From contig JBJEGC010000022.1 in NCBI GenBank assembly GCA_051874695.1, forward strand, positions 5,895 through 69,894: a stretch of 64,000 nt of DNA, given 5' to 3'. The notes beneath the pieces were generated by a model, which had not been told where the DNA came from, ran no database searches, and was given only the letters and a program-made list of their open reading frames with translations. Numbering within the stretch: position 1 is the stretch's first letter; each line of letters opens with the position of its first letter. Position numbers and translations under genes: made by a program. Of the stretch, positions 1 through 64,000 are shown piece after piece. The stretch comes from Candidatus Bruticola sp. Lineage in GTDB: Bacteria; Vulcanimicrobiota; Xenobia; Xenobiales; Xenobiaceae.

Positions 1-543
1 CTGCGTATAGGAATTGAAATTTGCGAAAGAACTCCAATTCAACAAATTATGTTACTGCCGAATTATCTGCCTCCTCACCGTGAGGCTCCCACTGTTTCCG
101 CTCAAGATCGCCTGATGATGTGTTGTCTAGCTGCTAAGAGTAGTCCGGTGTTTACTGTCAGCGATATAGAAATACAACATAAAACTCTTTCTTATACCAT
201 AAATACTTGTCAAAAGCTGGTCCAGCAGCATCCGGAAGCAATTTTTTCTTTTATCACAGGTTCTGATTCTTTGGTAAAATCTGTTTGGTATCGATTCGAT
301 GATATTTTAGACCTTATGGAATATTTCTATGTTGTACATCGTCCCGGTGTCGACTTATTGGAACTAAAAGAGAAAATAGCCGGAATGCATTTGCAAAACG
401 CTCATAAAATTATGTGGTTTGAAGCTCCGGGACTCGATATTTCTTCTACTTATGTTCGCCAGTTGTTATCTGAAGGACGCTCGGCTAAATATTTAGTCCC
501 TGACAGTGTGCTTGAATACATCAGAGTTAGAGGGCTATTTTGA
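1..543 (+). CDS. nadD: nicotinate-nucleotide adenylyltransferase NadD, 5'-truncated at window edge
   Basis: Frame 1 is open from nt 1 with no upstream stop. The C-terminal half has NadD-like motifs (SYTINT, ISSTYVRQLL...GRSAKYLVPD). The ORF track lists 49..543. Confidence 0.75.
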   Translation: MRIGIEICERTPIQQIMLLPNYLPPHREAPTVSAQDRLMMCCLAAKSSPVFTVSDIEIQHKTLSYTINTCQKLVQQHPEAIFSFITGSDSLVKSVWYRFDDILDLMEYFYVVHRPGVDLLELKEKIAGMHLQNAHKIMWFEAPGLDISSTYVRQLLSEGRSAKYLVPDSVLEYIRVRGLF

Positions 544-713
544 ATTTTATGGACAATATGAGGAACTTTTTATGAATAGCTTGGGGGGCGGGGGGAAGAT
601 CTATATTTTTTGTTGAACGAGTTGCAGCAAGGAAGTGTTTTTTGAAAAAAAATCGGCTTTTCTAAGTACTTGTGGCTCTTTTTATTTTTTTGGTAGGAAA
701 GGAAAAGTACTGT

Positions 714-1175
714 ATGTTTTTTTACAAACGCAAATCTAGACGGGCTTTTACCATGGTTGAGCTCATCATTGTTCTAACTTTGATAGCTGCTGTTTCCGTG
801 TCCATAATCAGTTCATTCAAAAACAGACGTGAACAAGAATACCGTGCGGCTTGTCGCTCTTACATTCTGCGTCTGGCCAGTTGGCTAGAGTCGAGCAAAG
901 TTGAAGAAGGCGTTTATTTTAACCGGCATGGCGGTAGAAGTGCCAACTATGCTAACACCCGCAAATTTGAAGAGTGGTATGACAAACAGTGTCCTTTCTA
1001 CCGCTGTCCGTACGGCAACCCCGCTTACGATCGCAACCACGGTGGCAACGACAACGAGTACACTTATCTGTTTACTACTACCTACAGTGCTTTTACAATA
1101 ACTTGTACTTGTACTCATCCAGACGGTCTTTCTCCTCGATATTCTTCGTTGGCTGCCGGTGGTTGGGTTCGATAA
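714..1175 (+). CDS. prepilin-type N-terminal cleavage/methylation domain protein (orphan minor pilin or pseudopilin)
   Basis: N-terminus KRKSRRA/FTMVELIIVLTLIAAV matches a class III signal (basic stretch, FTxxE with Glu at +5, hydrophobic helix). Ala replaces the usual Gly at -1. ATG at 714 lies within ORF 672..1175 and is preceded by GGAAAGGAAAAG. Confidence 0.55.
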   Translation: MFFYKRKSRRAFTMVELIIVLTLIAAVSVSIISSFKNRREQEYRAACRSYILRLASWLESSKVEEGVYFNRHGGRSANYANTRKFEEWYDKQCPFYRCPYGNPAYDRNHGGNDNEYTYLFTTTYSAFTITCTCTHPDGLSPRYSSLAAGGWVR

Positions 1176-1217
1176 ACAAGTGTAAATAGGTTCCTAATTT
1201 TTATAAGTACAAAAAAT

Positions 1218-1258
1218 AAGCGGTGCTCTGTTTCAAGATTGAGCACCGCTTATTTTTT
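1218..1258. terminator. bidirectional rho-independent terminator between convergent genes
   Basis: Stem AAGCGGTGCTC / GAGCACCGCTT with a 12-nt loop. It is flanked by an A-tract upstream and a T-tract downstream. Confidence 0.6.
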
Positions 1259-1346
1259 CTTCCGTTTGTTTCATTGGGCGCTTCTCAGGCCGCTTTTATG
1301 AGCCGGTATCCTAGGGCTCATTGTATGGAGCAAACGGTTTCTTTAA

Positions 1347-3950
1347 TTAGAACTTGAAGTTCAAATAAGTTGTGAACAAGAATCCTTGCCAATTGAAGGG
1401 GTGAGCTCCCTGCTGAGGTCCGTAGCTCAAATTGAGGGCTGGAATTCCTGGGCTAGCAAAGATTTCTTCATCCATGCGGTCTTTAGTAGTAAAGAATTCA
1501 CCTAAGGCTCCCCATGACATATTGTCAGTAATATCCCAATCTAAACTAATATTAGGAATACGCTGTTCTAGGTTGATAATGTCGAATGTACTTGATCCTA
1601 TGGCATTGGCGTAATTGTTCATTACTCCTAAATGATCCAAGTGGCCGTACATATCGACTGATTTGTAGCCGGTATGGATACGCAGATTATTGGTAATATC
1701 ATAATCCAGATTGACTTGCCAGGCATCTAGGTAAAAGTTTACATAGTTCTGACTTTCTGAACCGTATCTTGTAGGGGTGTTAATTAAAGAAGCTAGCTGG
1801 GAGTGGCGGGTAAAGTGGGTGCTGCGAGCACCGCCGGAGAGAGTAATGCATCGCTTACTCTTTTTGGGTTCGACTGGATACTTAAAGCCTGTACTTAGTC
1901 TCCAGCTAGTAGCCTTGCCGCGCGGGTTTTCAAGAACTACTCCCAGTTCGTTGTTACCATCGCTGGCAAATGTTTCCGAAGAGAAGCCGCAGAAGACCGG
2001 ATCCATGAAACCGGGAGAAAAGCCCAAAACTGTAGTATTGGGAGTGCCTGGAGCAATGGAGTTGGCCGAATAGCGCACGTCTTGGCAAGAAGTTTTTGTT
2101 TGCTCTAAATCTTTGTACTCGAATGAGAAAAGGCCAGTGCGGCAGAAGCGCCAATCGAGCTTAGCTGTCCAACCCTTACGGTTATGAGTAAAAGTGTTGG
2201 TGTCATGCAAGGAGTACATGGAGTTATAGTAGTCAAAGCTAGGAACGTTCCAAATAGTGTTGCCTATACCGTTAATAGTAGGATAATTAAGTATAAAAGG
2301 ATCGTAAGTAGGGTCGGTGTGGACGTAAGTGCCCTGTAAGTTCAAAATATTGTCGAACATTTTGAAGTCGGCGCCTAATCTGTAAGCAGTACCGTCCACG
2401 GAATACGATGAATGCTTGTTCGGCTTATAAGTAGAGTGAGCATAGTCGGCGAACACGTTGGGCTTAACATCGCCTAAGTCGAATTCGTAGCTGGCACTGA
2501 AGCCGTAATTAAACATATCTTGGGCACCGATGCCTCCTACATTGGGGACGCCGGTTATGCCAGTAATGCCGTCGTTGCCGGCAGCTGCAATCATGGGAAT
2601 AGGACGTTCATCACTAATTGATCCCATACCGGCCACAGCGGCGGTGCCCGCTCCTAATTGGTTAATGTAATAACCGTTCGGGTTGACCCAGTTTAAAGTG
2701 AAATTGTCCTGCAGGTGCAAGCCTAGTGCAGCTTTATCGTATAGAGCACAGTCGATGGCATGGAGAATGTTTGCTTTAAAGTTGCCTTGGCCATCTTTAA
2801 AGATCAATTCAAAATTGCCGCCTTCTGCTCTGGACTGATAACCGTCATTGTCAAACAAACTATTGGCGATACCGTTGGCTAGGCGAGTTCCCATGAGCTC
2901 CCATTTAAAAGTGAAGTCCGGTGAAAGAGTTTTCTCGCCCTTTAGCTGAACGCCGTAAGTATCCAGATAATAATCACCCCAGGCGTTTGGGTTACGTTCT
3001 GGCACATAAACTAAGGAAGAAAAATTCTGCTCTTTTATACTGCCCACAGTCAGGCGAGTCTTACTCGGTTTGTGCATTACCCAGAAATTATCCAGAGCCA
3101 GTTTTGCATAGGGGGTGTGCTCTAAGCCTTGGGCACTGCTGTTTGCTCCGATGGTTGAGGTAAAGGGATTGCTGAGATAAGGTTGGGAGACTCCCCAAAA
3201 AGCGTCAATAACTTTGTTGCCGCAGCTTGAGTAAGCGCTGAACTCAGCTCCGCCTTCTAAGGAGTTGCCTAAATCGAATTTGGTGCCAAGCATAAGCTCG
3301 TGGGCTATGCTGGTGCCGCTTACCATTGGGCGTCCGTTAGACCAGTCTGTTACTGAGGCTACACCTATAAAGAAGGTATTAAAAGTAAGGCCTGCTGCTA
3401 CTGAGGGGGCGGGAATAATACCGCCGGCTCCGGTATTGCTGCCTACTGCATCGGAGTAATCTAAAATGGCCGGTGTCCCTAGAGAGCCTACACCGACATT
3501 GCGCATCGACAGAGTTGAAATGCGGGCTTTATATTCACCATAGAAACTGATACGTTCTAAGTCGCTTACCCTGCTGTCTAGCTTGGAGACTTCTGCTTCC
3601 AGTCGCTCGGTTCTGGCACCTAAGGCGGCTAATTCATCTTTTAAGCTGGCAGCCAATTTTTGTAGTTCTGCTAGTTCGGCTTTAGTGGCCAAGGAAGTGT
3701 GTTCGTTTTGTAGCTGAGCTAGCAGTCTGGCTACAATTAAGGCTACTTCCCAACGAGAAGCTTGTCTGTCACCTTTGAAAGTTCCATCTGGATACCCTTC
3801 GACAATGCCTTTGGCAGCTAGAACGGCTACTGCATCACTTGCCCATGTATTTTCCGGAACATCAGGGAAGAGCGGAGCGGCCCAAGCTGGAGTTAGAATG
3901 CTCAGCCCTAGAAGAGCTCCTAGAAGAGGGGTAATATTTTTAACAGTCAT
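1347..3950 (-). CDS. SLH-domain outer membrane porin (OmpM-like; SLH + coiled coil + beta-barrel)
   Basis: Signal peptide (…LTPAWA/AP). The N-terminal SLH motif is FPDVPENTWASDAVAVLAAKGIVEGYPDGTFKGDRQASRWEVA. A coiled-coil region follows (ELQKLAASLKDELAALGARTERLEAEV), then ~650 aa rich in aromatic/Gly beta-strands ending in ...YLNFKF. Confidence 0.8.
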   Translation of the reverse strand: MTVKNITPLLGALLGLSILTPAWAAPLFPDVPENTWASDAVAVLAAKGIVEGYPDGTFKGDRQASRWEVALIVARLLAQLQNEHTSLATKAELAELQKLAASLKDELAALGARTERLEAEVSKLDSRVSDLERISFYGEYKARISTLSMRNVGVGSLGTPAILDYSDAVGSNTGAGGIIPAPSVAAGLTFNTFFIGVASVTDWSNGRPMVSGTSIAHELMLGTKFDLGNSLEGGAEFSAYSSCGNKVIDAFWGVSQPYLSNPFTSTIGANSSAQGLEHTPYAKLALDNFWVMHKPSKTRLTVGSIKEQNFSSLVYVPERNPNAWGDYYLDTYGVQLKGEKTLSPDFTFKWELMGTRLANGIANSLFDNDGYQSRAEGGNFELIFKDGQGNFKANILHAIDCALYDKAALGLHLQDNFTLNWVNPNGYYINQLGAGTAAVAGMGSISDERPIPMIAAAGNDGITGITGVPNVGGIGAQDMFNYGFSASYEFDLGDVKPNVFADYAHSTYKPNKHSSYSVDGTAYRLGADFKMFDNILNLQGTYVHTDPTYDPFILNYPTINGIGNTIWNVPSFDYYNSMYSLHDTNTFTHNRKGWTAKLDWRFCRTGLFSFEYKDLEQTKTSCQDVRYSANSIAPGTPNTTVLGFSPGFMDPVFCGFSSETFASDGNNELGVVLENPRGKATSWRLSTGFKYPVEPKKSKRCITLSGGARSTHFTRHSQLASLINTPTRYGSESQNYVNFYLDAWQVNLDYDITNNLRIHTGYKSVDMYGHLDHLGVMNNYANAIGSSTFDIINLEQRIPNISLDWDITDNMSWGALGEFFTTKDRMDEEIFASPGIPALNLSYGPQQGAHPFNWQGFLFTTYLNFKF

Positions 3951-4395
3951 AACATGTTTACCTTATGCTAGTCATCTTCTCTGTTAAACGGTTCAATTTA
4001 TTTGCAGGCAGAGAAGCTGACAATTTATCTCGCTGCCAGTGTTGCCTATCCGCCAAGCAATTCAGTTTTTGACGGTATCTGAAGCTGTTTGGTGGCTGCA
4101 TAACGGCAGTGCGGTTGTAAAACCGGAGTGTAAGCTTGTATCGTTTTTTATTTGATTCCTGCTTATCAATTGAATAGCTTTTAATTTTTTAGATAAAAAA
4201 TTTCAGTGTCTGAAGATTCGTTTATAGGGCTTATTTGATGGCTTATCTACCCAAAAATAAATAATTTACTATAAGTCGCTTCCTCTAAATCCTACAGACT
4301 GTCTGTTGTTGAAACATTGTTTATTTGTTAAAATTATTTTGTTAAGGCAGTGTATTGCCGCTTTATTTTTGAAGAATGGGTGTCTAAACAAATAT

Positions 4396-4773
4396 ATGAA
4401 TAAATTTTTTTATACTTTAGTGTGCTTGTTAGCTGTTGCTACTGCCCCTGTTTGGGCTGGTCTTTCTGAACGCCTCACCTGGATCGACAATATCCCCGGA
4501 CTTAAGGTCATCAAATATGAAGAATCCATGCGCAAGGTTGAAAAAGACTATTTGGCCACTAACGCAGAGAAAGAGTACAACGCTATTGTTAACGGATTAA
4601 AAAAGAATGGCTGGCGCATTGTTAAAACCGAAATTGAAGATGGCCTGACCAATATGCCGGAAGTTACCGCTGTAAAAGACGGTATGAAATTTGAGTTGGA
4701 AGTAGACAAAGACATGCACATCGACGGCCACGAAATTTACAAGTTTGAGGTTAGTCTCAAATCTTATAAGTAG
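4396..4773 (+). CDS. small secreted hypothetical protein
   Basis: The internal ATG at 4396 gives MNKFFYTLVCLLAVATAPVWA/GL, a typical Sec signal. The ORF track starts at a TTG at 4306. Confidence 0.45.
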   Translation: MNKFFYTLVCLLAVATAPVWAGLSERLTWIDNIPGLKVIKYEESMRKVEKDYLATNAEKEYNAIVNGLKKNGWRIVKTEIEDGLTNMPEVTAVKDGMKFELEVDKDMHIDGHEIYKFEVSLKSYK

Positions 4774-4795
4774 TTACCGATAGCAAAACAAAAAA

Positions 4796-4828
4796 ATCCT
4801 GTTTAACTAATAAACAGGATTTTTTTTG
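4796..4828. terminator. bidirectional rho-independent terminator
   Basis: ATCCTGTTTA-ACTAA-TAAACAGGAT hairpin. An A7 tract lies upstream and a T8 tract downstream, between convergent genes. Confidence 0.6.
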
Positions 4829-4842
4829 TTATCTGGAGTTTG

Positions 4843-5784
4843 CTATACCGGACGCTTAGTAAATTTCACGTACAGGAATCCACCTATAGCTCCTCCTAAG
4901 TGCCCCCAGTTGTCCAAGAAAGTCATATTGGTCAAAAAAGACAAACCAAATCCTAAAAGCAGCAGTAGAACAACTCCTTGAATATAGGCAGAAGCTCTTT
5001 CAGAAGATCCTAAAGCCCAGCGTCTGTTATAGGCCCAATAGGCAGTCAGCAAAGCAAAAATGCCCGTTGAAGCTCCTATACCGCCGGCTGGATTGACAAA
5101 GGAAGATAATATATTTCCGGTGATACAACCGCATACAAATAAAAGTAAAAATTTTTTGCAGCCAAGTATTTCTTCCATTTCTAAACCTACTACATGTAGG
5201 CAGTACATATTGCAAAGTAGATGAAATAAGCTTCCGTGTAGCAAAGCTGCTGTGAGCAGTCGCCAAATTTCAGTTGGGGCAAACAAAGGCATATAAGGAG
5301 AGAGCCAAGGGGCTATCATTATTTGAAACTGAATTGGCCACAAAAGCTGCGCAGCATATATAACCAAACAGATAATTATTAGGGCATATACTGCTTTAGG
5401 GCGGTGATAAGAGACTGCACCGCCGGGAGATTGATATTTTTCCAGGATCTTTTTCTGGAAGCTGGAAGTTATGGCTCCGGATCCTCCGCATGATTCACAT
5501 ACTTTTGAACAGGGGATCGTTTTCCTACCTTTGCAAGTGCGGCAGGGCAGAGGTTTTCCCTGACTATTGTGTCCGGAGACACCACTGCCATTGCATCCTG
5601 GGCAGACCATTTCACCGCTGCCTCCGCAATCTAAGCAAGTTCCGCTGCCTTTGCATCTGGGGCAAAGGCGCCCGCCTTTTTGTTCTGCTGTTTCTGCGGC
5701 AGAAAGTGAGGCTGAAAAAGGCTTAAGCTCTGCTGCAGATTTGTTGTTTTGCTCGTTGTTTATTGTCGGCATAATAAGAGTCAC
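4843..5784 (-). CDS. rhomboid-family intramembrane serine protease with N-terminal DnaJ-type CxxCxGxG zinc-finger repeats
   Basis: Five Cys pairs are present (CPRCKGSG, CLDCGGSG, CPGCNGSG, CRTCKGRK, CESCGGSG). These are followed by multi-TM rhomboid motifs (GGIGASTGIF with the Ser, and WGHLGGAIGG with the His). Confidence 0.7.
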   Translation of the reverse strand: MTLIMPTINNEQNNKSAAELKPFSASLSAAETAEQKGGRLCPRCKGSGTCLDCGGSGEMVCPGCNGSGVSGHNSQGKPLPCRTCKGRKTIPCSKVCESCGGSGAITSSFQKKILEKYQSPGGAVSYHRPKAVYALIIICLVIYAAQLLWPIQFQIMIAPWLSPYMPLFAPTEIWRLLTAALLHGSLFHLLCNMYCLHVVGLEMEEILGCKKFLLLFVCGCITGNILSSFVNPAGGIGASTGIFALLTAYWAYNRRWALGSSERASAYIQGVVLLLLLGFGLSFLTNMTFLDNWGHLGGAIGGFLYVKFTKRPV

Positions 5785-5846
5785 CGCCGCGACATAAAAT
5801 TTATGAAACCTTTACACTATATATAGAAAGGTGTTAAGCTCCTGCT

Positions 5847-6836
5847 ATGGATATTATACAGGACACTGTTGACAATTTGTGTCTGACCGATTTAAGCGCA
5901 GCACATAAATTAAATAAAATTATGCTGTCTCGTGTTTCAATGTTGGCCATATCTGCTGCTCTGGCTTTGGGGGTAACCGCTAATTCAGCTTGGGCTGATG
6001 AAATAAGGGCGGAAATCCGTATGGTCAATGGGCAGCAGGAAGTTGTCTATACAAACGAAGCCAACGATATTTACAAACGCAGCATTAGCAACACGAACGG
6101 TGTAACCGTTATAAAAGATTATCCTACTTATAAAGGAAAGCAGCGTTCGGCTTCGGCAAAAAAGAAGAATAATGCTGCGCCAAGTAAAGCGGTGGCCGCT
6201 TCTTCAACTGGTTCAGCAGCTGCCAAGAAAAAGACAGCTCCTAAAGGCAAGCGACGCCCAGACGGCACCTATGAATTTGCTCCGCCTCAATACGAAGTTT
6301 ATGAGGTCAAGCCCAGCGGTCTATATCGAGATGACTGGTCGTTTGCTACTTTCAATGCGGCTCAACGTCAGCCTCGTTTAGTGAGTTATTACGGATGGGA
6401 CCCAAACGATGCTTCCCAGAATCAACGTACCTGGGTTGAGGTAGATATCAATCCCATTATTTTGAAATACGCGAAAATTTGGGGCGTAGATCCTCTGTTG
6501 GTAGAGATCGTCATCTGTCATGAATCCGGCTTTAATCCTAGGGCTGTTTCACCTGCGGGAGCGGTGGGTTTAATGCAGCTTATGCCCGGAACTGCTTCTG
6601 GATTGGGCGTCTATGACGTTTATGACGTAGAACAAAATATAGCAGGCGGAACTCGCTACATAGCCTCCCAGTTGGAGCGTTTTAATAGTGTGCCTTTGGC
6701 TTTAGCAGCCTATAATGCCGGTCCCGAAGCGGTACTTTATTACGGAGGGATTCCCCCGTATTCTGAAACTCAGTATTATGTAGATACTATATATGGAGAG
6801 TATTTGGCCGGTAAAAGGGCCAGAGAAGGCAGATGA
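5847..6836 (+). CDS. lytic transglycosylase (SLT domain) with N-terminal signal/anchor
   Basis: SLT catalytic motifs are present (CHESGFNPRA ... GLMQLMP ... AYNAGPEAV). The hydrophobic segment MLSRVSMLAISAALALGVTANSAWA starts at the alternative ATG 5922. Confidence 0.75.
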   Translation: MDIIQDTVDNLCLTDLSAAHKLNKIMLSRVSMLAISAALALGVTANSAWADEIRAEIRMVNGQQEVVYTNEANDIYKRSISNTNGVTVIKDYPTYKGKQRSASAKKKNNAAPSKAVAASSTGSAAAKKKTAPKGKRRPDGTYEFAPPQYEVYEVKPSGLYRDDWSFATFNAAQRQPRLVSYYGWDPNDASQNQRTWVEVDINPIILKYAKIWGVDPLLVEIVICHESGFNPRAVSPAGAVGLMQLMPGTASGLGVYDVYDVEQNIAGGTRYIASQLERFNSVPLALAAYNAGPEAVLYYGGIPPYSETQYYVDTIYGEYLAGKRAREGR

Positions 6837-6839
6837 GGA

Positions 6840-7859
6840 GTGTACAAAAAACAATACGCTGGTAGTATGAGTTCGCTTGGTCGTCTTCTGCTGCAATACT
6901 GCTTGGTTTTTGTATCGGTATTGAGCTTTTTATTGGTCGGCGATCCTAGTCTGGCGCGGGATCGTCGTTTGGTCTGTTCCAAATGCGGTCGGGTTATAAG
7001 CGGATATTATTATAAAATGAACGATGGCAGCATCGTTTGTTCCGATGACATCCCAAAGTGTTATATCTGTGGTAAAGAGTGTGCCGAGGGCTATTATGTG
7101 TTAAAAGATGGCCGTACAGTCTGCGCCAAAGATATGGAACGCCGGATTCCCACCTGTTCCTGTTGTAATAACAAACCTTCCGACGCCCAAATAGTTAGGC
7201 TGCGCGACAATTTGATATCATGTCGCAAGTGTTGGGAGTCGAAATTACCTCGCTGTTTTTTATGCAATTTACCTATTATCAACGGCGGGTTAGTCTTTTC
7301 TGACGGCCGTCGTCTTTGTCCGTACCATTCTGTTTCTGCTGTGAACGACCAGCATTCTGCTGAAGTATATTTTGACAAAGCCAAGCAGCTAATTCGTCAG
7401 TACGTATCACCGTCAATCAATATTGATGATGCTTCTCTCAGCATTCATATAGTGGACCAAAATGTTCTTTGTGAGAAAATGCGCTCTAGTGGCGATCCCA
7501 GCCCTTCGCTAAAGTTAACTAGCGGACGCACTTTACTATACAAAATAGGAGGGCGCATGCTCTTCCGTATCTATGTTTTGCAAGGGCTGCCCTCTGAAGA
7601 TTTTCTAACAACTATGGTTCATGAATGCGGTCACGTATGGCAAATGAAAAATAAAGTTGTTCCGTTAAGCAAACGCCGTGAGGAAGGCTTTTGCGAGTGG
7701 CTCTCCTACAAAGTTAATCAACATTTGCACCGCCAAACTCAAATAGAGCTTTTAGAGCATAAGAATGATTCTATTTATCATCAGGGGCTTATGGAATATC
7801 TTGACATAGAAAAGAAGCAAGGACGCAATGGAGTCCTGAGCTATGCTTTGGGCAAATAG
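6840..7859 (+). CDS. LIM-type zinc-finger protein with C-terminal DA1-like HExxH metallopeptidase domain
   Basis: N-terminal hydrophobic segment. Repeated LIM-like cysteine spacings are seen (CSKCGRV...C..C; CYICGKEC...C; CSCCNN...CRKC; CFLCNLP...CPYH). An HECGHVWQ motif resembles the DA1-like peptidase HEMMHAW. The start is GTG at 6840; an alternative ATG lies at 6867. Confidence 0.5.
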   Translation: MYKKQYAGSMSSLGRLLLQYCLVFVSVLSFLLVGDPSLARDRRLVCSKCGRVISGYYYKMNDGSIVCSDDIPKCYICGKECAEGYYVLKDGRTVCAKDMERRIPTCSCCNNKPSDAQIVRLRDNLISCRKCWESKLPRCFLCNLPIINGGLVFSDGRRLCPYHSVSAVNDQHSAEVYFDKAKQLIRQYVSPSINIDDASLSIHIVDQNVLCEKMRSSGDPSPSLKLTSGRTLLYKIGGRMLFRIYVLQGLPSEDFLTTMVHECGHVWQMKNKVVPLSKRREEGFCEWLSYKVNQHLHRQTQIELLEHKNDSIYHQGLMEYLDIEKKQGRNGVLSYALGK

Positions 7860-7936
7860 ATTTGGGCAGGTATTAATAGTCTTATATAGAAAATTCGCTG
7901 CAATTTAAAAGTGACGAATTAGGGAGAGTGTTGAAT

Positions 7937-8836
7937 ATGGCTGAAGAGCGCCGTCCCATATTGCAGGGCGAATATAAGTTGATTAGTGTCCTAGAAACTG
8001 TTGGCGACAGCACTATATACAGAAGTCAGTCAGTAAGTCATTCTGAGCGTGTTTATGCTGTGCGTGAGTTTAAACTTGAAGGATATGAGGCTCCAGAAAA
8101 GAGAGCCATGATTTCTTCCTATTTCCAGCCTATTGCTCAGGGTTATATGGACTTTATAGATCCCTGTTTAACTTCGCTGCGCGACTTCTTTATTGAGAAC
8201 GGCTACATCTATTTCGTTTTCGACTATGTTCCCGGGCGCCGTTTGAGCGAATATTTCCGTGCCCGTCAGCGTCCGTTCCCGGAAAATTTGGCCCTAGATA
8301 TAGCTTATAAAGTAGCTAAAGCTTTAGAAACTCTGCACGCTTGCAAACCTATCAAGTTCTTTGCCGATATGTCGATATCGAATATTGTTTTAGCCTCCAA
8401 CGGTTACGCCATGCTGACCGATTATGGCTTAGGCAAGCTTCTGGTCGATTTGCCAGTCGATGCTCCTCGTATGGGGACGGTCGGGTACGCTGCTCCTGAA
8501 CAGTATGGCTTGGCCGGTATAGTTAGCCAATCTACCGATATATACGGTCTGGGAGTGCTCATGCACCAGATGGTGACCTATATAGATCCTACTCTTAATC
8601 CGGGCAAGCTAGCTCCTATTGCAGAAGTAAATCCTGCTATCAGCGATGAGTATATACAAATTGTACGTACCGCTACCCGCACCGATCCCAAGAAGCGTTT
8701 TCTTTCTGCCGCTGATATGGCAGCAGCAATTCGTTCTATCTCTCCTAATCGCGGCAAAAGCTATAAAGTGTTGAAACGCGATCTGCTGGCTGAATTCATC
8801 GCTTCTCTGAAGGCCCCCTTTACAACAGCTAAGTAG
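7937..8836 (+). CDS. Hanks-type protein kinase-like protein with atypical catalytic residues (possible pseudokinase)
   Basis: DYG (DFG-like), GTVGYAAPE (APE) and DIYGLGV motifs are present. The VAIK Lys is replaced by Arg (YAVRE), the HRD loop reads FADMSISN, and the Gly-loop is degenerate. RBS AGGGAGAG lies 8 nt upstream of the ATG. Confidence 0.6.
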   Translation: MAEERRPILQGEYKLISVLETVGDSTIYRSQSVSHSERVYAVREFKLEGYEAPEKRAMISSYFQPIAQGYMDFIDPCLTSLRDFFIENGYIYFVFDYVPGRRLSEYFRARQRPFPENLALDIAYKVAKALETLHACKPIKFFADMSISNIVLASNGYAMLTDYGLGKLLVDLPVDAPRMGTVGYAAPEQYGLAGIVSQSTDIYGLGVLMHQMVTYIDPTLNPGKLAPIAEVNPAISDEYIQIVRTATRTDPKKRFLSAADMAAAIRSISPNRGKSYKVLKRDLLAEFIASLKAPFTTAK

Positions 8837-8867
8837 CTATATGTAGTTCTTAACTAATTGTCGATCG

Positions 8868-8903
8868 AGCACCCTCTTTTGTATCAAGAGGGTGCTTTTA
8901 TAT
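8868..8903 (+). terminator. rho-independent terminator
   Basis: AGCACCCTCTT-TTGTATC-AAGAGGGTGCT hairpin followed by TTTTAT. Confidence 0.5.
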
Positions 8904-9069
8904 TGCTCAGCTGTACAGATGCAGCAATATTTTTTCATAAAAAAACTCCATCTTCTTTGCAGAGTAATATCTCAAAGTTCAGATGGAGTTTCTGATGGCT
9001 CTTGTGTAAAAAAGAGTGAACGTGCTCCCGCCTACAGAGGAGGGAGACTTCTTGCAGGATGGGCTAAAG

Positions 9070-10341
9070 CTAGAGTACTTTGATCTTGTTATCCAGTTTT
9101 ACTCTGTCCGGGGGAATTTCGGCCATACCAATACGGTACTTACCGTCGATCAAGCCTGCCTCATTAACAGTATGTCCCTGCTCTCTAAGTTGGCGTACGT
9201 ACTGCTCCGCCACCTTTTCTCTGGGAATGGCTCTGTCTGACTCGATGGCAATGTTAGTGCCTTCGACTGGCTTATTGTTCTCGTCAACAAAGAAGAAGCC
9301 CCAATGTACGAGACGGCCTAAAAGGCGCAGGCCTTCACGGTGATGAGCGATAGAAGCGTTGAAGCGAGCCTGTCCTTCTTCTTTGTGACCCAAAGAATTT
9401 TCGACACCGGCTAAATGACGCAGTAGCGAGGATATCTGAAGGTGGAGCTCTCCGCTTTGAGGTAATGCTTTGATACCTTCTTCAAATACAGCCAGCGCTT
9501 TGTCGAACTCATTACGGCGCACATAGTAATGGGCTTTGTGGAACCACAGTTCAGGACTTTCAGGATCGAGTTCAATAGCTTTTTCAAAAGAGGCTATGGC
9601 TTCAGCTTGACGTTGTGGAATTAACGCTAAAGAGATACCGTTGATAACGTAGAGCTTAGCCTGATCTGGATATTTGGCTACGACCGGCTCTAAAATTTTA
9701 ACGGCAGATTCCGGCTCTCCCATGCGGCAGTAAGTCATGGCCATATTGCCGAAGGGAATGTAGTCGTCAGGATCAAGTTCGACAGCTTTATCGAAGAATT
9801 CTTTAGCAGTTTCTAGCTCTTTCCGATTGGCTTTGTCGTCATCTGAATGAATATTGTTCATATGGGCTTCGCCAATATGGTTAAGTACTCTGGCTTTGTC
9901 TTTGTCGCTGAGTTCAGTCTTTAAGGCTTCAGTCAAGCATTCGATAGCTTCAGTCCAGTGCCCCAGCTTGAGCAAACAATTACCCAAATGAATTTTAATT
10001 TTAGGGTAATTAGGGTCAAGCTTGTTGACTTTGTCAAAGCATCCAGCAGCCTGGCTAATGTTGTCGTGCTCGCTTAAAAAAGCGCCCAGCTCAAAGAAGC
10101 AGTCGGTATTTTCCGGCATGTCTTTGCAAGCTTGAGTGAGAACTTTGAAAGCTTCGCTGGGTTTGTCCATGTCTTGAAGCAAGCTGGATTTGGCGCAATA
10201 AGCTTTGCCGTTCTGGGGAGCGAGCTTTATAGCCTTCTCGACAGCTTTGAGAGCTTCTTCAAGGTTGTCGTCGTCTTCTAACTGTTCGGCCAACTCCAGG
10301 AGCTCATCGGCACTGGAGATGGAATCTATATCTCTAGTCAT
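9070..10341 (-). CDS. TPR-repeat protein
   Basis: Multiple 34-aa TPR-like units are present (e.g. ...AYCAKSSLLQDMDKPSEAFKVL..., KLYVINGISLAL..., WFHKAHYYVRRNEFDKALAVFEEGIKALP). It has an acidic N-terminus. Confidence 0.7.
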   Translation of the reverse strand: MTRDIDSISSADELLELAEQLEDDDNLEEALKAVEKAIKLAPQNGKAYCAKSSLLQDMDKPSEAFKVLTQACKDMPENTDCFFELGAFLSEHDNISQAAGCFDKVNKLDPNYPKIKIHLGNCLLKLGHWTEAIECLTEALKTELSDKDKARVLNHIGEAHMNNIHSDDDKANRKELETAKEFFDKAVELDPDDYIPFGNMAMTYCRMGEPESAVKILEPVVAKYPDQAKLYVINGISLALIPQRQAEAIASFEKAIELDPESPELWFHKAHYYVRRNEFDKALAVFEEGIKALPQSGELHLQISSLLRHLAGVENSLGHKEEGQARFNASIAHHREGLRLLGRLVHWGFFFVDENNKPVEGTNIAIESDRAIPREKVAEQYVRQLREQGHTVNEAGLIDGKYRIGMAEIPPDRVKLDNKIKVL

Positions 10342-10489
10342 AATTTGCGCTTATTCAATTGATAATATCCTTTTCCTTTCACGTGCTTTTCCGGCTGAAT
10401 TATATTTTTGTTGTAGTCTTGACAAAACAACGCTAACTGTGCATAATACTGACCGTAGTCAGCTGGTATCGGCTGGCGGTCGCTTGTAT

Positions 10490-10575
10490 GCGGGAGTGGC
10501 GGAACGGTAGACGCACGGGACTTAAAATCCCGAGTCCGCGAGGGCGTGAGGGTTCAAATCCCTCCTCCCGTACCA
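10490..10575 (+). tRNA. tRNA-Leu (anticodon UAA)
   Basis: 86-nt cloverleaf. The acceptor stem is GCGGGAG/CUCCCGU and the anticodon loop is CUUAAAA. It has a long variable arm, the T-loop GGTTCAAATCC, and an encoded CCA. Confidence 0.85.
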
Positions 10576-10746
10576 CAAACGGTAACTGAGTTAACAGTGA
10601 AGTTCGTCTTCGCTGTTTTTTTTTGCTTTTTTTAGGTCGGGCGGTTGCTGCCAAATATGGGAGGAAAGTAAGAAAAAAATCCCTTTGTTCTGTTTTTAGG
10701 TAGACAGACCAGAATATAGCGAAAATGCGTCTTTGAGGAGAAAAAA

Positions 10747-11583
10747 TTGTCCGAAGTCGAACTTATCGAGAAAGACATGTTAAATTGTGGGGCTGAGCTG
10801 CGCCGCTGTACACTTCCCTTAGCTACTGCCGGAGCAGGGGTGGCCGCGCTTTGTCTGTCTTATTCCGGACATGATTCGTCTGTGGAAATGTATGGCGTCA
10901 ATTCGGACCGTATTTTTCGGGCGGCCAGCCTAATTAAAGTGCCCATTATTGCAGCGCTTTTTTATGAAGCTGAACAGGATAGAATCTGTCTGGATGATAC
11001 TGTAGTATTAACGGCAGCTGATCTGGTCGATGGGGGAGTTCTCTGCGAAGTCGGAGAGGGGCGTCCCTTTAGTTGGAGGGAGCTCAGTCGTTTGGCTATC
11101 GAATTTAGTGATAATAGCGCCTCCAATGCTGTTATTAGGAAACTTGGTTTCTCTTTCATTAACGGCTTTATAAAAGATAAGCTGCGGGTTAAGAATACTG
11201 TGTTACGCCGCTTTTTTATGTATTCTTCCGAAGAAATGGGAGAAAATTATACTTCTGCCCGAGACTGTGTGTTTATTCTGTCCGAACTTTGGCAAGGTAG
11301 ATTGCTGAGTGCGCCTTTGTATAAAGAATTTTGGAATATTATGAGGCGCCAACAGTTTATAGAGAAAATTCCCGCTCGCTTGGCGGGAAGAGCCAAAACG
11401 TACAACAAAACCGGTGAGTTGGATGACGGTGCCCGCCATGACATGGCTATAGTAGAAGCGGATGGGGTGGTGTGGGCCTTAGCTGCTTTAACCGATCAGC
11501 AAGAAAAGCCTGGATGGCTAATCGATTGGGAAATTGGAGCTTGGGCAGAAAGTGTTTGCTGCAAATCCTGTCTGCTGTCCTGA
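10747..11583 (+). CDS. class A beta-lactamase-related serine hydrolase
   Basis: SxxK (SLIK), SDN (SDNSA) and KTG motifs are in the correct order and spacing. An N-terminal hydrophobic stretch is present. The TTG start is preceded by GAGGAG. Confidence 0.6.
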   Translation: MSEVELIEKDMLNCGAELRRCTLPLATAGAGVAALCLSYSGHDSSVEMYGVNSDRIFRAASLIKVPIIAALFYEAEQDRICLDDTVVLTAADLVDGGVLCEVGEGRPFSWRELSRLAIEFSDNSASNAVIRKLGFSFINGFIKDKLRVKNTVLRRFFMYSSEEMGENYTSARDCVFILSELWQGRLLSAPLYKEFWNIMRRQQFIEKIPARLAGRAKTYNKTGELDDGARHDMAIVEADGVVWALAALTDQQEKPGWLIDWEIGAWAESVCCKSCLLS

Positions 11584-11658
11584 CCTATTTATTTACTTTT
11601 TTCTTTTTTTTGTTTAAGCTGAACAGCTGAAAGCAAGAAAATAGACGGAGAGTTCAGT

Positions 11659-12570
11659 ATGAATGCTAAAGAATTTCACAGCGGTTTTGTTGCCCTTGTA
11701 GGCAGACCTAATGTGGGTAAATCTACCCTGCTTAACGCTATATTGGGCACTAAGGTGGCTATCACTTCCGGTATGCCTCAAACTACGCGCCACCGCGTTC
11801 TGGGAGTCAGTCATGCTCCTAATTGTCAAATCGTGTTTGTTGATACGCCCGGATTTCATCCGGCAGAAACGCGCTTAGGAGAATGGATGCTCGACTCTGC
11901 CAAAACAGAAGGAAGTGAGGCCGATGTAGCTGTTTTAGTGGTCGATGCTTCCTGCAAGCCCAGCGATGAAGATCGATTGGCTGCCGAATTCTTGGCCCAA
12001 GAAGTTAACTCTCCTAAATTATTGGTAATCAATAAAGTTGACAAAGTAACTCCTAAAGAGGCTTTGTTGCCTAGGATCGAAGCTTACCGAAAATTGGGAA
12101 ATTTCCTCGATATTTATCCTGTTTCTGCTAAAGATGGCGACAATCTGCCTGAATTGCTGGAGTGCTTACGCCGATTGATGCCTGTGGGAACTCCGTATTT
12201 CCCGGAAGAGCAGATTACCGATCAAGATGAGGAGCGTCGTGCTGAAGAAATTATCAGAGAAAAAGTGCTGCGCTGTACTTACCGTGAGGTACCTCATGCG
12301 GTGGCTGTTAAGCTGGAGGAGTGTCGCCCAGCGGTTAATAAAGACAATGTGCAGTATCTGCGGGCTGTTATCTATGTAGAGCGTGAGGGACAAAAGCATA
12401 TAATTTTAGGACGCAAGGGTGAGAAGCTGCGCGATATAGGAGCGGCAGCCAGGGCAGAATTGGAAGAAATGTTCGGTTGCAAGGTTTATCTCGATTTGTG
12501 GATTAAGGTTAAGGAAGATTGGCGCGACCGTCCCGATTGGCTGCGTGCTCTAGGATACGATTGCGAGTAG
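11659..12570 (+). CDS. era: GTPase Era
   Basis: G1 motif GRPNVGKST, DTPG, NKVD, and a C-terminal KH domain (YVEREGQKHIILGRKG...). RBS GGAGAG is present. Confidence 0.9.
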   Translation: MNAKEFHSGFVALVGRPNVGKSTLLNAILGTKVAITSGMPQTTRHRVLGVSHAPNCQIVFVDTPGFHPAETRLGEWMLDSAKTEGSEADVAVLVVDASCKPSDEDRLAAEFLAQEVNSPKLLVINKVDKVTPKEALLPRIEAYRKLGNFLDIYPVSAKDGDNLPELLECLRRLMPVGTPYFPEEQITDQDEERRAEEIIREKVLRCTYREVPHAVAVKLEECRPAVNKDNVQYLRAVIYVEREGQKHIILGRKGEKLRDIGAAARAELEEMFGCKVYLDLWIKVKEDWRDRPDWLRALGYDCE

Positions 12571-12714
12571 AAAAGTAACTAAGGGAAATTCTGTTTCGGC
12601 AGGCATGGTAGACTTTTCAGCGTAATTCTACGTGGGGGATCTTTGGCTGAGGCCACAGATAACAACGGAAATATCTTGGTTGCGCCTACAGTTGGGCGCA
12701 GGAGGCAGTTTTAA

Positions 12715-13398
12715 GTGGAAAACAAAAAAATTACTGGGCGCATGATTGGTGACATGATCGATCATACTCTTCTTAAGGCCGATGCCGTAAAAGATCAAAT
12801 TCTGAAAATTTGTGAAGAGGCTCGCCAATACAAGTTTGCCTCTGTGTGCGTCAATCCCGGATGGGTCAGCACCGCAGCTGAGGCTCTGCGTGGTTCTTCG
12901 GTAAAAGTTTGTACGGTTATAGGTTTCCCTTTAGGAGCGACTACTAGTTTTGCTAAGGCTTGTGAAACCAGAGACGCCATTGCCAACGGTGCTGACGAAG
13001 TTGATATGGTTATCAATATAGGAGCTCTTAAGGCTGGCGATGATGAGTTGGTAGAAAAAGATGTCAGAGCTGTAGTAGAGGCTGCCGGCGGACGGTTAGT
13101 CAAATGTATTTTGGAGACTGCTATGCTGACCGATGAGGAGGTAGAGAGAGCCTGTCGTTTAGCTGTAAAAGGTGGCACTGACTTTGTAAAAACTTCTACT
13201 GGTTTTGGCCCCGGAGGAGCTAAAGTTCATCATGTGGCTATTATGCGCAAAACAGTCGGACCAGATATCGGTGTAAAAGCCTCCGGAGGTATTCACGATT
13301 TTGAAAGTGCCGTTGCTTTAATAGAAGCTGGGGCCAATCGTATCGGAGCCAGTGCTTCTATTAAAATTATGCAGGGCGATCCTGAATTCAAACTGTAA
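12715..13398 (+). CDS. deoC: deoxyribose-phosphate aldolase
   Basis: IDHTLLK, VCVNP, the catalytic Lys region FVKTSTGF and a G-rich C-terminus are present. The GTG start at 12715 has AGGAGG 9 nt upstream. Confidence 0.85.
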
Positions 13399-13418
13399 TT
13401 GAACTGTTAGAATAAAAC

Positions 13419-13476
13419 AGCCGGACCTTAAATTTGAGTTGCTGTTGACTTGTTTTTAAGGTTCGGCCTTTTTTGT
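13419..13476 (+). terminator. possible terminator or attenuator hairpin
   Basis: CAGCCGGACCTTAAA ... TTTAAGGTTCGGC with a ~22-nt loop, then CTTTTTTG. The long loop lowers confidence. Confidence 0.3.
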
Positions 13477-14284
13477 GGCCGAGCAGATGAGTGAGTTCTT
13501 TTCTTCAAGGAGTATAGTGCTGCATCGTCGCCGTCTGAATGAAAATTCAGAATTAGTTATGTTGCTCAGTGTTGATAAGGGGCGCATCGATGCCGTATGC
13601 AGCGGACTGAGTAAGCCGCGCAGTTCTCTGCGCGGCCAGGTTGAGCCGTTTACCGAATTAGACGGACTGTTCGTTAAAGGACGCAGCTCTTTGGCCCGTT
13701 TAACTCAGGCAAAAACTGTCAAAGTCAGGCCTGTATTTTACGGTGACTATGAGTGTCTCTGCTGGGGAGCCTTTCTTCTTGAGCTGTTTTCTGCAGTTGC
13801 TCCAGGTATCCAAGACGGGGGATACAGCGCCGCTCCTTCCGAATGTGCGGGCTTTTTCCGTATCTTATCTGATGCTCTGGATAATTTAAGCTGTTGTCCG
13901 CGCAAAGGAGCGGCTGTTTCTATTTGGGTTATGGAGCGTCTGTTGGAAATTATGGGGATACTACCCAGCTTAAGAGAATGTGCCGTCTGTGGAAGACCTG
14001 GGCCTCTTGAAGCCTTTAACTCCCTGAAAGGAGGCATGCTCTGCTCGGAGTGCTTGGGAAATCGCCTGGATAATTTGCCTGTAAATCACGAAATTGTATC
14101 GCTGCTGCAAAAATTTGCTCAAAATTCTTTAGCAGACTCTTTGCTTAGTCGTTTCTTGGCTAAAGTTTATGCTCAAGCCGAGCACATTTTATGGCGTCAT
14201 CTTTCCACTTATTGTCCGCTCAATTTAAAATCGCGTCATCTTCTTCGCATAGGAGAAAAGAGTCTTGAGAGTTTTAGGTATTGA
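13475..14284 (+). CDS. recO: DNA repair protein RecO
   Basis: N-terminal OB-fold region and a C-terminal zinc motif (CAVCGRPG...CSEC). It lies in the era-recO neighbourhood. Confidence 0.8.
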   Translation: MAEQMSEFFSSRSIVLHRRRLNENSELVMLLSVDKGRIDAVCSGLSKPRSSLRGQVEPFTELDGLFVKGRSSLARLTQAKTVKVRPVFYGDYECLCWGAFLLELFSAVAPGIQDGGYSAAPSECAGFFRILSDALDNLSCCPRKGAAVSIWVMERLLEIMGILPSLRECAVCGRPGPLEAFNSLKGGMLCSECLGNRLDNLPVNHEIVSLLQKFAQNSLADSLLSRFLAKVYAQAEHILWRHLSTYCPLNLKSRHLLRIGEKSLESFRY

Positions 14285-14711
14285 TTTAGGGGAAAAAAGG
14301 GTAGGTTTGGCTATTTCTGATCCTATGGGTATGATCGCTAGTCCGTACGACGTTTGGGAAGGACGCGATCGGGACGGATTACCTGGTCGCATACGTCGCT
14401 TGGTAGAAGAGCGCTCCATCGGGCTGGTAGTAGTAGGGATTCCTAACCGTACTGACAGATTAGGTGGAGAAAAAGCTGAATACTGCACCGCTTTTGCCAA
14501 GGAGCTTCAAGAACGTTTGAACGTGCCAGTAGAGCTTATGGATGAACGTTTAACAACAGTTATGGCTCATCAAGCTATGCGGGCCGGAGGAGTAAAAGAA
14601 AAAAAGAGACGTCAGTCTGTCGACAAAGTTGCAGCTGTACTTATTCTACAGAGCTGGCTGGATAAGCAGAGTCGTCCTGTCAATTTCGATCCTCCGGAAT
14701 GGGAGTCCTAA
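14265..14711 (+). CDS. ruvX: Holliday-junction resolvase-like RNase YqgF/RuvX
   Basis: RVLGIDLGEKRVGLAISD N-terminal motif. TTG start; it overlaps the recO 3' end by 20 nt. Confidence 0.85.
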   Translation: MRVLGIDLGEKRVGLAISDPMGMIASPYDVWEGRDRDGLPGRIRRLVEERSIGLVVVGIPNRTDRLGGEKAEYCTAFAKELQERLNVPVELMDERLTTVMAHQAMRAGGVKEKKRRQSVDKVAAVLILQSWLDKQSRPVNFDPPEWES

Positions 14712-14799
14712 TTTTTGAAACAGAAGCAGCTTTTTTTGTTGTTAAAGTTTTTTGTGTACCGCTGAACTCAATGCTGCTTGCGTAGAGAGGGAGCCGCCA

Positions 14800-15792
14800 G
14801 TGAAAAAAATATTGCTGTTTTTGCTAATCTGCTGCATAGCTGCCGCTGTGGCTGCTTTTTGGGCGTACAACAGATTCAATGAGCTCAATCAGCCTGCTAA
14901 GGAAAAAGCTGAAGCCTCAGTTTATCAGGTTGAGCCGGGCACAACTTTGCGCAGTTTAGGCCGCGATTTGGAGAAAAAAAATATTATAAGATCGGCTTTA
15001 GTTTTTGAATATTGGGGACGACGTTCAGACAGTGGTGCTCATATTCAAGCTGGCCACTATTTAATCAGTGCGGCTATGTCTCCTCAAGAAATTTTGCAGT
15101 TGATTACTGAGGGCAGGACGGCCTCGCAAAAAATAACTTTTCCTGAGGGGCTCACCCTGAAAGAGTGCGCCGCTATAGTTGAACAACACAAAATAGGTAC
15201 TGCCGCTGAGTTTTTGCGTATAACTCAAACTCAGGGTAAAAAATATGGCGATATTTTTCCCGACAACATGGAGGGGTACTTTTTGCCTGATACTTATACG
15301 CTGCCTTTAGATTGCGATACTGAATTTTTGGTGAAAACAGTAGCTGAACGGTTCAAAGAGTTGGCTCTGCCCTGTCATACCGATAATTCGCCTCTGTCAT
15401 TGAGAGATACTGTTATTTTGGCTTCTTTGGTAGAGAGAGAGGCTCAGGTAGCCGCTGAACGTCCGATAATTGCCGGTGTTTATATCAACAGACTCAATGA
15501 CGGCATGAAATTGGAATGCGATGCCACTGTGCAATTTGCGCTCGGACGCCAGAAAGAATACCTGTTATATCGCGATTTAGAAATAGATTCACCTTATAAC
15601 ACCTACAAATATGCGGGATTGCCTGTGGGTCCTATTTGCAGTCCCGGTCTAGATTCTATCAAGGCTGCCTGCAGTCCCAAATCTAGCCGCTATTATTACT
15701 ATGTACGCAACGATGTGAAAGGAGACGGAAGTCATGTTTTTGGACAAGACTTCGGAGAACACCAAAACAACATTAGAAAATACCAATTGTGA
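14800..15792 (+). CDS. mltG: endolytic murein transglycosylase MltG (YceG family)
   Basis: Single N-terminal TM (VKKILLFLLICCIAAAVAAFWAY) and a YceG-like domain (YQVEPGTTLRSL..., ...AGLPVGPICSPG). The GTG at 14800 has a GAGAGGGAG RBS. The ORF track extends to 14752. Confidence 0.8.
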   Translation: MKKILLFLLICCIAAAVAAFWAYNRFNELNQPAKEKAEASVYQVEPGTTLRSLGRDLEKKNIIRSALVFEYWGRRSDSGAHIQAGHYLISAAMSPQEILQLITEGRTASQKITFPEGLTLKECAAIVEQHKIGTAAEFLRITQTQGKKYGDIFPDNMEGYFLPDTYTLPLDCDTEFLVKTVAERFKELALPCHTDNSPLSLRDTVILASLVEREAQVAAERPIIAGVYINRLNDGMKLECDATVQFALGRQKEYLLYRDLEIDSPYNTYKYAGLPVGPICSPGLDSIKAACSPKSSRYYYYVRNDVKGDGSHVFGQDFGEHQNNIRKYQL

Positions 15793-16486
15793 GCCGAGCA
15801 ACGACGTAAAAGGAGCTGCTCTTATTATCGGAATTGCCGGAGGAACAGGATCCGGAAAAACTACGGTTGCCCGCAAGTTGAAAGAGTCTTATCCTCCTCA
15901 TTTGGTTCAGGTAATAGCCCAAGATTCTTACTATAAAGATCAATCTGATATACCTTTAGAAGATCGTCTTAAAACTAATTACGATCACCCCGATGCTTAC
16001 GACAATGATCTTCTGATTCAGCATTTGGATGCTCTGCGCCGGGGAGAAGAAGTTAATCAGCCGGTTTATTCTTTTATTTCTCATACTCGCTGTAAAGAGA
16101 CAAAATTGGTCAAACCTGCCCATATTCTCATCGTTGAAGGTATATTGGCTTTGGCCGATCCCAGGCTGCGCGAGCGCATGGATGTAAAAATTTTCGTACA
16201 AACAGATGCCGATGTGCGCTTTATACGCCGTTTGAAGCGCGACACTATGGAGCGTGGCCGCAGTCTCAAGGATGTTATTGAACAGTATCAGAAGGTAGTG
16301 CGTCCTATGCATATGCTCTATACTGAGCCTACTAAGCGGTACGCTGATATTATTATTCCAGAAGGCGGTTCCAACGCGGTAGCTATAGGTATGGTGCGAG
16401 CCTGGATCGAGCAAGTGGTAACTAGAGCTAAGGCAGGACTGACACCTGTGGTAACTTATTTTGCGCAAGAATCAGAAACGTTTTAG
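15734..16486 (+). CDS. udk: uridine kinase
   Basis: P-loop IIGIAGGTGSGKTT and udk-like motifs (DHPDAYD, LIVEG, RRLKRD). The start is uncertain (possibly GTG near 15806). The ruvX-mltG-udk synteny matches Firmicutes. Confidence 0.8.
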   Translation: MFLDKTSENTKTTLENTNCEPSNDVKGAALIIGIAGGTGSGKTTVARKLKESYPPHLVQVIAQDSYYKDQSDIPLEDRLKTNYDHPDAYDNDLLIQHLDALRRGEEVNQPVYSFISHTRCKETKLVKPAHILIVEGILALADPRLRERMDVKIFVQTDADVRFIRRLKRDTMERGRSLKDVIEQYQKVVRPMHMLYTEPTKRYADIIIPEGGSNAVAIGMVRAWIEQVVTRAKAGLTPVVTYFAQESETF

Positions 16487-16548
16487 CTGTTATTCTGCCG
16501 ACAGTTCCTTCTTTCACCGTATTCCTTAATTTTCATTGGGAATTGTCT

Positions 16549-16582
16549 GCCGCCAAATACCAATTTGGCGGTATTTTTTTTC
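16549..16582 (+). terminator. rho-independent terminator
   Basis: GCCGCCAAAT-ACCA-ATTTGGCGG followed by TATTTTTTTTC. Confidence 0.6.
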
Positions 16583-16730
16583 TTTTCATTTAATAATTTG
16601 TTCCTGTAAACAGGATTAGATAAAGCTTTGCTTGAAACAGTTCAACCCAGTTGGCGTGTAGTTTTTTTCCTGTTTTCATGAAAAATAAAATCTGCGTCGA
16701 GTGAGATGCTGGCAACGGAGTGAGTTTGGG

Positions 16731-18470
16731 ATGGTTAGCAAGAGTCCAGAAGAAATTGGAGCTATGCTTGTTGAAGAAGGCTTTATTACTGTACGTCAGT
16801 TAGAAAAAGCCAAAATTCAGGCAGAAAATACCAAAGAGCCCTTACAGAAAGTTTTAGTCGCTAAAGGGTTTGTCACCGATAAAGATATCGTTGAATCTTT
16901 AGGAAAAGCTATGAATGTAGCTTTCGTCGATCTCGATGAAAAACACCTAGATTCAGAACTAGTCAAGTCTATTCCCGAACACCTGGCTAAACGATATAAC
17001 GTTATTCCTGTCGAACAGCGTGACAATAAACTCACTTTGGCCATGGTCGATCCGCTCAACGTATTGGCTATCGACGATATCCGTTTGATTACCGGATTCG
17101 ATATTAAGCCTGTTATTGCCACAGAAGACGCCATTAAAAAGGCTATCAGCACTATGTTCGGCACTACCGATATGGTAGCCGTCGATGATGCCGTTAAGGA
17201 CCTGGCCGAAACCGATTTTGGCGGTATGGAAGTTGAAGACGACATCGAAGAGAGTGAAGTCGATATTAACAAACTGAAGGAGCTGGTCGATGAAGCTCCT
17301 ATCGTGCGTGTAGTAAACTTAATTATTTCTCAGGCTATTAACGATAAAGCCTCCGACATTCACATTGAGCCTGAAGCACGCAACGTAAAAGTACGTTACC
17401 GCGTAGACGGTGTACTCCACGACGTAATGAGCCCGCCTAAGCATATCCAGGCGCCGATGGTCTCCCGTATCAAAATTATGTCCAATATGGACATCGCTGA
17501 GCGTCGTATTCCTCAAGATGGTAAGATTCACTTGCGCCACGACGGACGTGAGTTCGACCTTCGCGTATCTACCGTACCTTGTATTCACGGCGAAAAAGTG
17601 GTAATGCGCGTTTTGGACCGCGGTTCCGTTATGCTTGGTTTGAACAAGCTCGGTTTCTCCGATGTCAACCAGCGCATGTTTGAAGATGTGGTAGAAAAGC
17701 CCTACGGCATGATCTTGGTTACTGGCCCTACGGGTTCAGGAAAATCAACTACTCTGTATTCCTGTCTGAATAAGCTGAATACCGGCCTTACCAATATCTT
17801 AACTATTGAGGACCCTGTAGAGTACCAGCTCCCTGGTATTAACCAAGTTCAGGTTAATAATAAAGCCGATTTGACCTTTGCTTCCGCTCTGCGCGCCTTC
17901 CTCCGTCAAGACCCCGACATCATCATGGTCGGTGAGATCCGCGACACTGAGACGGCTAGAATCGCTGTAGAAGCTGCTCTTACGGGTCACTTGGTGCTTT
18001 CAACACTGCACACCAACGACGCCTCCGGTGCTATATCTCGTTTGGTAGAAATGGGTGTAGAACCGTTCTTGGTTGCTTCTTCCGTTATCGGTGTGCTTGG
18101 TCAGCGCTTGGCCAGAACTATTTGCCCCAACTGCAAAGAGCCTTACGAGCCCACTCCTGAGGCCGTGCGTCGCTTCGGTCTTTCCATGTATTCCGATACC
18201 ACCATTAACTTCTACAGAGGCCGCGGCTGCGATAACTGCAAGATGACCGGCTACCGCGGGCGTACTGGTATTCACGAAATTCTTACTATTAGCGATCGTG
18301 TTCGTGCTCTGATTCTGCATCGCAGTTCTACGGCAGAAATTAAGCAGGCTGCTATTGAAGAAGGTATGCGTACCATGCAGGATGATGCCTTGGCTAAAGT
18401 GCTTTCTGGCGTTACTTCAATGGAAGAGAGCCTGCGCGTCGTTTACGTAGAGAGCTCGGGCGAGTTCTAG
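16731..18470 (+). CDS. pilB: type IV pilus assembly ATPase PilB (GspE family)
   Basis: N-terminal GspE_N-like domain, Walker A GPTGSGKST, Asp/His boxes, and the tetracysteine motif CPNC...CDNC. The ATG at 16731 has GGAG 10 nt upstream. Confidence 0.9.
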   Translation: MVSKSPEEIGAMLVEEGFITVRQLEKAKIQAENTKEPLQKVLVAKGFVTDKDIVESLGKAMNVAFVDLDEKHLDSELVKSIPEHLAKRYNVIPVEQRDNKLTLAMVDPLNVLAIDDIRLITGFDIKPVIATEDAIKKAISTMFGTTDMVAVDDAVKDLAETDFGGMEVEDDIEESEVDINKLKELVDEAPIVRVVNLIISQAINDKASDIHIEPEARNVKVRYRVDGVLHDVMSPPKHIQAPMVSRIKIMSNMDIAERRIPQDGKIHLRHDGREFDLRVSTVPCIHGEKVVMRVLDRGSVMLGLNKLGFSDVNQRMFEDVVEKPYGMILVTGPTGSGKSTTLYSCLNKLNTGLTNILTIEDPVEYQLPGINQVQVNNKADLTFASALRAFLRQDPDIIMVGEIRDTETARIAVEAALTGHLVLSTLHTNDASGAISRLVEMGVEPFLVASSVIGVLGQRLARTICPNCKEPYEPTPEAVRRFGLSMYSDTTINFYRGRGCDNCKMTGYRGRTGIHEILTISDRVRALILHRSSTAEIKQAAIEEGMRTMQDDALAKVLSGVTSMEESLRVVYVESSGEF

Positions 18471-18716
18471 AAATAGAACTACCTGTTGTGGGGGGGCCGG
18501 GAAATCTGCTGTTTTTGTCGCTATCGAGTTCTTCTCGGCTCTCGCATGTATATCACTTTTTATACCGTACTGCAGGGCTCTGCCAGTTCGCTTTAGCCGG
18601 ATGGGGGAGGAGCGTCTGCCAGGCTTGTCGGTTTGCTTGAACAGACTGCGAGTCGGCCTGTAAAGCGGTTTTGTCTGTTAACATTAGACTAAAGCTCAAT
18701 ATCTGGAGGTCAAAAT

Positions 18717-19808
18717 ATGTCAGTAGCATCTGCGTTCCGCTACACAATGGACGATTTGCTTAAACTTACCGTTGAAAAGGGCGCTTCCGACTTGCATTTA
18801 TCCGTAGGTCTGCCTCCTATTCTGCGCATTAGCGGCAAGCTTACTCCTACCGAACTGCCTCGCCTTGTGTCTGATGACAGCAAGCGCTTGATCTATAGTA
18901 TTTTGAATGAGCGCCAAAAAGAGAAGTTTGAAAAAACTTGGGAATTAGACTGCTCCCACGGTGTGCGCGATTACGGACGCTTCCGTGTCAACGTGTTTAA
19001 GCAGCGCGGTAATGTAGGCGCTACTCTGCGTGCTATTTCCAGCGTTATCCCTTCTCGTGCCGAGCTCAACCTGCCTCCGGTTATTGAAGATATGGTACGT
19101 AGCCCTCAGGGACTGATTTTGGTGACTGGTGCTACTGGTCAAGGAAAGTCAACCACCTTGGCCTGCATGCTGGACTTAATTAACTCCGAGCATAATTTCC
19201 ATATTTTAACCATCGAAGATCCTATCGAGTATGTCCACTTCCATAAGAAGTCTATGATCAACCAGCGTGAGCTGGGACAAGACACCATGAGCTGGGCTAA
19301 CGCTTTGCGCTCTTCGTTGCGTGAAGATCCCGATGTAATCTTAGTCGGTGAGATGCGTGACCTTGATACTATGGCCGGCACTTTGACGGCTGCTGAAACT
19401 GGTCACTTGGTGTTCTCTACACTGCATACTTGCGATGCTTCTCAAACTGTAGACCGCATTGTTGACGTCTTCCCGCCTCACCAGCAGCAGCAGATCCGCA
19501 TTCAATTGGCTTCTGTACTTGAAGGTGTCTTCTCCCAGCAACTTATTCCTCACGCTTCTGGTAAAGGACGTGTGCCTGCTGTAGAGGTTATGATTACCAC
19601 TTCCGCTGTACGCAACCTGATTCGTGAAGGTAAGAGCCACCAGATTTACAACGCCATTCAGACCGGATCTAAGCATGGTATGCAGACCATGGAGCAGGCT
19701 CTGCTCGATCTGTACAACACTAAGCAGATTACTATGGAAGATGCTCTCAACCACACGACCCATGCCGACGACCTTCGCCGCATGATTGAGAGTTCCAACC
19801 GCAAGTAA
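18717..19808 (+). CDS. pilT: twitching-motility retraction ATPase PilT
   Basis: Walker A GATGQGKST and the PilT signature AVRNLIREGK, about 360 aa. Perfect GGAGG RBS. Confidence 0.9.
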   Translation: MSVASAFRYTMDDLLKLTVEKGASDLHLSVGLPPILRISGKLTPTELPRLVSDDSKRLIYSILNERQKEKFEKTWELDCSHGVRDYGRFRVNVFKQRGNVGATLRAISSVIPSRAELNLPPVIEDMVRSPQGLILVTGATGQGKSTTLACMLDLINSEHNFHILTIEDPIEYVHFHKKSMINQRELGQDTMSWANALRSSLREDPDVILVGEMRDLDTMAGTLTAAETGHLVFSTLHTCDASQTVDRIVDVFPPHQQQQIRIQLASVLEGVFSQQLIPHASGKGRVPAVEVMITTSAVRNLIREGKSHQIYNAIQTGSKHGMQTMEQALLDLYNTKQITMEDALNHTTHADDLRRMIESSNRK

Positions 19809-19926
19809 GGCCCGACAAGCCTTCCCCGTCAGGAAGGAATATCGCGCTGTTATCGAAAGAACGAAAATTGTGTCAATGGGCCAGCTGCTCTTTGAGCGGC
19901 TGGAAGATAAATAGGAGGTGTTAGCT

Positions 19927-19992
19927 ATGTCAGCTATTTGGTGGCTCGTGCCCGTTATGTGCATTCTTGTCGGTTCTTTGTCTCGCATCTAG
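19927..19992 (+). CDS. candidate 21-aa hydrophobic small protein (MSAIWWLVPVMCILVGSLSRI)
   Basis: ATG preceded by a perfect AGGAGG with an 8-nt spacer in the pilT-pilC intergenic region. It is too short for the ORF track. Confidence 0.25.
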   Translation: MSAIWWLVPVMCILVGSLSRI

Positions 19993-20033
19993 TTTTTAAT
20001 TGAAGAGAGTTGTTGCAAGGAGGTTAGGCGCCA

Positions 20034-21263
20034 ATGCCTGTCTTCGTATACGAAGCACGTGATCAAGAGGGTCAGATAAGAAAAGACCAATTGGAAGCTC
20101 CTAATATCAGAGCTGCCCAAAAGATCGTCCAACAGGACATGAAGATGACCATCGTTAAGATGGAACAGCGATCTGGCAGCGCTGCCGATGGGGATATCTT
20201 TGGCTGGCTCCAGAATATGAAGAAAGTCGATGAGCAGGCGCTTACGGTTTTTAGTAGACAGTTTGCCACGATGATTAACGCTGGTTTGGCAATGGTCCGT
20301 TGCCTTGACATTTTGTCTGAGCAAACTGAAGACAAAAAGTTGCAGCAGGTTCTCGTCCAAGTTAGGCGCGATGTGGAAGGCGGTTCTACTTTATCGAGCG
20401 CTTTGCAGAAGCACCCCGATGTTTTCTCCACGCTGTACCACAGCATGGTAAAGGCCGGCGAGATGGGTGGTGTACTCGATGAAGTTCTGGAACGTTTGGC
20501 CGGATTTATGGAAAAAGACTTCGCCTTAAAGAAAAAGGTGAAGGCGGCTTTAACTTATCCTGTGGTTATCTTGGTTATGGCCATGGGTATCGTATTCTTC
20601 TTAGTTACCTATATTTTGCCTACGTTCGTATCTTTGTTTGAAGGTATGAACTTGCAGTTGCCTTTGCCTACCAGAATTTTGATTGGCCTCACTAAACTGG
20701 CCAGAAATCCTGTAGTTCTGTTCCTTGTTTTTGTCTGTGGCGGTGTGATTGCCGTAGTTTTGAAGAAATATGTCGAGACTCCAGCCGGACGCAAACAGTA
20801 TGACCAGTTGAAATTGAATTTGCCGGTGTTTGGTCTGTTGAACAAGAAGGTGGCTATTTCCCGCTTCTGCCGTACGTTAGGTACATTGCTGTCCTCGGGT
20901 GTGCCTATTATGCAGTCTCTGGAAATTGTAGGTAAAGCCTCTGGTAACGAAGTGATCGCCGCTACGGTTACCCGTATCCGTGATAGTATCCGCGAAGGTG
21001 AAAGTATCGCTTCTCCTTTAGGCGCTTCGGGTATGTTCCCGCCAATGGTAACTCAGATGGTTGCCGTAGGTGAGGAAACCGGTAACTTAGACGCCATGCT
21101 TTCTAAGATTGCCGACTTCTATGATACTGAAGTTGACTACCTGCTTTCCTCTTTAACTTCAATGTTAGAGCCTATCATGATTGTTGGTATGGGTGGTATT
21201 GTAGGTTTCATCGTTATATCCGTATTCTTACCTCTCTATCAGTTGGTTGGAAGTATGGCCTAG
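20034..21263 (+). CDS. pilC: type IV pilus inner-membrane platform protein PilC (GspF family)
   Basis: Two GspF-type repeats with 3 TM segments. AAGGAGG RBS. Confidence 0.9.
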   Translation: MPVFVYEARDQEGQIRKDQLEAPNIRAAQKIVQQDMKMTIVKMEQRSGSAADGDIFGWLQNMKKVDEQALTVFSRQFATMINAGLAMVRCLDILSEQTEDKKLQQVLVQVRRDVEGGSTLSSALQKHPDVFSTLYHSMVKAGEMGGVLDEVLERLAGFMEKDFALKKKVKAALTYPVVILVMAMGIVFFLVTYILPTFVSLFEGMNLQLPLPTRILIGLTKLARNPVVLFLVFVCGGVIAVVLKKYVETPAGRKQYDQLKLNLPVFGLLNKKVAISRFCRTLGTLLSSGVPIMQSLEIVGKASGNEVIAATVTRIRDSIREGESIASPLGASGMFPPMVTQMVAVGEETGNLDAMLSKIADFYDTEVDYLLSSLTSMLEPIMIVGMGGIVGFIVISVFLPLYQLVGSMA

Positions 21264-21323
21264 TTTTCGTCGGGAGGTCAGCTTCGGTTATTCAAACCGA
21301 GACTGACGCTTTCGGTTTATTTG

Positions 21324-21375
21324 AAAAGAGCTTTCCGTCTAGTCGGTACGACTTTGCGGAAAGCTCTTTTTTTTA
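21324..21375 (+). terminator. rho-independent terminator after pilC
   Basis: AAAAGAGCTTTCCG ... CGGAAAGCTCTTTT hairpin followed by a T-tract. Confidence 0.6.
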
Positions 21376-21549
21376 CGTATTTTTACGTATGTACAAAATC
21401 GTAATTTCTGTAGTGAACTAGAATATCGTAAAATTAAGTTTTTTTTTCTTTTTGTCGGGGCCGAACAAGTTAGTTTGTTTGCCAGGTGTATGCCTCTTTA
21501 TAAACATTATTTTTTTTGTAAAAATCGTGGAAATTACTATTAAAAGCTA

Positions 21550-21578
21550 TTGATAAAAGTAAGTTCGTATATTATTAT
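21550..21578 (+). promoter_or_regulatory. sigma70-type promoter candidate for pilA (TTGATA-N17-TATTAT)
   Basis: Near-consensus -35 and -10 hexamers with 17-nt spacing, about 80 nt upstream of the pilA ATG in an AT-rich intergenic region. Confidence 0.4.
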
Positions 21579-21658
21579 TGTTGATAACTGCAGAGTTTAT
21601 TGCAAGGGCAAAATTCTGTCAGTACTGCATTTATGAATACTTTGGAGGAAATCATCAG

Positions 21659-22120
21659 ATGATGCATCGCGTCTCTTCTCGTAAGGGTTTCACCCTAATC
21701 GAGCTCATGATTGTAATCGCTATTATCGCTATCTTGGCTGCTATCTTGGTGCCTAACTTCATCCGCGCTCGTGCTCAGGGCCAGGTCACTTCCTGCAAGT
21801 CCAACCTGAAGAACATCGGTACTGCTTGCGAAATGTATGCTACCGACAACGGTGGTCGTTATCCTCAAGACCTCAACAAGCTCACCGTGTCCGCTCAGGG
21901 CCAGCAGCCCTACTTGAAGCAGATTCCTAAGTGCCCCTCCACCGGTACTTCCGATCCTTACAACTCTTACACCTCCAGCATGAACCCCGACGTCTACACC
22001 ATTTTCTGCCAGGGCTCCAACCACACCGCCGCCGGCTGCGAAGCTGACTATCCTAAGTTCACTGCCACCCAGGGTCTGATCGAGAACCAGGCTGCTGACC
22101 CCGACAAGAACGGTGGTTAG
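21659..22120 (+). CDS. pilA: type IV major pilin PilA
   Basis: MMHRVSSRKG/FTLIELMIVIAIIAILAAILVPNF is a canonical prepilin leader with a mature N-terminal helix. C-terminal Cys pair. GGAGG lies 10 nt upstream. It has its own promoter and terminators on both sides. Confidence 0.85.
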   Translation: MMHRVSSRKGFTLIELMIVIAIIAILAAILVPNFIRARAQGQVTSCKSNLKNIGTACEMYATDNGGRYPQDLNKLTVSAQGQQPYLKQIPKCPSTGTSDPYNSYTSSMNPDVYTIFCQGSNHTAAGCEADYPKFTATQGLIENQAADPDKNGG

Positions 22121-22168
22121 TTTACGCTTTGCTGTTTAGCTGGTTTTCAGCTGATATAGCTTAAGCAA

Positions 22169-22210
22169 AAGAAGGGATTATGCTAATGTAATCCCTTCTT
22201 TTTTTTTATT
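22169..22210 (+). terminator. rho-independent terminator after pilA
   Basis: AAGAAGGGATTA-TGCTAATG-TAATCCCTTCTT hairpin plus T9. Confidence 0.7.
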
Positions 22211-22298
22211 TTATTGGTGCCATGCTTTTTTATTGACACCCTTTAAAGTTTGTTTTAACCTTTACAGAATTGCAACTAACCAGGAGCGTACTCTCTTT

Positions 22299-23189
22299 AT
22301 GCTGGAAGAACTGTGCAGCGCTAATTTAGTAGGTGCTGTAATTGTCTTTATTTATGGCTCTTTAATTGGCAGTTTTCTTAATGTTGTCATTTATCGTCTT
22401 CCCCTAGATCGCTCTATCGTCTACCCGGGATCGGCCTGTGGCACTTGCGGAACTCCACTAACTTGGTGGGAAAATCTGCCCATAATCGCTTACTTCTATT
22501 TGGGAGGACGCTGTCGAGTTTGCGGCAGCTCTTATTCTTGGCGGTACGCAGCCGTTGAAGCCTTCACCGCTGCAGCTTCTGTGTTTCTTTTCTATTTTTA
22601 TGATGGCATAAATGCTCAGTTCCTTTACAGTTTTATTTTTCTTTGTTTGCTTCTGGTTGTTTTCTTTACCGATTTTGATCATTGGATTATTCTTGACTCC
22701 ATTTCTTACGGCGGCATGGCTGTCGGTTTAATTGGGTCCTTCTTTGTGCCCCTTAGGGCTGATTTTACTTTTTTTGATTTTTCTCTTTTGCCTGAAAATT
22801 GGCTTGTTTATGAGGCTATGGGATGCCCTTGGCTGAACATACTTTCTTCAATTTATGGTATGGCTATAGGAACTGCTTTCTATTGGGCTATTCAATATGT
22901 CGGTAAAGTAATTAGTCGCCAGGAGGCTATGGGCAGCGGAGATATAAAATTGGCTGCTATGATTGGGGCTTTTTTGGGTTGGAGCTTAGGTATAGTTTCT
23001 TTCTTCATCAGTTTTATTTTAGGGGCGGTTTTTGCCGTATGTATGATGATTTTCTCTAAGAAACGAAGTAAAGATCCGCTTCCTTTAGGCACTTTTATGG
23101 CTATAGGTGCTTTTGTGTGTATGCTTTTTAACAGCAGAATTACCAACTTCATTTATTATTGGCCTTTGTATATCGGCTTGTGGGATTAA
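22299..23189 (+). CDS. pilD: prepilin peptidase PilD (A24 family)
   Basis: N-terminal zinc tetracysteine CGTCGTPL...CRVCGS, a multi-TM body, and a GSGDIKLAAMIGAFLG peptidase motif. ATG at 22299 with an AGGAG RBS. Confidence 0.85.
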   Translation: MLEELCSANLVGAVIVFIYGSLIGSFLNVVIYRLPLDRSIVYPGSACGTCGTPLTWWENLPIIAYFYLGGRCRVCGSSYSWRYAAVEAFTAAASVFLFYFYDGINAQFLYSFIFLCLLLVVFFTDFDHWIILDSISYGGMAVGLIGSFFVPLRADFTFFDFSLLPENWLVYEAMGCPWLNILSSIYGMAIGTAFYWAIQYVGKVISRQEAMGSGDIKLAAMIGAFLGWSLGIVSFFISFILGAVFAVCMMIFSKKRSKDPLPLGTFMAIGAFVCMLFNSRITNFIYYWPLYIGLWD

Positions 23190-23364
23190 ATGAGAGTTGG
23201 CAGGGGTTTTCTTTAGATAATCGAACTGCAGAAACTCTCTATAGGTGTATCTTATTTAGGTTGGGGGGCCCTTGGAGGTTTTTCACGAACTAAGAAGAAA
23301 GACTGCGGTATAGCAACTGGGAGTTAGTGCGCTCTCACGGCTTTTTTGGGAAGAAGGGGTTTGT

Positions 23365-24486
23365 ATGGACTTTATCAACGGGTTGTTGAAGAAGATCTTC
23401 AAAAAGGAAGAAGAAGTATGCGGCATGGATATTGGCAGTAGCGCTATAAAAGTTGCCGCTATGGTTCGCGGCAAAAAAGGACTCCAATTGACACGCTACG
23501 CCTCTTGCTCCACGCCACCGGCCACTATTAAGGACGGTGCCATTGTAGATGCCCAAACGCTAGGTGAAACTATCCGTGAGTTGCTGCGTGAAAATAATTT
23601 CCCCGCTGATTGTCCGATTGTAAGTGCCGTTTCTGGCCAGTCTGTAGTCATCAGACCCATTAAAATGCCTATTATGACTGAAAGAGAACTTTCTACCTCT
23701 ATTCAGTATCAGGCCGATCAATATTTGCCTTATGCAGTTTCTGATGCGCAGGTTAGTGGTATCATTTTGCGGGAATCTCTCCCCGATGAGCCCAACACTA
23801 TGGAAGTTCTGTTGGTTGCTGCTCCTAAAGAAATGATTACCAACACGCGCGAGCTTATCCAGATCGCTGGTGCCGTTCCCGAGGCCGTCGATTTGGAGCC
23901 GTTCGCCTTGCTGCGTGCTATCCAAGAAAGTAACCCCGAAGTTTCTTCCGGAGATAAGACGATTGCTCTGATCAACTTAGGAGCTTCATCGGGGAGTGTA
24001 AATATTTTTAAGGCGGGCTTGCTCCGCCATAATAGAACAATTTCTATAGCCGGCAATAGCTTTACGAAGGCTATCGGCCAGGAGCTTAACTTGTCTTTTG
24101 AAGAAGCTGAACGCTTCAAAATTGAGAAGTGTGTGGTCAGAGTTGGTGAAAATGACTCTGAGCCTGTCGCTCCTACCACGATGCGTGTCTTTAAGATCAT
24201 TGTTCCCGTTCTGCAGGAACTGGTCCGCGACATACAGCGTTCCTTCGATTATTATCGGTCTAGAGAAAAAGCAGAGTCGGTAGATTTAGTTGTTCTTTCC
24301 GGCGGTACTGCCCGCATGAAGAATATCGATGTCTACCTGGCGAACGAGTTAAGTATCGAGTGTCAGATAGCTAATCCGTTCCGGAGCGCTTCGATTTCGA
24401 ACGTTCAGGGCATTTCAGCTGATGATCTCGAAGCACTTGCGCCTATGGCTATGGTTGTCGCCGGTTTAGCGCTGCGCAAACGTTAA
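23365..24486 (+). CDS. pilM: type IV pilus assembly protein PilM (actin-like ATPase)
   Basis: GMDIGSSAIKVA phosphate-1 motif and an FtsA/PilM-like fold with C-terminal LVLSGGTARM. Confidence 0.85.
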   Translation: MDFINGLLKKIFKKEEEVCGMDIGSSAIKVAAMVRGKKGLQLTRYASCSTPPATIKDGAIVDAQTLGETIRELLRENNFPADCPIVSAVSGQSVVIRPIKMPIMTERELSTSIQYQADQYLPYAVSDAQVSGIILRESLPDEPNTMEVLLVAAPKEMITNTRELIQIAGAVPEAVDLEPFALLRAIQESNPEVSSGDKTIALINLGASSGSVNIFKAGLLRHNRTISIAGNSFTKAIGQELNLSFEEAERFKIEKCVVRVGENDSEPVAPTTMRVFKIIVPVLQELVRDIQRSFDYYRSREKAESVDLVVLSGGTARMKNIDVYLANELSIECQIANPFRSASISNVQGISADDLEALAPMAMVVAGLALRKR

Positions 24487-24544
24487 GTTTGCAGCGCGGG
24501 CTTGGCGAGCTTAGTCGAGCTGATACTCCAAAGGGAGGTGCACG

Positions 24545-25183
24545 ATGACCATCAAGGTCAACCTATTGCCTACTGAGCGTAAGAGGTTTACTTTCGACCC
24601 GCTGGTCGCAGTTTTGTTTGTGTGTGTCTGCGCCGCGCTGGTTGGTTGCATAGTTTGGGGGTCCCGTCTGCAGCAAGATGTAGACGCTACTCAAGCTAAG
24701 ATCCAGCGGCTAGACGACGAGATCAAAAAAACGGAGCAGAGTCTGCCCGTTATTGATGAGATCAAGACGCAGATTGCCAAACTAAAAGGTGAGATTAAAG
24801 TTATCACCAGTTTGAAATATGATCCGGTTCGGTATGCAAATCTCTTGACTGAAGTAGGAAAGGTCTTACCAGAAAATGTATGGCTAACTAGTTTGTCCGT
24901 TGAACCTTCGACGACTGCCGTTACTATGAGCGGTGTTGCCGTTCCTCGCCCCGGCAAACCCCCGTTAGCTACCGTGGCTGAGTTTATACAGAAGATGGAC
25001 AACTCTAAAATTTTTACAGAGTCTTCCTTGTCTTCAACTTCCCAGACTAGGGTTGATAATTCTGGTGTAGGCTTTACTTTCCAAATTGAAGCTCGTTACG
25101 ACGCTGATACTGCCGCCGGTTTAGCTGAGCAGCAGACTGCTGGAGCTTCAAAAGACGTTTCATCCAGTGAAACAGAATCTTAA
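24545..25183 (+). CDS. pilN: type IV pilus assembly protein PilN
   Basis: The N-terminus MTIKVNLLP is the conserved PilN INLLP motif. Single TM plus a coiled coil. GGGAGG RBS. Confidence 0.75.
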   Translation: MTIKVNLLPTERKRFTFDPLVAVLFVCVCAALVGCIVWGSRLQQDVDATQAKIQRLDDEIKKTEQSLPVIDEIKTQIAKLKGEIKVITSLKYDPVRYANLLTEVGKVLPENVWLTSLSVEPSTTAVTMSGVAVPRPGKPPLATVAEFIQKMDNSKIFTESSLSSTSQTRVDNSGVGFTFQIEARYDADTAAGLAEQQTAGASKDVSSSETES

Positions 25184-25192
25184 GGAGGTACG

Positions 25193-25864
25193 ATGACTAT
25201 AAATACACCTATTAAAATCGTCGTAGCCTTCGTAGTAATCGCACTCATTGTTGTTATGTTCTGGTTGTTTGACTGGAAAGATAAAACAGAGCAGATCGAA
25301 CAAAACAACAACAAAGTAGCAGAACTTGAAGTCAAATTAGAGGAACAGCGCAAGCTGGTTGCCGATTTGCCTGCTCTTACCAAAGAGAAGAATGAATTGG
25401 ACCAAGAGCTGGCTCGTGTCGTCCAGACCAATCTCGTTCCTGAAAAAGCCGAGCTCTTTGTTGCTAACTACATCAAAGAGATCGAAAAGCTGACCCAGGA
25501 AGAAGGGTACCGTACTGGTGATGATTCCTTTGAAATTATCTCCATTACCCCTGGTGCTCTGACTTCACAGGCTGCACAAGGTTCCGATGCCGGCAACACT
25601 GAAGCTGCTGAAGAAGACGAAGGCGTTGACGCTACTCCCGATGCTCTTAAGCAGTTCCCGACCCGTATGTTCCAGATGACTATGAAGGGCAGATACTCTA
25701 CCCTGATCGAGTTCCTCTATCAGTTGGGTGATCTCCGTTTAGAGCGTTTGGTTACAATCGACAAGATTGCGCTGCAGCCTGAAAATAAAAAAGAAGGCGA
25801 AGCTGGTAATCCCGTCTTGACGATCCAAATTCCCATCACAGCTTACATGAGACAGGGAGGTTAA
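25193..25864 (+). CDS. pilO: type IV pilus assembly protein PilO
   Basis: Single TM plus a coiled coil, positioned after pilN. AAGGAGG RBS. Confidence 0.65.
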   Translation: MTINTPIKIVVAFVVIALIVVMFWLFDWKDKTEQIEQNNNKVAELEVKLEEQRKLVADLPALTKEKNELDQELARVVQTNLVPEKAELFVANYIKEIEKLTQEEGYRTGDDSFEIISITPGALTSQAAQGSDAGNTEAAEEDEGVDATPDALKQFPTRMFQMTMKGRYSTLIEFLYQLGDLRLERLVTIDKIALQPENKKEGEAGNPVLTIQIPITAYMRQGG

Positions 25865-25873
25865 AGAAAAAAT

Positions 25874-26638
25874 ATGAACCTGCCTGAATTTGGCTCAAAA
25901 TTGAACAAGGGTTGTAAAATTTTCGCTCTCTCTCTGGCTATGTTAGCTTGCGCCGCTTGCGGTGGAGGAGAGACTGCTGATGATTCTCCCAACTCTCCGG
26001 TTAGCAGTGAAGTAGAAGTTGCTGAAAATGCCGGCGGCGATGCCTCTGGCGGAAGTGCCGTCGAGAATCCGGGCGCTTCTTCTGAAGGTGGTGCCGAGGT
26101 AACTGATGCCGGTGTGGCCAGCTCTGGTGAGGGTACCGGAGATGGTACCGTCGTTGAGCCTGCTGCCGATGAAGGCGCAGCTGCTTCGTCTAATAAGGCT
26201 GCTTCTGAGAAGAAGCCCGCTCCTGCAAGACGCAAAGTTGCCGTTCGTGACCCCTTCCTTAACACGGCATCAGGTCCCGTTGTGGTTTCTAACGCCAGTC
26301 TTGCCAAGATGTCGGCTGCTCAAAGAGCTGCTTTACAGAGAAGTCAGAAGAAAGCTGTAACGAACACTTCTGCTAAAAAAGCCAAAGCTGCTAAAAAGGT
26401 CGTAAAAGTCGTTAAGCCCAATATCATGGTCAATGGTATTTTGAGAGGCAGTAATGGTTACGAAGCCATGATTAGCGACGGCACTCAGACCCGCTTGGTG
26501 GCGGTCGGTCAGAGAGTTGATAAGTATCGCATCTTGGGAATCGATCCTAAGACAAACACTGTTACTATCGGTCTCGGCAAAGAGCATAAGTTCCGCTATA
26601 CCTTGGAAAAAGAGCAGTTCGGAGACGCTAAAAAATAG
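25874..26638 (+). CDS. PilP-like lipoprotein
   Basis: Lipobox LAMLAC/AACGG. Low-complexity Ala/Glu/Ser-rich linker. A C-terminal beta-rich domain lies immediately upstream of the secretin gene. Confidence 0.5.
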   Translation: MNLPEFGSKLNKGCKIFALSLAMLACAACGGGETADDSPNSPVSSEVEVAENAGGDASGGSAVENPGASSEGGAEVTDAGVASSGEGTGDGTVVEPAADEGAAASSNKAASEKKPAPARRKVAVRDPFLNTASGPVVVSNASLAKMSAAQRAALQRSQKKAVTNTSAKKAKAAKKVVKVVKPNIMVNGILRGSNGYEAMISDGTQTRLVAVGQRVDKYRILGIDPKTNTVTIGLGKEHKFRYTLEKEQFGDAKK

Positions 26639-26878
26639 CTCATCTTCTGGATAAAATGTCAGTCTCTTTTGAAAAATTGAAAATAATAAAAAGCACGGCC
26701 AGGCTTTCGAGGGTGTCTGTCCGTTTGCAGGAAGGTCTACCTAATTAAGAAAGGGGCGCACATATTGCTTTGCGCGTGCTTTCCAAATGGTGGATCGCAC
26801 CCTCGGAATGAAACTTATGGTTTCAAGTAATTAAGTTCTTAATTGAACGTGATGGCCAATAGGAGGTGGGTAAAACCA

Positions 26879-28867
26879 ATGCTCTTGTCCAAGCGTAGAA
26901 GCATTCAGCTTCTGTTTGCATGCCTGATGGCCGTGGGACTATTTTTGTCTTCGTCCATGGCAGTGACAGCTCAAGGCAATGCTGCAACTATTAACGGCGT
27001 CAATTACAGCCTAGATAATTCCAAAGGTCTTATCAAGGTAGTAGCTGATACCACTGCACCAGTTCAGTATAAACAGTTGAAGTCTGACAACGCCATATGC
27101 GTTGAAATTTCTCCCGCTGTTGTCGGTAAAAATGTAAAACGCAGCCAGAATATTAATACTGGTTTGCTTCAGAGTATCGTTGTCGCTCAGACTTCTGCTA
27201 ACGTAGTATTAGTTCGCATGAATGTCAGCGGCACTCCCAAGACCAGCTATTGCACCGCTTTGGCGGAGAATAAGGGCGTCTCTGTCGCTTTCTCCAAAAA
27301 CGAAGTTGCTAGTGCGAAAGTAGCGAAAGCACCAGCTGCTGATACTGTAGCTAAAGCCGGAAGCAATGTAGCTCCTCGTAAAGTCGCTGCGCCCGCTAAG
27401 AAGGCCGCTGCTGCTAAGAAGGTTGCTCGCAAGCCCGTTGCCAACAGAGTCAAAGTTGTCAATATGGAATTTGTCAACGCTGACCTCGTTTACATCGTAA
27501 AGTTCCTTGCTAAGGAAATGGGACGTAACGTCTACGTCGGTCCCGATGTACAGGGCTCTGTTACCGTAACTTTGAAGAATGTTCAGCCCGAAGGTGCTTT
27601 GGCTTTGGTTCTGAAAATGCAGGAAACTCCTTATGACTACAAGATCGTTGACAACACCGTAATTGTAGCCACTTCCGAGAAGCTGCAGACCATTGCTGAC
27701 AACATTCTTACTCCCAAAACCAAGTCCAGCTCCGTCAGGAAGAACCTCTCCGAGCAGGAATTCGTTCTTGAAGCTGCTCCCGCCGCTAACATTATTGAGT
27801 TCTTGAAGGGTCAGTACCCCGACGTAGTTTTCACTCCCCATCCCACTATTAACGGTTTCTATGCTAAGGGCACTCAGCAGGAACTCAGAGAGATCAAGAG
27901 CAAGCTCCCTAACCTCGATCAGGTTCCCGCTCCTCCGCCAGCTCCTCGCCGTGAGTACATCACCGTCAACTATGGTAAGGCTGAAGAAATTCAGACCCTC
28001 ATCAAAACCTTGGTTCCTGATATTACTCTTAACTTAGACAAGCGCATGGGCATCCTCGTTGTTGAGGGTACTGATGAGCAGATCGAACAAGTTCAGGAAG
28101 TGTTGGCTAATATTGACAGACCCTTAAAGCAAGTCATGTTAGACTTCAAGGTCGTTGAGCTCAACGAAACCGGTTCTAAGAACTTAGGTGTACAGTGGAG
28201 TGATGACGCCGGTGCTATGGGTGTATTCAACACTACCTTCGCTGAAATCGTTCCTTCCTTATTCTACGGTGCCGATCGTCACATGATCACCAACGAAGAG
28301 TTCGACCTTGGTGAAGACACCAGCGATTTGACCGCTTTCAACCTCGGTACTTTCGGCCGTTCCCCTCTCTTAATTAAAGCTTCTCTCTCCTTCGTGGTAG
28401 AGAACAGCGATTCCAAAACCTTAGCTTCTCCTCGCATTGCTACTCAGAGCGGTGAGAAAGCCGAAGTTTATGTGGGTCAGAGATATCCTATCGTATTCTA
28501 CGATCCTCGTGCCGGTCAGTTCCAGGTTCAGTATGTTGATATCGGTACTAAGTTGGAAGCTACCCCTGAAGTCAAGGATGACGGCCACGTAGTGGTTGAG
28601 CTCACTCCTACCACTTCCAGCGCTGGTAACTTGGTAAACAACCAGTATCCTATTACTTACGAGCGCACTGCTAAGTCCAAAGTCCGCGTCAAAGACGGTG
28701 ACACCATCGTTCTGGGCGGTCTGATCAGTGACAGTGAGAAACACTCTGTCTCCAAGCTCCCTCTCTTAGGCGACCTTCCCGTCATCGGTGCTTTGTTCCG
28801 CTACGAGAGCCACAGCTCAGACAGAAGCGAAGTCGTATTCATGGTCACTCCTCATATCATGGACTAA
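26879..28867 (+). CDS. pilQ: type IV pilus secretin PilQ
   Basis: Signal peptide, N-domains, and a C-terminal secretin domain (...IVLGGLISDSEKHSVSKLPLLGDLPVIGALFRYESHSSDRSEVVFMVTPHIM). AGGAGG lies upstream. Confidence 0.85.
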   Translation: MLLSKRRSIQLLFACLMAVGLFLSSSMAVTAQGNAATINGVNYSLDNSKGLIKVVADTTAPVQYKQLKSDNAICVEISPAVVGKNVKRSQNINTGLLQSIVVAQTSANVVLVRMNVSGTPKTSYCTALAENKGVSVAFSKNEVASAKVAKAPAADTVAKAGSNVAPRKVAAPAKKAAAAKKVARKPVANRVKVVNMEFVNADLVYIVKFLAKEMGRNVYVGPDVQGSVTVTLKNVQPEGALALVLKMQETPYDYKIVDNTVIVATSEKLQTIADNILTPKTKSSSVRKNLSEQEFVLEAAPAANIIEFLKGQYPDVVFTPHPTINGFYAKGTQQELREIKSKLPNLDQVPAPPPAPRREYITVNYGKAEEIQTLIKTLVPDITLNLDKRMGILVVEGTDEQIEQVQEVLANIDRPLKQVMLDFKVVELNETGSKNLGVQWSDDAGAMGVFNTTFAEIVPSLFYGADRHMITNEEFDLGEDTSDLTAFNLGTFGRSPLLIKASLSFVVENSDSKTLASPRIATQSGEKAEVYVGQRYPIVFYDPRAGQFQVQYVDIGTKLEATPEVKDDGHVVVELTPTTSSAGNLVNNQYPITYERTAKSKVRVKDGDTIVLGGLISDSEKHSVSKLPLLGDLPVIGALFRYESHSSDRSEVVFMVTPHIMD

Positions 28868-28900
28868 TGGCTTGAGCTAATCTCCATAGTGAGACAAAAG

Positions 28901-28937
28901 TAGGCAGTTGGTATAAAACCAGCTGCCTATTTTTATT
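28901..28937 (+). terminator. rho-independent terminator after pilQ
   Basis: AGGCAGTTGG-TATAAAA-CCAGCTGCCT (one G-U pair) followed by ATTTTTATT. Confidence 0.5.
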
Positions 28938-29393
28938 GGTGGAAAAAAAGTCATTTTTATACGGTGGTGAGGAAACAGTATACTGCATATACTGAGTGTT
29001 TTATGCAGGAACTAATTAAGTACAGTACGAACTTTTAGCCCTCTTTAGTCTCCTTGGATCGCAAGATGTCGCAACAGAATCTCTCCTATGTTTCAACTTT
29101 TGCGATTTACCAAGGCAAAGAAGAGCAGCCGCAAGGTGCAGGTTATTGTTTACTGTTTTTTTTGTGGCTGAGGAGGGGGCGTCTCTAATTCGCGCAGGGC
29201 GCCGTCGACCGTCCTGCAGTGCAGCTCATCCTGCTGGCGGTTGTACCCGTGCAGGTGTGCGATCCGGGGAATGCTGAGAACCTGACTGCGCAATGCTGCA
29301 GCTTGGCTGTTTCCCCTGCGGAGCAGTCAATTTAGACAAGATTGAACTGAACGGATTAGTAGAAGATGGCTGACAAGTCGTTGAGAAGGTGGT

Positions 29394-32300
29394 GTGACTT
29401 ACGTGGCTGATACCATTGAAGGGTTGATGCAGGAGGCCCGAGCGTTCGCTGACAGCAGAAGCTGGGACCAAGCCATAGAGAGTTATTCCAGAGTAATAGA
29501 TCTGGATGCTGATAATGATGAGGCTTGCCGAAGCTTGGCTAATATCTACGCTTTGCGTGGAATGTTTAAGTCGGTAATAAGTACCTATCTGCGGTTGATG
29601 CACATCTATGTTGCGCGCAGTGACATGGATAATGCGATGGCTGTGGCTAACTATGTGCTCCTTTTAGAACCGGCGTCCATTGATGTCCGCTCTGAGCTCA
29701 TAAATATGTATCGCTATCGCGGGGATACAGCTGAGGTTGTGTCGCGCTCGCTCGATTTAGCTCGCCTTTATACCGAGTTAGACGAGGGGGATCGCTCTAT
29801 TGAACTTCTTCAGGCCGTCTTAAACGACGATCCGAATAATGCTGACATCTGCCGCGAACTGGCCGAAATGTATATTCAGTACGGTCAAGTAGAGCGCGGT
29901 GCCAGCCAGTATCATCAAGTCGCTGATTTGTATCAGGCGAACGGTCAGCTTGACAAAGCTTGCGATGCTCTAGAGCGAATTCTGGTTGTAAACAGCGGCG
30001 ATTCCGGCGCAGTATTCCATCTGGGAGAACTTTATTCCATGATGGAACGCTGGGAAGATGCCGAAAGGCAGTTCCGCAGCGCTCTTAAATTTGACTTTGA
30101 AAATCTCGATGTCATGTTCGCTTTGGGCAATGTTTGTCAGCGCAAAGGAGACTTGGACCAAGCCAGTTTAGCATATCGTAAGATAGTCATGATTGCTCCC
30201 GACTATGTCTTGGCTCAAGAACGCCTCGGCGAAATTTACCATATGCAGAACAACATAGAGCTGGCCATTAAGGCTTACCTTACGGCTGGTGGTCTCTATG
30301 TACGCAGTAACGACTCTGAACACGCCATAGCGCTTTATCAGCGCGTCATTTTCCTCGATCCCAATAATCCTGCTGCTACCCGTGAACTTACCAACTTGGG
30401 AGCTCCTGTCGTCGGTAACGATGGTGGTATTCAGCCTCTCGTTAAAAATAAGGCTGCAACCAAGTCTTCCCGATCTGAGTCACGCCGCGAGAAGAAAGAT
30501 GGAGAGCGTAAAACTCGCAGCGGTTTGCTTCCTAAGGGAGGCGGTGGTGTGCGCTCTGGTCTGGTTGCCAAAGGTGGCGGCTCCAAGCCTGGTTTAGGCG
30601 GAAAGCCCGTACTTGGTGGCGATGGTGAGGCTGAAGGTGCGCCGCGTCCGGGCTTAATGCGCGCAGGCTTGAAAGCTTCCGGAGGAGGTAAGCCCTCTTT
30701 AGGAGGCAAGCCTATGCTCGGTGGCAAGCGCGTTTTGGGTAGTCGTAAGAAGAAGGCTGAAGAGGCTAAAGAAGAGGCTCCTGTTGAGCATACTGCTATT
30801 AGCTTGGCTAAAGAGCCTGAAAACGATCAGAGTGCTGCTGTAGAAAATGTTGCCGCGAATGATGGTGAAGTTCAGGCCGCCGAAGTTGTAGCTGTAGAGT
30901 CCGGCGTAGATGAAGTAATGCCTACGCCAGAGCATGTTGAATCTTCAGAGTCACAGCCAGAAGTAGGAACCGTAGCTGAGGCCGTTCCAGAAGTAGGAGC
31001 AGCTATACCTGAGTCTGCGGGTGATATTCATTCCGAAATGACTCCGGAGCATAACCCGGAAGCTTTTTCCGCTTCCGAACATCAGGTTCCGCTCGAAGAT
31101 AACATTTACGCCGATGGAAACCAGCAGTATGTCGGGGAAGATCAACAATTCGGCGGTGATATGCAGCAATATGCTGGTGAAGCCCATCAGTTCGGCGGTG
31201 ATATGCAGCAGTATGCCGGTGAGGCTCAGCAGTTCGGCAATGATATGCAGCAATATGCCGGTGAAGTTCAGCAGTTCGGCAGTGATATGCAGCAGTATGC
31301 TGATGATTCTCAACAGTTCGGTGGTGACATGCAGCAGTATGTCGGCGCGGAGCAAGGCCAGGGTCATGAGTATTATCAGGAACCTTATGCTGCCCAAACT
31401 GGAGAATTCTACGGAGAGCATGCCGATGGAACCGGCCATTTTGAGCAGCCTACCGAATCTCACGAAGCTTATTACCAGCAGGAAGGAACTGCGGCTGAAT
31501 ACGGAGAGCAGCACCAGTACGAAGATGCTGCTTACGGTGGGGAAAACTACTCTGATAACGGTTACGGATTCGATATGCACCGTCCGCTTATCATGGTGCC
31601 CGAGGGCGAACTGATTGTACCTGCTCCTATACTTTATTTAGAGCGCACCGATCTGTACGAGGCTATTTGCCAGGCAATCACCGAGGTGCCGGATCCTTCG
31701 GTTATTCCGTGGGAACCTCTGCGTGTTATCGATGAAGCTGCTATAGAAGAGAAGCTGGCTCAACAGAGTGCTGAAGCTGCCAGAGCCGCGGCCGAGGCTG
31801 AGGAAGCTGCCAGAGCTGAGGCTGAGAAAGAACAGGCCGCTTCTAGTTCAGTGGAAGGTTTCGACTTCAGCGGTGGCGTTAACCTCAAAGGGGTTTCCGG
31901 GACTGGACTTCGCCGCAAATATTCTAAAGGTGAGTCTAAAGGCAGCTCGTCTTCAGGACGTTCCCGTCTTAGCGGCAATCAATCGCTTTCAGAGCGTGTG
32001 GCCCGCATGCGTGCGGAGAGCGCTGAACTTGAAGAAAGCGCTTCCGAGCATCGCGCCATTAGTGGTATCAACCGTCATCATCAAGATAAGTCTCAGAAGA
32101 AGGAGAAAGGCCGCTCGATTGTTGGCGGTATCTCCAGACCTATTAACCAAGTTATTGAAGAAGCCAACCAAGCCAACCAAGCCAATGGCACTGCTCCTCA
32201 AACTTATGCCGATCAAGCTCCTGAGATTCCTCGTCCCGAACTCACAGCCACGCGTTCTCGCAGCAGTTTGAGTGAACGTATTAAGAGGGCCAGACAATCG

Positions 32301-35300
32301 AAGGCTGCGGCTAAAGTTCAGGCTGAAGAGGTCAACGCGGAGCTTTCTGCTCAGTCTGTAGAACAGCCTGTTGCTGAATTCGACGGCAATGCTTATCAGG
32401 CTGAGTCTCAAGAAGCGGTCAACACTTCAGCGGCCTCAGCAGAATATGGTGCACCTACTGCTCCGGATGGGCAGTTAAGCGGGGAATATGAAGCTTATCA
32501 AGCTGCCGAGCAGGCGGCAAGTGACCCGTCTGCTTCCGAGCTTGGTCTTGCTCAGGTTGCTGTCGGCGCTGTAGCCATTGGAGCTGTCGCTGCTGCTAGT
32601 TCGGCTGTAGCCGACAATCTCGACGATCTCACTCAGGGCGAATATCCAATTGAATCTGGTGCTGAAGCAGAGCAGCTTGGCGGTCAGTACGGTGCCTATC
32701 CTGAAGCGGAACAGGCTAACGAAGGAGAGCAGCTTGGCGGTCAGTACGGTGCCTATCCCGAGGCTGGGCAGGCTGCCGAAGGAGAGCAGCTTGGCGGTCA
32801 GTACGGTGCCTATCCTGAGGCTGAACATGCTGCCGAAGCAGAGCAGCTTGGCGGTCAGTACGGTGCCTATCCCGAAGCTGAACATGCTGCCGAAGCAGAT
32901 ACTTCCGGCGTTGGTTTAGCCAAAGTTGCCGTAGGTGCTGTGGCCATAGGTGCTGTGGCTGCTGCCAGTTCTACCGTTGCTGACAATTTCAGTGGTGCTG
33001 AATTATATGCCGACACTGCGGCTGAGGAGCTGCTTGGAGAGCAGTATGGCGGGGGTGAAAACGTCGAAGCCGAGCCTGCTGCTGTCGTTGAAGAAGAACA
33101 GTTGGGCGCTCATTATAGCGCTTATCCCGAAGCTGAACCTGCTGCCGAAGCAGATACTTCCGGCGTTGGTTTAGCTAAAGTTGCTGTTGGTGCTGTGGCT
33201 ATAGGTGCTGTAGCTGCGGCTAGTTCTACTGTGGCAGACAATTTCAGTGATGCTGAGTTGTACACTGAGGCTGTGTCTGAGGAGCAGTTTAGCGGTCAGT
33301 ACGAGGCTGAGCCCGTTGAAGCTGAACCTGCAGCCGCTGAAGCTGAACAATTAGATGGAGATTACGGAAACTACGCAGATGCAGTTGAGCAGGCTGTTAA
33401 TTCTGGCGTAGGCTTAGCCAAAGTTGCCGTAGGTGCTGTGGCTATAGGTGCTGTGGCTGCTGCCAGTTCTGCTGTGGCTGATAATTTTGGCGATTTAGAG
33501 CAGTATGCATCCTATCCCGATGCAGATGGTGCTCCTGTGAGTGAACCTGTCGCTCAGATAGAAGATCGTCAATTGAATAAGGCAAATGCGAATCCGTCAA
33601 GAGACGTGGCAGAGGAAGTTCAGTCGGTGGAGACTCCTGTCGCCGTTGCCGATGAACTTGATACTTCTTCTAACGATGACAATGCTCAGGTGGTAGAGCT
33701 CGATGAAGCTGGAGCTTCAATGATTGAATTCGTTGAAGTTGACGACGATCGAACCGATGTTCCTGAGATAGTACTTAACGAGCCCGATGAAGTTGCTACT
33801 CCTACTAAGGTTAAAGTTCCCGTTCGCATAAAACGTAGAAAACGCCGCAGCGCTCCTGTTATCGAGCAAATCGAAGAAGTAGAAGAAATTGAGGCTGATC
33901 TCCCTCAAGGAGACGCTGGTTCGGATGCCTCTTCCGGCGTAGGGTTGGCTAAAGTTGCCGTCGGTGCCGTAGCTATAGGTGCTGTGGCTGCTGCCAGTTC
34001 AATGGTCGCGGATAACTTTGCTGCGAATGCTTCCGAACTTTACCAACAGGATGCTCAGTCTGAGTTTATTGAAGCTGAGAATATTCATGAAGAAAGTGCT
34101 GTAGCTGAAGCTGAACCTGAAGAGGTGCAGCCAGAGCCGGAACCTGAGCCGGTTGGCGATGAGCTTTGCTCGCTTTCTGTAGAATCTGAACTGCCTCCGG
34201 AATACTTAAAGGAAGCTCAGCGTCTGCGTGACAAGTTGGTGGGAGCCGATGTTACTACAGCTATAGGTGATTACCGTCGGGCTATTGAGAATTCTCCCGA
34301 AAACTTAGTGCTGCGTACCGATTTGGCTGATGTTCATTTGCGGTTCAGCTTAATGGATGACGCTATTAATCAGTATCGTCAAATTCTGCGCCGTAAACCC
34401 GACTCTGTGGCTTTGCGCCATCGTTTAGCTTGTGCTCACTTGTGGAACGAAGATTTCGATGAAGCTATAAAAGTGTATCTCGATTTGGCTGAACTGCATA
34501 CTCAAAACGAACAGTATGCTGATGTAATCGATGTTTTGCAAACTGTTCTCAGCCTCGATCCTCAACACTTTAAGGCTCGTCGTCTCCTTATTGATCGCTT
34601 TATCGCTCAGGGTAAAGTCGATTTAGCCACTCATCATCTGCGTCAGTTCGTGGATGCTGCTCTCTCTTTAGGTAGCGTAGATAATGCCATCTTCGCCCTT
34701 AAGCAACTTATAGAACTCTCTGATGATCCTGCTTTCGTAGAGCGTCTGGCTAAAGTTTACGAAGAACATGACAATGTCAGTGAAGCCATCTCCTACTATC
34801 AAATTCTTTCTGAACGCTACAGAAAGGAAGAAAAGTGGAGTGAAGCTTTGGCCGTCTGCAGCAAGTTGGTTGCTTTAGAGCCGGACAATTTTGACGAGCG
34901 CCGCCTGCTGATCAGTCTGTATCAGAATCTGGGCCGTTACGATAAGGCAATGGCTGAACAGTTCCATCTGGCCGGACTTTACAAAGAGCAGAACTCCATG
35001 GATGAGGCTGCTGAACTTTACCAGTCGATTGTAGACAAAGATCCTGGTCACTATGCCGCTCGTCGCTGCTTGGTTGACTGCTACCTGAGTAAGGGCAACC
35101 TGCAGGCTGCTATGATGCAAGTTGCTCCTTTAACCGAGCGTTACAGATCTGAGCGTCTCTTCGAGCAGGCTATTGAAATGTATAGAAGCTTGGTCGAGGC
35201 CGATCCGAGTTCTGTAGATTTGCGTGAAGAGTTGCTGGCCTTCTATACCATGGGAGAACAGCGCGAGAATATGCTCAGTGAGCTGCTCACTCTTAACGAA

Positions 35301-36065
35301 ATTCATGAAAACAAAGGCGAGTACAGAGATTCGGTTCGTTACTTGCGCCGCGCTATCGAGTTGGCGCCGGATCGTGCCGATCTGCACTGCCGTCTGGCTA
35401 AGCTTTATGATGAGCAGTTGCAAAGCATCAGTGGAGCTATGCAGGAATACAGAAAAGTATTCGAGCTCAATCCAGGTGATGCGGAAGCTATGAGCCGCTA
35501 CGCTCAGCTTTTGGTATCCCAGCGCAAGCCCAAAGAAGCTGCAGCCGTCCTGCTTAAATTGCAATCAATTAATAAAGAAGTTGGTAAGCAGGCCATCAAC
35601 ACCATCTGCAAGTCCTTCTTGGACAAGATCGCTCAAGACGGTGCTGATTTAGCTACCAGATATAGCTATGGAGAGCTGTGTTACTACCTCAACCGCATTA
35701 GCGATGCTATCGAGCAGTTCCAGAAGACTCATGCCGACAGAGACTTAGAGCTGCGCTCCCGCAACATGTTAGGTTTGTCCTTTATAAAGATGCCTCGTAT
35801 GCGTGAAATGGCTATCCGTCAGTTCCGCTTAGGTCTTGATACTAAAGGACATGCGGAGCAAGATTACCTCGAGCTGCGCTATAACTTGGCTATGTTGTTC
35901 TACCAGACCGACCGCCTCCAAGAGGCTCTGACCGAATTCAAGAGCATTTTGGCCTTTGACATTACTTACCGCGATGTCGAAGCCAGAGTTAAAGATTTGC
36001 AGGCTAAGATCGCTGCCGGCGGAGGCGCTTCTAAAGGCAGAGGCGTTCCTCCCCGCCGCAAATAG
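29394..36065 (+). CDS. giant (2223 aa) TPR protein with repetitive disordered centre and five repeated hydrophobic segments
   Basis: Single uninterrupted ORF. TPR-like units occupy the N-terminal ~330 aa and the C-terminal ~600 aa. The centre is Gly/Lys-rich, then Gln-rich 14-aa repeats, then acidic EQLGGQYGAYPEA repeats. It holds five copies of GVGLAKVAVGAVAIGAVAAASSxVADNF. Confidence 0.7.
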   Translation: MTYVADTIEGLMQEARAFADSRSWDQAIESYSRVIDLDADNDEACRSLANIYALRGMFKSVISTYLRLMHIYVARSDMDNAMAVANYVLLLEPASIDVRSELINMYRYRGDTAEVVSRSLDLARLYTELDEGDRSIELLQAVLNDDPNNADICRELAEMYIQYGQVERGASQYHQVADLYQANGQLDKACDALERILVVNSGDSGAVFHLGELYSMMERWEDAERQFRSALKFDFENLDVMFALGNVCQRKGDLDQASLAYRKIVMIAPDYVLAQERLGEIYHMQNNIELAIKAYLTAGGLYVRSNDSEHAIALYQRVIFLDPNNPAATRELTNLGAPVVGNDGGIQPLVKNKAATKSSRSESRREKKDGERKTRSGLLPKGGGGVRSGLVAKGGGSKPGLGGKPVLGGDGEAEGAPRPGLMRAGLKASGGGKPSLGGKPMLGGKRVLGSRKKKAEEAKEEAPVEHTAISLAKEPENDQSAAVENVAANDGEVQAAEVVAVESGVDEVMPTPEHVESSESQPEVGTVAEAVPEVGAAIPESAGDIHSEMTPEHNPEAFSASEHQVPLEDNIYADGNQQYVGEDQQFGGDMQQYAGEAHQFGGDMQQYAGEAQQFGNDMQQYAGEVQQFGSDMQQYADDSQQFGGDMQQYVGAEQGQGHEYYQEPYAAQTGEFYGEHADGTGHFEQPTESHEAYYQQEGTAAEYGEQHQYEDAAYGGENYSDNGYGFDMHRPLIMVPEGELIVPAPILYLERTDLYEAICQAITEVPDPSVIPWEPLRVIDEAAIEEKLAQQSAEAARAAAEAEEAARAEAEKEQAASSSVEGFDFSGGVNLKGVSGTGLRRKYSKGESKGSSSSGRSRLSGNQSLSERVARMRAESAELEESASEHRAISGINRHHQDKSQKKEKGRSIVGGISRPINQVIEEANQANQANGTAPQTYADQAPEIPRPELTATRSRSSLSERIKRARQSKAAAKVQAEEVNAELSAQSVEQPVAEFDGNAYQAESQEAVNTSAASAEYGAPTAPDGQLSGEYEAYQAAEQAASDPSASELGLAQVAVGAVAIGAVAAASSAVADNLDDLTQGEYPIESGAEAEQLGGQYGAYPEAEQANEGEQLGGQYGAYPEAGQAAEGEQLGGQYGAYPEAEHAAEAEQLGGQYGAYPEAEHAAEADTSGVGLAKVAVGAVAIGAVAAASSTVADNFSGAELYADTAAEELLGEQYGGGENVEAEPAAVVEEEQLGAHYSAYPEAEPAAEADTSGVGLAKVAVGAVAIGAVAAASSTVADNFSDAELYTEAVSEEQFSGQYEAEPVEAEPAAAEAEQLDGDYGNYADAVEQAVNSGVGLAKVAVGAVAIGAVAAASSAVADNFGDLEQYASYPDADGAPVSEPVAQIEDRQLNKANANPSRDVAEEVQSVETPVAVADELDTSSNDDNAQVVELDEAGASMIEFVEVDDDRTDVPEIVLNEPDEVATPTKVKVPVRIKRRKRRSAPVIEQIEEVEEIEADLPQGDAGSDASSGVGLAKVAVGAVAIGAVAAASSMVADNFAANASELYQQDAQSEFIEAENIHEESAVAEAEPEEVQPEPEPEPVGDELCSLSVESELPPEYLKEAQRLRDKLVGADVTTAIGDYRRAIENSPENLVLRTDLADVHLRFSLMDDAINQYRQILRRKPDSVALRHRLACAHLWNEDFDEAIKVYLDLAELHTQNEQYADVIDVLQTVLSLDPQHFKARRLLIDRFIAQGKVDLATHHLRQFVDAALSLGSVDNAIFALKQLIELSDDPAFVERLAKVYEEHDNVSEAISYYQILSERYRKEEKWSEALAVCSKLVALEPDNFDERRLLISLYQNLGRYDKAMAEQFHLAGLYKEQNSMDEAAELYQSIVDKDPGHYAARRCLVDCYLSKGNLQAAMMQVAPLTERYRSERLFEQAIEMYRSLVEADPSSVDLREELLAFYTMGEQRENMLSELLTLNEIHENKGEYRDSVRYLRRAIELAPDRADLHCRLAKLYDEQLQSISGAMQEYRKVFELNPGDAEAMSRYAQLLVSQRKPKEAAAVLLKLQSINKEVGKQAINTICKSFLDKIAQDGADLATRYSYGELCYYLNRISDAIEQFQKTHADRDLELRSRNMLGLSFIKMPRMREMAIRQFRLGLDTKGHAEQDYLELRYNLAMLFYQTDRLQEALTEFKSILAFDITYRDVEARVKDLQAKIAAGGGASKGRGVPPRRK
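31130..31350 (+). repeat. in-frame tandem repeat, ~7 x 42 bp (DMQQYAGEAQQFGG)
   Basis: Near-identical 42-bp units are visible in the sequence. Confidence 0.8.
32541..34020 (+). repeat. five dispersed copies of an ~80-bp unit encoding the hydrophobic segment GVGLAKVAVGAVAIGAVAAASS(A/T/M)VADNF
   Basis: Copies start near 32541, 32907, 33163, 33406 and 33936. The peptide is conserved, while the DNA differs at many synonymous positions. Confidence 0.8.
32665..32885 (+). repeat. in-frame tandem repeat, 4 x 60 bp (EQLGGQYGAYPEAEQAxEG)
   Basis: Almost identical 60-bp DNA units. Confidence 0.8.
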
Positions 36066-36103
36066 TGGAACTCTTAAGCGCCTTTATTGGAATCGGAGAA
36101 AAA

Positions 36104-39100
36104 ATGACAGATCGTAGCAATATGGAGTCCCTTATTCAGCAAGCCGATGATTTAGTTGGCGCTGGTAATTGGGAAGAGGCCCGAGAAATATATAAGCAAG
36201 TGGTCAGTCAGGACCCTAATAACGTGGAAGTGCGCGAACACGTGCTTGCATCTGCAAAACGAGCATTGGCTTTCCAGGTTATTATCGGCCAGGATATGGC
36301 TCTGGCTGAGCTCTTTGCGGCTAACGGTGAAGCTGAGAAAGCTATCGATAGCTACAAAGATATCCTTAATTTAGAGAAGATGGCTCAAAGTCAGGGTATC
36401 AGTGGTGCCCAGCTGAGTGAAATTCAGAACTTAGTGGCTCAGGTTAAGCCGGAAATTTTCGCTAAAACCGGTACTATTTATCTGAATGAAGGCCGCTACA
36501 TGGAAGCCATTAAGTGGTTGCGGCCCAGTTTAGATTTGGATCCTAGCCGTTGGGATACGCATATGGCTATGGGACGCGCCCTGATGATGGACAACAAGAA
36601 CAAGGAAGCCATTTCCGAGTTCCAAGAAGTTGTTCGTTTGGCCAGTACTGAAGCTGCTAGTGCTTATGAACTGCTGGGTGAGGTCTTCCTGCGTATTGGG
36701 CGCTCTCCGCAGAACACGATCGTTTGGTTCCGTAATGCAGGTGAACTTTTTGTGCAGCGCAATGAGTTTACCGATGCCATTAGAGCTTATGAGCGTATTT
36801 TGCAATTTGAGCCTCGCAACAAAGATATTCTAGTTCGCTTAAGTGACATCTATACCGCCGAAGGCTATACCGAAAAAGCTTGTGCTGCTTACTTTACTCT
36901 GGCTCAAATTTTTGAGGAAGAAGGCTTCTCCGACAAAGTAATGAGTTACTTGGAGAAGACAATTGAGTTCAATCCTGCTGATGATGAAGCCAGAACGAAG
37001 CTGATCGCTATTTATGGCGAAGCCTTGGAAAACGATCCCTCCAATGTTAGTCTCAGAGTTCGCCTCATTGAGAATCTCCTTAAAAAAGGCATGTTTTCTG
37101 AAGCGGCGGAAAATCAGCTCGAACTGGCCAAGATCTATATCGACAAGGGCAGCATAGATGACGCCATCGCCACTTTGCGCAAACTTATCGATATTGAGCC
37201 GGATAATATTGAGGCCCGTCGTTTACTGGGCGATCAGTACCGGCGCAAAGATATGGGTACTGAGGCTTTGTCTGAGTATCAGGAAGTGGTACGCCTGTAT
37301 CAAGAGAACGGCTTTGCCGATGAGGCTATTGAGTTCCAACATCAGCTGGTCGAGATGTTCCCCGAAACTTCGGATTTGCGCTATCAAGTTGCTTTGTCTC
37401 TGCGCAGTCAAGGCAACCATGAGGGGGCTGTCAGAGAGTTGGACCGTCTGGTACGCAGCAATCCCGATGACATGATTGCCATGAACTATCTGGCTGAGGA
37501 GTATGCGGCTTTAGGCCATTGGGATAAGGCCATAGGGGCTTACCATGAGATACTTAATCATGATCCTGCCCGCTACGATGTGCGCAAGCGTTTAATTAAG
37601 TATTACGTTGAGCAGAGCTTTTATGAAGAGGCTATGGCGGAGATTCGTTTACTGCCTGATGACGACTTTGAAAAGAGAGCTTTTGCTTACAAGATCATTG
37701 AGCGCTGTTTGGAAGAAAACCGCACCGACGAAGCTGAAGCTTATATTCATGGTCTTGAGCCGGATGACGAACGTCTGGTTTCGTTCCACAAAGAGCTGCT
37801 TAAACGTTACCTCGATTTAGGAGAGCTTGTTCAGGCTGACAGGGTTGTAACTTTAATTCCTCGTTCTGATAAAGAACGTAATAAGTTGATTACTCGCCTG
37901 ATGGAGTTGTATCTTGGCGCCTCCAATATGGAAAGTGCAGTAGCGTTGATCGATCGTTTGCCTGACGACGATTCCCTGCGCCTTTCTTTTCAGCGTCGCC
38001 TGATTAATTCTTATCAAGAGATGGGACGCTTTGAAGATGCGGCTACTGAAATGGCGAAGCTTCCTCCCGGCGATGAGTCTTATCACGATTTCTCCATGCG
38101 TCAGATCTCCGGTCTTATGCAGTCTGGCAGACTCAACGATGCCATGAACTGCATCAAAGAGCTCAGTGAAGACGACCCTGCCCGCAACTCCTTTATGGGG
38201 CAGCTTATAGAAGCTTATTTGCAGGATGGCAATATCGATAAAGCTGCTCAGGAAGTGGCCGGTCTCCCTCCGAAGACTGAAGTTTGTTCCAGATATATGC
38301 GCCGCATTATTCAGGCCTATTTGAATAATAACCGTTTTGAAGAAGCTGAGCGCGATATTATGCTTCTCGATTCTAACGATCCTGAGAAGCTGTCGTTCTT
38401 GCGTATTTTGCTCCAAAAGTACGAAATTAACGGTTTAGTAGATAACCTTAGAGAGCTTGTGGTTAAGTTGCCTGACGGCATGCCTGAAAAGCAGCAGTAT
38501 CTGGACGGTATAGTGCATTCTTTCTTGACTGCCGGCAATATGGCGAAGGCGCGACAAGAAATTTACAGTTTAGCCGAGACTGTGTCGGAAAAAGGCAATC
38601 ACTTAGAAGCGGAGCGTCTCTATTCCGATCTTTTGGCTTACCATCCCGTCGATGTAGAAATCAGGATGCGGTTGTGCCAAGAAGTGGCTGCTCAAGGTAA
38701 GTTAGAGCGTGCTTCTGAAGGATTGTTGGTGTTGGCCGGACGTTTCCGTAAAGAGGGCAATGCTACATCGGCGGTAGACATTTATACTCGTCTTTTAGAA
38801 ATTGATCCGGGTAATCTCAATGCTCGCTACCGTTTGGGTGAAATTTGGGCTCAACATGGCCAGACTGCTCAGGCTTTAGAGCATTTCTCTTTCCTGGCTA
38901 GTGAGTATTTGCGGCAGAACTTGAATGAGGTCGCTCAAAAAGTTTTGCATCGCATTCTCGATTTGGACAGTAAGGACATTGTTCACCGCCGTCAGCTTAT
39001 CACTTTGTTGGCCAGAAACATGCGTCTGGAAGAAGCCATAGAAAATTATCGGGTTCTTTTGGGCATACATCTGGACAGGGGAGAGCTCGAAGAAGCTTTG

Positions 39101-40519
39101 ACTTGCGTGCGTGAAGTCAAGCTGCTGCAGCCTTTGAATTTGGAGCTCAGCCAGTGTTTGGGCGCTATGTTCCTGAAGGCCGGTTACTTAGAAGAAGGAC
39201 AGCAACTGCTGGAAGAGCTCATTCCTGCTTACAAAGGGCGCTCCGATCATGAAAACGTGGTTAAAGTGTTCCGAACCCTTTCTGAAGCCTTCGATGCTAA
39301 TCAGCAATGGGAAGCTGCTTTGGAGTATTTGGAGCGTGTTGGTGACGAACAGGTTGAGGCTGATGAGTGGAGGGAAGCTCAATCCAACTATTTGAAGGCC
39401 TTGGAAGAGTACTTGCGCCGTGGACGTCGAGAGTACACGGATACTCTCTTTGTTAAGTTGATTGACGGTTTCTTCCGTCATAAGAACGTCAATGAGGGTG
39501 TAGAGCTGCTGAAGGAAGTTGAGGAGCGTTTCGTTAGGGCGGGTCGAACCGATTTAGCTCTGATCGTAAAAGATCGCCTGGCTTCTATCATGGAGCGGCT
39601 TGAAGAATGGAGCGAAGCTCTCGATGTGGTCATTCTGATTGCTGATACCAACTTGGAGCTGGGGGATGTCGAGCAGGGTATTGCTTACTATCGTCGCGGC
39701 GTCGATTTGGCTGTCAATCATGATATGACCGAGCGCGGCGTTGAGCTGGCTTTCAAAATGGCCGACTTACTCATTAACTATCGGGGCATTGAGGCAGCTC
39801 GTCCGATTTTCGATGAGGTCAGGGTTTACGATAACCAGTCTCCGGAAACCATTGAGCGCATTGCCGATATTATGTTTGAGCGTGGTTACCGCGGTGAAGC
39901 TTGCCCTATCTACAAGGAAGTTTTGGAGTTAGAACCTGGACGCGCTCAGTCTCTTTCCCGCGTGTCTATTATTTACGCCTTAGAAGGTAAACTGGAAGAA
40001 GCGGCCGGCTTGGCTCGTCAGATATTCGCGAAGGGACTCGTTGGCAAAATCACTGAGGAATACGGCAAAGCTCTTTGCTGCAAGCCAAACGATGCCGTTT
40101 ACCACATTAAAATGGGCGAATTCTTTAGGCAGCTTGGTTTCTTGGAAGAAGCTATCGATGAGTTCCATAAAGCTATTACCGATCCGGCTAAGGTTTTGGT
40201 CGCAGTTAATGGTTTAGCTATGGCCTTCCAAGAAAAGGGCTACCGTGACTTAGCTATTAAACAGCTGCAGAAAACCATGGAACAGCCTGGTTTCAGCGAT
40301 GAAGAACTCCTCGATCTGCGCTATAATTTAGCTATTATTCTCCAGGCTGAAGGCCGCTACGATGACGCCATTCAGGCTTTCCAAGAGTGCTACGCCGTAG
40401 ATATTAAGTACCGTGATGTATCTGAGCGCTTGAGTGAACTCTTTGAAAAGGTTGGAGACGGAGTGCCAGGTGAGGGCAGTGGTTACGATGATTACTACTA
40501 TTTCGAAGGAGAGGAGTAG
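36104..40519 (+). CDS. giant all-TPR protein (ORF-track length 1484 aa; ~1471 aa from ATG 36104)
   Basis: TPR-like 34-aa units run throughout, with no TM segment. The ATG at 36104 has GGAG 5 nt upstream. The ORF-track start (GTG 36065) overlaps the upstream stop, so the two genes are translationally coupled or co-transcribed. Confidence 0.7.
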   Translation: MTDRSNMESLIQQADDLVGAGNWEEAREIYKQVVSQDPNNVEVREHVLASAKRALAFQVIIGQDMALAELFAANGEAEKAIDSYKDILNLEKMAQSQGISGAQLSEIQNLVAQVKPEIFAKTGTIYLNEGRYMEAIKWLRPSLDLDPSRWDTHMAMGRALMMDNKNKEAISEFQEVVRLASTEAASAYELLGEVFLRIGRSPQNTIVWFRNAGELFVQRNEFTDAIRAYERILQFEPRNKDILVRLSDIYTAEGYTEKACAAYFTLAQIFEEEGFSDKVMSYLEKTIEFNPADDEARTKLIAIYGEALENDPSNVSLRVRLIENLLKKGMFSEAAENQLELAKIYIDKGSIDDAIATLRKLIDIEPDNIEARRLLGDQYRRKDMGTEALSEYQEVVRLYQENGFADEAIEFQHQLVEMFPETSDLRYQVALSLRSQGNHEGAVRELDRLVRSNPDDMIAMNYLAEEYAALGHWDKAIGAYHEILNHDPARYDVRKRLIKYYVEQSFYEEAMAEIRLLPDDDFEKRAFAYKIIERCLEENRTDEAEAYIHGLEPDDERLVSFHKELLKRYLDLGELVQADRVVTLIPRSDKERNKLITRLMELYLGASNMESAVALIDRLPDDDSLRLSFQRRLINSYQEMGRFEDAATEMAKLPPGDESYHDFSMRQISGLMQSGRLNDAMNCIKELSEDDPARNSFMGQLIEAYLQDGNIDKAAQEVAGLPPKTEVCSRYMRRIIQAYLNNNRFEEAERDIMLLDSNDPEKLSFLRILLQKYEINGLVDNLRELVVKLPDGMPEKQQYLDGIVHSFLTAGNMAKARQEIYSLAETVSEKGNHLEAERLYSDLLAYHPVDVEIRMRLCQEVAAQGKLERASEGLLVLAGRFRKEGNATSAVDIYTRLLEIDPGNLNARYRLGEIWAQHGQTAQALEHFSFLASEYLRQNLNEVAQKVLHRILDLDSKDIVHRRQLITLLARNMRLEEAIENYRVLLGIHLDRGELEEALTCVREVKLLQPLNLELSQCLGAMFLKAGYLEEGQQLLEELIPAYKGRSDHENVVKVFRTLSEAFDANQQWEAALEYLERVGDEQVEADEWREAQSNYLKALEEYLRRGRREYTDTLFVKLIDGFFRHKNVNEGVELLKEVEERFVRAGRTDLALIVKDRLASIMERLEEWSEALDVVILIADTNLELGDVEQGIAYYRRGVDLAVNHDMTERGVELAFKMADLLINYRGIEAARPIFDEVRVYDNQSPETIERIADIMFERGYRGEACPIYKEVLELEPGRAQSLSRVSIIYALEGKLEEAAGLARQIFAKGLVGKITEEYGKALCCKPNDAVYHIKMGEFFRQLGFLEEAIDEFHKAITDPAKVLVAVNGLAMAFQEKGYRDLAIKQLQKTMEQPGFSDEELLDLRYNLAIILQAEGRYDDAIQAFQECYAVDIKYRDVSERLSELFEKVGDGVPGEGSGYDDYYYFEGEE

Positions 40520-40532
40520 GGCTGAGTTTTAC

Positions 40533-41984
40533 ATGAATTGCTCTGTTACTCCATATCGGAAGGTTTTGCGCAGAAGCGTAATTGCTGCCGGTGCAGCGAT
40601 GGCTCTCTTCTGCCTTTCCTGCAGAGCATGGGCCCAGGAAGTCGGCGGCGAAGCTGCTGCTGGTGAGGGCGGGCTCGTGCAAACTTTAGCTTCTCATATG
40701 CAGGTGCTACAGATAGTCTGCGGAGTGTCTGCAGCCATTTTTGTAGTCTGTCTGTGCTGGGAAGTTTGGGTCTCCATTCAGCTGCATCAGAATGGAGGTG
40801 TGCTTCCTGAACCTGAGCCGCAGGAAGAAGAGCCTGAACCTGAAAAGCCTTCCCGCTTTGAGGCTCCTGTGCTGGACGAAACAGAAGATCCGTTTAAGGC
40901 GCTGTTAAATAAGGCCAGCTCGTCTGAGGATGCTAATAAAAATGAGGGAGGAAGTAAGAAGAGTTCTGGGTCTTCCTCTGCTTCTGCACCTTCGTCTTCC
41001 GATTCTGCTGAATCGGGGAGCGGTTTCTCCGGCAGTAAGAAATTTGAACCTTACAAAAATGTCGAACCTATTAAGAGTGGCGATCGTATAACTCGCCGTG
41101 AGCAGGATAATCCGTCTTTTGATGGCGATGCGACTATCGCTGTTGGAGCGGGGTTAGTTCCTCCTAAGGTCGGTGGTTTTGGCGTAGGTACTGGCGGAGC
41201 TGTTGGATTTGGCACTCCTCCTAAACCACCCGCACAGCCTGCTGCTGTCGGATTTGGAGCTCCTTCCAAGCAACATAGTATAGGTTTTGCTCCGCCGAAG
41301 TCTCCCGCCTCCGGTTCGACTGGCTTTGCTCCGCCGAAGCCTCCCGTTTCTGGTCAGGCCGGTTTTGCTCCGCCGAAGTCTCCCGTTTCTGGTCCGGTAG
41401 GCTTTGCTCCGCCGAAGTCTCCCGTTTCCGGTCCGGCCGGTTTTGCTCCGCCGAAGTCTCCCGTTTCTGGTCCGGTAGGTTTTGCTCCGCCGAAGTCTCC
41501 TGTTTCCGGCCCTGTAGGCTTTGCTCCGCCGAAGCCTCCCGTTTCCGGCCCGGCCGGTTTTGCTCCGCCGAAGCCTCCCGTTTCCGGCCCGGCCGGTTTT
41601 GCTCCGCCGAAGTCTCCTGTTTCCGGCCCAGCCGGTTTTGCTCCGCCGAAGTCTCCTGTTTCTGGCCCAGCCGGTTTTGCTCCGCCGAAGTCTCCTGTTT
41701 CTGGCCCAGCCGGTTTTGCTCCGCCTAAACACGGAGGTTTAGGCGTTGGTCCGGGAGCATCCTCAAGTCGTTCTGCTGCGGTTCCTACCAATGTGGGAGC
41801 GGCTCGTCCGACAGTTCCTTTGGGGGCAGCCAGGAGCGCTGCCGGTTCTGCTGACGCCGCTAAAACAGGAGATTCTTGGAAAGCTTTAGCCAGCGGTATG
41901 GAGAATAAAGGTATGGCTCACGGAGCGCCCCGAAGCCAATCTTTAGATATTAAGCGCAGTGGTTTCCCCCCTGCTAACCCTTAA
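40533..41984 (+). CDS. signal-peptide/TM protein with 12 tandem 13-aa proline-rich repeats (GFAPPKSPVSGPA)
   Basis: The ATG at 40533 gives MNCSVTPYRKVLRRSVIAAGAAMALFCLSCRAWA/QE (signal peptide). A second hydrophobic helix follows (VLQIVCGVSAAIFVVCLCWEVWV). Then come an acidic/Ser-rich region, the repeat array, and a Gly/Ala-rich C-terminus. Confidence 0.6.
   Translation: MNCSVTPYRKVLRRSVIAAGAAMALFCLSCRAWAQEVGGEAAAGEGGLVQTLASHMQVLQIVCGVSAAIFVVCLCWEVWVSIQLHQNGGVLPEPEPQEEEPEPEKPSRFEAPVLDETEDPFKALLNKASSSEDANKNEGGSKKSSGSSSASAPSSSDSAESGSGFSGSKKFEPYKNVEPIKSGDRITRREQDNPSFDGDATIAVGAGLVPPKVGGFGVGTGGAVGFGTPPKPPAQPAAVGFGAPSKQHSIGFAPPKSPASGSTGFAPPKPPVSGQAGFAPPKSPVSGPVGFAPPKSPVSGPAGFAPPKSPVSGPVGFAPPKSPVSGPVGFAPPKPPVSGPAGFAPPKPPVSGPAGFAPPKSPVSGPAGFAPPKSPVSGPAGFAPPKSPVSGPAGFAPPKHGGLGVGPGASSSRSAAVPTNVGAARPTVPLGAARSAAGSADAAKTGDSWKALASGMENKGMAHGAPRSQSLDIKRSGFPPANP
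41283..41735 (+). repeat. tandem 39-bp repeat x12 encoding GFAPPK(S/P)PVSGP(A/V)
   Basis: Directly visible in the sequence. Units differ at a few synonymous and A/V sites. Confidence 0.85.
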
Positions 41985-42013
41985 CAGTGTGAAGTTCGAC
42001 GGAGGATGTCCAG

Positions 42014-42907
42014 TTGTATATCCCTAAAGGCAACATATTAATCGAAGACGTAGAGTTGTCGTATGACAATATGCGCGAAATGCAGGCTAACTTATCCAAT
42101 GACGGCTTCACCGGCTATGTCAAGTTAGACTTAGAAAATTCTTCTGCTTATGTTTTTTATGATAATGGCACTGTGGTCCAGGTTTTAGAGGTTGATAACG
42201 CAACTAGTCTGGTTAGTTTGCAATTGGAACAGCGCCTTCTTAATCGTATTAAGCTCGACAACATAAAATGCTCTAGCTACGTGACTTCTAAGCGTATTGT
42301 CAACGTACTGACAGGTATTTTTGCCTTCCAACCTCTTTATCTTGATTATGAAGCCAAAAAGCGTGATATGCCTCGCATTTTGGAAAAACTCCAAGATGGA
42401 GGTTACAGTGGTCTAATGAAGCTGTCTACTCGTGAGGGTACCTATTATTTGGCAATCGATAATGGCGATATTGTGCGCGATCGTTTTTGCTACAACTATG
42501 GGGAAGTTCTCAGTGGTACCGAGGCTATCGATCGCATACTCAATTTTGAGTTCGATAGCGAAGGAGCCACTATGAGCATCTTTGCTGAGCGCGTTGAAGA
42601 GATCGACATTAAGCGCAGTGCTAAAGAAGAGGAACTTGAGAAGATCAAGACTCTGATTGTCAAATCTGATGGCGGTTTCCTGCGGGCTAACGATGTTGTC
42701 AAAGTTGATAACTATATTGTGCGCGAGTGGAATATCGCCGATATTAAGTCTACTTTCTCTGTCGAGATTGAAACTCCGGACGGCTCTCTCTATGAATACA
42801 GATGTCAGGCCGGTTCTAAGTTCGGCGATCGTGCCGGTTTAACGCCTGCCATGATGAAGAAGATGGGATTAGCTGAAGGAGATAATATCTCTATTCGTCC
42901 TCTGTAA
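42014..42907 (+). CDS. protein with two DUF4388-like domains
   Basis: Two segments fit the DUF4388 pattern G.L....L..L......G.L.L......YF.DG.IV. They are GNILIEDVEL...DGFTGYVKLDLENSSAYVFYDNGTVV and ILEKLQDGGYSGLMKLSTREGTYYLAIDNGDIV. The TTG start has GGAGG 8 nt upstream. The domain call relies on recalled family patterns. Confidence 0.45.
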   Translation: MYIPKGNILIEDVELSYDNMREMQANLSNDGFTGYVKLDLENSSAYVFYDNGTVVQVLEVDNATSLVSLQLEQRLLNRIKLDNIKCSSYVTSKRIVNVLTGIFAFQPLYLDYEAKKRDMPRILEKLQDGGYSGLMKLSTREGTYYLAIDNGDIVRDRFCYNYGEVLSGTEAIDRILNFEFDSEGATMSIFAERVEEIDIKRSAKEEELEKIKTLIVKSDGGFLRANDVVKVDNYIVREWNIADIKSTFSVEIETPDGSLYEYRCQAGSKFGDRAGLTPAMMKKMGLAEGDNISIRPL

Positions 42908-43009
42908 ACTTAATGATGCCGGTGCCTCTCTCTATGAAATTTTTTCTGATTAGGGAGGCCCCCGGCTTCTGGCTCCATGAAATAATAGGTGTTTGGAAGG
43001 AGAGAGAGC

Positions 43010-43369
43010 ATGTCTCAACTGACATCTCTGCTGCAAAGTTTTCAGCGTTTAGATGGGGTTCTGGGCGCTTGTATTCTGAGCAAAGATTGTGAAATATTGG
43101 CGGAAAATTTAAACGATTCGGTCAAAAATGATGTCGCAGCCGTTTCTTTTAAGGAGTTCTTGCCTAAAGTAGAAGCTCTCGTGTCCGGATTGGGCGTTGC
43201 CGGGGTTGACAGGCATCATCTGATTCTCGATGATAAACAGCTTATGATAGAAGTTTTAGTCGGCGGGGCTATGCTGGTTGTTTTTACCAGCAGCGACAAC
43301 AGCAATCAAGGGCGCGTGCGCTTAGAGATTCGCAAGAGCAAAAAGAATATAGAAGCAGCTTTGGCTTAG
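43010..43369 (+). CDS. Roadblock/LC7 (MglB-like) domain protein
   Basis: About 119 aa with the roadblock pattern LDGVLGACILSKDCEILAENL...AAVSF...LGVAGVDRHHLILDDKQLMIEVLVGGAMLVVFTSSDNSNQGRVRLEIRK. AGGAG lies 7 nt upstream. Confidence 0.6.
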   Translation: MSQLTSLLQSFQRLDGVLGACILSKDCEILAENLNDSVKNDVAAVSFKEFLPKVEALVSGLGVAGVDRHHLILDDKQLMIEVLVGGAMLVVFTSSDNSNQGRVRLEIRKSKKNIEAALA

Positions 43370-43460
43370 CTGGTTTTTGGGGTCGAAATTCGGTTTATAA
43401 GCTGCAGATTGAATTTTGTCTGTGATAATTAAATGAGGAATAGTGAGGCCGGATACTAAA

Positions 43461-45101
43461 ATGGAAGTAATGACTACTCTGGAAAGGCAAATTCAGAGAA
43501 ATCGCCGTTTACTGGAAAGTGATCCTAATAATGTCGATTTGATGCTTACTTACGCGCTGGATTGCCTGCGTCGCGATTTGCGTTTTGAGGCTTTAGTTAC
43601 TTTCCAGAAGGCAATTCAACTGAAAGATACGGCTGATGCTCATCTGGCTTTGGCGCAAATTTTCTATTTGCAGTCTCTTTATCGCGAATCTTATGAAGAG
43701 CTGCGCCGTGTTTTTAAACTCGATTCCATAAATATAGGCGCTCATGTTTTACTCCATCTGTTGAAGGATAAAGAGAGCATTCCCGACGACTTAGTGCCTC
43801 GTTTAGCTTTTGTGCCATCCCGTTCTGCTTTGGGAGATGAAATGATCAACGCGAGCAATGAGCGCGATCTATATCGTCGTGAAGTTCAGGAATATGAGGC
43901 TATTGCGGCTAGCGGTGTCAACGATCCCGAGCCTATTGTTCTTTATTGTTTGGGGGAAGCTAAAAAGCGCGTTGAGCGCATAAATGTCAACTTGAAAATA
44001 ATGAGCCGCTGGGAGCTTTTGGCTATTGATATGCCAGGCTTCCTGCCTGAAGAGAAGAGCGACTTAGTTGATAAATCTGAGGCTGCTTCCTCTGCTGAGT
44101 CTGAGGAGGTGGAGTCCGTCCAACCTCAAGAATCCTCTGTTGAAATAGAGGCTGTTGCGGCTGTGGAAACTGAGGCTGAAATTGATGCTGAAGCTGAAGA
44201 AAGCCACACTAAGAAAACTAAGAAGTCTAAGCGCCGTCGCGCCAAGGAACGCCATACTTCAGCCGTTGCTGAGACTGAGCAAGTTGCTGCTGTGGAAACC
44301 ACAGAGCCTGCGGCTGAGGTGGAAACTGAGGCTGCTGTAGCTGAGGAGACAACTGAAGCGGAAATTTCTAAAACTGCAGAAACTCTTGATACCACTAGTA
44401 TTGAAGCAGAGCAGCCTGTTGCAGTCAAGATTGAACAACCTGTTGCTGAAGATGAGAGCACCGTTTCCGAAGTTGCCGATATTGTCGAGGAGGTTCCTGC
44501 TGTTGCAGTTACTCTCGATAGTGAGTCTCCCAAGAATGAAGTGGCAGAAGTTGTTTCATCCGAGATTGAGGTGCCCGCTGCTGATCTGTCCGTTGTAAAA
44601 GACGAACAAACTGAGGATAAGGCGACTGCAACTGAGCCTGAGTCTGTATCCGATGATAGTACAACAGAGGTAATAGAAGTTTCTGAATCTGAAGTCGCTG
44701 TCGCCGAAGAGCCTGCAGCGGTGGAGGAAGTTCCTGAACTGCCTTCTGAAGAGGAGTTGGCCAAAGAGGCGTCCTTTAATGAATTTTTGGCTTCCATGTG
44801 CAAAATTAAAGGCAGTGTGAGAGCTATGGTTTTGACCGCTCGCGGACGTTTGGCTGCTATAGAGGGAGAGTTTGAACAGCCTGAAGAGACTGCTGCCAGA
44901 GTCGCTGGTTTCCTGAAAGGTGTCTGCAGTGACGGCAAGATGCGTCTAATTACTTTTGTCAGTGAGAGCAAGAACAGTTCAGTCATTCTGCAGCAGATTA
45001 ATGACACTTATTATATGTTGGTAGACGGACGGTCAGTCACCTTGGGCGTTTTGCGCCAACGTGCTGAGCGATGCAAAACTGAATTGGCTGGTTTGTGTTG
45101 A
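43461..45101 (+). CDS. TPR - acidic low-complexity linker - Roadblock/LC7 domain fusion protein
   Basis: N-terminal TPR-like repeats and a ~230-aa Glu/Ala/Val/Thr-rich linker. The C-terminal ~110 aa fit the roadblock pattern (GSVRAMVLTARGRLAAIEGEFEQPEETAARVAGFLKG...SSVILQQINDTYYMLV). Confidence 0.55.
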   Translation: MEVMTTLERQIQRNRRLLESDPNNVDLMLTYALDCLRRDLRFEALVTFQKAIQLKDTADAHLALAQIFYLQSLYRESYEELRRVFKLDSINIGAHVLLHLLKDKESIPDDLVPRLAFVPSRSALGDEMINASNERDLYRREVQEYEAIAASGVNDPEPIVLYCLGEAKKRVERINVNLKIMSRWELLAIDMPGFLPEEKSDLVDKSEAASSAESEEVESVQPQESSVEIEAVAAVETEAEIDAEAEESHTKKTKKSKRRRAKERHTSAVAETEQVAAVETTEPAAEVETEAAVAEETTEAEISKTAETLDTTSIEAEQPVAVKIEQPVAEDESTVSEVADIVEEVPAVAVTLDSESPKNEVAEVVSSEIEVPAADLSVVKDEQTEDKATATEPESVSDDSTTEVIEVSESEVAVAEEPAAVEEVPELPSEEELAKEASFNEFLASMCKIKGSVRAMVLTARGRLAAIEGEFEQPEETAARVAGFLKGVCSDGKMRLITFVSESKNSSVILQQINDTYYMLVDGRSVTLGVLRQRAERCKTELAGLC

Positions 45102-47577
45102 TTTGAAAGCAGAGCGCGTTATTTTTAACATAAGCACTTACGGTGCTTTGGCTGTTGTTGGTGGTATTTTGGCCTTTCCTGCCGTTACAGCGGTGTCACA
45201 GGCCTACAGTAACGGCGCGCTCAGCTCTGCCCCCGTTTCTTCTCTCAGTCTGTTCGACTTTTTGAGACATGTTGTCCTAGATTCCGATTCAGGGGCCATG
45301 ATGGGAATGGGCAGAGGGGCTCTGGTTATGCTCATTGGAGTGGCCTCTCTGCTTTGGTTGTCTGTACCTCGCCTGCGCACTGAAAAGGGTGTTTTTGTTG
45401 GCATTGGTTTAAGTCTACTGCTTTTGTGGGGGGCCCTTTCTGCTTACTTCAGCGTCTGCGCTTATGAGAGCATGCTCGATTTATGTTCCTACGCTTCTTC
45501 CGTCAGTTTCTTTTTGTTGATAGCTGCCCTTAGCAGAGAGTTCTCTCTAAGGAGATGCCTTGGGGGAAAAAGTGGCGGTGAGGTTCAGCAGTCTGCAGAG
45601 CGCACTGCCAAAGCGGCTGTTTCGTATTTGCAGCTGATGACTTTTGCTGCAATAGCAGGGGCATGGCTGCTTTTTTTATGCAATCCTGTGGGCGATGGCT
45701 TGTCCGGCAGCTTTTACAATAAGAATTTACTCGCCGTATTTCTGCTTTTAACTCTTCCTGTAGGAATAGTTCGTCTATTTGAGCACTGCCGGGAGGCAGA
45801 AATCCATTATATAAGTGGTCTTAGTGCCTCTTTAGTTGCGTCAATTTTTTGTCAGATTTCTTTTATCACTGCAAATATAAGTAGTCTGTTTTTAACTTAC
45901 AGCCGTTCTTGCTTAATATTAGCTTGTTTTGCTCTGTCTGCTTCTTTTTGGCTAATTGTTTATCTTTCTAAAAATAGTCGTGAAGCTTGGCGTGGGGCAG
46001 CTTGGGCCGCCTTAAGTTGTCTGCTGTTGATCTTTTCAGTTTTTCTCTTTTCACGCTCGTTTTATGTCGCTTTAGTTTGCCTGGCCGCATCAGCAGTGGT
46101 TGTTTACAGGTTTTTCTTGAGTGGTGTCAAGGGCGGTAAGTTGATGGCGGCTCTTTTATGTGCTTCGGCTGTTTTATTTTCGTTGGTTGTCCTTTTTGTG
46201 CAGAGCGATTCGATGGCCGCTAAAGGAAGTCGCCATTTACAAGATTTGGGGGCCAAAGGCGATACCTCTTTAACATCCAGATGTCAATTCTATGAAGCTT
46301 CTCTAAAAATTACTGGGGAACATCCTCTGCTGGGAGTAGGGGCCGGTAATTTTGAGCGCTATTATCCTCTGTTTCAAACTGATTTTCGCTGGTTTTCTAA
46401 GCGTTCTCATTCTTTGAGCTGCGATTTGTTGGCTGAAGGAGGGGTGCTCTCGTTTGTACTTTTTTATGGACTGCTTGCTTTTGTTTATGTGCAGACCGTC
46501 AAAAAGGTCAGATCTGATGCGCCGCTTGTGGCTCAGCTTCGTTTGGCCTGTGCTTTAGGAGCTGCCCTTCTACTTATTCATGCCCAGTTAGATATAGACA
46601 GCCATGTTATGGTACTGCCTCTTTGGGGAGCTGCTTTGCTTGGTTTGGCTTGGGGAATTCCCAGCCGGGATGAGTGTTTATCTAATACTCTGGATGAGTG
46701 TGGTTTGTGGAGCAGTGGCAAACGTTACTTTATTAGTTATAACTGCATTCCCGCCGCGGCAGTTATCTTGGTTTTTTGCTTTTCAGGACAGGCCTGGGGA
46801 GGGCAATATTACAGTACTATAGGTAAAATTTATCTTGATATGGATGAACCGGAGAAGGCCAGGCAGTGTTATAACTGGGCTTCTGAATACGATCCCAATA
46901 TCGGTGAGTACTGGCGTCAAATGGCCGCTCTGGCCTTAAACCAGTGTAAGAGCGAAGATAAAGCTAAGTCGGTAGCCGTTAGCATACGTTTTTGTGCTAT
47001 GCAGGCTGCGCGTCTCGATCCCCATAGAGCTTCTGTACAGAGTATACTGGGACAGGGATTGGAGCTGTCTGACGATTTGCAGGGAGCCGAACAATGTTAT
47101 AAGCGCGCTTTAGAATTGGATAGTAAAAATTCTCCTGATATTTATAGCAATTTGGCTAGAGTATATTCGAAGCAAGGACGCCTTAAAGAGGCTAAGTCTG
47201 TACTCGATCGGGCTTGGTCGGCTTTTCCGGAAGAGTTGCTGCATCAGAATTATTTCTTTGACTTTCGTTACAAGCTGATAAATAATGAAATGGCTTCTTG
47301 TTGTTTAATGCGTTTTGAAATTGCTGCAACTGAAGGCAACATGGCAGAAGCAGAACTCAGCTTGTCCAGGGCGTGCAGGTTTGATAGCTCTCTTAAGAAT
47401 AGTTTGAAAGATGCAGCTGTCTATTTTCTAGAGCAGAGCAAGATTTCTGCTGCAGCGGGACAAATTAGCAAGGCAGAAAAGGAGAAAGCCAAAGCTGTAT
47501 GCTTCCTAAAGGTGGCTGCTTCTGCTATGCCGCAGGACGACAATATAAAAGGTTTGCTCCGGCTAACGGAAAGGTAA
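45061..47577 (+). CDS. O-antigen ligase-like (Wzy_C) polytopic membrane protein with C-terminal TPR domain
   Basis: More than 10 TM helices. The Wzy_C signature is present (EHPLLGVGAGNFERYY...RSHSLSCDLLAEGGVLS). The C-terminal ~280 aa are TPR-like. The start is uncertain because it overlaps the upstream gene. Confidence 0.65.
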   Translation: MLSDAKLNWLVCVDLKAERVIFNISTYGALAVVGGILAFPAVTAVSQAYSNGALSSAPVSSLSLFDFLRHVVLDSDSGAMMGMGRGALVMLIGVASLLWLSVPRLRTEKGVFVGIGLSLLLLWGALSAYFSVCAYESMLDLCSYASSVSFFLLIAALSREFSLRRCLGGKSGGEVQQSAERTAKAAVSYLQLMTFAAIAGAWLLFLCNPVGDGLSGSFYNKNLLAVFLLLTLPVGIVRLFEHCREAEIHYISGLSASLVASIFCQISFITANISSLFLTYSRSCLILACFALSASFWLIVYLSKNSREAWRGAAWAALSCLLLIFSVFLFSRSFYVALVCLAASAVVVYRFFLSGVKGGKLMAALLCASAVLFSLVVLFVQSDSMAAKGSRHLQDLGAKGDTSLTSRCQFYEASLKITGEHPLLGVGAGNFERYYPLFQTDFRWFSKRSHSLSCDLLAEGGVLSFVLFYGLLAFVYVQTVKKVRSDAPLVAQLRLACALGAALLLIHAQLDIDSHVMVLPLWGAALLGLAWGIPSRDECLSNTLDECGLWSSGKRYFISYNCIPAAAVILVFCFSGQAWGGQYYSTIGKIYLDMDEPEKARQCYNWASEYDPNIGEYWRQMAALALNQCKSEDKAKSVAVSIRFCAMQAARLDPHRASVQSILGQGLELSDDLQGAEQCYKRALELDSKNSPDIYSNLARVYSKQGRLKEAKSVLDRAWSAFPEELLHQNYFFDFRYKLINNEMASCCLMRFEIAATEGNMAEAELSLSRACRFDSSLKNSLKDAAVYFLEQSKISAAAGQISKAEKEKAKAVCFLKVAASAMPQDDNIKGLLRLTER

Positions 47578-47608
47578 TCGTTACTGTTTTTATTTTTGCA
47601 TTAAATAA

Positions 47609-47652
47609 AACTCCCCGCCGACGGATGGCTTATCTGACGGCGGGGAGTTTTT
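47609..47652. terminator. bidirectional rho-independent terminator
   Basis: AACTCCCCGCCG ... CGGCGGGGAGTT hairpin with an A-tract upstream and a T-tract downstream, between convergent genes. Confidence 0.7.
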
Positions 47653-47712
47653 ATATCAGAAGAAGTACTATATTGGCCTAGCCCCTTTAGTAGGGACAAG
47701 GCCGACAGCACA

Positions 47713-48471
47713 CTATTGGGCAGATGCCATATATATATCGCTTTGAGGAGCCTCAACCCTATTGGCATAAAATACGAAGTTGCCGTCAGGGTGCTGAGGA
47801 GCAGTATTCATAGCTTGCTTGGTGGTTGTGCGCAACTCTCCGGTAGCAGGATCGGCGATGGTGACGGTATCACCCTCTGTTTTGACGATGGTTACGATGT
47901 GACCGCGTCCTGAAGGGGAGAACTCAGGGCCGTTCAAAGCTACAATAACAGGAGTTTTTTCGTTGTTAACCTTGTGATCGATCAGTTCCCAAGAACCGGC
48001 GTTGAGATCGCCGCCGTCTTTCCAGTTATAACCTGCCTTACCGCATTCTGCATTGAGAGCGTTGAGCAGTTCAAAACCGTACTTGTCGTTAATATCGTAA
48101 TCGGTTAAGTTCTGTCCAGTTAAAGCGTTGACAGCCATGGCTACGCTAGTTTGACCGCAGGAAACTGGGGTATTCTGAGCCAACGGTTTTACTCCCATTT
48201 CGCCTAATCTGGCACTGCCGAAGTTAGAAGGATCGACTACGCCAACATTCTGGCTATTCATTAGGCTCCACAATTGGGGATTTACACCTTGAATATCATT
48301 CAAATTGATGGGAGCTTGAGGCTGAGCAAGGGCTTGAGGCACAGGAGCCTTATTCACCTTTTCAAACATCTGGGAGAAAGCGAGTGAATTCACTTCAGGT
48401 TCTTTGTTCAGACGCTTTTCGATTTGCTCTATACGATTCATCGCTTGCTGGATGTTATTGAGCATAAACAA
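47713..48471 (-). CDS. papain-fold C39-like cysteine peptidase domain protein
   Basis: The C-terminal domain has a Cys in QNTPVSCGQTSVAMAV and a His in GRGHIVTIV, followed by Asp, resembling the Peptidase_C39_2 arrangement. No signal peptide. GGAGGG RBS. The peptidase assignment is tentative. Confidence 0.45.
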   Translation of the reverse strand: MFMLNNIQQAMNRIEQIEKRLNKEPEVNSLAFSQMFEKVNKAPVPQALAQPQAPINLNDIQGVNPQLWSLMNSQNVGVVDPSNFGSARLGEMGVKPLAQNTPVSCGQTSVAMAVNALTGQNLTDYDINDKYGFELLNALNAECGKAGYNWKDGGDLNAGSWELIDHKVNNEKTPVIVALNGPEFSPSGRGHIVTIVKTEGDTVTIADPATGELRTTTKQAMNTAPQHPDGNFVFYANRVEAPQSDIYMASAQ

Positions 48472-48621
48472 CCCTCCTGATAAAAGATAGCCAACTTTGA
48501 TAAAAATCTGCCATTGTATGCGAATATTTTACCTTATTTTGTCAAGTATTATCATATTTATATATTAAATTTCAATGAACATTAAGGGCCGAACAGTTAC
48601 GATAGTCAAATTTCAGCCGAT

Positions 48622-49668
48622 TTAAATAAGGGAGCTGATATCGTTGAACTGATGGCGGAAATTTTGTGAGCCTATAGAGCGCACATCGCTGACTCTCTCT
48701 CCGTAAACAGGCTTAAATTCTTCTCCTCCGTAGCGATAGGCATATTCATTCCAAGGACCTTCGCATACCAACCTAAATCGGCAGGATAAACATGGAGGAA
48801 ATTTTTCTTTTATAGTAGGTCGGAGTTCTGACCAGTTCGAGGCGCCGAAGTTTGAGCCGTATTGGTTGATTTCCGAGTAAGCTTGCGTCTGTTGGAATAT
48901 TTCACCGACTAAGTGTTCGTATCCGCTTACTGTACAGTAAGGGAAAGTTTCCAGCCGTACATTTACATGTTTTTGCTGCAAACGCCGGGCTGCTTCTTTT
49001 ACAAAGGGAGATACGTCTTTGTAGCGGGGAACTACTAATTCCCACATTTTTGAGGCACGCCCCTGAGCGTGTGGAAAGGCTATATCGATGGATTCTGCCT
49101 GTAACTCGGCAAATTTATCGGCAATTTCCGGCAGCAAGCGAAAATTTTGCAACGAAATGACAATTTTTCCGCTAAAGGAAAAACCTAATTTGTGAATGTT
49201 GCGCAGCCCCTGAACAGTTTCTGCAAAGGAACCGTTTCTTTGAGTTATTTTATCGTGAACAGTTGCTGTAGGTCCGTGCAAGGCGATACAAAAATTGAAA
49301 ATACCGCGATAGTTGTTCAGATTTTGAGCAAATGCCCAATCGGAAAAAGCTCTGCCGTTGCTTTGCAGCATGATATTGTAGTCAAGTTCCTTAGCCAACT
49401 GGACAATATCCCAAAAATCGGATCTTATAGTCGGTTCTCCGCCGGTAATTACCAGTGTGTCTCCGCGTTCTCTGGCCGAACGCATTTCCTGAGCTATTTC
49501 AGCAAAAGTTTTATCTTGCTTCATATGCTTATTTTTGAGAGCATCGCGAAAATCATCAACTACACAGTGTATGCAGGCATCATTGCATGAATAGCCGACT
49601 TTTAAATCTATTACAGTCATAAGATAGCCTATTTTTAAGTTCTGTGCGCCTTCCTTCCCATGGAACAT
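48622..49668 (-). CDS. radical SAM enzyme with C-terminal SPASM/twitch domain (peptide-modifying-type)
   Basis: The CxxxCxxC motif (CNDACIHC) sits near the N-terminus. GGE-like (TGGEPT) and ribose motifs are present. The C-terminal CLSCRFRLVC (Cx2Cx5C) cluster is typical of SPASM. Confidence 0.8.
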   Translation of the reverse strand: MFHGKEGAQNLKIGYLMTVIDLKVGYSCNDACIHCVVDDFRDALKNKHMKQDKTFAEIAQEMRSARERGDTLVITGGEPTIRSDFWDIVQLAKELDYNIMLQSNGRAFSDWAFAQNLNNYRGIFNFCIALHGPTATVHDKITQRNGSFAETVQGLRNIHKLGFSFSGKIVISLQNFRLLPEIADKFAELQAESIDIAFPHAQGRASKMWELVVPRYKDVSPFVKEAARRLQQKHVNVRLETFPYCTVSGYEHLVGEIFQQTQAYSEINQYGSNFGASNWSELRPTIKEKFPPCLSCRFRLVCEGPWNEYAYRYGGEEFKPVYGERVSDVRSIGSQNFRHQFNDISSLI

Positions 49669-49836
49669 TCAACTTTTTCAACCTTATCGAGAATCGGTAG
49701 CTGTTTTGCCGTTACTTGTCTCTCTCGATTTCAGGTTAAGCCGATTTATTTTTGGCTATAAAAATGGGGATCTGACTACAAGCGGCGAAAGCGCGCCAAA
49801 ACGGTTTTGAATAGCCTAAATCATTTGGATAGAGCC

Positions 49837-51246
49837 ATGAAGCATAGTAGTGAAAAAATAGTAGATGAAGAGTTAGATAGAGCAGTATTTGTTAAAGCCG
49901 ATCATGTGAGAGTTTTTAAGGAAAATTCTGTTTGGGCAATAGATCTGGAGAGTGGTTCTGTTATGAACTTTACCGATTTGGGTAAATCTCTGTATATGGC
50001 CTGCAACGGTTTAGACAACGTTCAGGAAATTGGACGCTGTTTGGGGATATCCACAGAAAATGCCCGCTGTTTATTTCTGGAAATGATGCGGGCCGGTTTC
50101 ATTAAAATTGCAGGTAATGTGGTGTCAGTTAAGGAGAGTGCAGCCGGTACTGGTGTGAATTGTAGTTTTGGGACTGACACATGCGTTTTTGATGCCCGAG
50201 AATTGGAAGAAAATGTCAGGCCACTTAATGAAATCGAACAAAAATGGCGTGACAGAGGATATGCGTTTCTGAAGCACTTGGGCAATACGGCTCATGTGCC
50301 GACCGAAAGCAGAAGGCCGATTTTTTATTTTAGAAATTGGGATTGGTATAAACACAGTCAAATATTAAGTAATTTGTTGTCTGTTTGGATGGAAATAGTC
50401 GGCTTGAGCGATGAGGCACTGCCTAGTATGAATAAGGTTGTTGCTCCCTTCAAGGTTGTTATTGAAAGTGCAGTATTGCCCAAAGCTTCTCAGTTTGTAG
50501 ATATATGTCGTGGCTGTGCCTCTGAAGAGCTGCTGTGCAATTGGGAGCGGCTAACCGATTTAGGGCTTCTGTGGTGTCGTTTACATCTGCTCAGTGCACA
50601 TATATTGTGGAGCGTCAGTCCGGCAGATATAAAGCAAGGCAATACCTCGGCTTTTGCAAAATGTTTTAAGTTCGAGCCGGTGAAACTTCCCGGTCTTGCT
50701 GCTGCAGCAGAAATATCTTCAATGTTATTAGATACAGCTATAAAGCATTTTGCTTTACCCTCCGGATATTGCGGCAGTTTTCCCATAGCTGGTATTTCTG
50801 TAATGCCTGTAGTGTGCTGCTCTCACGAGGGAGAGCTGAAAGAAATTGCTGAGAACTTAGCTGAAGTTAGTTGTTGCACTTGGGGATTTTCGCTAAATGA
50901 TTCTTTGTTGTCAGCAAGTCCGGCTTGGTTGGAAAAAGAGCTCGATGAGCTTTTGCTATTGTGCTTTAACAGCAACGGCCTATCACAGAATACAGAAATA
51001 TTTCCTTTAACTCGTTGGCTTAAAGATATTTTAGGTTATGTCGATCGTTGTGAAAGTTTGGAAACAGTTTTAAATAGGAAAAAAGCGGAGCCATGGTTTA
51101 AAAATAAGTGTCGCCGTTGCCCAAATTGGCATTTTTGCGCTTCAAGTTTTGGCCACCCGTCTTTACCTTGCTCTTGGTTGACTCGCCAGTCTCTGCAAAT
51201 CCTGCGCAGAGTTGCTGACCTTCCTTCTAATAAGCAGCACAGCTAA
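49837..51246 (+). CDS. PqqD-like RiPP-recognition-element (RRE) domain protein with Cys-rich C-terminal region
   Basis: The N-terminal ~90 aa (VWAIDLESGSVMNFTDLGKSLYMACNGLDNVQEIGRCLGISTENARCLFLEMMRAGFI) fit the PqqD/RRE pattern. The remainder has no recognisable domain and ends in CRRCPNWHFC...C. The ORF-track alternative start is TTG at 49807. Confidence 0.5.
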   Translation: MKHSSEKIVDEELDRAVFVKADHVRVFKENSVWAIDLESGSVMNFTDLGKSLYMACNGLDNVQEIGRCLGISTENARCLFLEMMRAGFIKIAGNVVSVKESAAGTGVNCSFGTDTCVFDARELEENVRPLNEIEQKWRDRGYAFLKHLGNTAHVPTESRRPIFYFRNWDWYKHSQILSNLLSVWMEIVGLSDEALPSMNKVVAPFKVVIESAVLPKASQFVDICRGCASEELLCNWERLTDLGLLWCRLHLLSAHILWSVSPADIKQGNTSAFAKCFKFEPVKLPGLAAAAEISSMLLDTAIKHFALPSGYCGSFPIAGISVMPVVCCSHEGELKEIAENLAEVSCCTWGFSLNDSLLSASPAWLEKELDELLLLCFNSNGLSQNTEIFPLTRWLKDILGYVDRCESLETVLNRKKAEPWFKNKCRRCPNWHFCASSFGHPSLPCSWLTRQSLQILRRVADLPSNKQHS

Positions 51247-51284
51247 AAGGAAGCCTATTTGCAGGTATAGAAGCTGAGCGGGCT

Positions 51285-54134
51285 ATGACTGATAATCATC
51301 AAAAATTCACCGAATTAAGTGAAGAGTCCGACAGTAGTGACTCTTTTTCATCTTCATCTCAGACAGAAAAATCTGTCGAAGAACATGTTGAAACTATAGA
51401 TAAAAGTGTAGAAGATAGCCAAGAGACATCAGAGAGTGCTGTGCAATCGTCTAAACAGCAGATTAGTTCCGATATTGCAGAAGATCCTGGCGATGCATTT
51501 GTTTTTGTTGACAGTGACGCTCCTGAAGGTCCGAGCTCTATGGAGCGCTTAACTGATGCTCTGATCAGCCGCTGGCAGCAGCGTCAGGAAAAGCATAGAG
51601 CTGAATCGGAGCCTCCGGTTGTGGATTCTTCTGCTGTGGAGAATAATAAGGAACCAGATCAAGCTTCCGGTGCCGATAAGCAGTCTGAAATCTTTCAGCT
51701 CTCGGATACGGAATTTGACATTATAGGAGCTGACGGAGGCGTTGTGCCTAAAACTGAGGTCGAAGAAGAAATGGACCGTGAGGTTGAACATCAGCGGCGC
51801 CGCAGTGCTTTCTTTGAGGAACAAGAGTTGGTTATGCTGCCTGTTCCTGATATTGTAGTTTTTCCCGGTTTGATTCTACCCGTTTCCATCGAGACGGAAA
51901 GTTCTATAAAGGCAGTAGAGTATGCTCTGGAAAATGACACGCCTTTATTCTTAATTACCAAGAGGCAGAGTGACAGCTCTAACATAGCTAAAACCACTTT
52001 ATATAAGACCGGCTGTATTTGTGCTTCAGTTCAGGCTGCCCGCTTGCATAATGGCAGTTTTCGTTTGGTGCTTCATGGTATTCTTAGAGCTAAAGTCAAG
52101 AAAATTACTTCGCGCAAGCCCTTCGCTAAAGTAAGACTGGAAGTAGTTCATGACATTATTAGCGATAAGTCGGAAATTGAAGCGGCTATGCAGGTGGTGG
52201 CCCATCAGTTCCGCCAAGTGGCCTCTTTGAGCTCCAATATATCTCCTGAATTAGCTATGGCTATGTCTAGCGTGCGCAACCCTGGACAGATAGCCGATTT
52301 AGTGGCTGTCAATTTGGGAGTAACAACCAAAGAAAAACAGTCAGTTCTCGATACGTTAGATGTCTGCGCCCGTTTGCACAAAGTTTCTGTACTACTTTCT
52401 AAAGAAATTGAAGTACTCAAGATAGAAAATAAAATTCAGAACAAAGCTGAAATGGAAATGATGAAGGGGCATAAAGAGTATTTCCTTCGTCAACAGATTA
52501 AAGCTATTCAGGAAGAACTGGGTGATAGCGTCGACGAAGGCGCTGATGTGCAAAGATTGAAAGAGGGAATCGCGGAGAGCGGTATGCCACCAGAAGCTGC
52601 TGAGCATGCTTCAAAAGAGGTAAAACGGTTGAGCCGCATGTCAGCAGCCTCTCCCGATTACAACATGATCTACACCTACGTAGAGCGCTTACTGCAGTTC
52701 CCTTGGAATAAGACTACCCAAGACATTCTCGATTTAAAAAAAGCGGAAGCTATACTCAATGAAGAGCATTATGGGTTAAAAGAGGTCAAAGAGCGAATTT
52801 TAGAGTTCTTGTCCGTGCGTAAGCTTAAAGAAAATCATCGAGGTTCTATTATTTGCTTTGTAGGACCGCCTGGAGTTGGTAAAACTTCTTTAGGTCGGTC
52901 AATTGCCCGCACTATGGGACGCAAGTTCAATCGCACTTCCTTAGGAGGTGTGCGCGATGAAGCTGAAATCAGAGGACACCGCAGTACTTACATCGGTTCT
53001 ATGCCTGGTAGAATTATTCAGGCTATGTGCAGTGCCGGGGCGCGCAATCCGGTAATTATGCTCGATGAAATCGATAAGTTAGGTAACGATTATCGAGGCG
53101 ATCCCTCGGCAGCTCTATTAGAGGCATTGGATCCGGAGCAAAACAAAGAATTTAAAGATAATTATTACGGCATACCTGTCGATCTTTCGGCAGTAATGTT
53201 TATCATGACTGCCAATGTGCTCGATACTATTCCTCCGGCTTTGCGTGATCGCATGGAGGTCATCCGTCTGTCCGGCTATACTTTAGAAGAAAAGATGGAA
53301 ATAGCCAAAGGCTTCCTTATTCCCCGTCAGATAGAAGAAAACGGTTTAACTGGTCAGCTGTTTAGTCTTACCGATGAAGCATTGCGCTGTGTGATTAAAG
53401 AGTATACTCGGGAAGCCGGCGTGCGCAGTTTGGAAAGAGAAATAGCTGGGTTGTGTCGTAAGGTTGCTCGCAAAATTACAGAATCACGCCGTCCGCGTCG
53501 CAAATTAAAAACCCTGACAATTGCAGACGTCCGTGAACTGTTGGGAACCGCACCTTATACAGATTCTGACAAGCTGGATATAGATCCTATACCCGGATGT
53601 GTACAGGGATTGTCATGGACTCAAGTTGGCGGAGAAATGCTGACTATTGAAACTAATATTATTCCCGGTAAAGGACGCATGACTTTGACTGGAAATTTGG
53701 GTCAAGTTATGAAAGAATCGGCCAAGGCTGCCGTTACTTGGGGGCGCAGTTTCTTGAATAGCCGTGGTATCGATTTTGATTATTACAAACACGATATCCA
53801 CATTCATGTGCCGGAAGGGGCTATTCCTAAAGATGGTCCTTCAGCAGGTATAACTTTAGCTAGTTCTTTTATTTCGGCTGCTTTAGGCAAGCCTGCTCGC
53901 CAAGATATTGCCATGACTGGTGAAATTACTTTGACTGGACGTGTTATGGCCATAGGAGGAGTTAAGGAAAAGGTTTTAGCTGCTTTTAATTCGTCTATAC
54001 GTGAGGTTATTTTGCCTGAAGAAAACAGACGCCATCTTCAGGAAATACCTGACGAGATTCGCAGTCAAATCACTTTCCATTTTGTTAAACATGCCGATGA
54101 AGTTATAGATATAGTTATGACCGGGGCAAAATAA
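51285..54134 (+). CDS. lon: ATP-dependent protease Lon with ~170-aa acidic N-terminal extension
   Basis: Lon N domain, AAA+ Walker [10 protein letters not shown], and a C-terminal protease domain with the catalytic Ser in DGPSAGIT and the Lys in ...KEKVLAA. Confidence 0.9.
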
Positions 54135-54220
54135 CCTTATGAACGGCTGCTGAGACGGCTCCGTTTGCTTGTAAACAATATAGCCGAGTTTTTTGTTAAA
54201 GCAGGGAGGTGTCTCAGCCT

Positions 54221-55132
54221 ATGCATCCGGCAATCATTAGAGTGACTCCAGCGGTAAAGTTTATACTGATACTGAACTGCCTTGTGTATGTGGGCCAGTT
54301 GGTGTTTCAGAAACTGTTGGGGAGTACGCTCATAGAGAGCTGGCTGGCCTTAGTCTGTAAGCTAAGTTATATCTGGCAGCTTTGGCGTTTTGTTTCTTAT
54401 GCTTTTTTGCATACTTCTGTTTGGTCTTTGTTGCTGTCCATATTGGCTTTGCTGCTTATCGGCCCTGCTCTGGAAGGATATTTGGGAAAGCTTAAGTTTT
54501 TGCATGTCTATTTCGGGAGCGTTATCTGTGGAGGCTTGGCATCTTATGTAGTGGCGCAGTTTGTACCTGAGCCTGTAGTTGTCGTGGGCGGTAGTGCCGG
54601 AATTTTTGGAATTTTAGCTTGTTTTGCCATCTTGAATCCGGAAGCGTGCTTTAATGTTTGGCTGCTGTTGATCATTCCTATTAAGGCTATTTATGTGTGG
54701 TGTATTACGGCGTCCTTTCTTGTCATATGCATGTTGGACGGCCCGGGAATGGGCTGGTGGCCAGCCAATGATTTAGGAGGTTTCGTTTTCGGAACTTGTA
54801 TCTGGCTGTCGCAAACGGATGTAGGACGGAGCTTAAAAGCGCGATATAGCCGCTGGAAAGCTTGGAGACGAATAAAGTTCAGCAGATTGAAGGCTATGCG
54901 CTCTTCCGGTAGTACAATCCTTAATAAAGATAATCAGGATAGCAAACGCTGCATTTCTTTAAAATTGTTGCCCAACTCTCAAACTTTCCATAATTCTGAA
55001 AGCAGCAAAGCTGCCAGTAATCCTGATGAATTGAAACTTAACGCTCTCATGGACAAATTAACTCTCGAGGGAGCGAAGTGCTTAACGGAAGAAGAGCGCG
55101 CCTTTCTGAAGTCGAAGTCAAAAAGAAATTGA
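54221..55132 (+). CDS. rhomboid-family protein (possibly catalytically altered) with ~100-aa C-terminal cytoplasmic tail
   Basis: Six TM helices. A GxSxG-like motif is present (VVGGSAGIFG). The position of the TM6 catalytic His appears to read ANDLGGFVFG (Asp for His), judged by hand alignment. Confidence 0.55.
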   Translation: MHPAIIRVTPAVKFILILNCLVYVGQLVFQKLLGSTLIESWLALVCKLSYIWQLWRFVSYAFLHTSVWSLLLSILALLLIGPALEGYLGKLKFLHVYFGSVICGGLASYVVAQFVPEPVVVVGGSAGIFGILACFAILNPEACFNVWLLLIIPIKAIYVWCITASFLVICMLDGPGMGWWPANDLGGFVFGTCIWLSQTDVGRSLKARYSRWKAWRRIKFSRLKAMRSSGSTILNKDNQDSKRCISLKLLPNSQTFHNSESSKAASNPDELKLNALMDKLTLEGAKCLTEEERAFLKSKSKRN

Positions 55133-55141
55133 TTCTCTCTG

Positions 55142-56365
55142 CTAAGATATATCGGATTGGGGCGAAGAGGAATCGCAGTTTGCTGAAGCTTGCGAGTCGG
55201 CCAAATTTTGTGCCGTTTTTTTCGGATCACCTTCAGTATGGCTTATTGCCTGAGTGCAGTTTTTATTCGTTTTGCGCCCCGAGAGCAGACTGGCTAACGG
55301 TTTCGCCCAGTCTATACGATCGATAACCATTTTACAGGCTACAGTTATTGGTGTAGCCAGAAGCATACCTACCGGACCCCAAAGTACGCCGGCGAGCATC
55401 AAGGTTAATAAAATAACTACCGGATCTAACTCTAAAGAATCTCCGATAACTCTGGGCTCGATTAAGTGGCCGGAAATTAGATGAACTACAGTAGGCAAAA
55501 TAACCACCATACTGAAAGAGTAAAGACTGACATTGGGGTCGAGTAGCACTAGAGGAAGTGGCAGAATAACCGCTATAATAGGTCCTACGTTGGGAATAAA
55601 GTTCAGGGCGAAGGCCAAAATGCCCAGTACATAGGCCATGGGTACGCCGAAAATGGTAAGAATGAGCCAAGTTAAACCGCCTACAGTAAGCGACAATACT
55701 ACTTTGACAAATACGTAATACTCGATGCTCTTGCAAATATCTTGAAAAAGAGTGGTCTGTTCGCTTTTTTCATTGCCTATCGAAGAACCAAACATAAGGA
55801 AAATGAGATAAATTCCCACTAACACAATGTTTGAGACGAAAGAAAAAAGAGCATTGAAGACGGCGGCTAGGGCATCGCCAATGCTGTTGGCCGCTTCTGA
55901 ACCTATAGTGGAAAGTATATCTGCACTTTTAAAGTTCAGGCGGCGCATCCAGGGATTGCTGCATAAATTATCTATGAGGTTTACAAAGCGCTGTTCATAA
56001 ATATCTAGGTTAGAAGTTAAATCGACTACAGAGTTCGATACAACTACAGTTAAGCTAACGAGCAGAAAGGCGCCTATAAAAAGAGTTAAAATAATAGAGA
56101 GAATTCTGGGACAGTGGAATTTATTGGTAAGATAGCTGACGATAGGGCGCAAAGTGAGCGCCAAAAAGACAGAAAAAGCGAAGGGCAGCAGAACCGATTT
56201 TAGCCAGTAAGCCGCAGCAGCACAAGTCAGACAAGTTAGAATGAGCAAACAGAAAGCCTGCATTCGCTGGCAATCTTCAAGGCTGATTTTAACGATATCA
56301 ACAGCTTCTCCGGAGTTCAGCTCCGGCTCCAATGGCAGGGTAAGCTGACAATTCTTTTCTGACAT
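55142..56365 (-). CDS. AI-2E family transporter (UPF0118/PerM-like)
   Basis: Eight TM segments with characteristic NFIPNVGPIIAVILPLP and ...EPRVIGDSLELDPVVILLTLMLAGVLWGPVGMLLATP motifs. Confidence 0.7.
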   Translation of the reverse strand: MSEKNCQLTLPLEPELNSGEAVDIVKISLEDCQRMQAFCLLILTCLTCAAAAYWLKSVLLPFAFSVFLALTLRPIVSYLTNKFHCPRILSIILTLFIGAFLLVSLTVVVSNSVVDLTSNLDIYEQRFVNLIDNLCSNPWMRRLNFKSADILSTIGSEAANSIGDALAAVFNALFSFVSNIVLVGIYLIFLMFGSSIGNEKSEQTTLFQDICKSIEYYVFVKVVLSLTVGGLTWLILTIFGVPMAYVLGILAFALNFIPNVGPIIAVILPLPLVLLDPNVSLYSFSMVVILPTVVHLISGHLIEPRVIGDSLELDPVVILLTLMLAGVLWGPVGMLLATPITVACKMVIDRIDWAKPLASLLSGRKTNKNCTQAISHTEGDPKKTAQNLADSQASANCDSSSPQSDIS

Positions 56366-56452
56366 ACACTATGTTCTTTCTGTTTATTATTTGTGATCGA
56401 GAGCACCGAATAAACACCGACTATGCAGTGGCTGTCATAATAAATTTAATAA

Positions 56453-57517
56453 TCAGGCGGAAGGAGAAGTATTTGACTCCGTTCCAGATGTAGTTTCCTG
56501 TTGGTGTACCGCCGGAAGATCGTCTTCGGAAGGCCGGTATTCTGGGTCAAGATTGCGGATCTCGTCCATAACAGCTTCGGACAGTTTTGTGTAATAAAGC
56601 ATTTGGTTAAGACGATCTCCGGGCAACTTATCCAGGAAGAGATGGCTCAAATCCATAGGCTTGCCTATGTAGACTTTCATTGTTTTGAAAACGGTGGGAA
56701 ATTTCATCCCTACGCCCAAAACTTGAGCCGTTCCGGCCATAAAAACAGGCATAACTATAGGGCGTGCCTCGTGAATAAGTTTACCCACGCCCGGCTTCCC
56801 GTGGCCTACTTTGCCGGTGCGGGAGCGGGTTCCCTCTGGATATACGATCATTATATTATCTTTGAGGAGCTTGCGCCATTCCTCAACCTGCTCCATATTA
56901 CCGGTGCGTCGATCTACCGGATACGCTTTGAGATGGCGAAAAAAATGACGTCCTAAAATGCGCATGACTCTATCACGCAACTTCCTGGAAGAGGGGTCGC
57001 CGAAAAAGTTTTTACGGTCTGCTAAATTGATGGGCAGATACTTGGGCTGGAAGAATATTTTGGGTACGTAAGCGGCGGCTTCAAAAATAAAGTTGTCCAG
57101 CAAAGAGTTATGATTGATACAATAAAGTACATTCTCATGTTCTTTGGGAATATTCTTCAATCCGTAAACTTTGGTTTTATTCAGCATTCTGAAGAGTACG
57201 ACAGAACCTACAGCTGCGGCTCCGAATGCAACGGAAAAACCAAGGCCATCTATAGTTTTGCCTATAGCCTTCTTAGCTGCGCCAATAAATTTGTTGGTCC
57301 GTTTAAGTTTGGTCTCACACATTCTTACCTCATTGGTACCTAAGTCTGCTGACGATTCGGTAGAGTCCAAGTCTGAAAACTTTTCAGCTACGGTTGTGTC
57401 GCCACTTTTCTTAAAAAATAAATTGCGCACGGCCCCGCCTAATTTGCTGCGAGATACAACTGCAGGAATGTCTTTCCGCTCCGCTTTGGCTTTATCATCA
57501 TTAGTCTTTTGGTACAT
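56453..57517 (-). CDS. lysophospholipid acyltransferase (PlsC/LPLAT family) with N- and C-terminal extensions
   Basis: HxxxxD motif (HNSLLD) and a PEGTR motif (YPEGTRSRTG). Confidence 0.7.
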   Translation of the reverse strand: MYQKTNDDKAKAERKDIPAVVSRSKLGGAVRNLFFKKSGDTTVAEKFSDLDSTESSADLGTNEVRMCETKLKRTNKFIGAAKKAIGKTIDGLGFSVAFGAAAVGSVVLFRMLNKTKVYGLKNIPKEHENVLYCINHNSLLDNFIFEAAAYVPKIFFQPKYLPINLADRKNFFGDPSSRKLRDRVMRILGRHFFRHLKAYPVDRRTGNMEQVEEWRKLLKDNIMIVYPEGTRSRTGKVGHGKPGVGKLIHEARPIVMPVFMAGTAQVLGVGMKFPTVFKTMKVYIGKPMDLSHLFLDKLPGDRLNQMLYYTKLSEAVMDEIRNLDPEYRPSEDDLPAVHQQETTSGTESNTSPSA

Positions 57518-57623
57518 ATCGATCGAACTTCTACGTATGAGGGTAAAATCTTTTTATAAGCGGGATCAAAAAAAATAGCCGCACACCGTCTGAAACGACT
57601 AGCATACAGCTATCACCTATAAT

Positions 57624-57710
57624 TGGTGCGGAAGAAGAGATTCGAACTCTTACAGGTTTTACCCCACAGAATCCTGAGTCCTGCGCGTCTACCGATTCCG
57701 CCACTTCCGC
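57624..57710 (-). tRNA. tRNA-Leu (anticodon CAG)
   Basis: 87-nt reverse-strand cloverleaf. Acceptor stem GCGGAAG/CUUCCGC, anticodon stem-loop CAGGA-CUCAGGA-UUCUG, a long variable arm, T-loop GTTCGAATC, and an encoded CCA. Confidence 0.85.
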
Positions 57711-57790
57711 ACGGAAACCTCAGCCTCTGCTCATCTGCAGCGGCCCCGAGCATTTAGAATTTTAACAGAAAAAATACGATTGTCAAGAGA

Positions 57791-58282
57791 TTATCTCTTA
57801 AAAATTTCTGTTTGTTCTCGGGCCAATTTATCGCACAGTTCATTGTAATAATGATCTTTGTGGCCAGGTACATATTGCCAGTCGATTGTATGGAGTTGAC
57901 TCACTTCCAGAAGTTGTTTCCACAGATCGATATTCTCAACCGGTTTCTTCTTTGAATTAAGCCAATTGGATGACTGCCATTTTTTCAGCCATCCGTCTTT
58001 GAAAGCTTTTAGTACATATTGAGAATCTGCAAAAACGGTAATTACTGCCGACCGTTTGACGGCCTTCAATCCCTCAAGTACAGCAGTAATTTCCATACGA
58101 TTGTTAGTAGTGTGTTTGTCGCCGCCTGATATATGTTTCTCCGTACCCGATTTTGGATGAATTAGCACGGCAGCCCATCCTCCCGGCCCAGGATTGCCTG
58201 AACAAGAACCGTCAGTAAAAATAACCACTTCTCCAGAAGACTTAAAGTCGGCAGCACGTCGAGTTTTTAATAAACAAGTCAT
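57791..58282 (-). CDS. rnhA: ribonuclease HI
   Basis: The DEDD catalytic core is recognisable (VVIFTDGSCSGNPGPGGWAAVL, TNNRMEITA, HKDHYYNELCDKLA). Confidence 0.85.
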   Translation of the reverse strand: MTCLLKTRRAADFKSSGEVVIFTDGSCSGNPGPGGWAAVLIHPKSGTEKHISGGDKHTTNNRMEITAVLEGLKAVKRSAVITVFADSQYVLKAFKDGWLKKWQSSNWLNSKKKPVENIDLWKQLLEVSQLHTIDWQYVPGHKDHYYNELCDKLAREQTEIFKR

Positions 58283-58615
58283 TTCTTCTTCTTCTTCGTC
58301 GTCGTCAGCATAGCCTATCTACATGCTCCTGCAGGGAAAGAGTTGATCAAGCATTTTCTTAAAAGTAGCCTACAGTTAGGCATATAGAGAGCAAACGTAC
58401 CAGAAGTACGATCTATTATAGTGACAAACTCATTTAAATACTAGGATACTTTTTGTGTGGCGCGAACTTTGCGCAGGGTCTTTCCTCGTTAAATTGAAAA
58501 ATCCCGTCTTCAAACTGATAACCTGAGTTCGCTTACGGTATCAACATATTTGAGGAGTATATACTAAGTTTATTAGCCGCAGGCTGATTAAGCTGTCAGA
58601 GGTTCTTTGCATATT

Positions 58616-59002
58616 ATGTCAACTTTATTCACCAAGATACTGAATCATGAACTTCCCGGTCATTTTGTGTACGAAGACGAAAAATGCGGCGTCTTTCTCT
58701 CCATTGCTCCTATAGGTCGCGGCCACCTTTTGGTCGTGCCCCGCAGCGAAGTTGATCATTGGATCGATCTTAGCAGCGAAGACATGAACCATTGTACTGC
58801 TGTTGCTCAAAAGATGGGAAAAGTTTTGATGAAAACTTTTAATCCCACTAAAGTGGGGGTATTGATTGCCGGATTAGAGGTTCCTCACACCCATATTCAC
58901 TTGATTCCGATTATTACCGAAGCCGATCTGTTTAAACGTCCTCAGGAAGTTTCTCAAGAGGAATTAGCCCAGACAGCTGCACTCATCAGGCAGAATATTT
59001 GA
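58616..59002 (+). CDS. HIT-family (histidine triad) protein
   Basis: The HxHxH motif (HTHIHLIP) and the N-terminal HINT-like region are present. Confidence 0.8.
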   Translation: MSTLFTKILNHELPGHFVYEDEKCGVFLSIAPIGRGHLLVVPRSEVDHWIDLSSEDMNHCTAVAQKMGKVLMKTFNPTKVGVLIAGLEVPHTHIHLIPIITEADLFKRPQEVSQEELAQTAALIRQNI

Positions 59003-59083
59003 ATCGATTAAGCTTTATCTTGATAGCGTAAAACGGCAGGCCCCCCTCTTTTTTGCTTTACCTGAAGATAGTACGAGTTAATA

Positions 59084-60100
59084 ATGCTCCATAATAATGT
59101 TTATTTGCAGTCTCTAGAATATGAGCTGCCATCAAATGTTGTCACCACTGAAGATATTTACGATCGTCTTAATGTAACTTTCAAGCGTTTAGGGTTGCCT
59201 ATCAGCTGGGTTAGTGCTCTTTCTGGTGTAAATGAGCGCCGGGTTTGGAGAGCTGAAGAGAAACTTCCGGATATAGCGGCCAGAGTTGCTGGTAAGGCGG
59301 TTAAGCAGGCCGGTATACCTTTGGAAAAGATTGGCTGCATTGTGTGCACCTCTGTATCCAAAGAATTTATAGAGCCCTCAATGGCCTGTATGGTTCATAA
59401 TGCGTTAGGATGTCCCCCTGAGACTATAAGTTACGATATTTCCAACGCGTGTTTAGCATTTATCAATGCCATATCTTATATGGGACAGCTTATTGACAAG
59501 GGTATTTACGAGGCCGCTTTAATTGTCGATGTGGAAAGCTCCCGCTTGGTTATGGAGAATACTATCGAGCATTTGGCCAAGAGTGATACCGATTTAACTA
59601 CGTTCTCTAAGCGTTTTGCCGGTTTGACATTGGGATCCGGGGCTGTAGCCGCTGTTATTTGCAATGAAAAGTTGGCTACTTGTGAACGCAAAGTTTTGGG
59701 ACATGTTCAGCTAGCTGATACCAGGTACTGCCGCCACTGTATAGGCACTTTTTCGGATATTATTACGGATCAGACTAGTTTAATGAAAGCTGGCATTGAA
59801 CTGGCCGGCCGAACTTGGAAAGTTGCTGAACAAACTTTAGGGTGGAGCGCTGACAAATTAAAACATTATATTTGTCATCAAGTTGGAGCACGTCACTACC
59901 GCTTGCTGTTTGAAGCTTTAGGTCTCGATTTAGCTAAGTCTTTCCAGACTTTTCCCTTCTTGGGAAACGTAGGACCGGCGGCAGCTCCCATTACTTTGGC
60001 GATAGCTGCTGAGCGGGGAATAATCAAAAGTGGCGATCATGTAGGTATTATGGGCATTGGCAGCGGCTTAAACTGTGCTATGATGGAGATTGTTTGGTAA
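59084..60100 (+). CDS. oleA: FabH-like thiolase-fold condensing enzyme (OleA-like)
   Basis: KAS III family motifs are present (DISNACLAF with the Cys, HQVGARH, GNVGPAAAP). It is the first gene of a tight FabH-like / alpha-beta hydrolase / AMP-ligase / reductase block, which is the ole gene order. Confidence 0.55.
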   Translation: MLHNNVYLQSLEYELPSNVVTTEDIYDRLNVTFKRLGLPISWVSALSGVNERRVWRAEEKLPDIAARVAGKAVKQAGIPLEKIGCIVCTSVSKEFIEPSMACMVHNALGCPPETISYDISNACLAFINAISYMGQLIDKGIYEAALIVDVESSRLVMENTIEHLAKSDTDLTTFSKRFAGLTLGSGAVAAVICNEKLATCERKVLGHVQLADTRYCRHCIGTFSDIITDQTSLMKAGIELAGRTWKVAEQTLGWSADKLKHYICHQVGARHYRLLFEALGLDLAKSFQTFPFLGNVGPAAAPITLAIAAERGIIKSGDHVGIMGIGSGLNCAMMEIVW

Positions 60101-60101
60101 G

Positions 60102-60998
60102 ATGAAAAAAGTAAGATCAGATGCTTGGAAGCCTTTATATCCTTTTGCTTCCAATTACATGTATGTACCCAACACCGGGTTGCGCATGCATTTCATCGAT
60201 GAGTGCCAGGCTGAACCGGGGCGGGAGCGTGAACCCATTGTTTGCGTGCACGGTAATCCGACTTGGTCGTATTATTACCGGGAATTAGTCAAGGCTTTCA
60301 GGCCTCATCACCGTGTAATAGTACCCGATCATATCGGTATGGGCCTTTCCGACAAGCCGCAACATTATAATTATTGCTTAAGTTCCCATATAGATAACTT
60401 TGAACTGCTCATGGATAAGCTCAATCTTGAACCTTTTACTATGGTCGTTCATGATTGGGGAGGGGCTATAGGACTGGGGTATGCCGTTCGCCATCCGGAA
60501 AAAGTGAAACGTATTCTTTTCTTGAATACGGCAGCTTACCGCTCTCCGTTTATGCCGTCCGTCATAAAGTTGGCCCGAGTTCCTGTATTGGGTAGTTTAT
60601 TAGTGCGCGGTCTTAATGCTTTTGTTATAGGAGCTTTATTAATTAGTACTAAGCGGCCTATAAGTTCTTATACTGCTTCCGGTTACATCGCTCCCTACAA
60701 CTCTTGGTCTAACCGCATAGGTGTGCTGCGCTTTGTGCAGGACATTCCTATGGATCAGTCACACCCTTCTTATCAGACTTTGAAAGAAATAGAATTAAAC
60801 TTACCTAAGCTGGCTTCTATTCCCAAAACCTTTGTTTGGGGCGGCTTGGATCGTGTGTTCAATGATAACTTTTTGCGTCGGTGGCAGACTATTTATCCAG
60901 ATGCTGAGTTCCATCGTCTTAATGATGCCGGTCACTATGTAATGGAAGATGCTTCGGAGGTAGTTTTTGAACATTTAAGAAATCTGCTGGCACGCTGA
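60102..60998 (+). CDS. oleB: alpha/beta hydrolase, haloalkane-dehalogenase-like (OleB-like)
   Basis: HGNPTWSYYY and a nucleophile elbow VVHDWGGAIGL. The ATG lies 1 nt after the upstream stop. Confidence 0.55.
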   Translation: MKKVRSDAWKPLYPFASNYMYVPNTGLRMHFIDECQAEPGREREPIVCVHGNPTWSYYYRELVKAFRPHHRVIVPDHIGMGLSDKPQHYNYCLSSHIDNFELLMDKLNLEPFTMVVHDWGGAIGLGYAVRHPEKVKRILFLNTAAYRSPFMPSVIKLARVPVLGSLLVRGLNAFVIGALLISTKRPISSYTASGYIAPYNSWSNRIGVLRFVQDIPMDQSHPSYQTLKEIELNLPKLASIPKTFVWGGLDRVFNDNFLRRWQTIYPDAEFHRLNDAGHYVMEDASEVVFEHLRNLLAR

Positions 60999-61031
60999 TT
61001 TTAATATATTTTTTGCGACAGGTATTTTTGT

Positions 61032-62720
61032 ATGAGTAAAACACGCAGCCAATCAGCTGAAGGTAATAAGGCTTCAGCTGCAGCCAATATTTCAATTCAC
61101 CTTCCTAACATGGCCAAAGAACGGCCCGATCAGGATGCCGTCAGGTTTCCTGTGAAAAAAGAGTATCAGTCCTGGACTTATAAGCAGTTAAATAAAACGG
61201 TTGACGCTTATGCTCAAGCCATGAAGGCCGCCGGTGCCGTTAAAGGACAAAAGGCGTTGGTCTTCCTGAAGAGTGGCCCAGAACTCATTGCTGCGGTTTT
61301 TGCTCTCTTTAAAATGGGTGTGCTGCCGGTAATGCTCGATCCGGGCATGGGTACCAAGAATATGCTCCGCTGCATAGAACACGTTCAGCCGGATATCTTT
61401 ATAGGCATACGCAGGGCTCATATCATGCGCTGGGTTGTTCGTAAGTCGTTTAAGAGTGTAAAGTTGAACTTTACCGCTGGAGAGTGGATGCCCGGATGTA
61501 TTGATATGGCTAAGGAGGGAGCCAAATATACTGAAGCTTTTAAAGTGGTTCCCGTAGAAGAGAACGAAACTGCGGCGATTCTTTTTACTTCCGGTTCTAC
61601 TGGCAAGGCAAAAGGCGTAATTTATACGCACTCTATTTTCCAAAACCAGGTCAAGTATCTGAAAAATCTTTTCAACTTTAAACCCGGCGAGCTGGATATG
61701 CCCGGATATCCTCTTTTTGCTCTTTTCGATATAGCGTTAGGTATGACTTCGGTTATTCCGCGTCTCGATCCCAGCTGTCCAGCCAGTTGCGATCCTGCTC
61801 TCTTGGTAGAAACTATGGAAGAGTTCGGAGTTACTACCTGTCAGGGATCACCTGCTATTTGGCGCAAAGTGTACAATTACTGCAATGAAGAATCCATTCA
61901 GCTCGATACCCTGAAGCGTCTCATTACTTTCGGTGCCCCCATCCCCAGTGAGCTTTTAAAGGGCATGTTCTCTATAATGAACGACGAAGCCGAAATTTAT
62001 ACTCCTTATGGAGCTACCGAGAGCCTGCCTGTGGCAATTATTCCCGGCAGTAGTTTGTTAGAAGAAGCTGCTGATAAAACTATCTCCGGTGCCGGTACTT
62101 GTGTTGGAAAACCTATTAATGGCATGGAAGTCAAAATTATTAAAATTACTGATGACCCCATTGCTGAATTCGATGACAGTTTAGTATTGCCCGACGGTGA
62201 GGTCGGCGAAATTGCTGTTTATGGTCCGGTAGTTACTCAAGAGTATTATCATGAAGATGAAGCTAATGCGGTGTCGAAAATGAAAGACCGCCGTGGACGC
62301 AACTGGCATCGTATGGGTGACACCGGCTATTTTGACAGTAATCACAATTTGTGGTTCTGTGGACGCAAAGCTCATCGTGTGGAAACTGAGAAGGGAACGC
62401 TTTTCCCCGTTATGGTCGAAGGCATGGCGAATAATCATCCTCGAGTTTTCCGCAGTGCTTTAGTGGGCGTGGGCAAGCAAGGGAAACAAACTCCCGTCTT
62501 GGTTGTAGAACCTAAGCCCGGTTCTTTCCCTGAAGACGATAAGCAGAAAGAGTTGCTCTCCCGTCAAATTTTGGCTCGCTACGATGAAGACAAGCTTTAT
62601 AGTCAAATTCAAGAAGTACTTTTCTACGATTCTTTCCCGGTAGATCCGCGCCATAATGTTAAGATCCATCGTGAAGAACTTGCTCAGTGGGCTGCGGAAG
62701 AACTTGGCAGTGCTCAATAG
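61032..62720 (+). CDS. oleC: AMP-dependent synthetase/ligase (OleC-like beta-lactone synthetase family)
   Basis: AMP-binding motif I ILFTSGSTGKAKGV and motif II-like YGATE. About 560 aa. Confidence 0.55.
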   Translation: MSKTRSQSAEGNKASAAANISIHLPNMAKERPDQDAVRFPVKKEYQSWTYKQLNKTVDAYAQAMKAAGAVKGQKALVFLKSGPELIAAVFALFKMGVLPVMLDPGMGTKNMLRCIEHVQPDIFIGIRRAHIMRWVVRKSFKSVKLNFTAGEWMPGCIDMAKEGAKYTEAFKVVPVEENETAAILFTSGSTGKAKGVIYTHSIFQNQVKYLKNLFNFKPGELDMPGYPLFALFDIALGMTSVIPRLDPSCPASCDPALLVETMEEFGVTTCQGSPAIWRKVYNYCNEESIQLDTLKRLITFGAPIPSELLKGMFSIMNDEAEIYTPYGATESLPVAIIPGSSLLEEAADKTISGAGTCVGKPINGMEVKIIKITDDPIAEFDDSLVLPDGEVGEIAVYGPVVTQEYYHEDEANAVSKMKDRRGRNWHRMGDTGYFDSNHNLWFCGRKAHRVETEKGTLFPVMVEGMANNHPRVFRSALVGVGKQGKQTPVLVVEPKPGSFPEDDKQKELLSRQILARYDEDKLYSQIQEVLFYDSFPVDPRHNVKIHREELAQWAAEELGSAQ

Positions 62721-62732
62721 CGGAGAAAGAAT

Positions 62733-63743
62733 ATGGCAAAAGTATTAGTCGTAGGCGGTGGTGGATTCTTAGGCAAGGCGCTGGTCAAGAGACTTATCGC
62801 TCGAGGCGATAGTGTACGTAGTTTAGCTAGAGGGTCCTACCCTGAGATCGAATCGCTCGGTGCTGAAGTTATGCGTGGCGATATCGTCTCTTCAGAGACA
62901 TCTTTAGAGGCCGTTGCCGGATGTGAAGCAGTTTATCATACTGCTTCTAAAGCCGGTATTTGGGGCGATTATGCCGAGTACGAACGCATAAATGTTTATG
63001 GCACGCGCTCACTCCTTGAAGCCTGCAGACGCCAGGGTGTGGCTAAATTTATTTATACCAGTACGCCTAGTGTCATCTATCATCCTAAGGCTAAAATTGA
63101 GAACATTCAGGAAGATACTCCTTATCCGGAACAGTTTGAGTGTGCTTATGCTCAAACTAAAGCTCAAGCTGAGAGAGAAGTGTTACAGGCTAACAGCCAA
63201 AGCCTGCAGACAGTTTCTTTGCGTCCCCATTTAATTTATGGACCTGGTGACCCTCATTTAGTTCCTCGCTTAGTGGAGCGTGCTTTTGCCGGTCAGCTGT
63301 TTCAGGTTGGTGATGGAACTAATAAAGTTGATATAACCTATGTTGATAATGCTGCGCAAGCTCATATTGATGCCTTTGAACATATAGATAAGTGCGCCGG
63401 CAAGGCTTATTTTATAAGCGATGGTCAGCCCGTTGTACTCTGGGATTGGGTTAAAGAGCTCTTAGAAAAAGTTGGAGCTCCTCCCATTACTCGTTCCATT
63501 CCTTATGGCCTTACTTGGGGTTTAGGGGCAACCCTAGAATTTGTTTATAAGGTGCTGCGCAAAAAAGAAGAACCTAAAATGACGCGTTTCACCGCTGCTC
63601 AGTTGGCGACTTCTCATTACTTCAATATCGCTAACGCTCGTCGCGATTTGCAGTACGATCCTGAAGTTTCAGGTGCTGAGGGTATGGAACGTTTAGTGGC
63701 CTGGATTAAAGAGCAGGGAGCTGGTACTTTGCGCCATCAGTAA
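62733..63743 (+). CDS. oleD: NAD(P)-dependent reductase of 3-beta-HSD/epimerase family (OleD-like)
   Basis: Rossmann motif VVGGGGFLGKALV and a YxxxK catalytic pair (YAQTK). Confidence 0.55.
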   Translation: MAKVLVVGGGGFLGKALVKRLIARGDSVRSLARGSYPEIESLGAEVMRGDIVSSETSLEAVAGCEAVYHTASKAGIWGDYAEYERINVYGTRSLLEACRRQGVAKFIYTSTPSVIYHPKAKIENIQEDTPYPEQFECAYAQTKAQAEREVLQANSQSLQTVSLRPHLIYGPGDPHLVPRLVERAFAGQLFQVGDGTNKVDITYVDNAAQAHIDAFEHIDKCAGKAYFISDGQPVVLWDWVKELLEKVGAPPITRSIPYGLTWGLGATLEFVYKVLRKKEEPKMTRFTAAQLATSHYFNIANARRDLQYDPEVSGAEGMERLVAWIKEQGAGTLRHQ

Positions 63744-63782
63744 ACGGAAGAGGAGGGATTCCGCAGAAAAGATGTATTTATC

Positions 63783-63830
63783 GATGCCGTTGTCAGTTGC
63801 AGTGTAAACTGACAACGGCATCGCTGTTTA
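63783..63830. terminator. rho-independent terminator hairpin (perfect 16-bp stem)
   Basis: GATGCCGTTGTCAGTT-GCAGTGTA-AACTGACAACGGCATC followed by GCTGTTTAT. It follows the oleD-like gene and overlaps the last codons of a minus-strand ORF. Confidence 0.6.
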
Positions 63831-64000
63831 TACGGCACAGTCTGGTGTAATCGATAGGAACGATGACTGTGCGTACTCCTTCTTTCTTTAGTTGGTTCAT
63901 TTTAAGAAGTAAGAAGGCGGCTCTGGCAGTTATATCTTGCACTTGCAGATAATCGAGACGCTCTTCAAATGTCAGGGGCATATGATTGTAAAGATAAGTT
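63793..64000 (-). CDS. 3' end of a minus-strand ORF that continues beyond the window (hypothetical)
   Basis: The ORF track lists 63793..63981. The reading frame is open to the window edge, with no recognisable motifs. Confidence 0.25.
   Translation of the reverse strand, partial: TYLYNHMPLTFEERLDYLQVQDITARAAFLLLKMNQLKKEGVRTVIVPIDYTRLCRINSDAVVSLHCN

Follow-up and report, generated by a model that had tools for sequence, protein, structure and literature searches.

A conserved seven-gene block downstream of the type IVa pilus locus of Candidatus Bruticola is a candidate accessory module of the Vulcanimicrobiota pilus

A block of seven genes follows a type IV pilus locus in the genome of an uncultured gut bacterium, and the question that it raises is whether these genes form a functional unit and what role such a unit may play. 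We analyzed the locus in a 64-kb stretch of DNA (the window), to which all positions given below refer. The original prediction, made from this sequence alone, had assigned the block to a Firmicute-like diderm, and an SLH/OmpM-like protein encoded at 1347-3950 was probably behind that assignment; the actual host, Candidatus Bruticola, belongs to the class Xenobia of the phylum Vulcanimicrobiota/Eremiobacterota. The type IVa pilus locus is located 5' of the block on the plus strand (16701-28867) and contains the genes for PilB (16701-18470), PilT (18717-19808), PilC (20034-21263), a pilin (21578-22120), PilD (22233-23189), PilM (23365-24486), PilN (24545-25183), and PilO (25193-25864), an unassigned gene at the PilP position (25874-26638), and the gene for the PilQ secretin (26843-28867). 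Apart from the gene at the PilP position, all were identified by Pfam matches, in the case of the pilin along with NCBIfam matches, which bears out the claim that the pilus locus is complete.

ORF calling placed seven large co-directional ORFs, designated g1 to g7, at 29394-47577 on the plus strand, with intergenic distances between -41 and about 100 nt. They are preceded by an intrinsic terminator after pilQ (28901-28935, plus strand; -24.8 kcal/mol, z score of -7.1, followed by a T-run) and by a noncoding spacer or leader (28936-29393, plus strand) that lacks plus-strand ORFs of 80 or more amino acids and contains a single promoter-like site (28956-28984). This strong terminator and the distance of 526 nt between pilQ and g1 indicate that the block probably has its own transcription, an argument against its being a pilus accessory. 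At its 3' end, a bidirectional intrinsic terminator (47603-47653, both strands; -32.1 and -29.5 kcal/mol, z scores of about -7.5), flanked by an A-run and a T-run, is common to g7 and a convergent gene for a C39-like peptidase. Both terminators and all seven ORFs are thus as had been described, except that the predicted block start at 29165 falls into the spacer, in a reading frame that differs from that of g1. An Rfam search of the segment 28000-48500 returned only one chance-level match, inside g2, and none in the spacer, and the PADLOC models of antiphage defense produced only weak, generic TPR-type matches to the block (at most 22 bits).

To determine how widely the block occurs, we used g4 as the query. 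With the full-length protein, just 24 homologues were recovered from a set of 5.8 billion proteins and about 36 clusters from a set of 1.84 billion representatives, and nearly all informative labels were Eremiobacterota, Xenobia, or UBP9; a scan of a genome collection with g4 retrieved at least 6 loci. The order g1-g2-g3-g4-g5-[REC-HK]-g6-g7 is kept in the loci L004 to L015, L021, and L022, even where protein identity is as low as 25 to 42%. In every lineage in which the upstream side is visible, the block is found directly 3' of pilQ: g1 directly follows pilQ in L008, L009, L021, and L022, as in the window, and L021 contains the full run pilB-pilT-pilC-pilin-pilD-pilM-pilQ-g1. The spacer before g1 measures about 350 to 1,220 nt in L008, L009, and L022 and about 220 nt in L021. 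The bracketed pair consists of a CheY-like receiver and a GAF-PAS histidine kinase; most relatives encode it between the two roadblock genes, g5 and g6, and where present it is always at this same internal position. Searches of the window by tblastn with the L004 and L006 copies detected neither protein, and the receiver and kinase have been lost in the gut-associated Bruticola clade.

These data bear on the reading that the block is no functional unit at all, but a set of unrelated neighbors whose proximity in a few related metagenome-assembled genomes (MAGs) reflects chance or low recombination. The sequences do come almost all from metagenome assemblies, several loci (L010 to L013) belong to closely related gut Xenobia, and a terminator separates pilQ from the block. 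However, a constant gene order at 25 to 42% protein identity in gut, marine, and other genomes, genes that overlap or are separated by short gaps, and a receiver-kinase pair fixed at one internal position make this reading highly improbable. The genes are not scattered among related genomes but stay together and linked to pilQ. None of the papers found in a literature search describes g1 to g7, in agreement with the proposal that the module is undescribed.

The first two genes encode giant TPR proteins, and Pfam support for the TPR assignment is very strong in both cases. The g1 gene (29394-36065, plus strand; true start probably at 29403 or 29427) codes for 2,223 amino acids, and a Candidatus Bruticola MAG in NCBI encodes a protein with 100% identity to its product. 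It consists of an N-terminal TPR block (about amino acids 1 to 345), a core of about 1,250 amino acids that is acidic and of low complexity and includes repeats particular to the species as well as a short basic Gly/Lys/Leu patch, and a C-terminal TPR block (about amino acids 1590 to 2223). This three-part architecture is also present in the orthologues P0049, P0052, P0054, and P0055. The g2 product (36065-40519, plus strand; 1,484 amino acids) consists entirely of TPRs and is a paralogue of the C-terminal block of g1, as indicated by tblastn cross-matches and the common ending LELRYNLA...D[IV]xYRDV. A kinship to the giant TPR Glt proteins of Myxococcus had been suggested. This is not supported by the family models, since both proteins remained far below all cutoffs: (i) 128.3 bits for g2 and 33 bits for g1, reflecting generic TPR similarity, with the SgmX model NF052243 (cutoff, 1,800 bits); (ii) 71 and 45 bits with the GltE model (cutoff, 225 bits); (iii) 67 to 68 bits with the Tgl model (cutoff, 225 bits); and (iv) 123 and 70 bits with the PilW model (cutoff, 154 bits). 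According to hydropathy analysis, g1 and g2 also have no N-terminal hydrophobic segment, unlike the small signal-peptide TPR lipoproteins PilF, PilW, and Tgl. Two further leads on g1 were discarded. Five hydrophobic GLAKVAVGAVAIGAVAAASS repeats were considered as transmembrane helices; they are missing from a 74%-identical orthologue and from all other orthologues inspected and are therefore not a conserved feature of g1. Remote giant TPR homologues in a Sumerlaeota MAG and on a JGI contig have unrelated gene contexts, and the similarity is therefore generic to TPRs.

The ORF of g3 is open from 40434, and an ATG at 40533, just past the g2 stop codon, defines a gene at 40533-41984 (plus strand). 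Its disordered product had been predicted to be a Pro-rich repeat protein. The Pro-rich tail indeed contains 11.4 copies of GFAPPKSPVSGPA, encoded by a 39-nt repeat unit, and terminator-like sites inside the gene are artifacts of this coding repeat. Hydropathy and orthologue alignments revealed an N-terminal signal-like segment and one transmembrane helix with a conserved WEV, and the alignments also showed conserved short acidic motifs of the DPFKALL type. No family in Pfam or NCBIfam matched g3. The proposed resemblance to RomR did not hold up: RomR has an N-terminal receiver followed by a Pro-rich region and an acidic region, whereas g3 is anchored in the membrane and has no receiver domain.

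The g4 protein (42014-42907, plus strand; 297 amino acids) had been annotated as a tandem DUF4388 protein. Of its two PATAN/DUF4388-like domains (amino acids 7 to 99 and 106 to 209), only the second passes the DUF4388 (PF14332) threshold (27.5 bits; cutoff, 25). Since the first is homologous to the second (hhalign, 86%; E value of 5e-6), the tandem arrangement is upheld, and remote g4 homologues have DUF4388 matches on either domain 1 or domain 2. What had been overlooked is a third domain (amino acids 212 to 296), a double-psi beta-barrel of the Cdc48/VAT/NSF N-domain type that was recognized by its fold match to solved domains; the structure model likewise contains two PATAN-like domains and a beta-barrel. 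Pfam detected no Response_reg match in g4, which is thus not a PatA-type PATAN-receiver fusion.

Both g5 and g6 had been proposed to be roadblock proteins. The g5 gene (42989-43369, plus strand; true start probably at 43010) encodes a single-domain roadblock/LC7 protein. By itself, the copy in the window scored below the threshold of Pfam Robl_LC7 (16.7 bits; cutoff, 23), whereas its orthologues have Robl_LC7 matches, and the orthologue profile matched solved roadblock structures over about 105 residues (7yh1_D, 2e-7; 7f8m_A, 2.7e-7; CvnB5, 1.9e-5; MglB, 3e-3). For g6 (43443-45101, plus strand; alternative start at 43461), orthologue alignments delimited an N-terminal TPR/helical domain of about 190 amino acids, a variable acidic linker, and a roadblock/LC7 domain formed by the last 115 or so amino acids. 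The profile of this C-terminal domain matched CvnB5 best among solved structures (1.5e-7), MglB in the PDB gave 7e-5, the g6 orthologue of L006 has a weak Robl_LC7 match, and the domain aligned with the g5 family (hhalign, 98.3%; E value of 1.8e-14). Profile searches thus supported the roadblock as well as the DUF4388 assignments.

Roadblock proteins of the MglB type typically raise the question of a partner GTPase, which had been noted as missing. No Walker A motif was found in any ORF of 100 or more amino acids in the block, in agreement with the claim that it encodes no P-loop protein. We then searched for MglA-like GTPases by a G1-G3-G4 motif scan, which recovered the GTPase in 3 of 3 positive controls (L018 to L020). 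The scan detected none in the window or in the 15 Eremiobacterota loci (L001 to L015, L021, and L022), for which the stretches covered extended no more than 10 kb to either side of the anchor gene, and the sole match to GTPase motifs in the window was Era (11659-12570). The absence of the partner is therefore true at the level of the locus, where no MglA-family GTPase is encoded within a few genes, the distance that defines coupled MglB homologues (PMC4316618).

A different situation was observed for distant relatives of g4. These tandem-PATAN proteins, encoded in L018 to L020 and in sequences labeled Nitrospirae, Anaerolineales, and KSB1, match g4 with profile E values down to 1e-21 over amino acids 1 to 190. 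Their genes are followed by a gene for a small g5-like roadblock protein (hhalign, 93.5%), and the clusters also encode an MglA-like GTPase, a second roadblock protein of the MglB-like kind, and additional PATAN and REC-PATAN proteins, which indicates that the g4-g5 pair is derived from polarity-type switch modules. The second, MglB-like roadblock is closest to the g6 C terminus (hhalign of the g6 roadblock against the MglA-coupled roadblock of L018 to L020, 95.5%). In addition to the GTPase, these clusters contain HAMP or dCache-HAMP and PATAN-DUF8082 proteins. Unlike the module, they have no giant TPR proteins, no Wzy_C protein, and no adjacent pilus genes, and their tandem-PATAN protein ends in a helical domain, whereas g4 ends in the beta-barrel.

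The block could accordingly be read as an ordinary MglA/MglB polarity module with its Ras-like GTPase elsewhere on the chromosome. In that case, g5 and g6 would serve as a GAP or GEF scaffold for an unlinked MglA/SofG-like protein, which would bring the TPR proteins to the pilus pole in the way that SgmX is recruited by MglA. The proximity of the g6 roadblock to the MglB type and the MglA-like GTPases next to distant g4 and g5 relatives favor this idea, and a survey lists 59 MglA homologues and 328 of 749 MglB homologues as uncoupled (PMC4316618). However, the negative scan of the window and the Eremiobacterota loci was obtained with a procedure that recovered all three controls, the missing linkage is consistent over deeply diverged lineages, and in most of these the slot between the roadblock genes is filled by the receiver and the kinase. 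We regard this reading as rather unlikely.

The final gene of the module, g7 (45061-47577, plus strand), is conserved as such in the relatives and encodes a polytopic membrane protein of 838 amino acids with about 13 to 15 hydrophobic segments. The predicted Wzy_C-TPR architecture was recovered: amino acids 320 to 469 match Wzy_C (PF04932) with 64.8 bits (cutoff, 31.7) and are followed by C-terminal TPR families. Among solved structures, g7 matched only TPR proteins, and no specific family model or close sequence match was obtained; the topology of its TPR domain is uncertain, which counts against a role of the block in pilus regulation. The Wzy_C domain is common to g7 and to PglL, PilO/TfpO, and WsfB. 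For the protein O-oligosaccharyltransferases PglL and WsfB, a Wzy_C domain with a C-terminal TPR motif has been reported (PMC2943079). The likeness of g7 to PglL and WsfB is one of architecture only, and g7 differs from PglL, TfpO, and WsfB in its location at the far end of a signaling module instead of beside a pilin gene. L008 has a separate Wzy_C-TPR gene between its pilin and PilD genes, the slot that tfpO occupies in Pseudomonas; sequence comparison showed that g7 is not a close paralogue of this gene.

A solid Wzy_C member opens the possibility of a cell envelope or polysaccharide module, in which a Wzy_C ligase or polymerase and TPR scaffolds would serve O-antigen, S-layer, or exopolysaccharide synthesis and the pilus genes would be mere neighbors. 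In line with this, genes for a radical-SAM protein, a GT4 glycosyltransferase, and a hydrolase follow the module in L006, and TPR proteins are common in polysaccharide export, with weak PgaA, BcsC, and PrsT matches in the block. Yet the score of every polysaccharide-related TPR model is far below its cutoff, and g1, g2, g4, g5, and g6 are predicted to be cytoplasmic since they lack signal peptides and transmembrane segments. The PATAN, roadblock, receiver, and kinase components are parts of signaling systems and not of envelope synthesis, and throughout the phylum the block keeps its place after pilQ. An envelope module is thus quite unlikely.

We compared the module with known systems. (i) Like the module, the front-rear polarity and pilus activation pathway of Myxococcus xanthus (MglA, MglB, MglC, RomR/RomX, SgmX, FrzS, and SopA) includes roadblock-domain proteins and a very large TPR protein, which act there on the type IVa pilus, and most relatives of the module also have a response-regulator input. 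The module differs in the lack of a linked MglA-like GTPase and in the double-psi beta-barrel of g4. The polarity genes of Myxococcus are dispersed, whereas those of the module lie in a cluster with the pilus operon. In Myxococcus, PilB cannot localize to the pole without the TPR protein SgmX, and the candidates named in the same study included two PATAN proteins (PMC11580455). (ii) Cyanobacterial PatA-type regulators such as PixE share the PATAN/DUF4388 domain with g4. In these regulators, which operate downstream of chemotaxis-like systems, a single PATAN domain is fused to a receiver, whereas g4 has two PATAN-like domains, an additional beta-barrel, and no receiver, which in the module, where present, is encoded by a separate gene. 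The PATAN domain of these regulators binds PilB1 and the PilC N terminus and sets the direction of pilus-driven movement (bioRxiv 10.1101/2021.06.11.447907). The only known cases of contact between PATAN and the motor involve REC-fused proteins of cyanobacteria, whose sequences are distant from that of g4. (iii) FimV/HubP of Proteobacteria are very large, highly acidic proteins of low complexity with TPR elements that organize polar pilus or flagellar machinery. They carry a LysM domain in the periplasm and a membrane anchor of their own, both of which are absent from g1 and g2; an anchor may be supplied in trans by g3. No relationship at the sequence level was detected. (iv) The Streptomyces conservon (CvnA to CvnD) resembles the relatives of the module in coupling a roadblock protein to a histidine kinase. 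It also contains CvnC (DUF742) and the GTPase CvnD and has no receiver, TPR, PATAN, or pilus link (PMC4316618). Neither CvnC nor CvnD is in any of the gene lists of the module loci, nor is a GTPase motif. (v) In archaea, type IV pilus loci repeatedly contain roadblock genes (PMC4858521). A point against interpreting the block as a pilus regulator is the generic nature of TPR, roadblock, and PATAN domains as interaction modules.

Based on synteny and domain precedents, we favor, with moderate confidence, the interpretation that g1 to g7 form a lineage-specific accessory module of the Vulcanimicrobiota type IVa pilus, a cytoplasmic scaffold with signaling parts that may set where and when pili are made. 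In such a module, g1 and g2 would assemble into a large TPR platform on the cytoplasmic side of the pilus base, tethered by the single-pass protein g3 via its DPFKALL-type motifs and Pro-rich repeats, which are plausible TPR ligands. The g4 protein could be the output adaptor, with PATAN domains that contact the pilus motor PilB/PilC in the manner of the cyanobacterial PATAN domain and a Cdc48-N-like barrel that binds a further partner. The roadblock domains of g5 and g6 may dimerize into a switch platform, which would take input from the receiver-kinase pair where present and whose target would be an unlinked MglA-type GTPase, unless the platform acts independently of GTPases. Finally, g7 might be a PglL/WsfB-type O-oligosaccharyltransferase-like enzyme with pilin or another surface protein as its glycosylation target, or one that ligates a glycan associated with motility. 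A bolder version, which is speculative and which we regard as unlikely, is that pilus polarity in Eremiobacterota operates without a Ras-like GTPase: the PATAN-barrel adaptor and a roadblock heterodimer, assembled on the TPR scaffolds and the membrane anchor and driven by the receiver and kinase, would act on PilB, PilT, and PilC.

The control of pilus polarity is known mainly from Myxococcus, Pseudomonas, and cyanobacteria, and the module would represent a third or fourth design. It occurs in a barely studied phylum of diderm Terrabacteria, in which PATAN and roadblock domains appear to be reused, giant disordered TPR scaffolds are added, and no linked GTPase is present. According to a 2014 survey, none of the 328 GTPase-uncoupled MglB-like roadblock proteins had been characterized (PMC4316618); here, such proteins belong to a constant gene context that can be interpreted, next to the machine that they likely target. 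If true, the GTPase-free mechanism would be a GTPase-free version of the bacterial polarity switch and the first functional assignment for these "orphan" roadblock proteins. The Eremiobacterota include a single cultured member, a diderm whose phototactic motility depends on type IV pili (PMC9758169), so that the prediction may be open to genetics, provided that the module is present in this strain. That the gut clade has lost the kinase and receiver suggests a route by which sensory input is shed during host association.

The region from 29394 to 47577 was filled by seven large ORFs on the plus strand, namely, g1 (29394 to 36065; 2,223 aa), g2 (36065 to 40519; 1,484 aa), g3 (open from 40434, with an ATG at 40533 just past the g2 stop, and ending at 41984; 516 aa counted from 40434), g4 (42014 to 42907; 297 aa), g5 (42989 to 43369; 126 aa; public assemblies call the start at 43010), g6 (43443 to 45101; 552 aa), and g7 (45061 to 47577; 838 aa). 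Adjacent genes overlapped by as much as 41 nt or were up to about 100 nt apart. The block is preceded by a complete type IVa pilus locus (16701 to 28867), which encodes PilB, PilT, PilC, a pilin, PilD, PilM, PilN, PilO, a protein without family match, and the PilQ secretin. The protein without family match (254 aa; 25874 to 26638) is located between PilO and PilQ and thus at the PilP position, which in the related loci L008, L009, and L022 is likewise held by a gene without family match. In L008, a sigma-70 family gene (1 to 22) immediately precedes the pilin gene; in L021, such a gene (3873 to 4640) separates pilC from the pilin gene. The pilus locus of the window has none. Upstream of the pilus region are genes for a protein with a weak LIM-type zinc finger (6840 to 7859) and a Ser/Thr protein kinase (7928 to 8836).

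The block is delimited by two predicted terminators: a strong plus-strand hairpin with a T-run 3' of pilQ (28901 to 28935; -24.8 kcal/mol, z of -7.1) and a bidirectional hairpin with A- and T-run flanks that folds equally on either strand (47603 to 47653), which separates g7 from a convergent gene for a C39-like peptidase. The ORF map and these hairpins confirm the original prediction of seven consecutive codirectional genes, with short gaps or overlaps, between the pilQ terminator and a bidirectional terminator. The end assigned to the block in that prediction (47652) corresponds to the end of the terminator, and the assigned start (29165) falls within the noncoding spacer and is out of frame with g1. 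This pilQ-g1 spacer of 526 nt, including the approximately 460 nt from the terminator to g1 (28936 to 29393), which hold no called gene, had no family match in Rfam. Spacers of about 350 nt (L008), 1,080 nt (L009), and 1,220 nt (L022) occupy the same place in three distant relatives, and one of about 220 nt does so in L021; the spacer could be a regulated leader.

For comparison, loci were taken around g4 and g1 homologues, mostly from metagenome assemblies, with up to 10 kb of flanking sequence on either side of the anchor. The order g1 to g7 was kept in every locus that was long enough, at identities down to 25 to 42%, and g1 directly followed pilQ in all four additional loci with a visible upstream side (L008, L009, L021, and L022); the marine metagenome locus L021 contained the whole run from pilB to pilQ. 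Since gene order is kept and g1 follows pilQ where this can be seen, related genomes clearly do not show the pattern that would have spoken against the module, in which these genes are dispersed and always apart from the pil genes. The seven genes behind pilQ make up one conserved unit with its own terminator, and mere adjacency, which fits this evidence poorly, is a very remote alternative.

Genes beyond the module were also compared. In Xenobia loci, the C39-like peptidase gene (47713 to 48471, minus strand) follows the module at 69 to 99% identity. The adjoining HxsC-like radical SAM gene (48622 to 49668, minus strand) was found elsewhere only in the closest relative, L010. A 479-aa protein without Pfam or NCBIfam match, encoded in the window upstream of lon (49807 to 51246), is conserved in L010 at 62% identity. 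One locus, L015 (CAZQPM010000041.1), carries a Xenobia-type module with the same gene order and a 55% identical g4 under the label "uncultured Burkholderiales bacterium"; this contig is probably misbinned or mislabeled.

The host had been taken for a Firmicute-like diderm. This is wrong, because a "Candidatus Bruticola sp." metagenome-assembled genome encodes a protein with 100% identity to g1, and this genus belongs to the class Candidatus Xenobia of the phylum Vulcanimicrobiota, formerly Eremiobacterota or WPS-2. The assignment probably stemmed from an 867-aa protein (1347 to 3950, minus strand) with an N-terminal SLH domain, an architecture typical of OmpM-type outer-membrane tethers. Only one member of the phylum has been cultured, a diderm showing phototactic movement with type IV pili (PMC9758169).

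Inspection of the individual proteins supported most of the domain assignments made initially. Both giant proteins, g1 and g2, are overwhelmingly TPR according to Pfam, as had been proposed, and neither has a signal peptide; the named TPR models SgmX, PilW, Tgl, GltE, PrsT, and BcsC all scored far below their cutoffs. Protein g1 consists of about 345 aa of TPR, an acidic low-complexity core of about 1,250 aa that includes a short basic patch of Gly, Lys, and Leu, and a C-terminal TPR block of about 630 aa, which is paralogous to g2. This plan is kept in orthologues at 30 to 74% identity, among which the core sequences are unrelated. Within the disordered core (aa 1051 to 1542; 32544 to 34019) are five near-identical hydrophobic 26-residue repeats, GLAKVAVGAVAIGAVAAASSxVADNF, which could bind membranes or self-associate. 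They are absent from the 74% identical orthologue and from the more distant orthologues inspected and are therefore not conserved membrane segments. In-frame coding tandem repeats of 42 nt (31122 to 31345) and 57 nt (32660 to 32899) are also present in g1.

No family matched g3, which has a signal-like segment, one transmembrane helix in which WEV is conserved, short acidic DPFKALL motifs that are likewise conserved, and the anticipated Pro-rich repeat tail, in which a 13-residue unit is repeated 11.4 times in this species. The corresponding in-frame 39-nt coding repeat (41283 to 41725) generated a false series of terminator-like sites. Since g3 lacks a receiver domain, it is not like RomR, a Myxococcus polarity protein.

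The structure of g4 was predicted confidently (pLDDT of 91.2) and comprises two N-terminal alpha/beta domains and a C-terminal double-psi beta-barrel resembling Cdc48-N. Domain 2 exceeds the Pfam DUF4388 (PATAN) threshold (27.5 versus 25 bits), domain 1 is homologous to it (hhalign, 86%; E of 5e-6), and remote homologues match DUF4388 on either domain, in agreement with the tandem DUF4388 originally noted. Full-length g4 is rare; searches of 5.8 billion proteins and of 1.84 billion representatives gave 24 homologues and about 36 clusters, respectively. Their informative source labels were Eremiobacterota, Vulcanimicrobiota, UBP9, or Bruticola, in addition to two odd MAG labels, Firmicutes and Burkholderiales. 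Between g4 and g5, L009 contains an extra small gene (21660 to 21986) for a stand-alone paralogue of the g4 barrel (tblastn E of 1e-11), and L022 contains a gene for a 112-aa protein without Pfam match (21821 to 22159).

The two predicted Roadblock/LC7 proteins were verified: the domain forms g5 and the last ~115 residues of g6, whose orthologue profiles match solved roadblock proteins, among them CvnB5 and MglB (best values, 2e-7 for g5 and 1.5e-7 for g6), and each other (98%). In g6, a variable acidic linker joins it to a TPR/helical domain at the N terminus. In most lineages (L004/5, L006/7, L009, L014, L015, L021, and L022), a CheY-like receiver and a GAF(-PAS) histidine kinase are encoded between g5 and g6. 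Both are absent from L008 and the Bruticola clade (the window and L010 to L013); tblastn of the window with the L004 and L006 copies gave no match.

The last gene encodes the expected Wzy_C-TPR protein, with a polytopic Wzy_C region (64.8 bits, Pfam) and a C-terminal TPR. A second Wzy_C-TPR gene, only distantly related to g7, lies between the pilin gene and pilD in L008 (188 to 3683), the position occupied by the Pseudomonas pilin glycosyltransferase gene tfpO. The architecture of g7 is shared with the protein O-oligosaccharyltransferases PglL and WsfB, for which this domain combination has been described (PMC2943079). An envelope or polysaccharide role for the module fits the evidence poorly and appears improbable. 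Known defense-system models gave no match in the block.

No Walker A motif was detected in any ORF of the block, consistent with the earlier statement that it encodes no P-loop protein, and a motif scan for small GTPases of the MglA type was negative for the window and for every Eremiobacterota locus fetched. The absence of a GTPase beside the roadblock genes thus holds at the locus level. The g4 profile also retrieved about 300 more distant proteins, with named examples in Nitrospirae, Anaerolineales, and KSB1; these share with g4 only the tandem-PATAN unit (aa 1 to 190) and end in a helical domain differing from the g4 barrel. In three loci encoding such proteins, the same scan did detect GTPases. 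There, the tandem-PATAN gene precedes a gene for a small g5-homologous protein (hhalign, 93.5%), and the neighbors encode REC-PATAN and PATAN-DUF8082 proteins, a HAMP protein, an MglA-like small GTPase, and an MglB-like roadblock closest to that of g6 (95.5%). They match the PATAN-MglA-MglB neighborhood noted in comparative work (PMC4316618). Because relatives of g4, g5, and g6 reside with GTPases and the scan finds none in the Eremiobacterota loci, the module looks, from sequence comparison, like a derivative of such switch modules. In this derivation, the GTPase would have been lost or unlinked; giant TPR scaffolds, a membrane anchor, and the Wzy_C-TPR enzyme would have been gained; and the module would have become fixed behind the pilus operon. 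An ordinary MglA/MglB system completed by a GTPase encoded elsewhere is the main alternative, which we consider rather unlikely.

We slightly favor a general function as a pilus-regulatory scaffold or signaling module, the individual steps being less certain. Proteins g1 and g2 may form a cytoplasmic TPR platform tethered to the inner membrane by g3, a scaffold role for which the Myxococcus TPR protein SgmX, essential for polar PilB localization, is a fitting precedent; the candidate list of the same study also included two PATAN proteins (PMC11580455). Protein g4 would be an adaptor that binds the pilus motor through its PATAN domains, an interaction demonstrated for cyanobacterial PatA-type regulators (bioRxiv 10.1101/2021.06.11.447907). 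The g5-g6 roadblock pair may serve as a switch platform with input from the receiver and kinase where present, and g7 would be a PglL-like enzyme that modifies pilin or some other component of the cell surface. In archaea, too, pilus loci repeatedly contain roadblock genes (PMC4858521). We found no published description of the module in the literature. Every domain family is already known, as is the theme of PATAN, roadblock, and TPR proteins acting on type IV pili. Its unusual features are (i) the consistent absence of a linked GTPase, (ii) the PATAN-PATAN-barrel architecture, and (iii) the constant physical linkage with the pilus operon throughout the whole phylum.

Follow-up and report, generated by a model that had tools for sequence, protein, structure and literature searches.

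The giant tetratricopeptide repeat (TPR) protein of a Candidatus Bruticola type IVa pilus gene cluster contains five near-identical hydrophobic units, and purifying selection on these units at the protein level is strongly supported. Our preferred reading, to which we give a probability of roughly 45%, is that the units are conserved, apolar, helix-prone protein-interaction modules in a cytoplasmic scaffold that has two TPR blocks. The window analyzed is a stretch of 64,000 nucleotides from a metagenome-assembled genome (MAG) of an uncultured gut-associated bacterium, a Candidatus Bruticola of the phylum Vulcanimicrobiota/Eremiobacterota. Only one member of this phylum has been cultivated, and it is motile by type IV pili (PMC9758169).

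The giant TPR protein is encoded at 29394..36065 on the plus strand. The first-pass annotation of this DNA described a protein of 2223 aa; that length holds for the open reading frame (ORF), and the start codon is probably GTG at 29403, with which the length becomes 2220 aa, as in the NCBI entry. P0001 is 100% identical to the window protein and bears the NCBI name 'MAG: tetratricopeptide repeat protein [Candidatus Bruticola sp.]'. The protein is built as an N-terminal TPR block, an acidic disordered middle and a C-terminal TPR block. The N-terminal block (29394..30428, +, aa 1-345) has Pfam TPR matches. The N-terminus itself, VTYVADTIEGLMQEARAF, is not hydrophobic, and inspection of the sequence revealed neither a signal peptide nor a lipobox. 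The middle comprises 1250 aa with 227 D+E vs 81 K+R, matches no Pfam domain and evolves through tandem duplication. It includes a basic Gly/Lys-rich stretch, KTRSGLLPKGGGG...GGKRVLGSRKKK (30510..30755, +), that is conserved across the family in the alignment consensus. Further along are five 14-aa Q/Y/F-rich tandem repeats, DMQQYAGEAQQFGG (31109..31350, +), and about four 19-aa acidic tandem repeats, EQLGGQYGAYPEAExxAEx (32660..32899, +), which are recent because they are 90% identical in DNA. The C-terminal TPR superhelix (34179..36014, +, aa 1596-2207), with TPR matches at about aa 1600-2207, is all helical when modeled by AlphaFold2 with an alignment, with pLDDT of ~90 (85-95) over nearly the whole block. 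When this model was compared with the PDB by Foldseek, all matches were long TPR scaffolds of a generic kind, among them Ctr9, Ski3, OGT and IFT-A.

Upstream of the giant TPR gene lie the type IV pilus genes (16701..28867, +), namely pilB, pilT, pilC, a pilin, a prepilin peptidase, pilM, pilN, pilO, an ORF in the pilP position and the pilQ secretin. Downstream, a conserved partner gene (36065..40519, +) encodes a second giant TPR protein of 1484 aa; the start of this gene and the stop codon of the preceding TPR gene overlap. The synteny of this second protein is kept in L125, L126, L127, L124 and L002. A DUF4388/PatA_N protein and a weakly Roadblock/LC7-like protein (42014..43369, +) are conserved downstream members of the cluster. 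The gene order pilBTC-pilA-pilD-pilMNOP-pilQ-TPR1-TPR2-unknown-DUF4388-Roadblock is kept in orthologs down to 31% identity.

The five hydrophobic copies noticed in the first-pass annotation were confirmed in the ORF at 29394-36065 (+). Their consensus is (G)VGLAKVAVGAVAIGAVAAASSxVADNF, with a length of 20-28 residues, and the coordinates given here are for a unit of 28 aa. All five are on the plus strand: unit 1 at 32538..32621 (ELGLAQVAVGAVAIGAVAAASSAVADNL), unit 2 at 32907..32990 and unit 3 at 33162..33245 (both GVGLAKVAVGAVAIGAVAAASSTVADNF), unit 4 at 33405..33488 (GVGLAKVAVGAVAIGAVAAASSAVADNF) and unit 5 at 33936..34019 (GVGLAKVAVGAVAIGAVAAASSMVADNF). Units 2-5 read GVGLAKVAVGAVAIGAVAAASS[T/T/A/M]VADNF, and unit 1 deviates at its two termini (ELGLAQ...VADNL). 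Except at position x, all five have the same stretch, VAVGAVAIGAVAAASSxVAD. Its core can be divided into three pentads, VAVGA-VAIGA-VAAAS, and the glycines of the unit stand at positions 1, 3, 10 and 15, giving spacings of 7 and 5. Every unit has the same polar frame, in which S-G-V-G-L-A-K precedes the core and V-A-D-N-F follows. The nearest 15 residues on either side of each unit include 0-1 K+R and 2-5 D+E. The linkers had been called acidic, and this was borne out by the first three inter-unit loops, which have 16-22 D+E and 1 K+R each. The loop between units 4 and 5 is the only K/R-rich one, with 14 K+R. It includes an acidic motif, MIEFVEVDDDRTDVPEIV, followed by a basic patch, KVKVPVRIKRRKRRSAP (33720..33857, +), just upstream of unit 5. 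Each unit also resembles a signal peptide in its layout, with a K followed by an apolar run and AAA|SS.

Selection on the units was assessed from the substitutions between copies. The DNA identity between copies is just 68-90%. By the Nei-Gojobori method, pS between copies is 0.29-0.81, while pN is 0-0.04 within units 2-5 and 0.09-0.13 against unit 1. A 255-nt block duplication that contains units 2 and 3 serves as an internal control, and in it the flanks have pS 0.39 and pN 0.17 whereas the unit has pS 0.42 and pN 0.00. The ortholog in a second Bruticola MAG also has five units. Across the ten copies of the two genomes, the 20-codon core has accumulated at least 37 synonymous vs 3 non-synonymous changes, and all 3 of the latter fall at x; once this position is set aside, the counts are at least 36 synonymous and 0 non-synonymous. 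Between the same two genomes, dN and dS are 0.015 and 0.67 for the N-terminal TPR block and 0.023 and 1.09 for the C-terminal one, and the inter-unit linkers have dN of 0.2-0.3. The earlier proposal of purifying selection rather than recent duplication is thus upheld by pS of 0.29-0.81 against pN near 0 in units 2-5, by a core invariant in 10/10 copies and by the duplication-block control. These data also contradict the notion that the units are a functionless, neutral by-product of low-complexity repeat expansion, which we regard as scarcely credible. It is true that the middle region grows by tandem duplication and that close relatives lack the units; neutrality would nevertheless have to accommodate the absence of non-synonymous change outside x, the contrast between flank and unit inside one duplicated block, and the survival of a recognizable unit in a lineage with just 67% identity over the C-terminal TPR block.

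The distribution of the unit is narrow. Among 1.84 billion representative proteins, a profile search detected it in just two others, both orthologs, and neither the unit nor the central region has a meaningful Pfam or PDB sequence match. The motif is undescribed, in agreement with the earlier remark that no described protein was known to have reiterated identical membrane helices in a giant TPR scaffold. The extended motif was absent from the translated loci among the at least 120 metagenome matches listed for a loose, degenerate DNA pattern, which are (GAVAV)n low-complexity sequence. The first-pass annotation had named absence from all homologs, together with soluble calls by topology predictors, as grounds for refuting its proposal; the motif is absent from most of them but is present in three lineages. 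Twenty-one orthologs with 87% identical TPR blocks, together with more distant ones, have no segment at KD19 of at least 1.6, and those with 87% identical blocks also have no signal peptide. Since these close relatives manage without units, any role of the unit is dispensable at the family level. The third lineage, with its diverged C-terminal TPR block, has at least one diverged yet recognizable unit, whose position corresponds to unit 5, on a scaffold (L124) with N-gaps in the repeats. Unit 5 is probably the ancestral copy. The MIEFVEVDDDRTDVPEIV motif and the KVKVPVRIKRRKRRSAP patch are common to the three unit-bearing lineages and absent in the P0002-P0022 clade. Throughout the family the middles are acidic and carry lineage-specific short hydrophobic repeats, e.g., GGLFD, EMAELP and VEPEAVA.

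The units had been described as long and hydrophobic enough for a transmembrane (TM) or glycine-zipper-like helix. Kyte-Doolittle hydropathy is TM-like (KD19 1.94-2.07, ~2.05), and there are 19-20 uncharged residues from K to D. The reading is disfavored by other evidence. The Wimley-White octanol energy of the units is +2.8 to +4.3 kcal/mol, as compared to -1.7 to -15.6 kcal/mol for all 51 TM-like segments within the 64-kb window, which were taken as controls. The L/I/F/M/W/Y content is 5% in the unit and at least 21% in every control. The 19-residue core VAVGAVAIGAVAAASSxVA has no charged residue and no aromatics, the Eisenberg mean H is ~0.65 and the hydrophobic moment is ~0.05-0.1 (~0.1 at 170 degrees). 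An amphipathic membrane-targeting helix was ruled out by this low moment. A simple Hessa sum gives +1.8 to +2.4 for the units and a control median of +1.76, which does not separate them from real polytopic helices in the window, and it was dropped as an argument against TM helices because those helices score alike. Glycine-zipper and GxxxG motifs resemble the unit in being Gly/Ala/Ser-rich with a small-residue stripe on one face of the putative helix. Unlike those motifs, the unit has its glycines 7 and 5 apart, and a glycine zipper was rejected for this reason; the Pfam glycine-zipper families gave no match at E up to 10. When unit 5 was modeled with the C-terminal TPR block (AlphaFold2 with alignment), the unit was coil with pLDDT of ~30 and was undocked. 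Single-sequence AlphaFold2 of the central 521 aa placed coil everywhere except for helices exactly on 5/5 units, which, with pLDDT of 30-50, are suggestive at most.

If the units were true TM helices, the protein would cross the inner membrane five times, with a cytoplasmic N-terminal and a periplasmic C-terminal TPR block, and could act as a PodJ-like polar scaffold that bridges the pilus machine. There is precedent for such an arrangement in PodJ, which has a cytoplasmic disordered region, a TM anchor and periplasmic TPRs (PMC8980812), and the one cultivated member of the phylum is a diderm (PMC9758169). Apart from hydropathy and the Hessa sum, this arrangement draws on the sole K/R-rich loop, which would be cytoplasmic under an N-in model, and on unit counts that are odd in the two assembled lineages, at 5 and at least 1. 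We nevertheless consider it unlikely. Identical asymmetric acidic flanks misfit helices that alternate in orientation, neither a positive-inside bias nor orientation-dependent flanks are seen at the units, and 3/4 of the loops have 1 K+R vs 16-22 D+E. The octanol energy and composition fall beyond all 51 controls, and AlphaFold2 yields coil or low-confidence helix. TM topology is not conserved among close orthologs: the C-terminal TPR block of the unit-less orthologs is cytoplasmic because they lack both a hydrophobic segment and a signal peptide, and five spans would make the same block periplasmic here. A doubtful alternative is that the units dip into the cytoplasmic leaflet as weak monotopic or peripheral anchors and that their five-fold avidity holds the scaffold near the pilus base. 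A single orientation for all units agrees with the identical flanks, marginal hydrophobicity and an uncharged core are what such anchors might have, and the gene context implies a pilus-base scaffold that must be close to the membrane. The unit is, however, non-amphipathic and without aromatics in its core, and its strongly acidic flanks should repel anionic bacterial lipids. For lipid binding, the basic Gly/Lys-rich stretch found throughout the family is a better candidate, and unit-less orthologs occupy the same gene cluster. It is more improbable still that beta-prone Gly/Ala/Val blocks zip into cross-beta contacts and form a gel or fiber with acidic spacers. The three pentads, the abundance of beta-branched Val and Ile, and the GGQYG-type motifs with regularly spaced Tyr/Phe in the linkers are compatible with cross-beta contacts, and the units would resemble the poly-Ala/GA blocks of silk and the 'GAV' cores of amyloid-forming proteins. 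Against this, AlphaFold2 gave helix or coil and never strand, and the unit lacks the large/small alternation of a two-faced strand, in line with its moment at 170 degrees.

A protein-interaction role is favored by elimination because membrane spans are disfavored. From the above we infer that the units are cytoplasmic and helical and that they bind a partner or one another. They would be strung like beads along the middle of the scaffold, which is acidic, disordered and fast-evolving, and each would perform one common task in one common orientation. A helical unit would expose a continuous small-residue stripe, A-A-G-A-S-A, alternating i+3/i+4, with Val and Ile beside it. Such a surface would suit close helix-helix packing with other units, with a TPR groove or with another partner. 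Five equivalent sites might then make the scaffold multivalent, which would allow it to form clusters or cross-links at the pilus base. A sticker-and-spacer design fits because the middles of the family are acidic with lineage-specific short hydrophobic repeats. Some observations count against interaction modules. In the AlphaFold2 model, unit 5 did not dock in cis onto the C-terminal TPR block beside it, and the Kyte-Doolittle, Eisenberg and Hessa values are compatible with a membrane helix. A uniformly apolar segment of 20 residues is also atypical for a soluble linear motif. A bolder proposal, which we hold to be improbable, has two forms: either the units build a five-helix sticker condensate or gel at the pilus base, or they stitch the giant TPR protein five-fold through the inner membrane. 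In the condensate form, five invariant apolar helices on an acidic disordered chain would act as multivalent stickers, a multi-copy counterpart in bacteria to the helical sticker of TDP-43. In the stitched form, a TPR superhelix would lie on each side of the membrane while sister species would keep the whole protein cytoplasmic.

Type IV pilus machines need cytoplasmic organizers, and only a few are understood, namely SgmX with MglA, FimV/HubP and FimX. SgmX binds MglA-GTP and is required for polar localization of PilB, and its partner regulator in Myxococcus, MglB, belongs to the Roadblock proteins. No MglA gene was found among the scanned subset of window ORFs. Type IV pili are activated by cytoplasmic TPR proteins in Myxococcus xanthus (SgmX) and in Bdellovibrio (Bd2492) (PMC7519303). 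The giant TPR protein shares with SgmX the TPR blocks at both ends, the domain-less middle and the lack of a signal peptide (PMC7519303). Both are linked to type IVa pili, the giant TPR protein through the conserved gene order and with a Roadblock-like gene nearby. Unlike SgmX, it is twice as long, has the 1250-aa acidic repeat-rich middle and scores 33 bits against the SgmX model (NCBIfam NF052243, T4PFormProtSgmX), which has a cutoff of 1800. The downstream TPR protein scores 128 bits against the same cutoff, and both scores reflect generic TPR similarity only. SgmX was reported without TM-like segments (PMC7519303). The five apolar units of the giant TPR protein are TM-like in Kyte-Doolittle hydropathy but not in octanol energy or composition, and the unit-less orthologs are clearly TM-free. 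FimV/HubP have a long acidic, repeat-rich region, which is cytoplasmic in these proteins, a C-terminal TPR-type domain and a mid-protein hydrophobic segment, and they are tied to polar type IV pili (PMC12918733); the giant TPR protein shares the three sequence features and its gene lies in a pilus cluster. In contrast to FimV/HubP, it has no LysM domain (Pfam, NCBIfam) or signal sequence, has a large N-terminal TPR block and has five hydrophobic units vs one TM. None of its 23 NCBIfam matches is a FimV-specific model. PodJ of Caulobacter is a polar scaffold that has a role in pilus biogenesis and phase separates in vitro, and it likewise combines a disordered region, a hydrophobic segment and a TPR domain C-terminal of it (PMC8980812). 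PodJ contains a single TM, coiled coils at its N-terminus and, in the periplasm, a domain that binds peptidoglycan (PMC8980812), whereas the giant TPR protein has five units, no peptidoglycan-binding domain (Pfam) and no sequence similarity to PodJ. It also differs from the pilotin lipoproteins PilF/PilW and Tgl, as it has no lipobox and scores 69.7 against the pilW cutoff of 154 and 68 against the Tgl cutoff of 225. The C-terminal domain of TDP-43 has one conserved hydrophobic helix in a disordered tail, which drives self-assembly via helix-helix contacts (10.1101/640615; PMC12658102). The unit and this helix have in common that they are short, conserved, Ala/Gly-rich, hydrophobic and helix-prone segments in a fast-evolving disordered low-complexity region. 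The giant TPR protein is bacterial, is unrelated in sequence and has five copies vs one, so the likeness would be one of mechanism only.

A conserved pair of giant TPR proteins is now defined in the pilus cluster of Eremiobacterota/Vulcanimicrobiota. One genus gained a reiterated apolar module in the disordered middle, under very strong selection, and sister species are without it. The contrast is a natural experiment on what the addition of such a module to a scaffold brings, be it a tether to the membrane, clustering or the capture of partners. Should the modules turn out to be self-associating helices, bacteria would offer a clear example of sticker-and-spacer design; should they span the membrane, a conserved domain would switch compartment between close relatives. 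The unit-less orthologs share the pilus gene cluster, and comparison of cluster neighbors between unit-bearing and unit-less species gave no obvious co-varying partner. The membrane protein encoded at 40434-41984 does differ between these species, for the most part in how many Pro/Lys-rich repeats of its own it carries.

The giant TPR protein is encoded on the + strand by a 6.67 kb ORF called at 29394-36065 (2223 aa). It is 100% identical to an NCBI-annotated protein of a Candidatus Bruticola MAG, an organism placed in class Xenobia of the phylum Vulcanimicrobiota (Eremiobacterota), and the real start codon is probably GTG 29403, which matches the 2220-aa length of the NCBI protein. TPR blocks occupy aa 1-345 and, over about 610 aa, the C-terminal part; between them lie a basic Gly/Lys-rich stretch and an acidic middle of 1250 aa (227 D+E, 81 K+R), made mostly of tandem repeats. 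In an alignment-based AlphaFold2 model the C-terminal block forms a single unbroken TPR superhelix, with pLDDT around 90 (85-95) almost throughout, and its closest solved folds are long TPR scaffolds of generic type. Across the family, the middles consist of acidic spacers interspersed with short hydrophobic repeats that differ by lineage. The basic Gly/Lys-rich stretch (30510-30755; KTRSGLLPKGGGG...KPxLGGKPxLGG...GGKRVLGSRKKK) is kept family-wide, a far broader spread than that of the hydrophobic units, and may bind lipids or a partner. Five tandem 14-aa repeats, DMQQYAGEAQQFGG, lie at 31109-31350 with a 42-nt period; the second Bruticola genome has four. Aromatic residues recur in them at seven-residue intervals in Gln/Gly-rich acidic surroundings, a composition akin to that of a low-complexity 'sticker' region. 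The motif PLIMVPEGELIVPAPILYLERTDLYEAICQAITEVPDPSVIPWEPL (31584-31721), mid disordered region, is still recognisable in orthologues whose C-terminal TPR block identity is down to about 58%.

The acidic middle contains five hydrophobic units (32538-32621, 32907-32990, 33162-33245, 33405-33488, and 33936-34019, + strand). Units 2-5 read GVGLAKVAVGAVAIGAVAAASSxVADNF, where x is a single variable position, and unit 1 diverges from them at both ends. The first-pass annotation had described five near-identical copies under selection for the peptide. The copies are confirmed, as VAVGAVAIGAVAAASSxVAD is common to all five at 68-90% DNA identity. Selection is borne out by the codon comparison (Nei-Gojobori), in which pS is 0.29-0.81 among the window copies and pN is 0-0.04 within copies 2-5. 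One 255-nt block duplication that holds units 2 and 3 provides an internal control: its flanks have pS 0.39 and pN 0.17, and the unit inside it has pS 0.42 and pN 0.00. Across ten copies of the 20-codon core from the window genome and the second Bruticola genome, LOHA09, there are at least 37 synonymous changes versus 3 non-synonymous ones, which all fall at position x. This substitution pattern excludes a neutral origin of the units. Between units 1 and 2 lie 19-aa acidic repeats whose 90% DNA identity marks them as recent. For some copies, synonymous distance is smaller within one genome (e.g. window copies 2 and 4, pS 0.29) than between positional orthologues (e.g. window copy 2 and LOHA09 copy 2, 0.67); on only about 24 synonymous sites per comparison, this suggests a degree of copy turnover or gene conversion among the units. 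Each unit is also laid out like a signal peptide, with a Lys, an 11-residue apolar run, and AAA then SS (AxA-type site); the regions upstream are acidic.

A degenerate DNA pattern of the 14-aa core was scanned in one genome per species (185,579 species) and matched one further genome, Candidatus Bruticola isolate LOHA09_bin.039. Its orthologue is broken across two contigs at the repeats, contains five units like the window protein, and has a C-terminal TPR block 96% identical to that of the window protein. Between the two genomes, the TPR blocks have dS 0.67-1.09 and dN 0.015-0.023 and the linkers have dN 0.2-0.3 plus indels; judged by this sequence divergence, they are separate species. An exhaustive search of 1.84 billion representative proteins with a unit profile found two proteins: the LOHA09 fragment and a partial protein of a third lineage, P0122, whose C-terminal TPR block is 67% identical to that of the window protein. 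P0122 carries at least one, diverged unit (FAKVAVGAIAVGAVASASSTVAEE); the count is a lower bound, since the orthologue (L124, 4385-10709) is interrupted by two N runs inside the repeats, where further units may lie, and gene callers fragment it. The P0122 unit occupies the unit-5 position and follows the same conserved acidic motif, MIEFVEVDDDRTDVPEIV, and basic patch, KVKVPVRIKRRKRRSAP, that lie just 5' of unit 5 in the window (33720-33857). This motif pair is found in all three unit-bearing lineages and is missing from the unit-less P0002-P0022 clade; since its presence tracks the units, the pair may cooperate with the unit. The unit motif, which the first-pass annotation proposed to seek in other genomes, is carried by LOHA09 and P0122 but absent from the orthologues P0002-P0022 (87% identity to the window protein in the C-terminal TPR block) and P0023-P0025 (about 76%). 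P0002-P0022 have just 'VVSLAKVAD' at the matching place, ahead of their own VEPEAVA repeats, which looks like GLAKVA...VAD minus the apolar core, a likeness that falls short of statistical significance. Most simply, an ancestral position-5 unit would have expanded to five copies ahead of the split between the two Bruticola species and been lost from sister lineages. The unit motif is undescribed and restricted to a few related lineages. A loose degenerate DNA pattern scanned on metagenome contigs also picked up environmental ORFs in which a (GAxAx)n run precedes a basic tail, most commonly ...LAIGRARIRRLEIDE or ...IAIGQAEVKRL (L022, L023, L043, L049, L063, L091, L105); these are false positives unrelated to the units.

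The first-pass annotation judged the units long and hydrophobic enough for membrane helices, and hydropathy scales conflict on this point. The Kyte-Doolittle 19-residue mean (1.94-2.07) is TM-like and keeps that reading possible, and the Eisenberg mean H, calculated for the units only, is borderline at about 0.65. TM-like control segments were chosen from the window at Kyte-Doolittle >=1.6 (n=51). Wimley-White octanol energies are +2.8 to +4.3 kcal/mol for the units versus -1.7 to -15.6 for these controls, and L/I/F/M/W/Y content is 5% versus at least 21% (median 47%), so that both energy and composition lie outside the control ranges. The Hessa sum (+1.8 to +2.4 versus a control median of +1.76, n=51) does not discriminate the two and was dropped as an argument. 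True TM helices, as in PodJ (PMC8980812), are also disfavoured by topology. Unit-less orthologues have neither a signal peptide nor a hydrophobic segment, with no 19-residue window of Kyte-Doolittle mean >=1.6 in any of P0002-P0044, and are thus entirely cytoplasmic; if the window protein had an odd span count, a domain 87% identical to theirs would shift into the periplasm. Consecutive spans must alternate in orientation, yet all units have the same asymmetric polar frame, and three of the four inter-unit loops contain 1 K+R versus 16-22 D+E. We consider true TM helices unlikely.

The glycine-zipper-like helix suggested earlier does not hold, as the unit glycines are not GxxxG-spaced. The hydrophobic moment is about 0.05-0.1, so the units are not amphipathic. 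AlphaFold2 places a helix on each unit from single sequence (pLDDT 30-50) and models unit 5 as coil with an alignment (pLDDT about 30). Rival readings would make the units weak monotopic anchors at the membrane or beta-zipper blocks. Most likely, by analogy, the five units would act as interaction modules of a pilus scaffold, a reading drawn from an SgmX-like layout, the pilus cluster, and acidic spacers with hydrophobic repeats. SgmX is reported to be cytoplasmic and to have a TPR block at each end, a middle free of known domains, and no signal peptide (PMC7519303). The window protein has the same arrangement of blocks and likewise no signal peptide but falls outside the family by sequence (33 bits versus a cutoff of 1800). 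The units would be equivalent, helix-prone apolar modules, each of which, if helical, would display an unbroken stripe of small residues, judging by the sequence and a wheel analysis. They could render the scaffold multivalent via self-association or partner binding, for example in a TPR groove; docking of unit 5 on the C-terminal TPR block in cis found no support with AlphaFold2 and an alignment. In mechanism, the nearest precedent is TDP-43, whose disordered C-terminal domain contains a conserved hydrophobic helix (10.1101/640615; PMC12658102). The window protein would then be a TPR scaffold associated with the pilus, in which a putative interaction module is repeated.

The sole cultivated member of the phylum is diderm and uses type IV pili for movement (PMC9758169). 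The giant TPR gene lies in a pilus cluster that also holds a Roadblock-like gene. On its 5' side are pilB, pilT, pilC, a pilin, a prepilin peptidase, pilM, pilN, pilO, an ORF at the pilP position, and the pilQ secretin; on its 3' side, its stop codon overlaps the start of a gene for another giant TPR protein. Gene order is the same around orthologues at 87%, 42%, and 31% identity; on the 15.9-kb scaffold of the third lineage, the TPR pair does not adjoin pilQ. The family of the first giant TPR protein is uncharacterised and forms a conserved part of Eremiobacterota pilus clusters. Downstream members include a DUF4388/PatA_N protein and a conserved predicted membrane protein (40434-41984) with Pro/Lys-rich repeats and no Pfam match; its 13-aa repeat, GFAPPKSPVSGPx, occurs about eleven times, and about six times in the sister-species orthologue. 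A weak Roadblock/LC7-like protein (42989-43369, E = 0.006) is conserved across the phylum. The adjacent 552-aa protein (43443-45101) starts with a TPR, continues with an acidic disordered middle, and ends in a Roadblock-looking C-terminal region, and the two hint at an MglB-type polarity module; no MglA-like GTPase was found among the subset of window ORFs scanned. At the end of the cluster, a Wzy_C (O-antigen ligase-like) membrane domain is fused to TPR repeats (45061-47577); this fusion is kept in relatives and may be a candidate pilin glycosylation enzyme. Another pilin-like ORF, which carries an N-terminal methylation motif, lies at 672-1175, about 20 kb 5' of the main pilin gene.

Follow-up and report, generated by a model that had tools for sequence, protein, structure and literature searches.

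What is the role of a membrane protein with a long proline-rich tandem array whose gene lies among TPR, PATAN and Roadblock genes behind a type IV pilus operon? The question was raised by a window of 64,000 nucleotides from Candidatus Bruticola sp. (contig JBJEGC010000022.1), which is the whole stretch of DNA that was analyzed. An initial annotation of this DNA had described the protein as an extended, TonB-like rod that could serve as the envelope-spanning or localising element of the surrounding module. In the window, the TPR-PATAN-Roadblock block comes after a complete type IV pilus operon, and the genes are arranged as follows.

16701..28867, + strand: co-directional type IV pilus genes, namely pilB, pilT, pilC, pilin, prepilin peptidase, pilM, pilN, pilO, an unassigned ORF and the pilQ secretin (Pfam/NCBIfam matches).
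29394..36065, + strand: a giant TPR protein of 2223 aa, net charge -183, without a signal peptide; kept upstream in the related loci L001 and L003.
36065..40519, + strand: a TPR protein of 1484 aa that probably starts near 36104; the family's invariant upstream neighbour.
40533..41984, + strand: CDS of the repeat protein (483 aa, predicted to be membrane-anchored); its ATG is 13 nt beyond the end of the upstream TPR gene, and 29 nt separate its stop codon from the next gene.
42014..42907, + strand: a PATAN (DUF4388) protein of 297 aa, the invariant downstream neighbour (DUF4388 hits in 5 of 6 orthologues, E down to 2.4e-7).
42989..43369, + strand: a Roadblock/LC7 protein with an MglB-like fold (Robl_LC7 hits in 10 of 12 orthologues, E down to 1.2e-9).

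The gene of the repeat protein is real and is conserved in an uncultured lineage of gut bacteria. The ORF listing contained a longer form (40434..41984) with a GTG start overlapping the upstream gene; the start was placed at the ATG at 40533 instead, because the N-termini of the homologues matched (MNYSIAPYR...). The family is tiny: a search of 1.84 billion proteins gave 16 cluster representatives, all of them from Xenobia/UBP9 (Eremiobacterota) MAGs, and an N-terminal profile of 16 members found at least 5 matches in an index of 5.8 billion proteins and did not enlarge the family. Searches of the repeat protein and of its N-terminal profile against Pfam, NCBIfam and PDB sequences revealed no match, the only Pfam hit of the protein at E ≤ 1 being a chance one to DUF3262 (E 0.61). 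Two antisense ORFs (41154-41732 and 41354-41791) were rejected as genes, as they are mirror images of the repeat. Xenobia/UBP9 bacteria are uncultured members of gut, rumen and bioreactor communities, and we know of no experimental work on their cell biology; in the titles and abstracts retrieved on Xenobia, UBP9 and Bruticola, we found nothing on pili or on a TPR-PATAN-Roadblock module.

The order TPR (~1470 aa), repeat gene, PATAN (297 aa) and Roadblock was kept in the related loci L001-L005. Of the genome loci whose upstream DNA was long enough, 17 of 17 had the same gene order, with gaps of 24-64 nt, and the order persisted while PATAN identity fell from 96% to ~40%. The proposal that the repeat protein shares a module with the Roadblock protein and the TPR giants is thus borne out, and loss or frameshift of the gene in relatives was not seen at any of the 17 loci, the sole apparent break (L006) being a run of Ns within the array. 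No intergenic terminator signal above chance was detected. A second Roadblock domain at the end of the 552-aa gene at 43443-45101 was unsupported (E = 20 in a BLASTP comparison with the Roadblock gene), and the scanned ORFs of the window included no MglA-like GTPase. Gene order is the basis on which we infer that the repeat protein is tied to pili.

To place the protein in the envelope, we examined its N-terminal region, which comprises three elements.

40533..40634, + strand: signal peptide, aa 1-34, with an AWA/QE cleavage-type site and no lipobox (basic n-region, net +4; A/L-rich h-region at ~aa 16-30).
40635..40703, + strand: predicted short periplasmic stub, aa 35-57, with L52 and H55 as invariant alignment columns.
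40704..40781, + strand: transmembrane (stop-transfer) helix, aa ~58-83 (hydropathy, AlphaFold helix 48-86 and conservation).

The end of the signal peptide is conserved in the family as AWAQ, AYAQ or ALAQ. A lipoprotein reading of the N-terminus was rejected, as CLSC and FCQSC misfit the lipobox and the AxA site comes after them. The second hydrophobic stretch (aa ~56-84) reached Kyte-Doolittle values of up to 2.4. Within the helix, W76 was invariant and E77 was conserved in at least 90% of 16 diverse family members, and F70, V71, L74, V80 and Q83 were invariant within the close clade; the invariant Trp-Glu pair suggests that the helix may have a specific partner inside the membrane. The family plan is a signal peptide or a short N-tail and then a membrane helix with W-E at its end, and the window protein conforms to it. 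Among 22 family members, Lys and Arg residues within 15 aa of the helix numbered 11 on the N side versus 42 on the C side; the window protein itself carries His/Gln and then acidic residues just C-side of the helix, with no Lys or Arg, so that the case for a positive-inside orientation comes from the family and from the signal peptide. Taken together, the signal peptide, the stop-transfer helix and the positive-inside pattern of the family would place the whole tail past aa ~84 in the cytoplasm. The repeat protein is then, we infer, a bitopic inner-membrane protein with ~25 aa in the periplasm and a tail of ~400 residues in the cytoplasm; the sequence rules of topology predicted the opposite side of the membrane from that supposed initially.

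The tail consists of short conserved motifs set in low-complexity sequence, with the array in its second half.

40782..40883, + strand: juxtamembrane stretch (NGGVLPEPEPQEEEPEPE...), aa 84-117, acidic and rich in Pro and Glu (net charge of -10 over the 50 residues that come first in the cytoplasmic part).
40884..40916, + strand: helix motif 1, EDPFKALLNKA, aa 118-128 (invariant columns; AlphaFold helix 120-128).
40917..41042, + strand: Ser-rich low-complexity linker, aa 129-170 (40% Ser over aa 131-170).
41115..41147, + strand: SFDGDATIAVG motif (FDGxATxxVG), aa 195-205, conserved in the family.
41148..41282, + strand: degenerate GFG/PPK units leading into the array, aa 206-250, as read from the sequence.
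41283..41729, + strand: tandem array, aa 251-399, in which 12 GFAPPK motifs recur exactly every 13 aa (39 nt); it contains 32% Pro and carries a net charge of +11.
41868..41903, + strand: helix motif 2, GDSWKALASGME, aa 446-457, a second instance of the motif 1 type (conservation; AlphaFold helix 448-453).
41940..41972, + strand: C-terminal motif SLDIKRSGFPP, aa 470-480, with LDIKR at 471-475 (LDIKR, LDLKK or LDMK in nearly all members).

In the family, it is the motifs and not the spacers that are conserved. In motif 1, P120, F121, A123, L124 and L125 were invariant or nearly so in 16 diverse members, and motifs of the [FW][KRQ]xLL type occurred 2-5 times per family protein, compared with 0.01-0.06 expected. 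The window protein shows the family hallmarks, namely [DE][DE]P[FW][KRQ]xL[LA] helix motifs in a Pro-rich tail together with LD[IL]K[RK]. The AlphaFold model had a mean pLDDT of 48 over the whole protein and contained helices only at 6-37, 48-86 (pLDDT 66-86), 120-128 and 448-453, and the array had pLDDT values below 50; its input was an alignment of 10 sequences, which makes these low values weak evidence of disorder. The tail is predicted to be intrinsically disordered except for the two short helices at the conserved motifs. Its net charge is -8 over aa 84-130, and the tail carries +3 to +4 per 50 aa.

The array itself is highly regular. Tandem Repeats Finder reported it at 41283-41725 with a period of 39 nt, 11.4 copies, 90% matches, 0% indels and a score of 634; the GFAPPK motifs start at aa 251, 264 and so on to 394, forming 11 full units and a truncated 12th behind about three degenerate GFG/PPK units. 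The layout that had been described initially (signal peptide, second helix, Ser/acidic region and 12 tandem 13-aa Pro-rich repeats) was therefore confirmed in the sequence. The unit GFAPPKSPVSGPA has the core G-F-A-P-P-K-x-P and contributes a Lys and a Phe every 13 aa, with Gly at 16%; conservation was high at G(-1) (0.88), F (0.94), A(+1) (0.83) and P(+6) (0.78), and positions +5, +7 and +8 were variable. The pattern [FLVIM]xPPK was observed 13 times in the window protein versus 0.14 times expected from shuffles of the same protein. At the DNA level, the units were 77-100% identical, the last three being near-identical (97-100% for the last units), and the assemblies of relatives break in the array (a run of Ns within L006; truncation in P0016, P0018 and P0034), so the exact count of 12 could be an assembly estimate. 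Ser-Pro phosphosite repeats were rejected, as Ser at unit position +5 was just 44% conserved and was replaced by Pro or Ala, and terminator-like hairpins within the array (CCGGCCCGGCCGG TTTT) were by-products of the repeat unit whose total was not above that of shuffles.

Comparison across relatives showed that the array is general in one clade and replaced in distant members. Every member of the gut/rumen clade carried it, with the C-terminal motifs staying in frame behind, but its copy number varied from 7 to 12 and its period was 12 or 13 aa. In P0021, the motif spacing was irregular (8-31 aa), and in P0023 four [FLVIM]xPPK motifs were scattered rather than tandem. The distant family members have no FAPPK array and carry unrelated Pro-rich or other tandem sequence in its place, such as GGARQPGMPGAMP seven times in P0029 and poly-Pro in L025. 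This drift and absence, together with the low pLDDT of the array, speak against a rigid rod of defined length. Additionally, array-bearing members had 1-2 helix motifs and array-free members had 3-5; because these copy numbers run inversely, we suggest that array and helix motifs may substitute for each other functionally.

We propose that the repeat protein may be a membrane-anchored, disordered, multivalent docking tail that would hold the products of its neighbours beside the type IV pilus machine, a reading to which we give a probability of roughly one half; binding to these partners and any effect on the pilus are putative. In this mechanism, the signal peptide would be cleaved off or retained as a hairpin, the one conserved helix would anchor the protein, and the tail of ~400 residues would hang in the cytoplasm, holding the two very acidic TPR giants and the PATAN and Roadblock proteins at the membrane, near the pilus machine. 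The candidate docking elements are the amphipathic N-capped helices EDPFKALLNKA and GDSWKALASGME, the FDGxATxxVG motif and the C-terminal LDIKR. In the array-bearing clade, locally amplified G-F-A-P-P-K-x-P motifs would replace the extra helix motifs of distant relatives.

As the array is absent from distant members, it is not needed for the core role of the family and could be a mere spacer. It might then be a passive tether without binding specificity, an entropic linker that sets the reach from the membrane helix to the C-terminal SWKALA and LDIKR binders, in the manner of the P/Q domain of ZipA or the C-terminal linker of FtsZ, which are extended entropic linkers. The drift of copy number and period between close relatives, the unrelated sequences that stand in its place, the lack of array structure in the AlphaFold model and the near-identical DNA units, which indicate recent slippage or duplication, all agree with such a linker. 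However, the G-F-A-P-P-K-x-P core was kept over orthologues of 37-60% identity while the spacer varied, its non-tandem or irregular occurrence in P0023 and P0021 is not expected of a pure spacer, and the inverse copy numbers of array and helix motifs suggest substitution of function. We regard a passive tether as a tenable idea, although rather unlikely.

The composition of the array raises a second alternative, which we consider unlikely: an electrostatic or condensate scaffold, in which a polycationic sticker-spacer array would either rest against the inner leaflet, which is anionic, or form a coacervate with the very acidic disordered regions of the TPR giants and the 552-aa protein and so a membrane-bound cluster at the pilus base. 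The charge of +11 over the array, the regular Lys and Phe residues, the positive tail and the GFG-like early units are consistent with this, as are the neighbours, which are strongly acidic (net charges of -183, -90 and -54) and have long acidic disordered stretches. The charge of the tail is not conserved, however, being acidic in P0032, L017, L022 and L025, and no composition rich in aromatics or of the RGG type, as is typical of the bacterial condensate scaffolds known, was seen. A bolder form of the docking proposal, to which we attach little likelihood, would make the protein the sticker chain of a new pilus-organising assembly. In that case, the GFAPPK and DP[FW]KxLL motifs would multivalently capture the TPR giants and the PATAN and Roadblock proteins, and the resulting membrane-tethered cluster, possibly a condensate, would position or switch the pilus motor; with no MglA-type GTPase found beside the module so far, it would represent an independent solution to pilus polarity.

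It is very unlikely that the array is a neutral low-complexity expansion, with selection acting only on the membrane helix and on helix motif 1 and the 12 repeats partly an assembly artefact. The broken or gapped arrays of several assemblies and the near-identity of the last units would fit such an origin, but the frame is intact across 443 nt with zero indels, the array is present throughout the gut/rumen clade with C-terminal motifs in frame behind it, and the core is kept at the protein level, the differences between units falling in synonymous codons for 21 nt and in non-synonymous codons for 15 nt. Weakest is the TonB-like polyproline rod crossing the periplasm to the secretin or outer membrane, for which the Pro content of the array, the position downstream of pilQ and pilMNO and the outer membrane that is inferred from the secretin gene could be cited, and which we judge most improbable, since the signal peptide and second membrane helix with the 42 versus 11 Lys and Arg residues of the family put the tail in the cytoplasm, there is no TonB_C, LysM or other periplasmic domain, the Gly content and variable spacing are unlike a rigid ruler, and the neighbours to be connected look cytoplasmic, neither TPR giant having a signal-peptide-like N-terminus on reading of the sequence.

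We compared the docking tail that we favour with known systems and found partial resemblance to several of them. TonB shares a membrane anchor and a proline-rich segment with the repeat protein, but its N-terminus is inside, its (EP)n(KP)n segment is periplasmic and it ends in TonB_C, whereas the repeat protein has a predicted cytoplasmic tail with another unit and no Pfam match to TonB_C (PF03544). ZipA, the membrane tether of FtsZ in the E. coli divisome, has the topology that is predicted for the repeat protein, with a short N-terminus outside, one helix and the rest cytoplasmic, and a charged stretch followed by a long flexible Pro-rich region, which connects a cytoplasmic machine with the membrane. 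ZipA lacks a signal peptide and ends in the globular ZipA_C domain, whereas the repeat protein ends in short linear motifs, with no ZipA_C Pfam match, no C-terminal fold in the AlphaFold model and no sequence similarity. The FimV/HubP/TspA proteins likewise sit in the inner membrane with a single helix and have a signal peptide; their cytoplasmic region is large, repetitive and of low complexity, and they are tied genetically to type IV pili and to TPR-type interactions, a resemblance in mode of action and not homology; FimV differs in its periplasmic LysM domain, its C-terminal FimV motif and its acidic cytoplasmic part, and no LysM or FimV model of Pfam or NCBIfam matched the repeat protein, whose predicted periplasmic part is ~25 aa and whose tail is basic.

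Arrays of linear motifs are also known from eukaryote-directed systems, where FPPPP motifs of ActA bind EVH1 domains and DPF/DPW motifs of Eps15 and epsin bind the AP-2 appendage. These likewise have aromatic-plus-Pro or Asp-Pro-Phe/Trp repeats in a disordered, membrane-associated chain and gain avidity for a folded partner; the motifs here are different (G-F-A-P-P-K-x-P and [DE][DE]P[FW]KxLL), and no EVH1, GYF, SH3 or appendage-like reader was identified. Response regulators with PATAN domains reportedly interact with the pilus motor in Synechocystis, according to a preprint. RomR is a soluble protein that begins with a receiver domain and continues with regions rich in Pro and in Glu, whereas the repeat protein is predicted to be membrane-anchored and had no Pfam match to Response_reg (REC). 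In the types of fold encoded, the block resembles the RomR/MglA/MglB/SgmX network of Myxococcus in having a large TPR protein, whose role may be SgmX-like, a Roadblock protein (MglB fold), a PATAN protein and a Pro-rich low-complexity protein beside a pilus machine (PMC11580455; PMC4316618). In Myxococcus, the TPR protein SgmX brings PilB to the pilus base, and PATAN proteins are among the candidate partners of SgmX (PMC11580455); clusters of PATAN genes with genes for MglA and for MglB (Roadblock) are also known (PMC4316618). The suggestion of a localising element stays plausible as an analogy to FimV and RomR, but the protein bears no signature domain of TonB, FimV or RomR.

These results correct a tempting mis-annotation, as a proline-rich segment encoded near a secretin need not be a rod that spans the periplasm. 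The family offers a natural series on how the number and type of motifs are tuned in a disordered scaffold, from array-rich members with few helices to array-free members with many. The conserved short motifs DPFKALL, SWKAL, FDGxAT, LDIKR and GFAPPKxP would permit binding tests in vitro without culture of the organism, for which the peptides EDPFKALLNKA, GDSWKALASGME, GFAPPKSPVSGPA and SQSLDIKRSGFPP are suited. Being the sole dedicated, predicted membrane anchor of a conserved TPR-PATAN-Roadblock block that follows a pilus operon, the repeat protein is the obvious handle on how this block may be attached to the pilus.

A single long plus-strand ORF in the ORF listing of the window ends at 41984. 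Its mechanical start, the GTG at 40434, overlaps the upstream TPR gene, the stop of which lies at 40519. Translated from the ATG at 40533, the product (the repeat protein) is 483 aa long, and its first residues, MNCSVTPYRK..., align with the MNYSIAPYR... N-termini of its homologues. The layout described in the initial annotation was found in full in this sequence: a signal-peptide-like N-terminus (n-region net +4, A/L-rich core, AWA|QE), a second, far more hydrophobic helix (aa ~56-84), an acidic Pro/Glu stretch (aa 84-130, net -8), a Ser stretch (aa 131-170, 40% Ser) and 12 tandem repeats. The neighbouring genes were as follows.

from 16701, plus strand: pilB
from 18717, plus strand: pilT
from 20034, plus strand: pilC
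from 21578, plus strand: pilin
from 22233, plus strand: prepilin peptidase
23365-25864, plus strand: pilM, pilN, pilO
25874-26638, plus strand: 254-aa ORF between pilO and pilQ, at the usual PilP position, with no Pfam/NCBIfam match
26843-28867, plus strand: pilQ secretin
29394-36065, plus strand: 2223-aa TPR protein
36065-40519, plus strand: 1484-aa TPR protein
40533-41984, plus strand: repeat protein gene
42014-42907, plus strand: 297-aa DUF4388/PATAN protein
42989-43369, plus strand: Roadblock/LC7 protein
43443-45101, plus strand: 552-aa TPR and acidic disordered protein
45061-47577, plus strand: Wzy_C and TPR membrane protein, closing the conserved block

The weak single-sequence domain calls were confirmed with orthologue sets, in which Robl_LC7 matched 10 of 12 Roadblock orthologues (best E 1.2e-9) and DUF4388 matched 5 of 6 PATAN orthologues (best E 2.4e-7). 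Gaps of 13 nt upstream and 29 nt downstream flank the repeat protein gene, which is putatively co-transcribed with its neighbours. The 2223-aa giant lacks a signal peptide and carries a net charge of -183. Its middle ~1200 aa are not TPR, and several internal repeats (aa 584-650, 1051-1536) comprise units of the DMQQYAGEAQQFG type, EQLGGQYGAYPEA in four copies and five hydrophobic 20-mers that are nearly identical (GLAKVAVGAVAIGAVAAASS); these 20-mers could be membrane-spanning or membrane-binding segments. The 552-aa protein has a TPR at its N-terminus, then ~300 acidic, disordered residues (net -54), and last a C-terminal domain of ~110 aa, which showed no similarity to the Roadblock gene by BLASTP. 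Conservation of the PATAN protein (43-93% identity across the family) greatly exceeds that of its neighbours; its end (aa ~215-297) is a conserved stretch of ~80 aa (VVKVDNYIVREWNI...EGDNISIRPL) that no Pfam model matches, and one orthologue weakly matched archaeal DUF2226.

No Pfam or NCBIfam model matches the repeat protein, and a profile of its N-terminal 205 positions matched no PDB chain. A first homology search gave 22 homologous clusters without any Pfam domain; where a name is given it is 'hypothetical protein', in one case for a protein of Candidatus Bruticola sp., a genus of the class Xenobia (Vulcanimicrobiota/Eremiobacterota). In an exhaustive HMMER search of 1.84 billion cluster representatives, the N-terminal profile found only 16 proteins at E<=1e-3, and further profile iteration did not extend the family among the matches listed. 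The family is real yet very small, undescribed, lineage-restricted and without an annotated domain.

The order TPR (~1470 aa), family member, PATAN (297 aa), Roadblock (~120 aa) was kept around the homologues at loci L001 (39% identity) and L002 (37%) and in a closer relative (L003). The two most distant profile matches, P0029 (E 7e-8) and P0033 (E 8e-4), also keep it; their loci carry a receiver-domain response regulator gene in place of the 552-aa gene (L004 8289-8660; L005 3213-3581). A genome scan anchored on the well-conserved PATAN protein, with one genome per GTDB species, gave 20 loci; three were cut by contig ends, and the other 17, which all have sufficient upstream sequence, each carry a gene with the repeat protein's architecture whose end lies 24-64 nt upstream of the PATAN start. 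Lineages given in the records were UBP9, Xenobia or Eremiobacterota, except at L008, L018 and L019, labelled Riflebacteria/Burkholderiales, which are probably mis-binned or mislabelled contigs; the remaining loci come from MAGs titled 'uncultured bacterium', some of which derive from samples of Hadza gut or goat rumen. The apparent split of the gene in the closest relative (L006, 96% PATAN identity) is a stretch of N within the array, and the halves on either side of it are both conserved and correctly placed. Because all 17 loci carry the gene and the N run explains the split, no relative was found to have lost or frameshifted it while keeping the neighbours, and its proposed membership of a module with the TPR and Roadblock genes holds near and far.

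We propose, with a probability of about one half, that the repeat protein is a membrane-anchored, intrinsically disordered, multivalent docking tail for the TPR, PATAN and Roadblock proteins. Tethered to the inner membrane by a single helix, the tail would capture these cytoplasmic proteins through many contacts at once and would hold them there, next to the pilus machine; the proteins that it binds, and any influence on the assembly or polarity of pili, are putative. AlphaFold2 with a 10-sequence alignment (mean pLDDT 48) predicted only four helices (6-37, 48-86, 120-128 and 448-453), and all else, including the array, was unstructured.

Tandem Repeats Finder placed the array at 41283-41725 (period 39 nt, 11.4 copies, 90% matches, no indels, score 634). 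In the protein, 12 GFAPPK motifs (aa 251-394) stand at a constant spacing of 13 residues, as 11 complete GFAPPK(S/P)P(V/A)SG(P/Q/S)(A/V/T) units and a truncated twelfth, with about three degenerate GFG/PPK units ahead; [FLVIM]xPPK occurs 13 times against 0.14 expected from shuffles. Among 13 proteins, weighted per protein, the frequencies relative to Phe (Phe itself 0.94) were Gly 0.88 at -1, Ala 0.83 at +1 and Pro 0.78 at +6, with +5, +7 and +8 variable and PPK at +2 to +4 imposed by the search pattern. A repeat-count comparison gave 7 to 12 copies across relatives, numbers (including the 12 here) that are uncertain in short-read assemblies because the DNA units are alike (77-100% identity; 97-100% among units 9-11) and several relatives' assemblies break, or have an N run, inside the array. 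Each 39-nt unit holds CCGGCCCGGCCGG and then TTTT, scored as terminator-like by a consensus scan (window 41350-41713, plus strand); we regard these hairpins as a by-product of the repeat unit, and terminator-like sites in the region were no commoner than in shuffles.

The period is 13 aa in the repeat protein and P0016 and 12 aa in most relatives, the spacing in P0021 is 8-31 aa, and P0023 has four non-tandem copies of [FLVIM]xPPK. Given this variation in period, copy number and spacing, the FxPPK motif seems to predate its tandem arrangement, and the array seems to have arisen by local amplification of a short functional motif. A passive entropic linker is a rather unlikely reading, kept alive by P0029, in which a different 13-aa unit (GGARQPGMPGAMP x7) is amplified at the equivalent place.

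The conserved parts of the tail are motifs, not spacers. In EDPFKALLNKA, P120-F121-x-A123-L124-L125 is invariant family-wide, and a second motif of this type, GDSWKALASGME, lies at aa 446-457; both are predicted helices. The tail is also conserved at FDGxATxxVG and at the C-terminal LD[IL]K[RK]. Distant members have three to five helix motifs (e.g. DDPFKALLNKA, NPFRRLAKIG, GGDWAALLSKV, DDPWKKLLGQ and DDPWKALLGG), at least 100-fold above shuffle expectation, and no FxPPK array, whereas members whose array counts 6-13 FxPPK motifs have only one or two. The two numbers are thus inversely related (P0026-P0033 and L017, L020, L022 and L025 versus window 41283-41729).

Somewhat less likely than a linker is an electrostatic, condensate or lipid-adsorbed chain: the tail is basic in the repeat protein's clade (+3 to +4 per 50 aa) beside very acidic neighbour proteins (net -183, -90 and -54), a pattern not conserved in distant members. 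A neutral low-complexity expansion is improbable.

The mature protein is predicted to be N-out/C-in with a cytoplasmic tail of ~400 residues, since a basic n-region and an AxA site are followed by a stop-transfer helix; an uncleaved first segment would form a hairpin, leaving the tail cytoplasmic either way. Counted over 22 family members, the 15 residues flanking the helix hold 11 Lys+Arg on the N side versus 42 on the C side; the repeat protein itself has His/Gln at the C side instead, so its own topology argument rests on the signal peptide and homology. Together with the lack of a periplasmic domain, these features make the periplasm-spanning, TonB-like rod of the initial annotation very improbable. 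In the membrane helix, W76 is invariant and E77 nearly so in 16 diverse members, and F70, V71, L74, V80 and Q83 are invariant in the closer clade. This helix is unusually conserved for a mere anchor, which suggests a specific partner within the membrane. Separately, the Wzy_C (O-antigen-ligase-like) and TPR protein may glycosylate pilin or pair with the Trp-Glu helix in the membrane; L002 carries a second Wzy_C gene (13861-15165).

In its way of working, the proposed docking tail is closest to ZipA, which shares the N-out/C-in topology and a charged, then Pro-rich flexible tether; FimV/HubP, also close, combines a signal peptide and one helix with a large repetitive cytoplasmic region and a link to pili. 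Pfam and NCBIfam searches of the repeat protein found no ZipA_C, LysM, FimV motif, TonB_C or REC, and in the absence of the first three it belongs to neither family. Repeated aromatic-proline and DP[FW] motifs occur in ActA and Eps15-type arrays, a general likeness for which no reader domain was identified here. In Synechocystis, PATAN response regulators reportedly interact with the pilus motor, as the title of a preprint has it (bioRxiv 10.1101/2021.06.11.447907). In Myxococcus, PilB is recruited to the base of the pilus by the TPR protein SgmX, which acts downstream of MglA/MglB and has PATAN proteins among its candidate partners (PMC11580455). PATAN genes cluster with MglB (Roadblock) and MglA genes, according to a statement in PMC4316618 citing Makarova et al. 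2006. These reports make the docking context plausible.

The family, motifs and module are new, and a membrane-anchored disordered tether with short linear motifs is of a known kind. The observation is solid, its periplasmic interpretation has been corrected, the motifs are directly testable, and the function is putative. The module is a conserved set of genes, so far uncharacterised, that adjoins the type IV pilus operon in an uncultured lineage.
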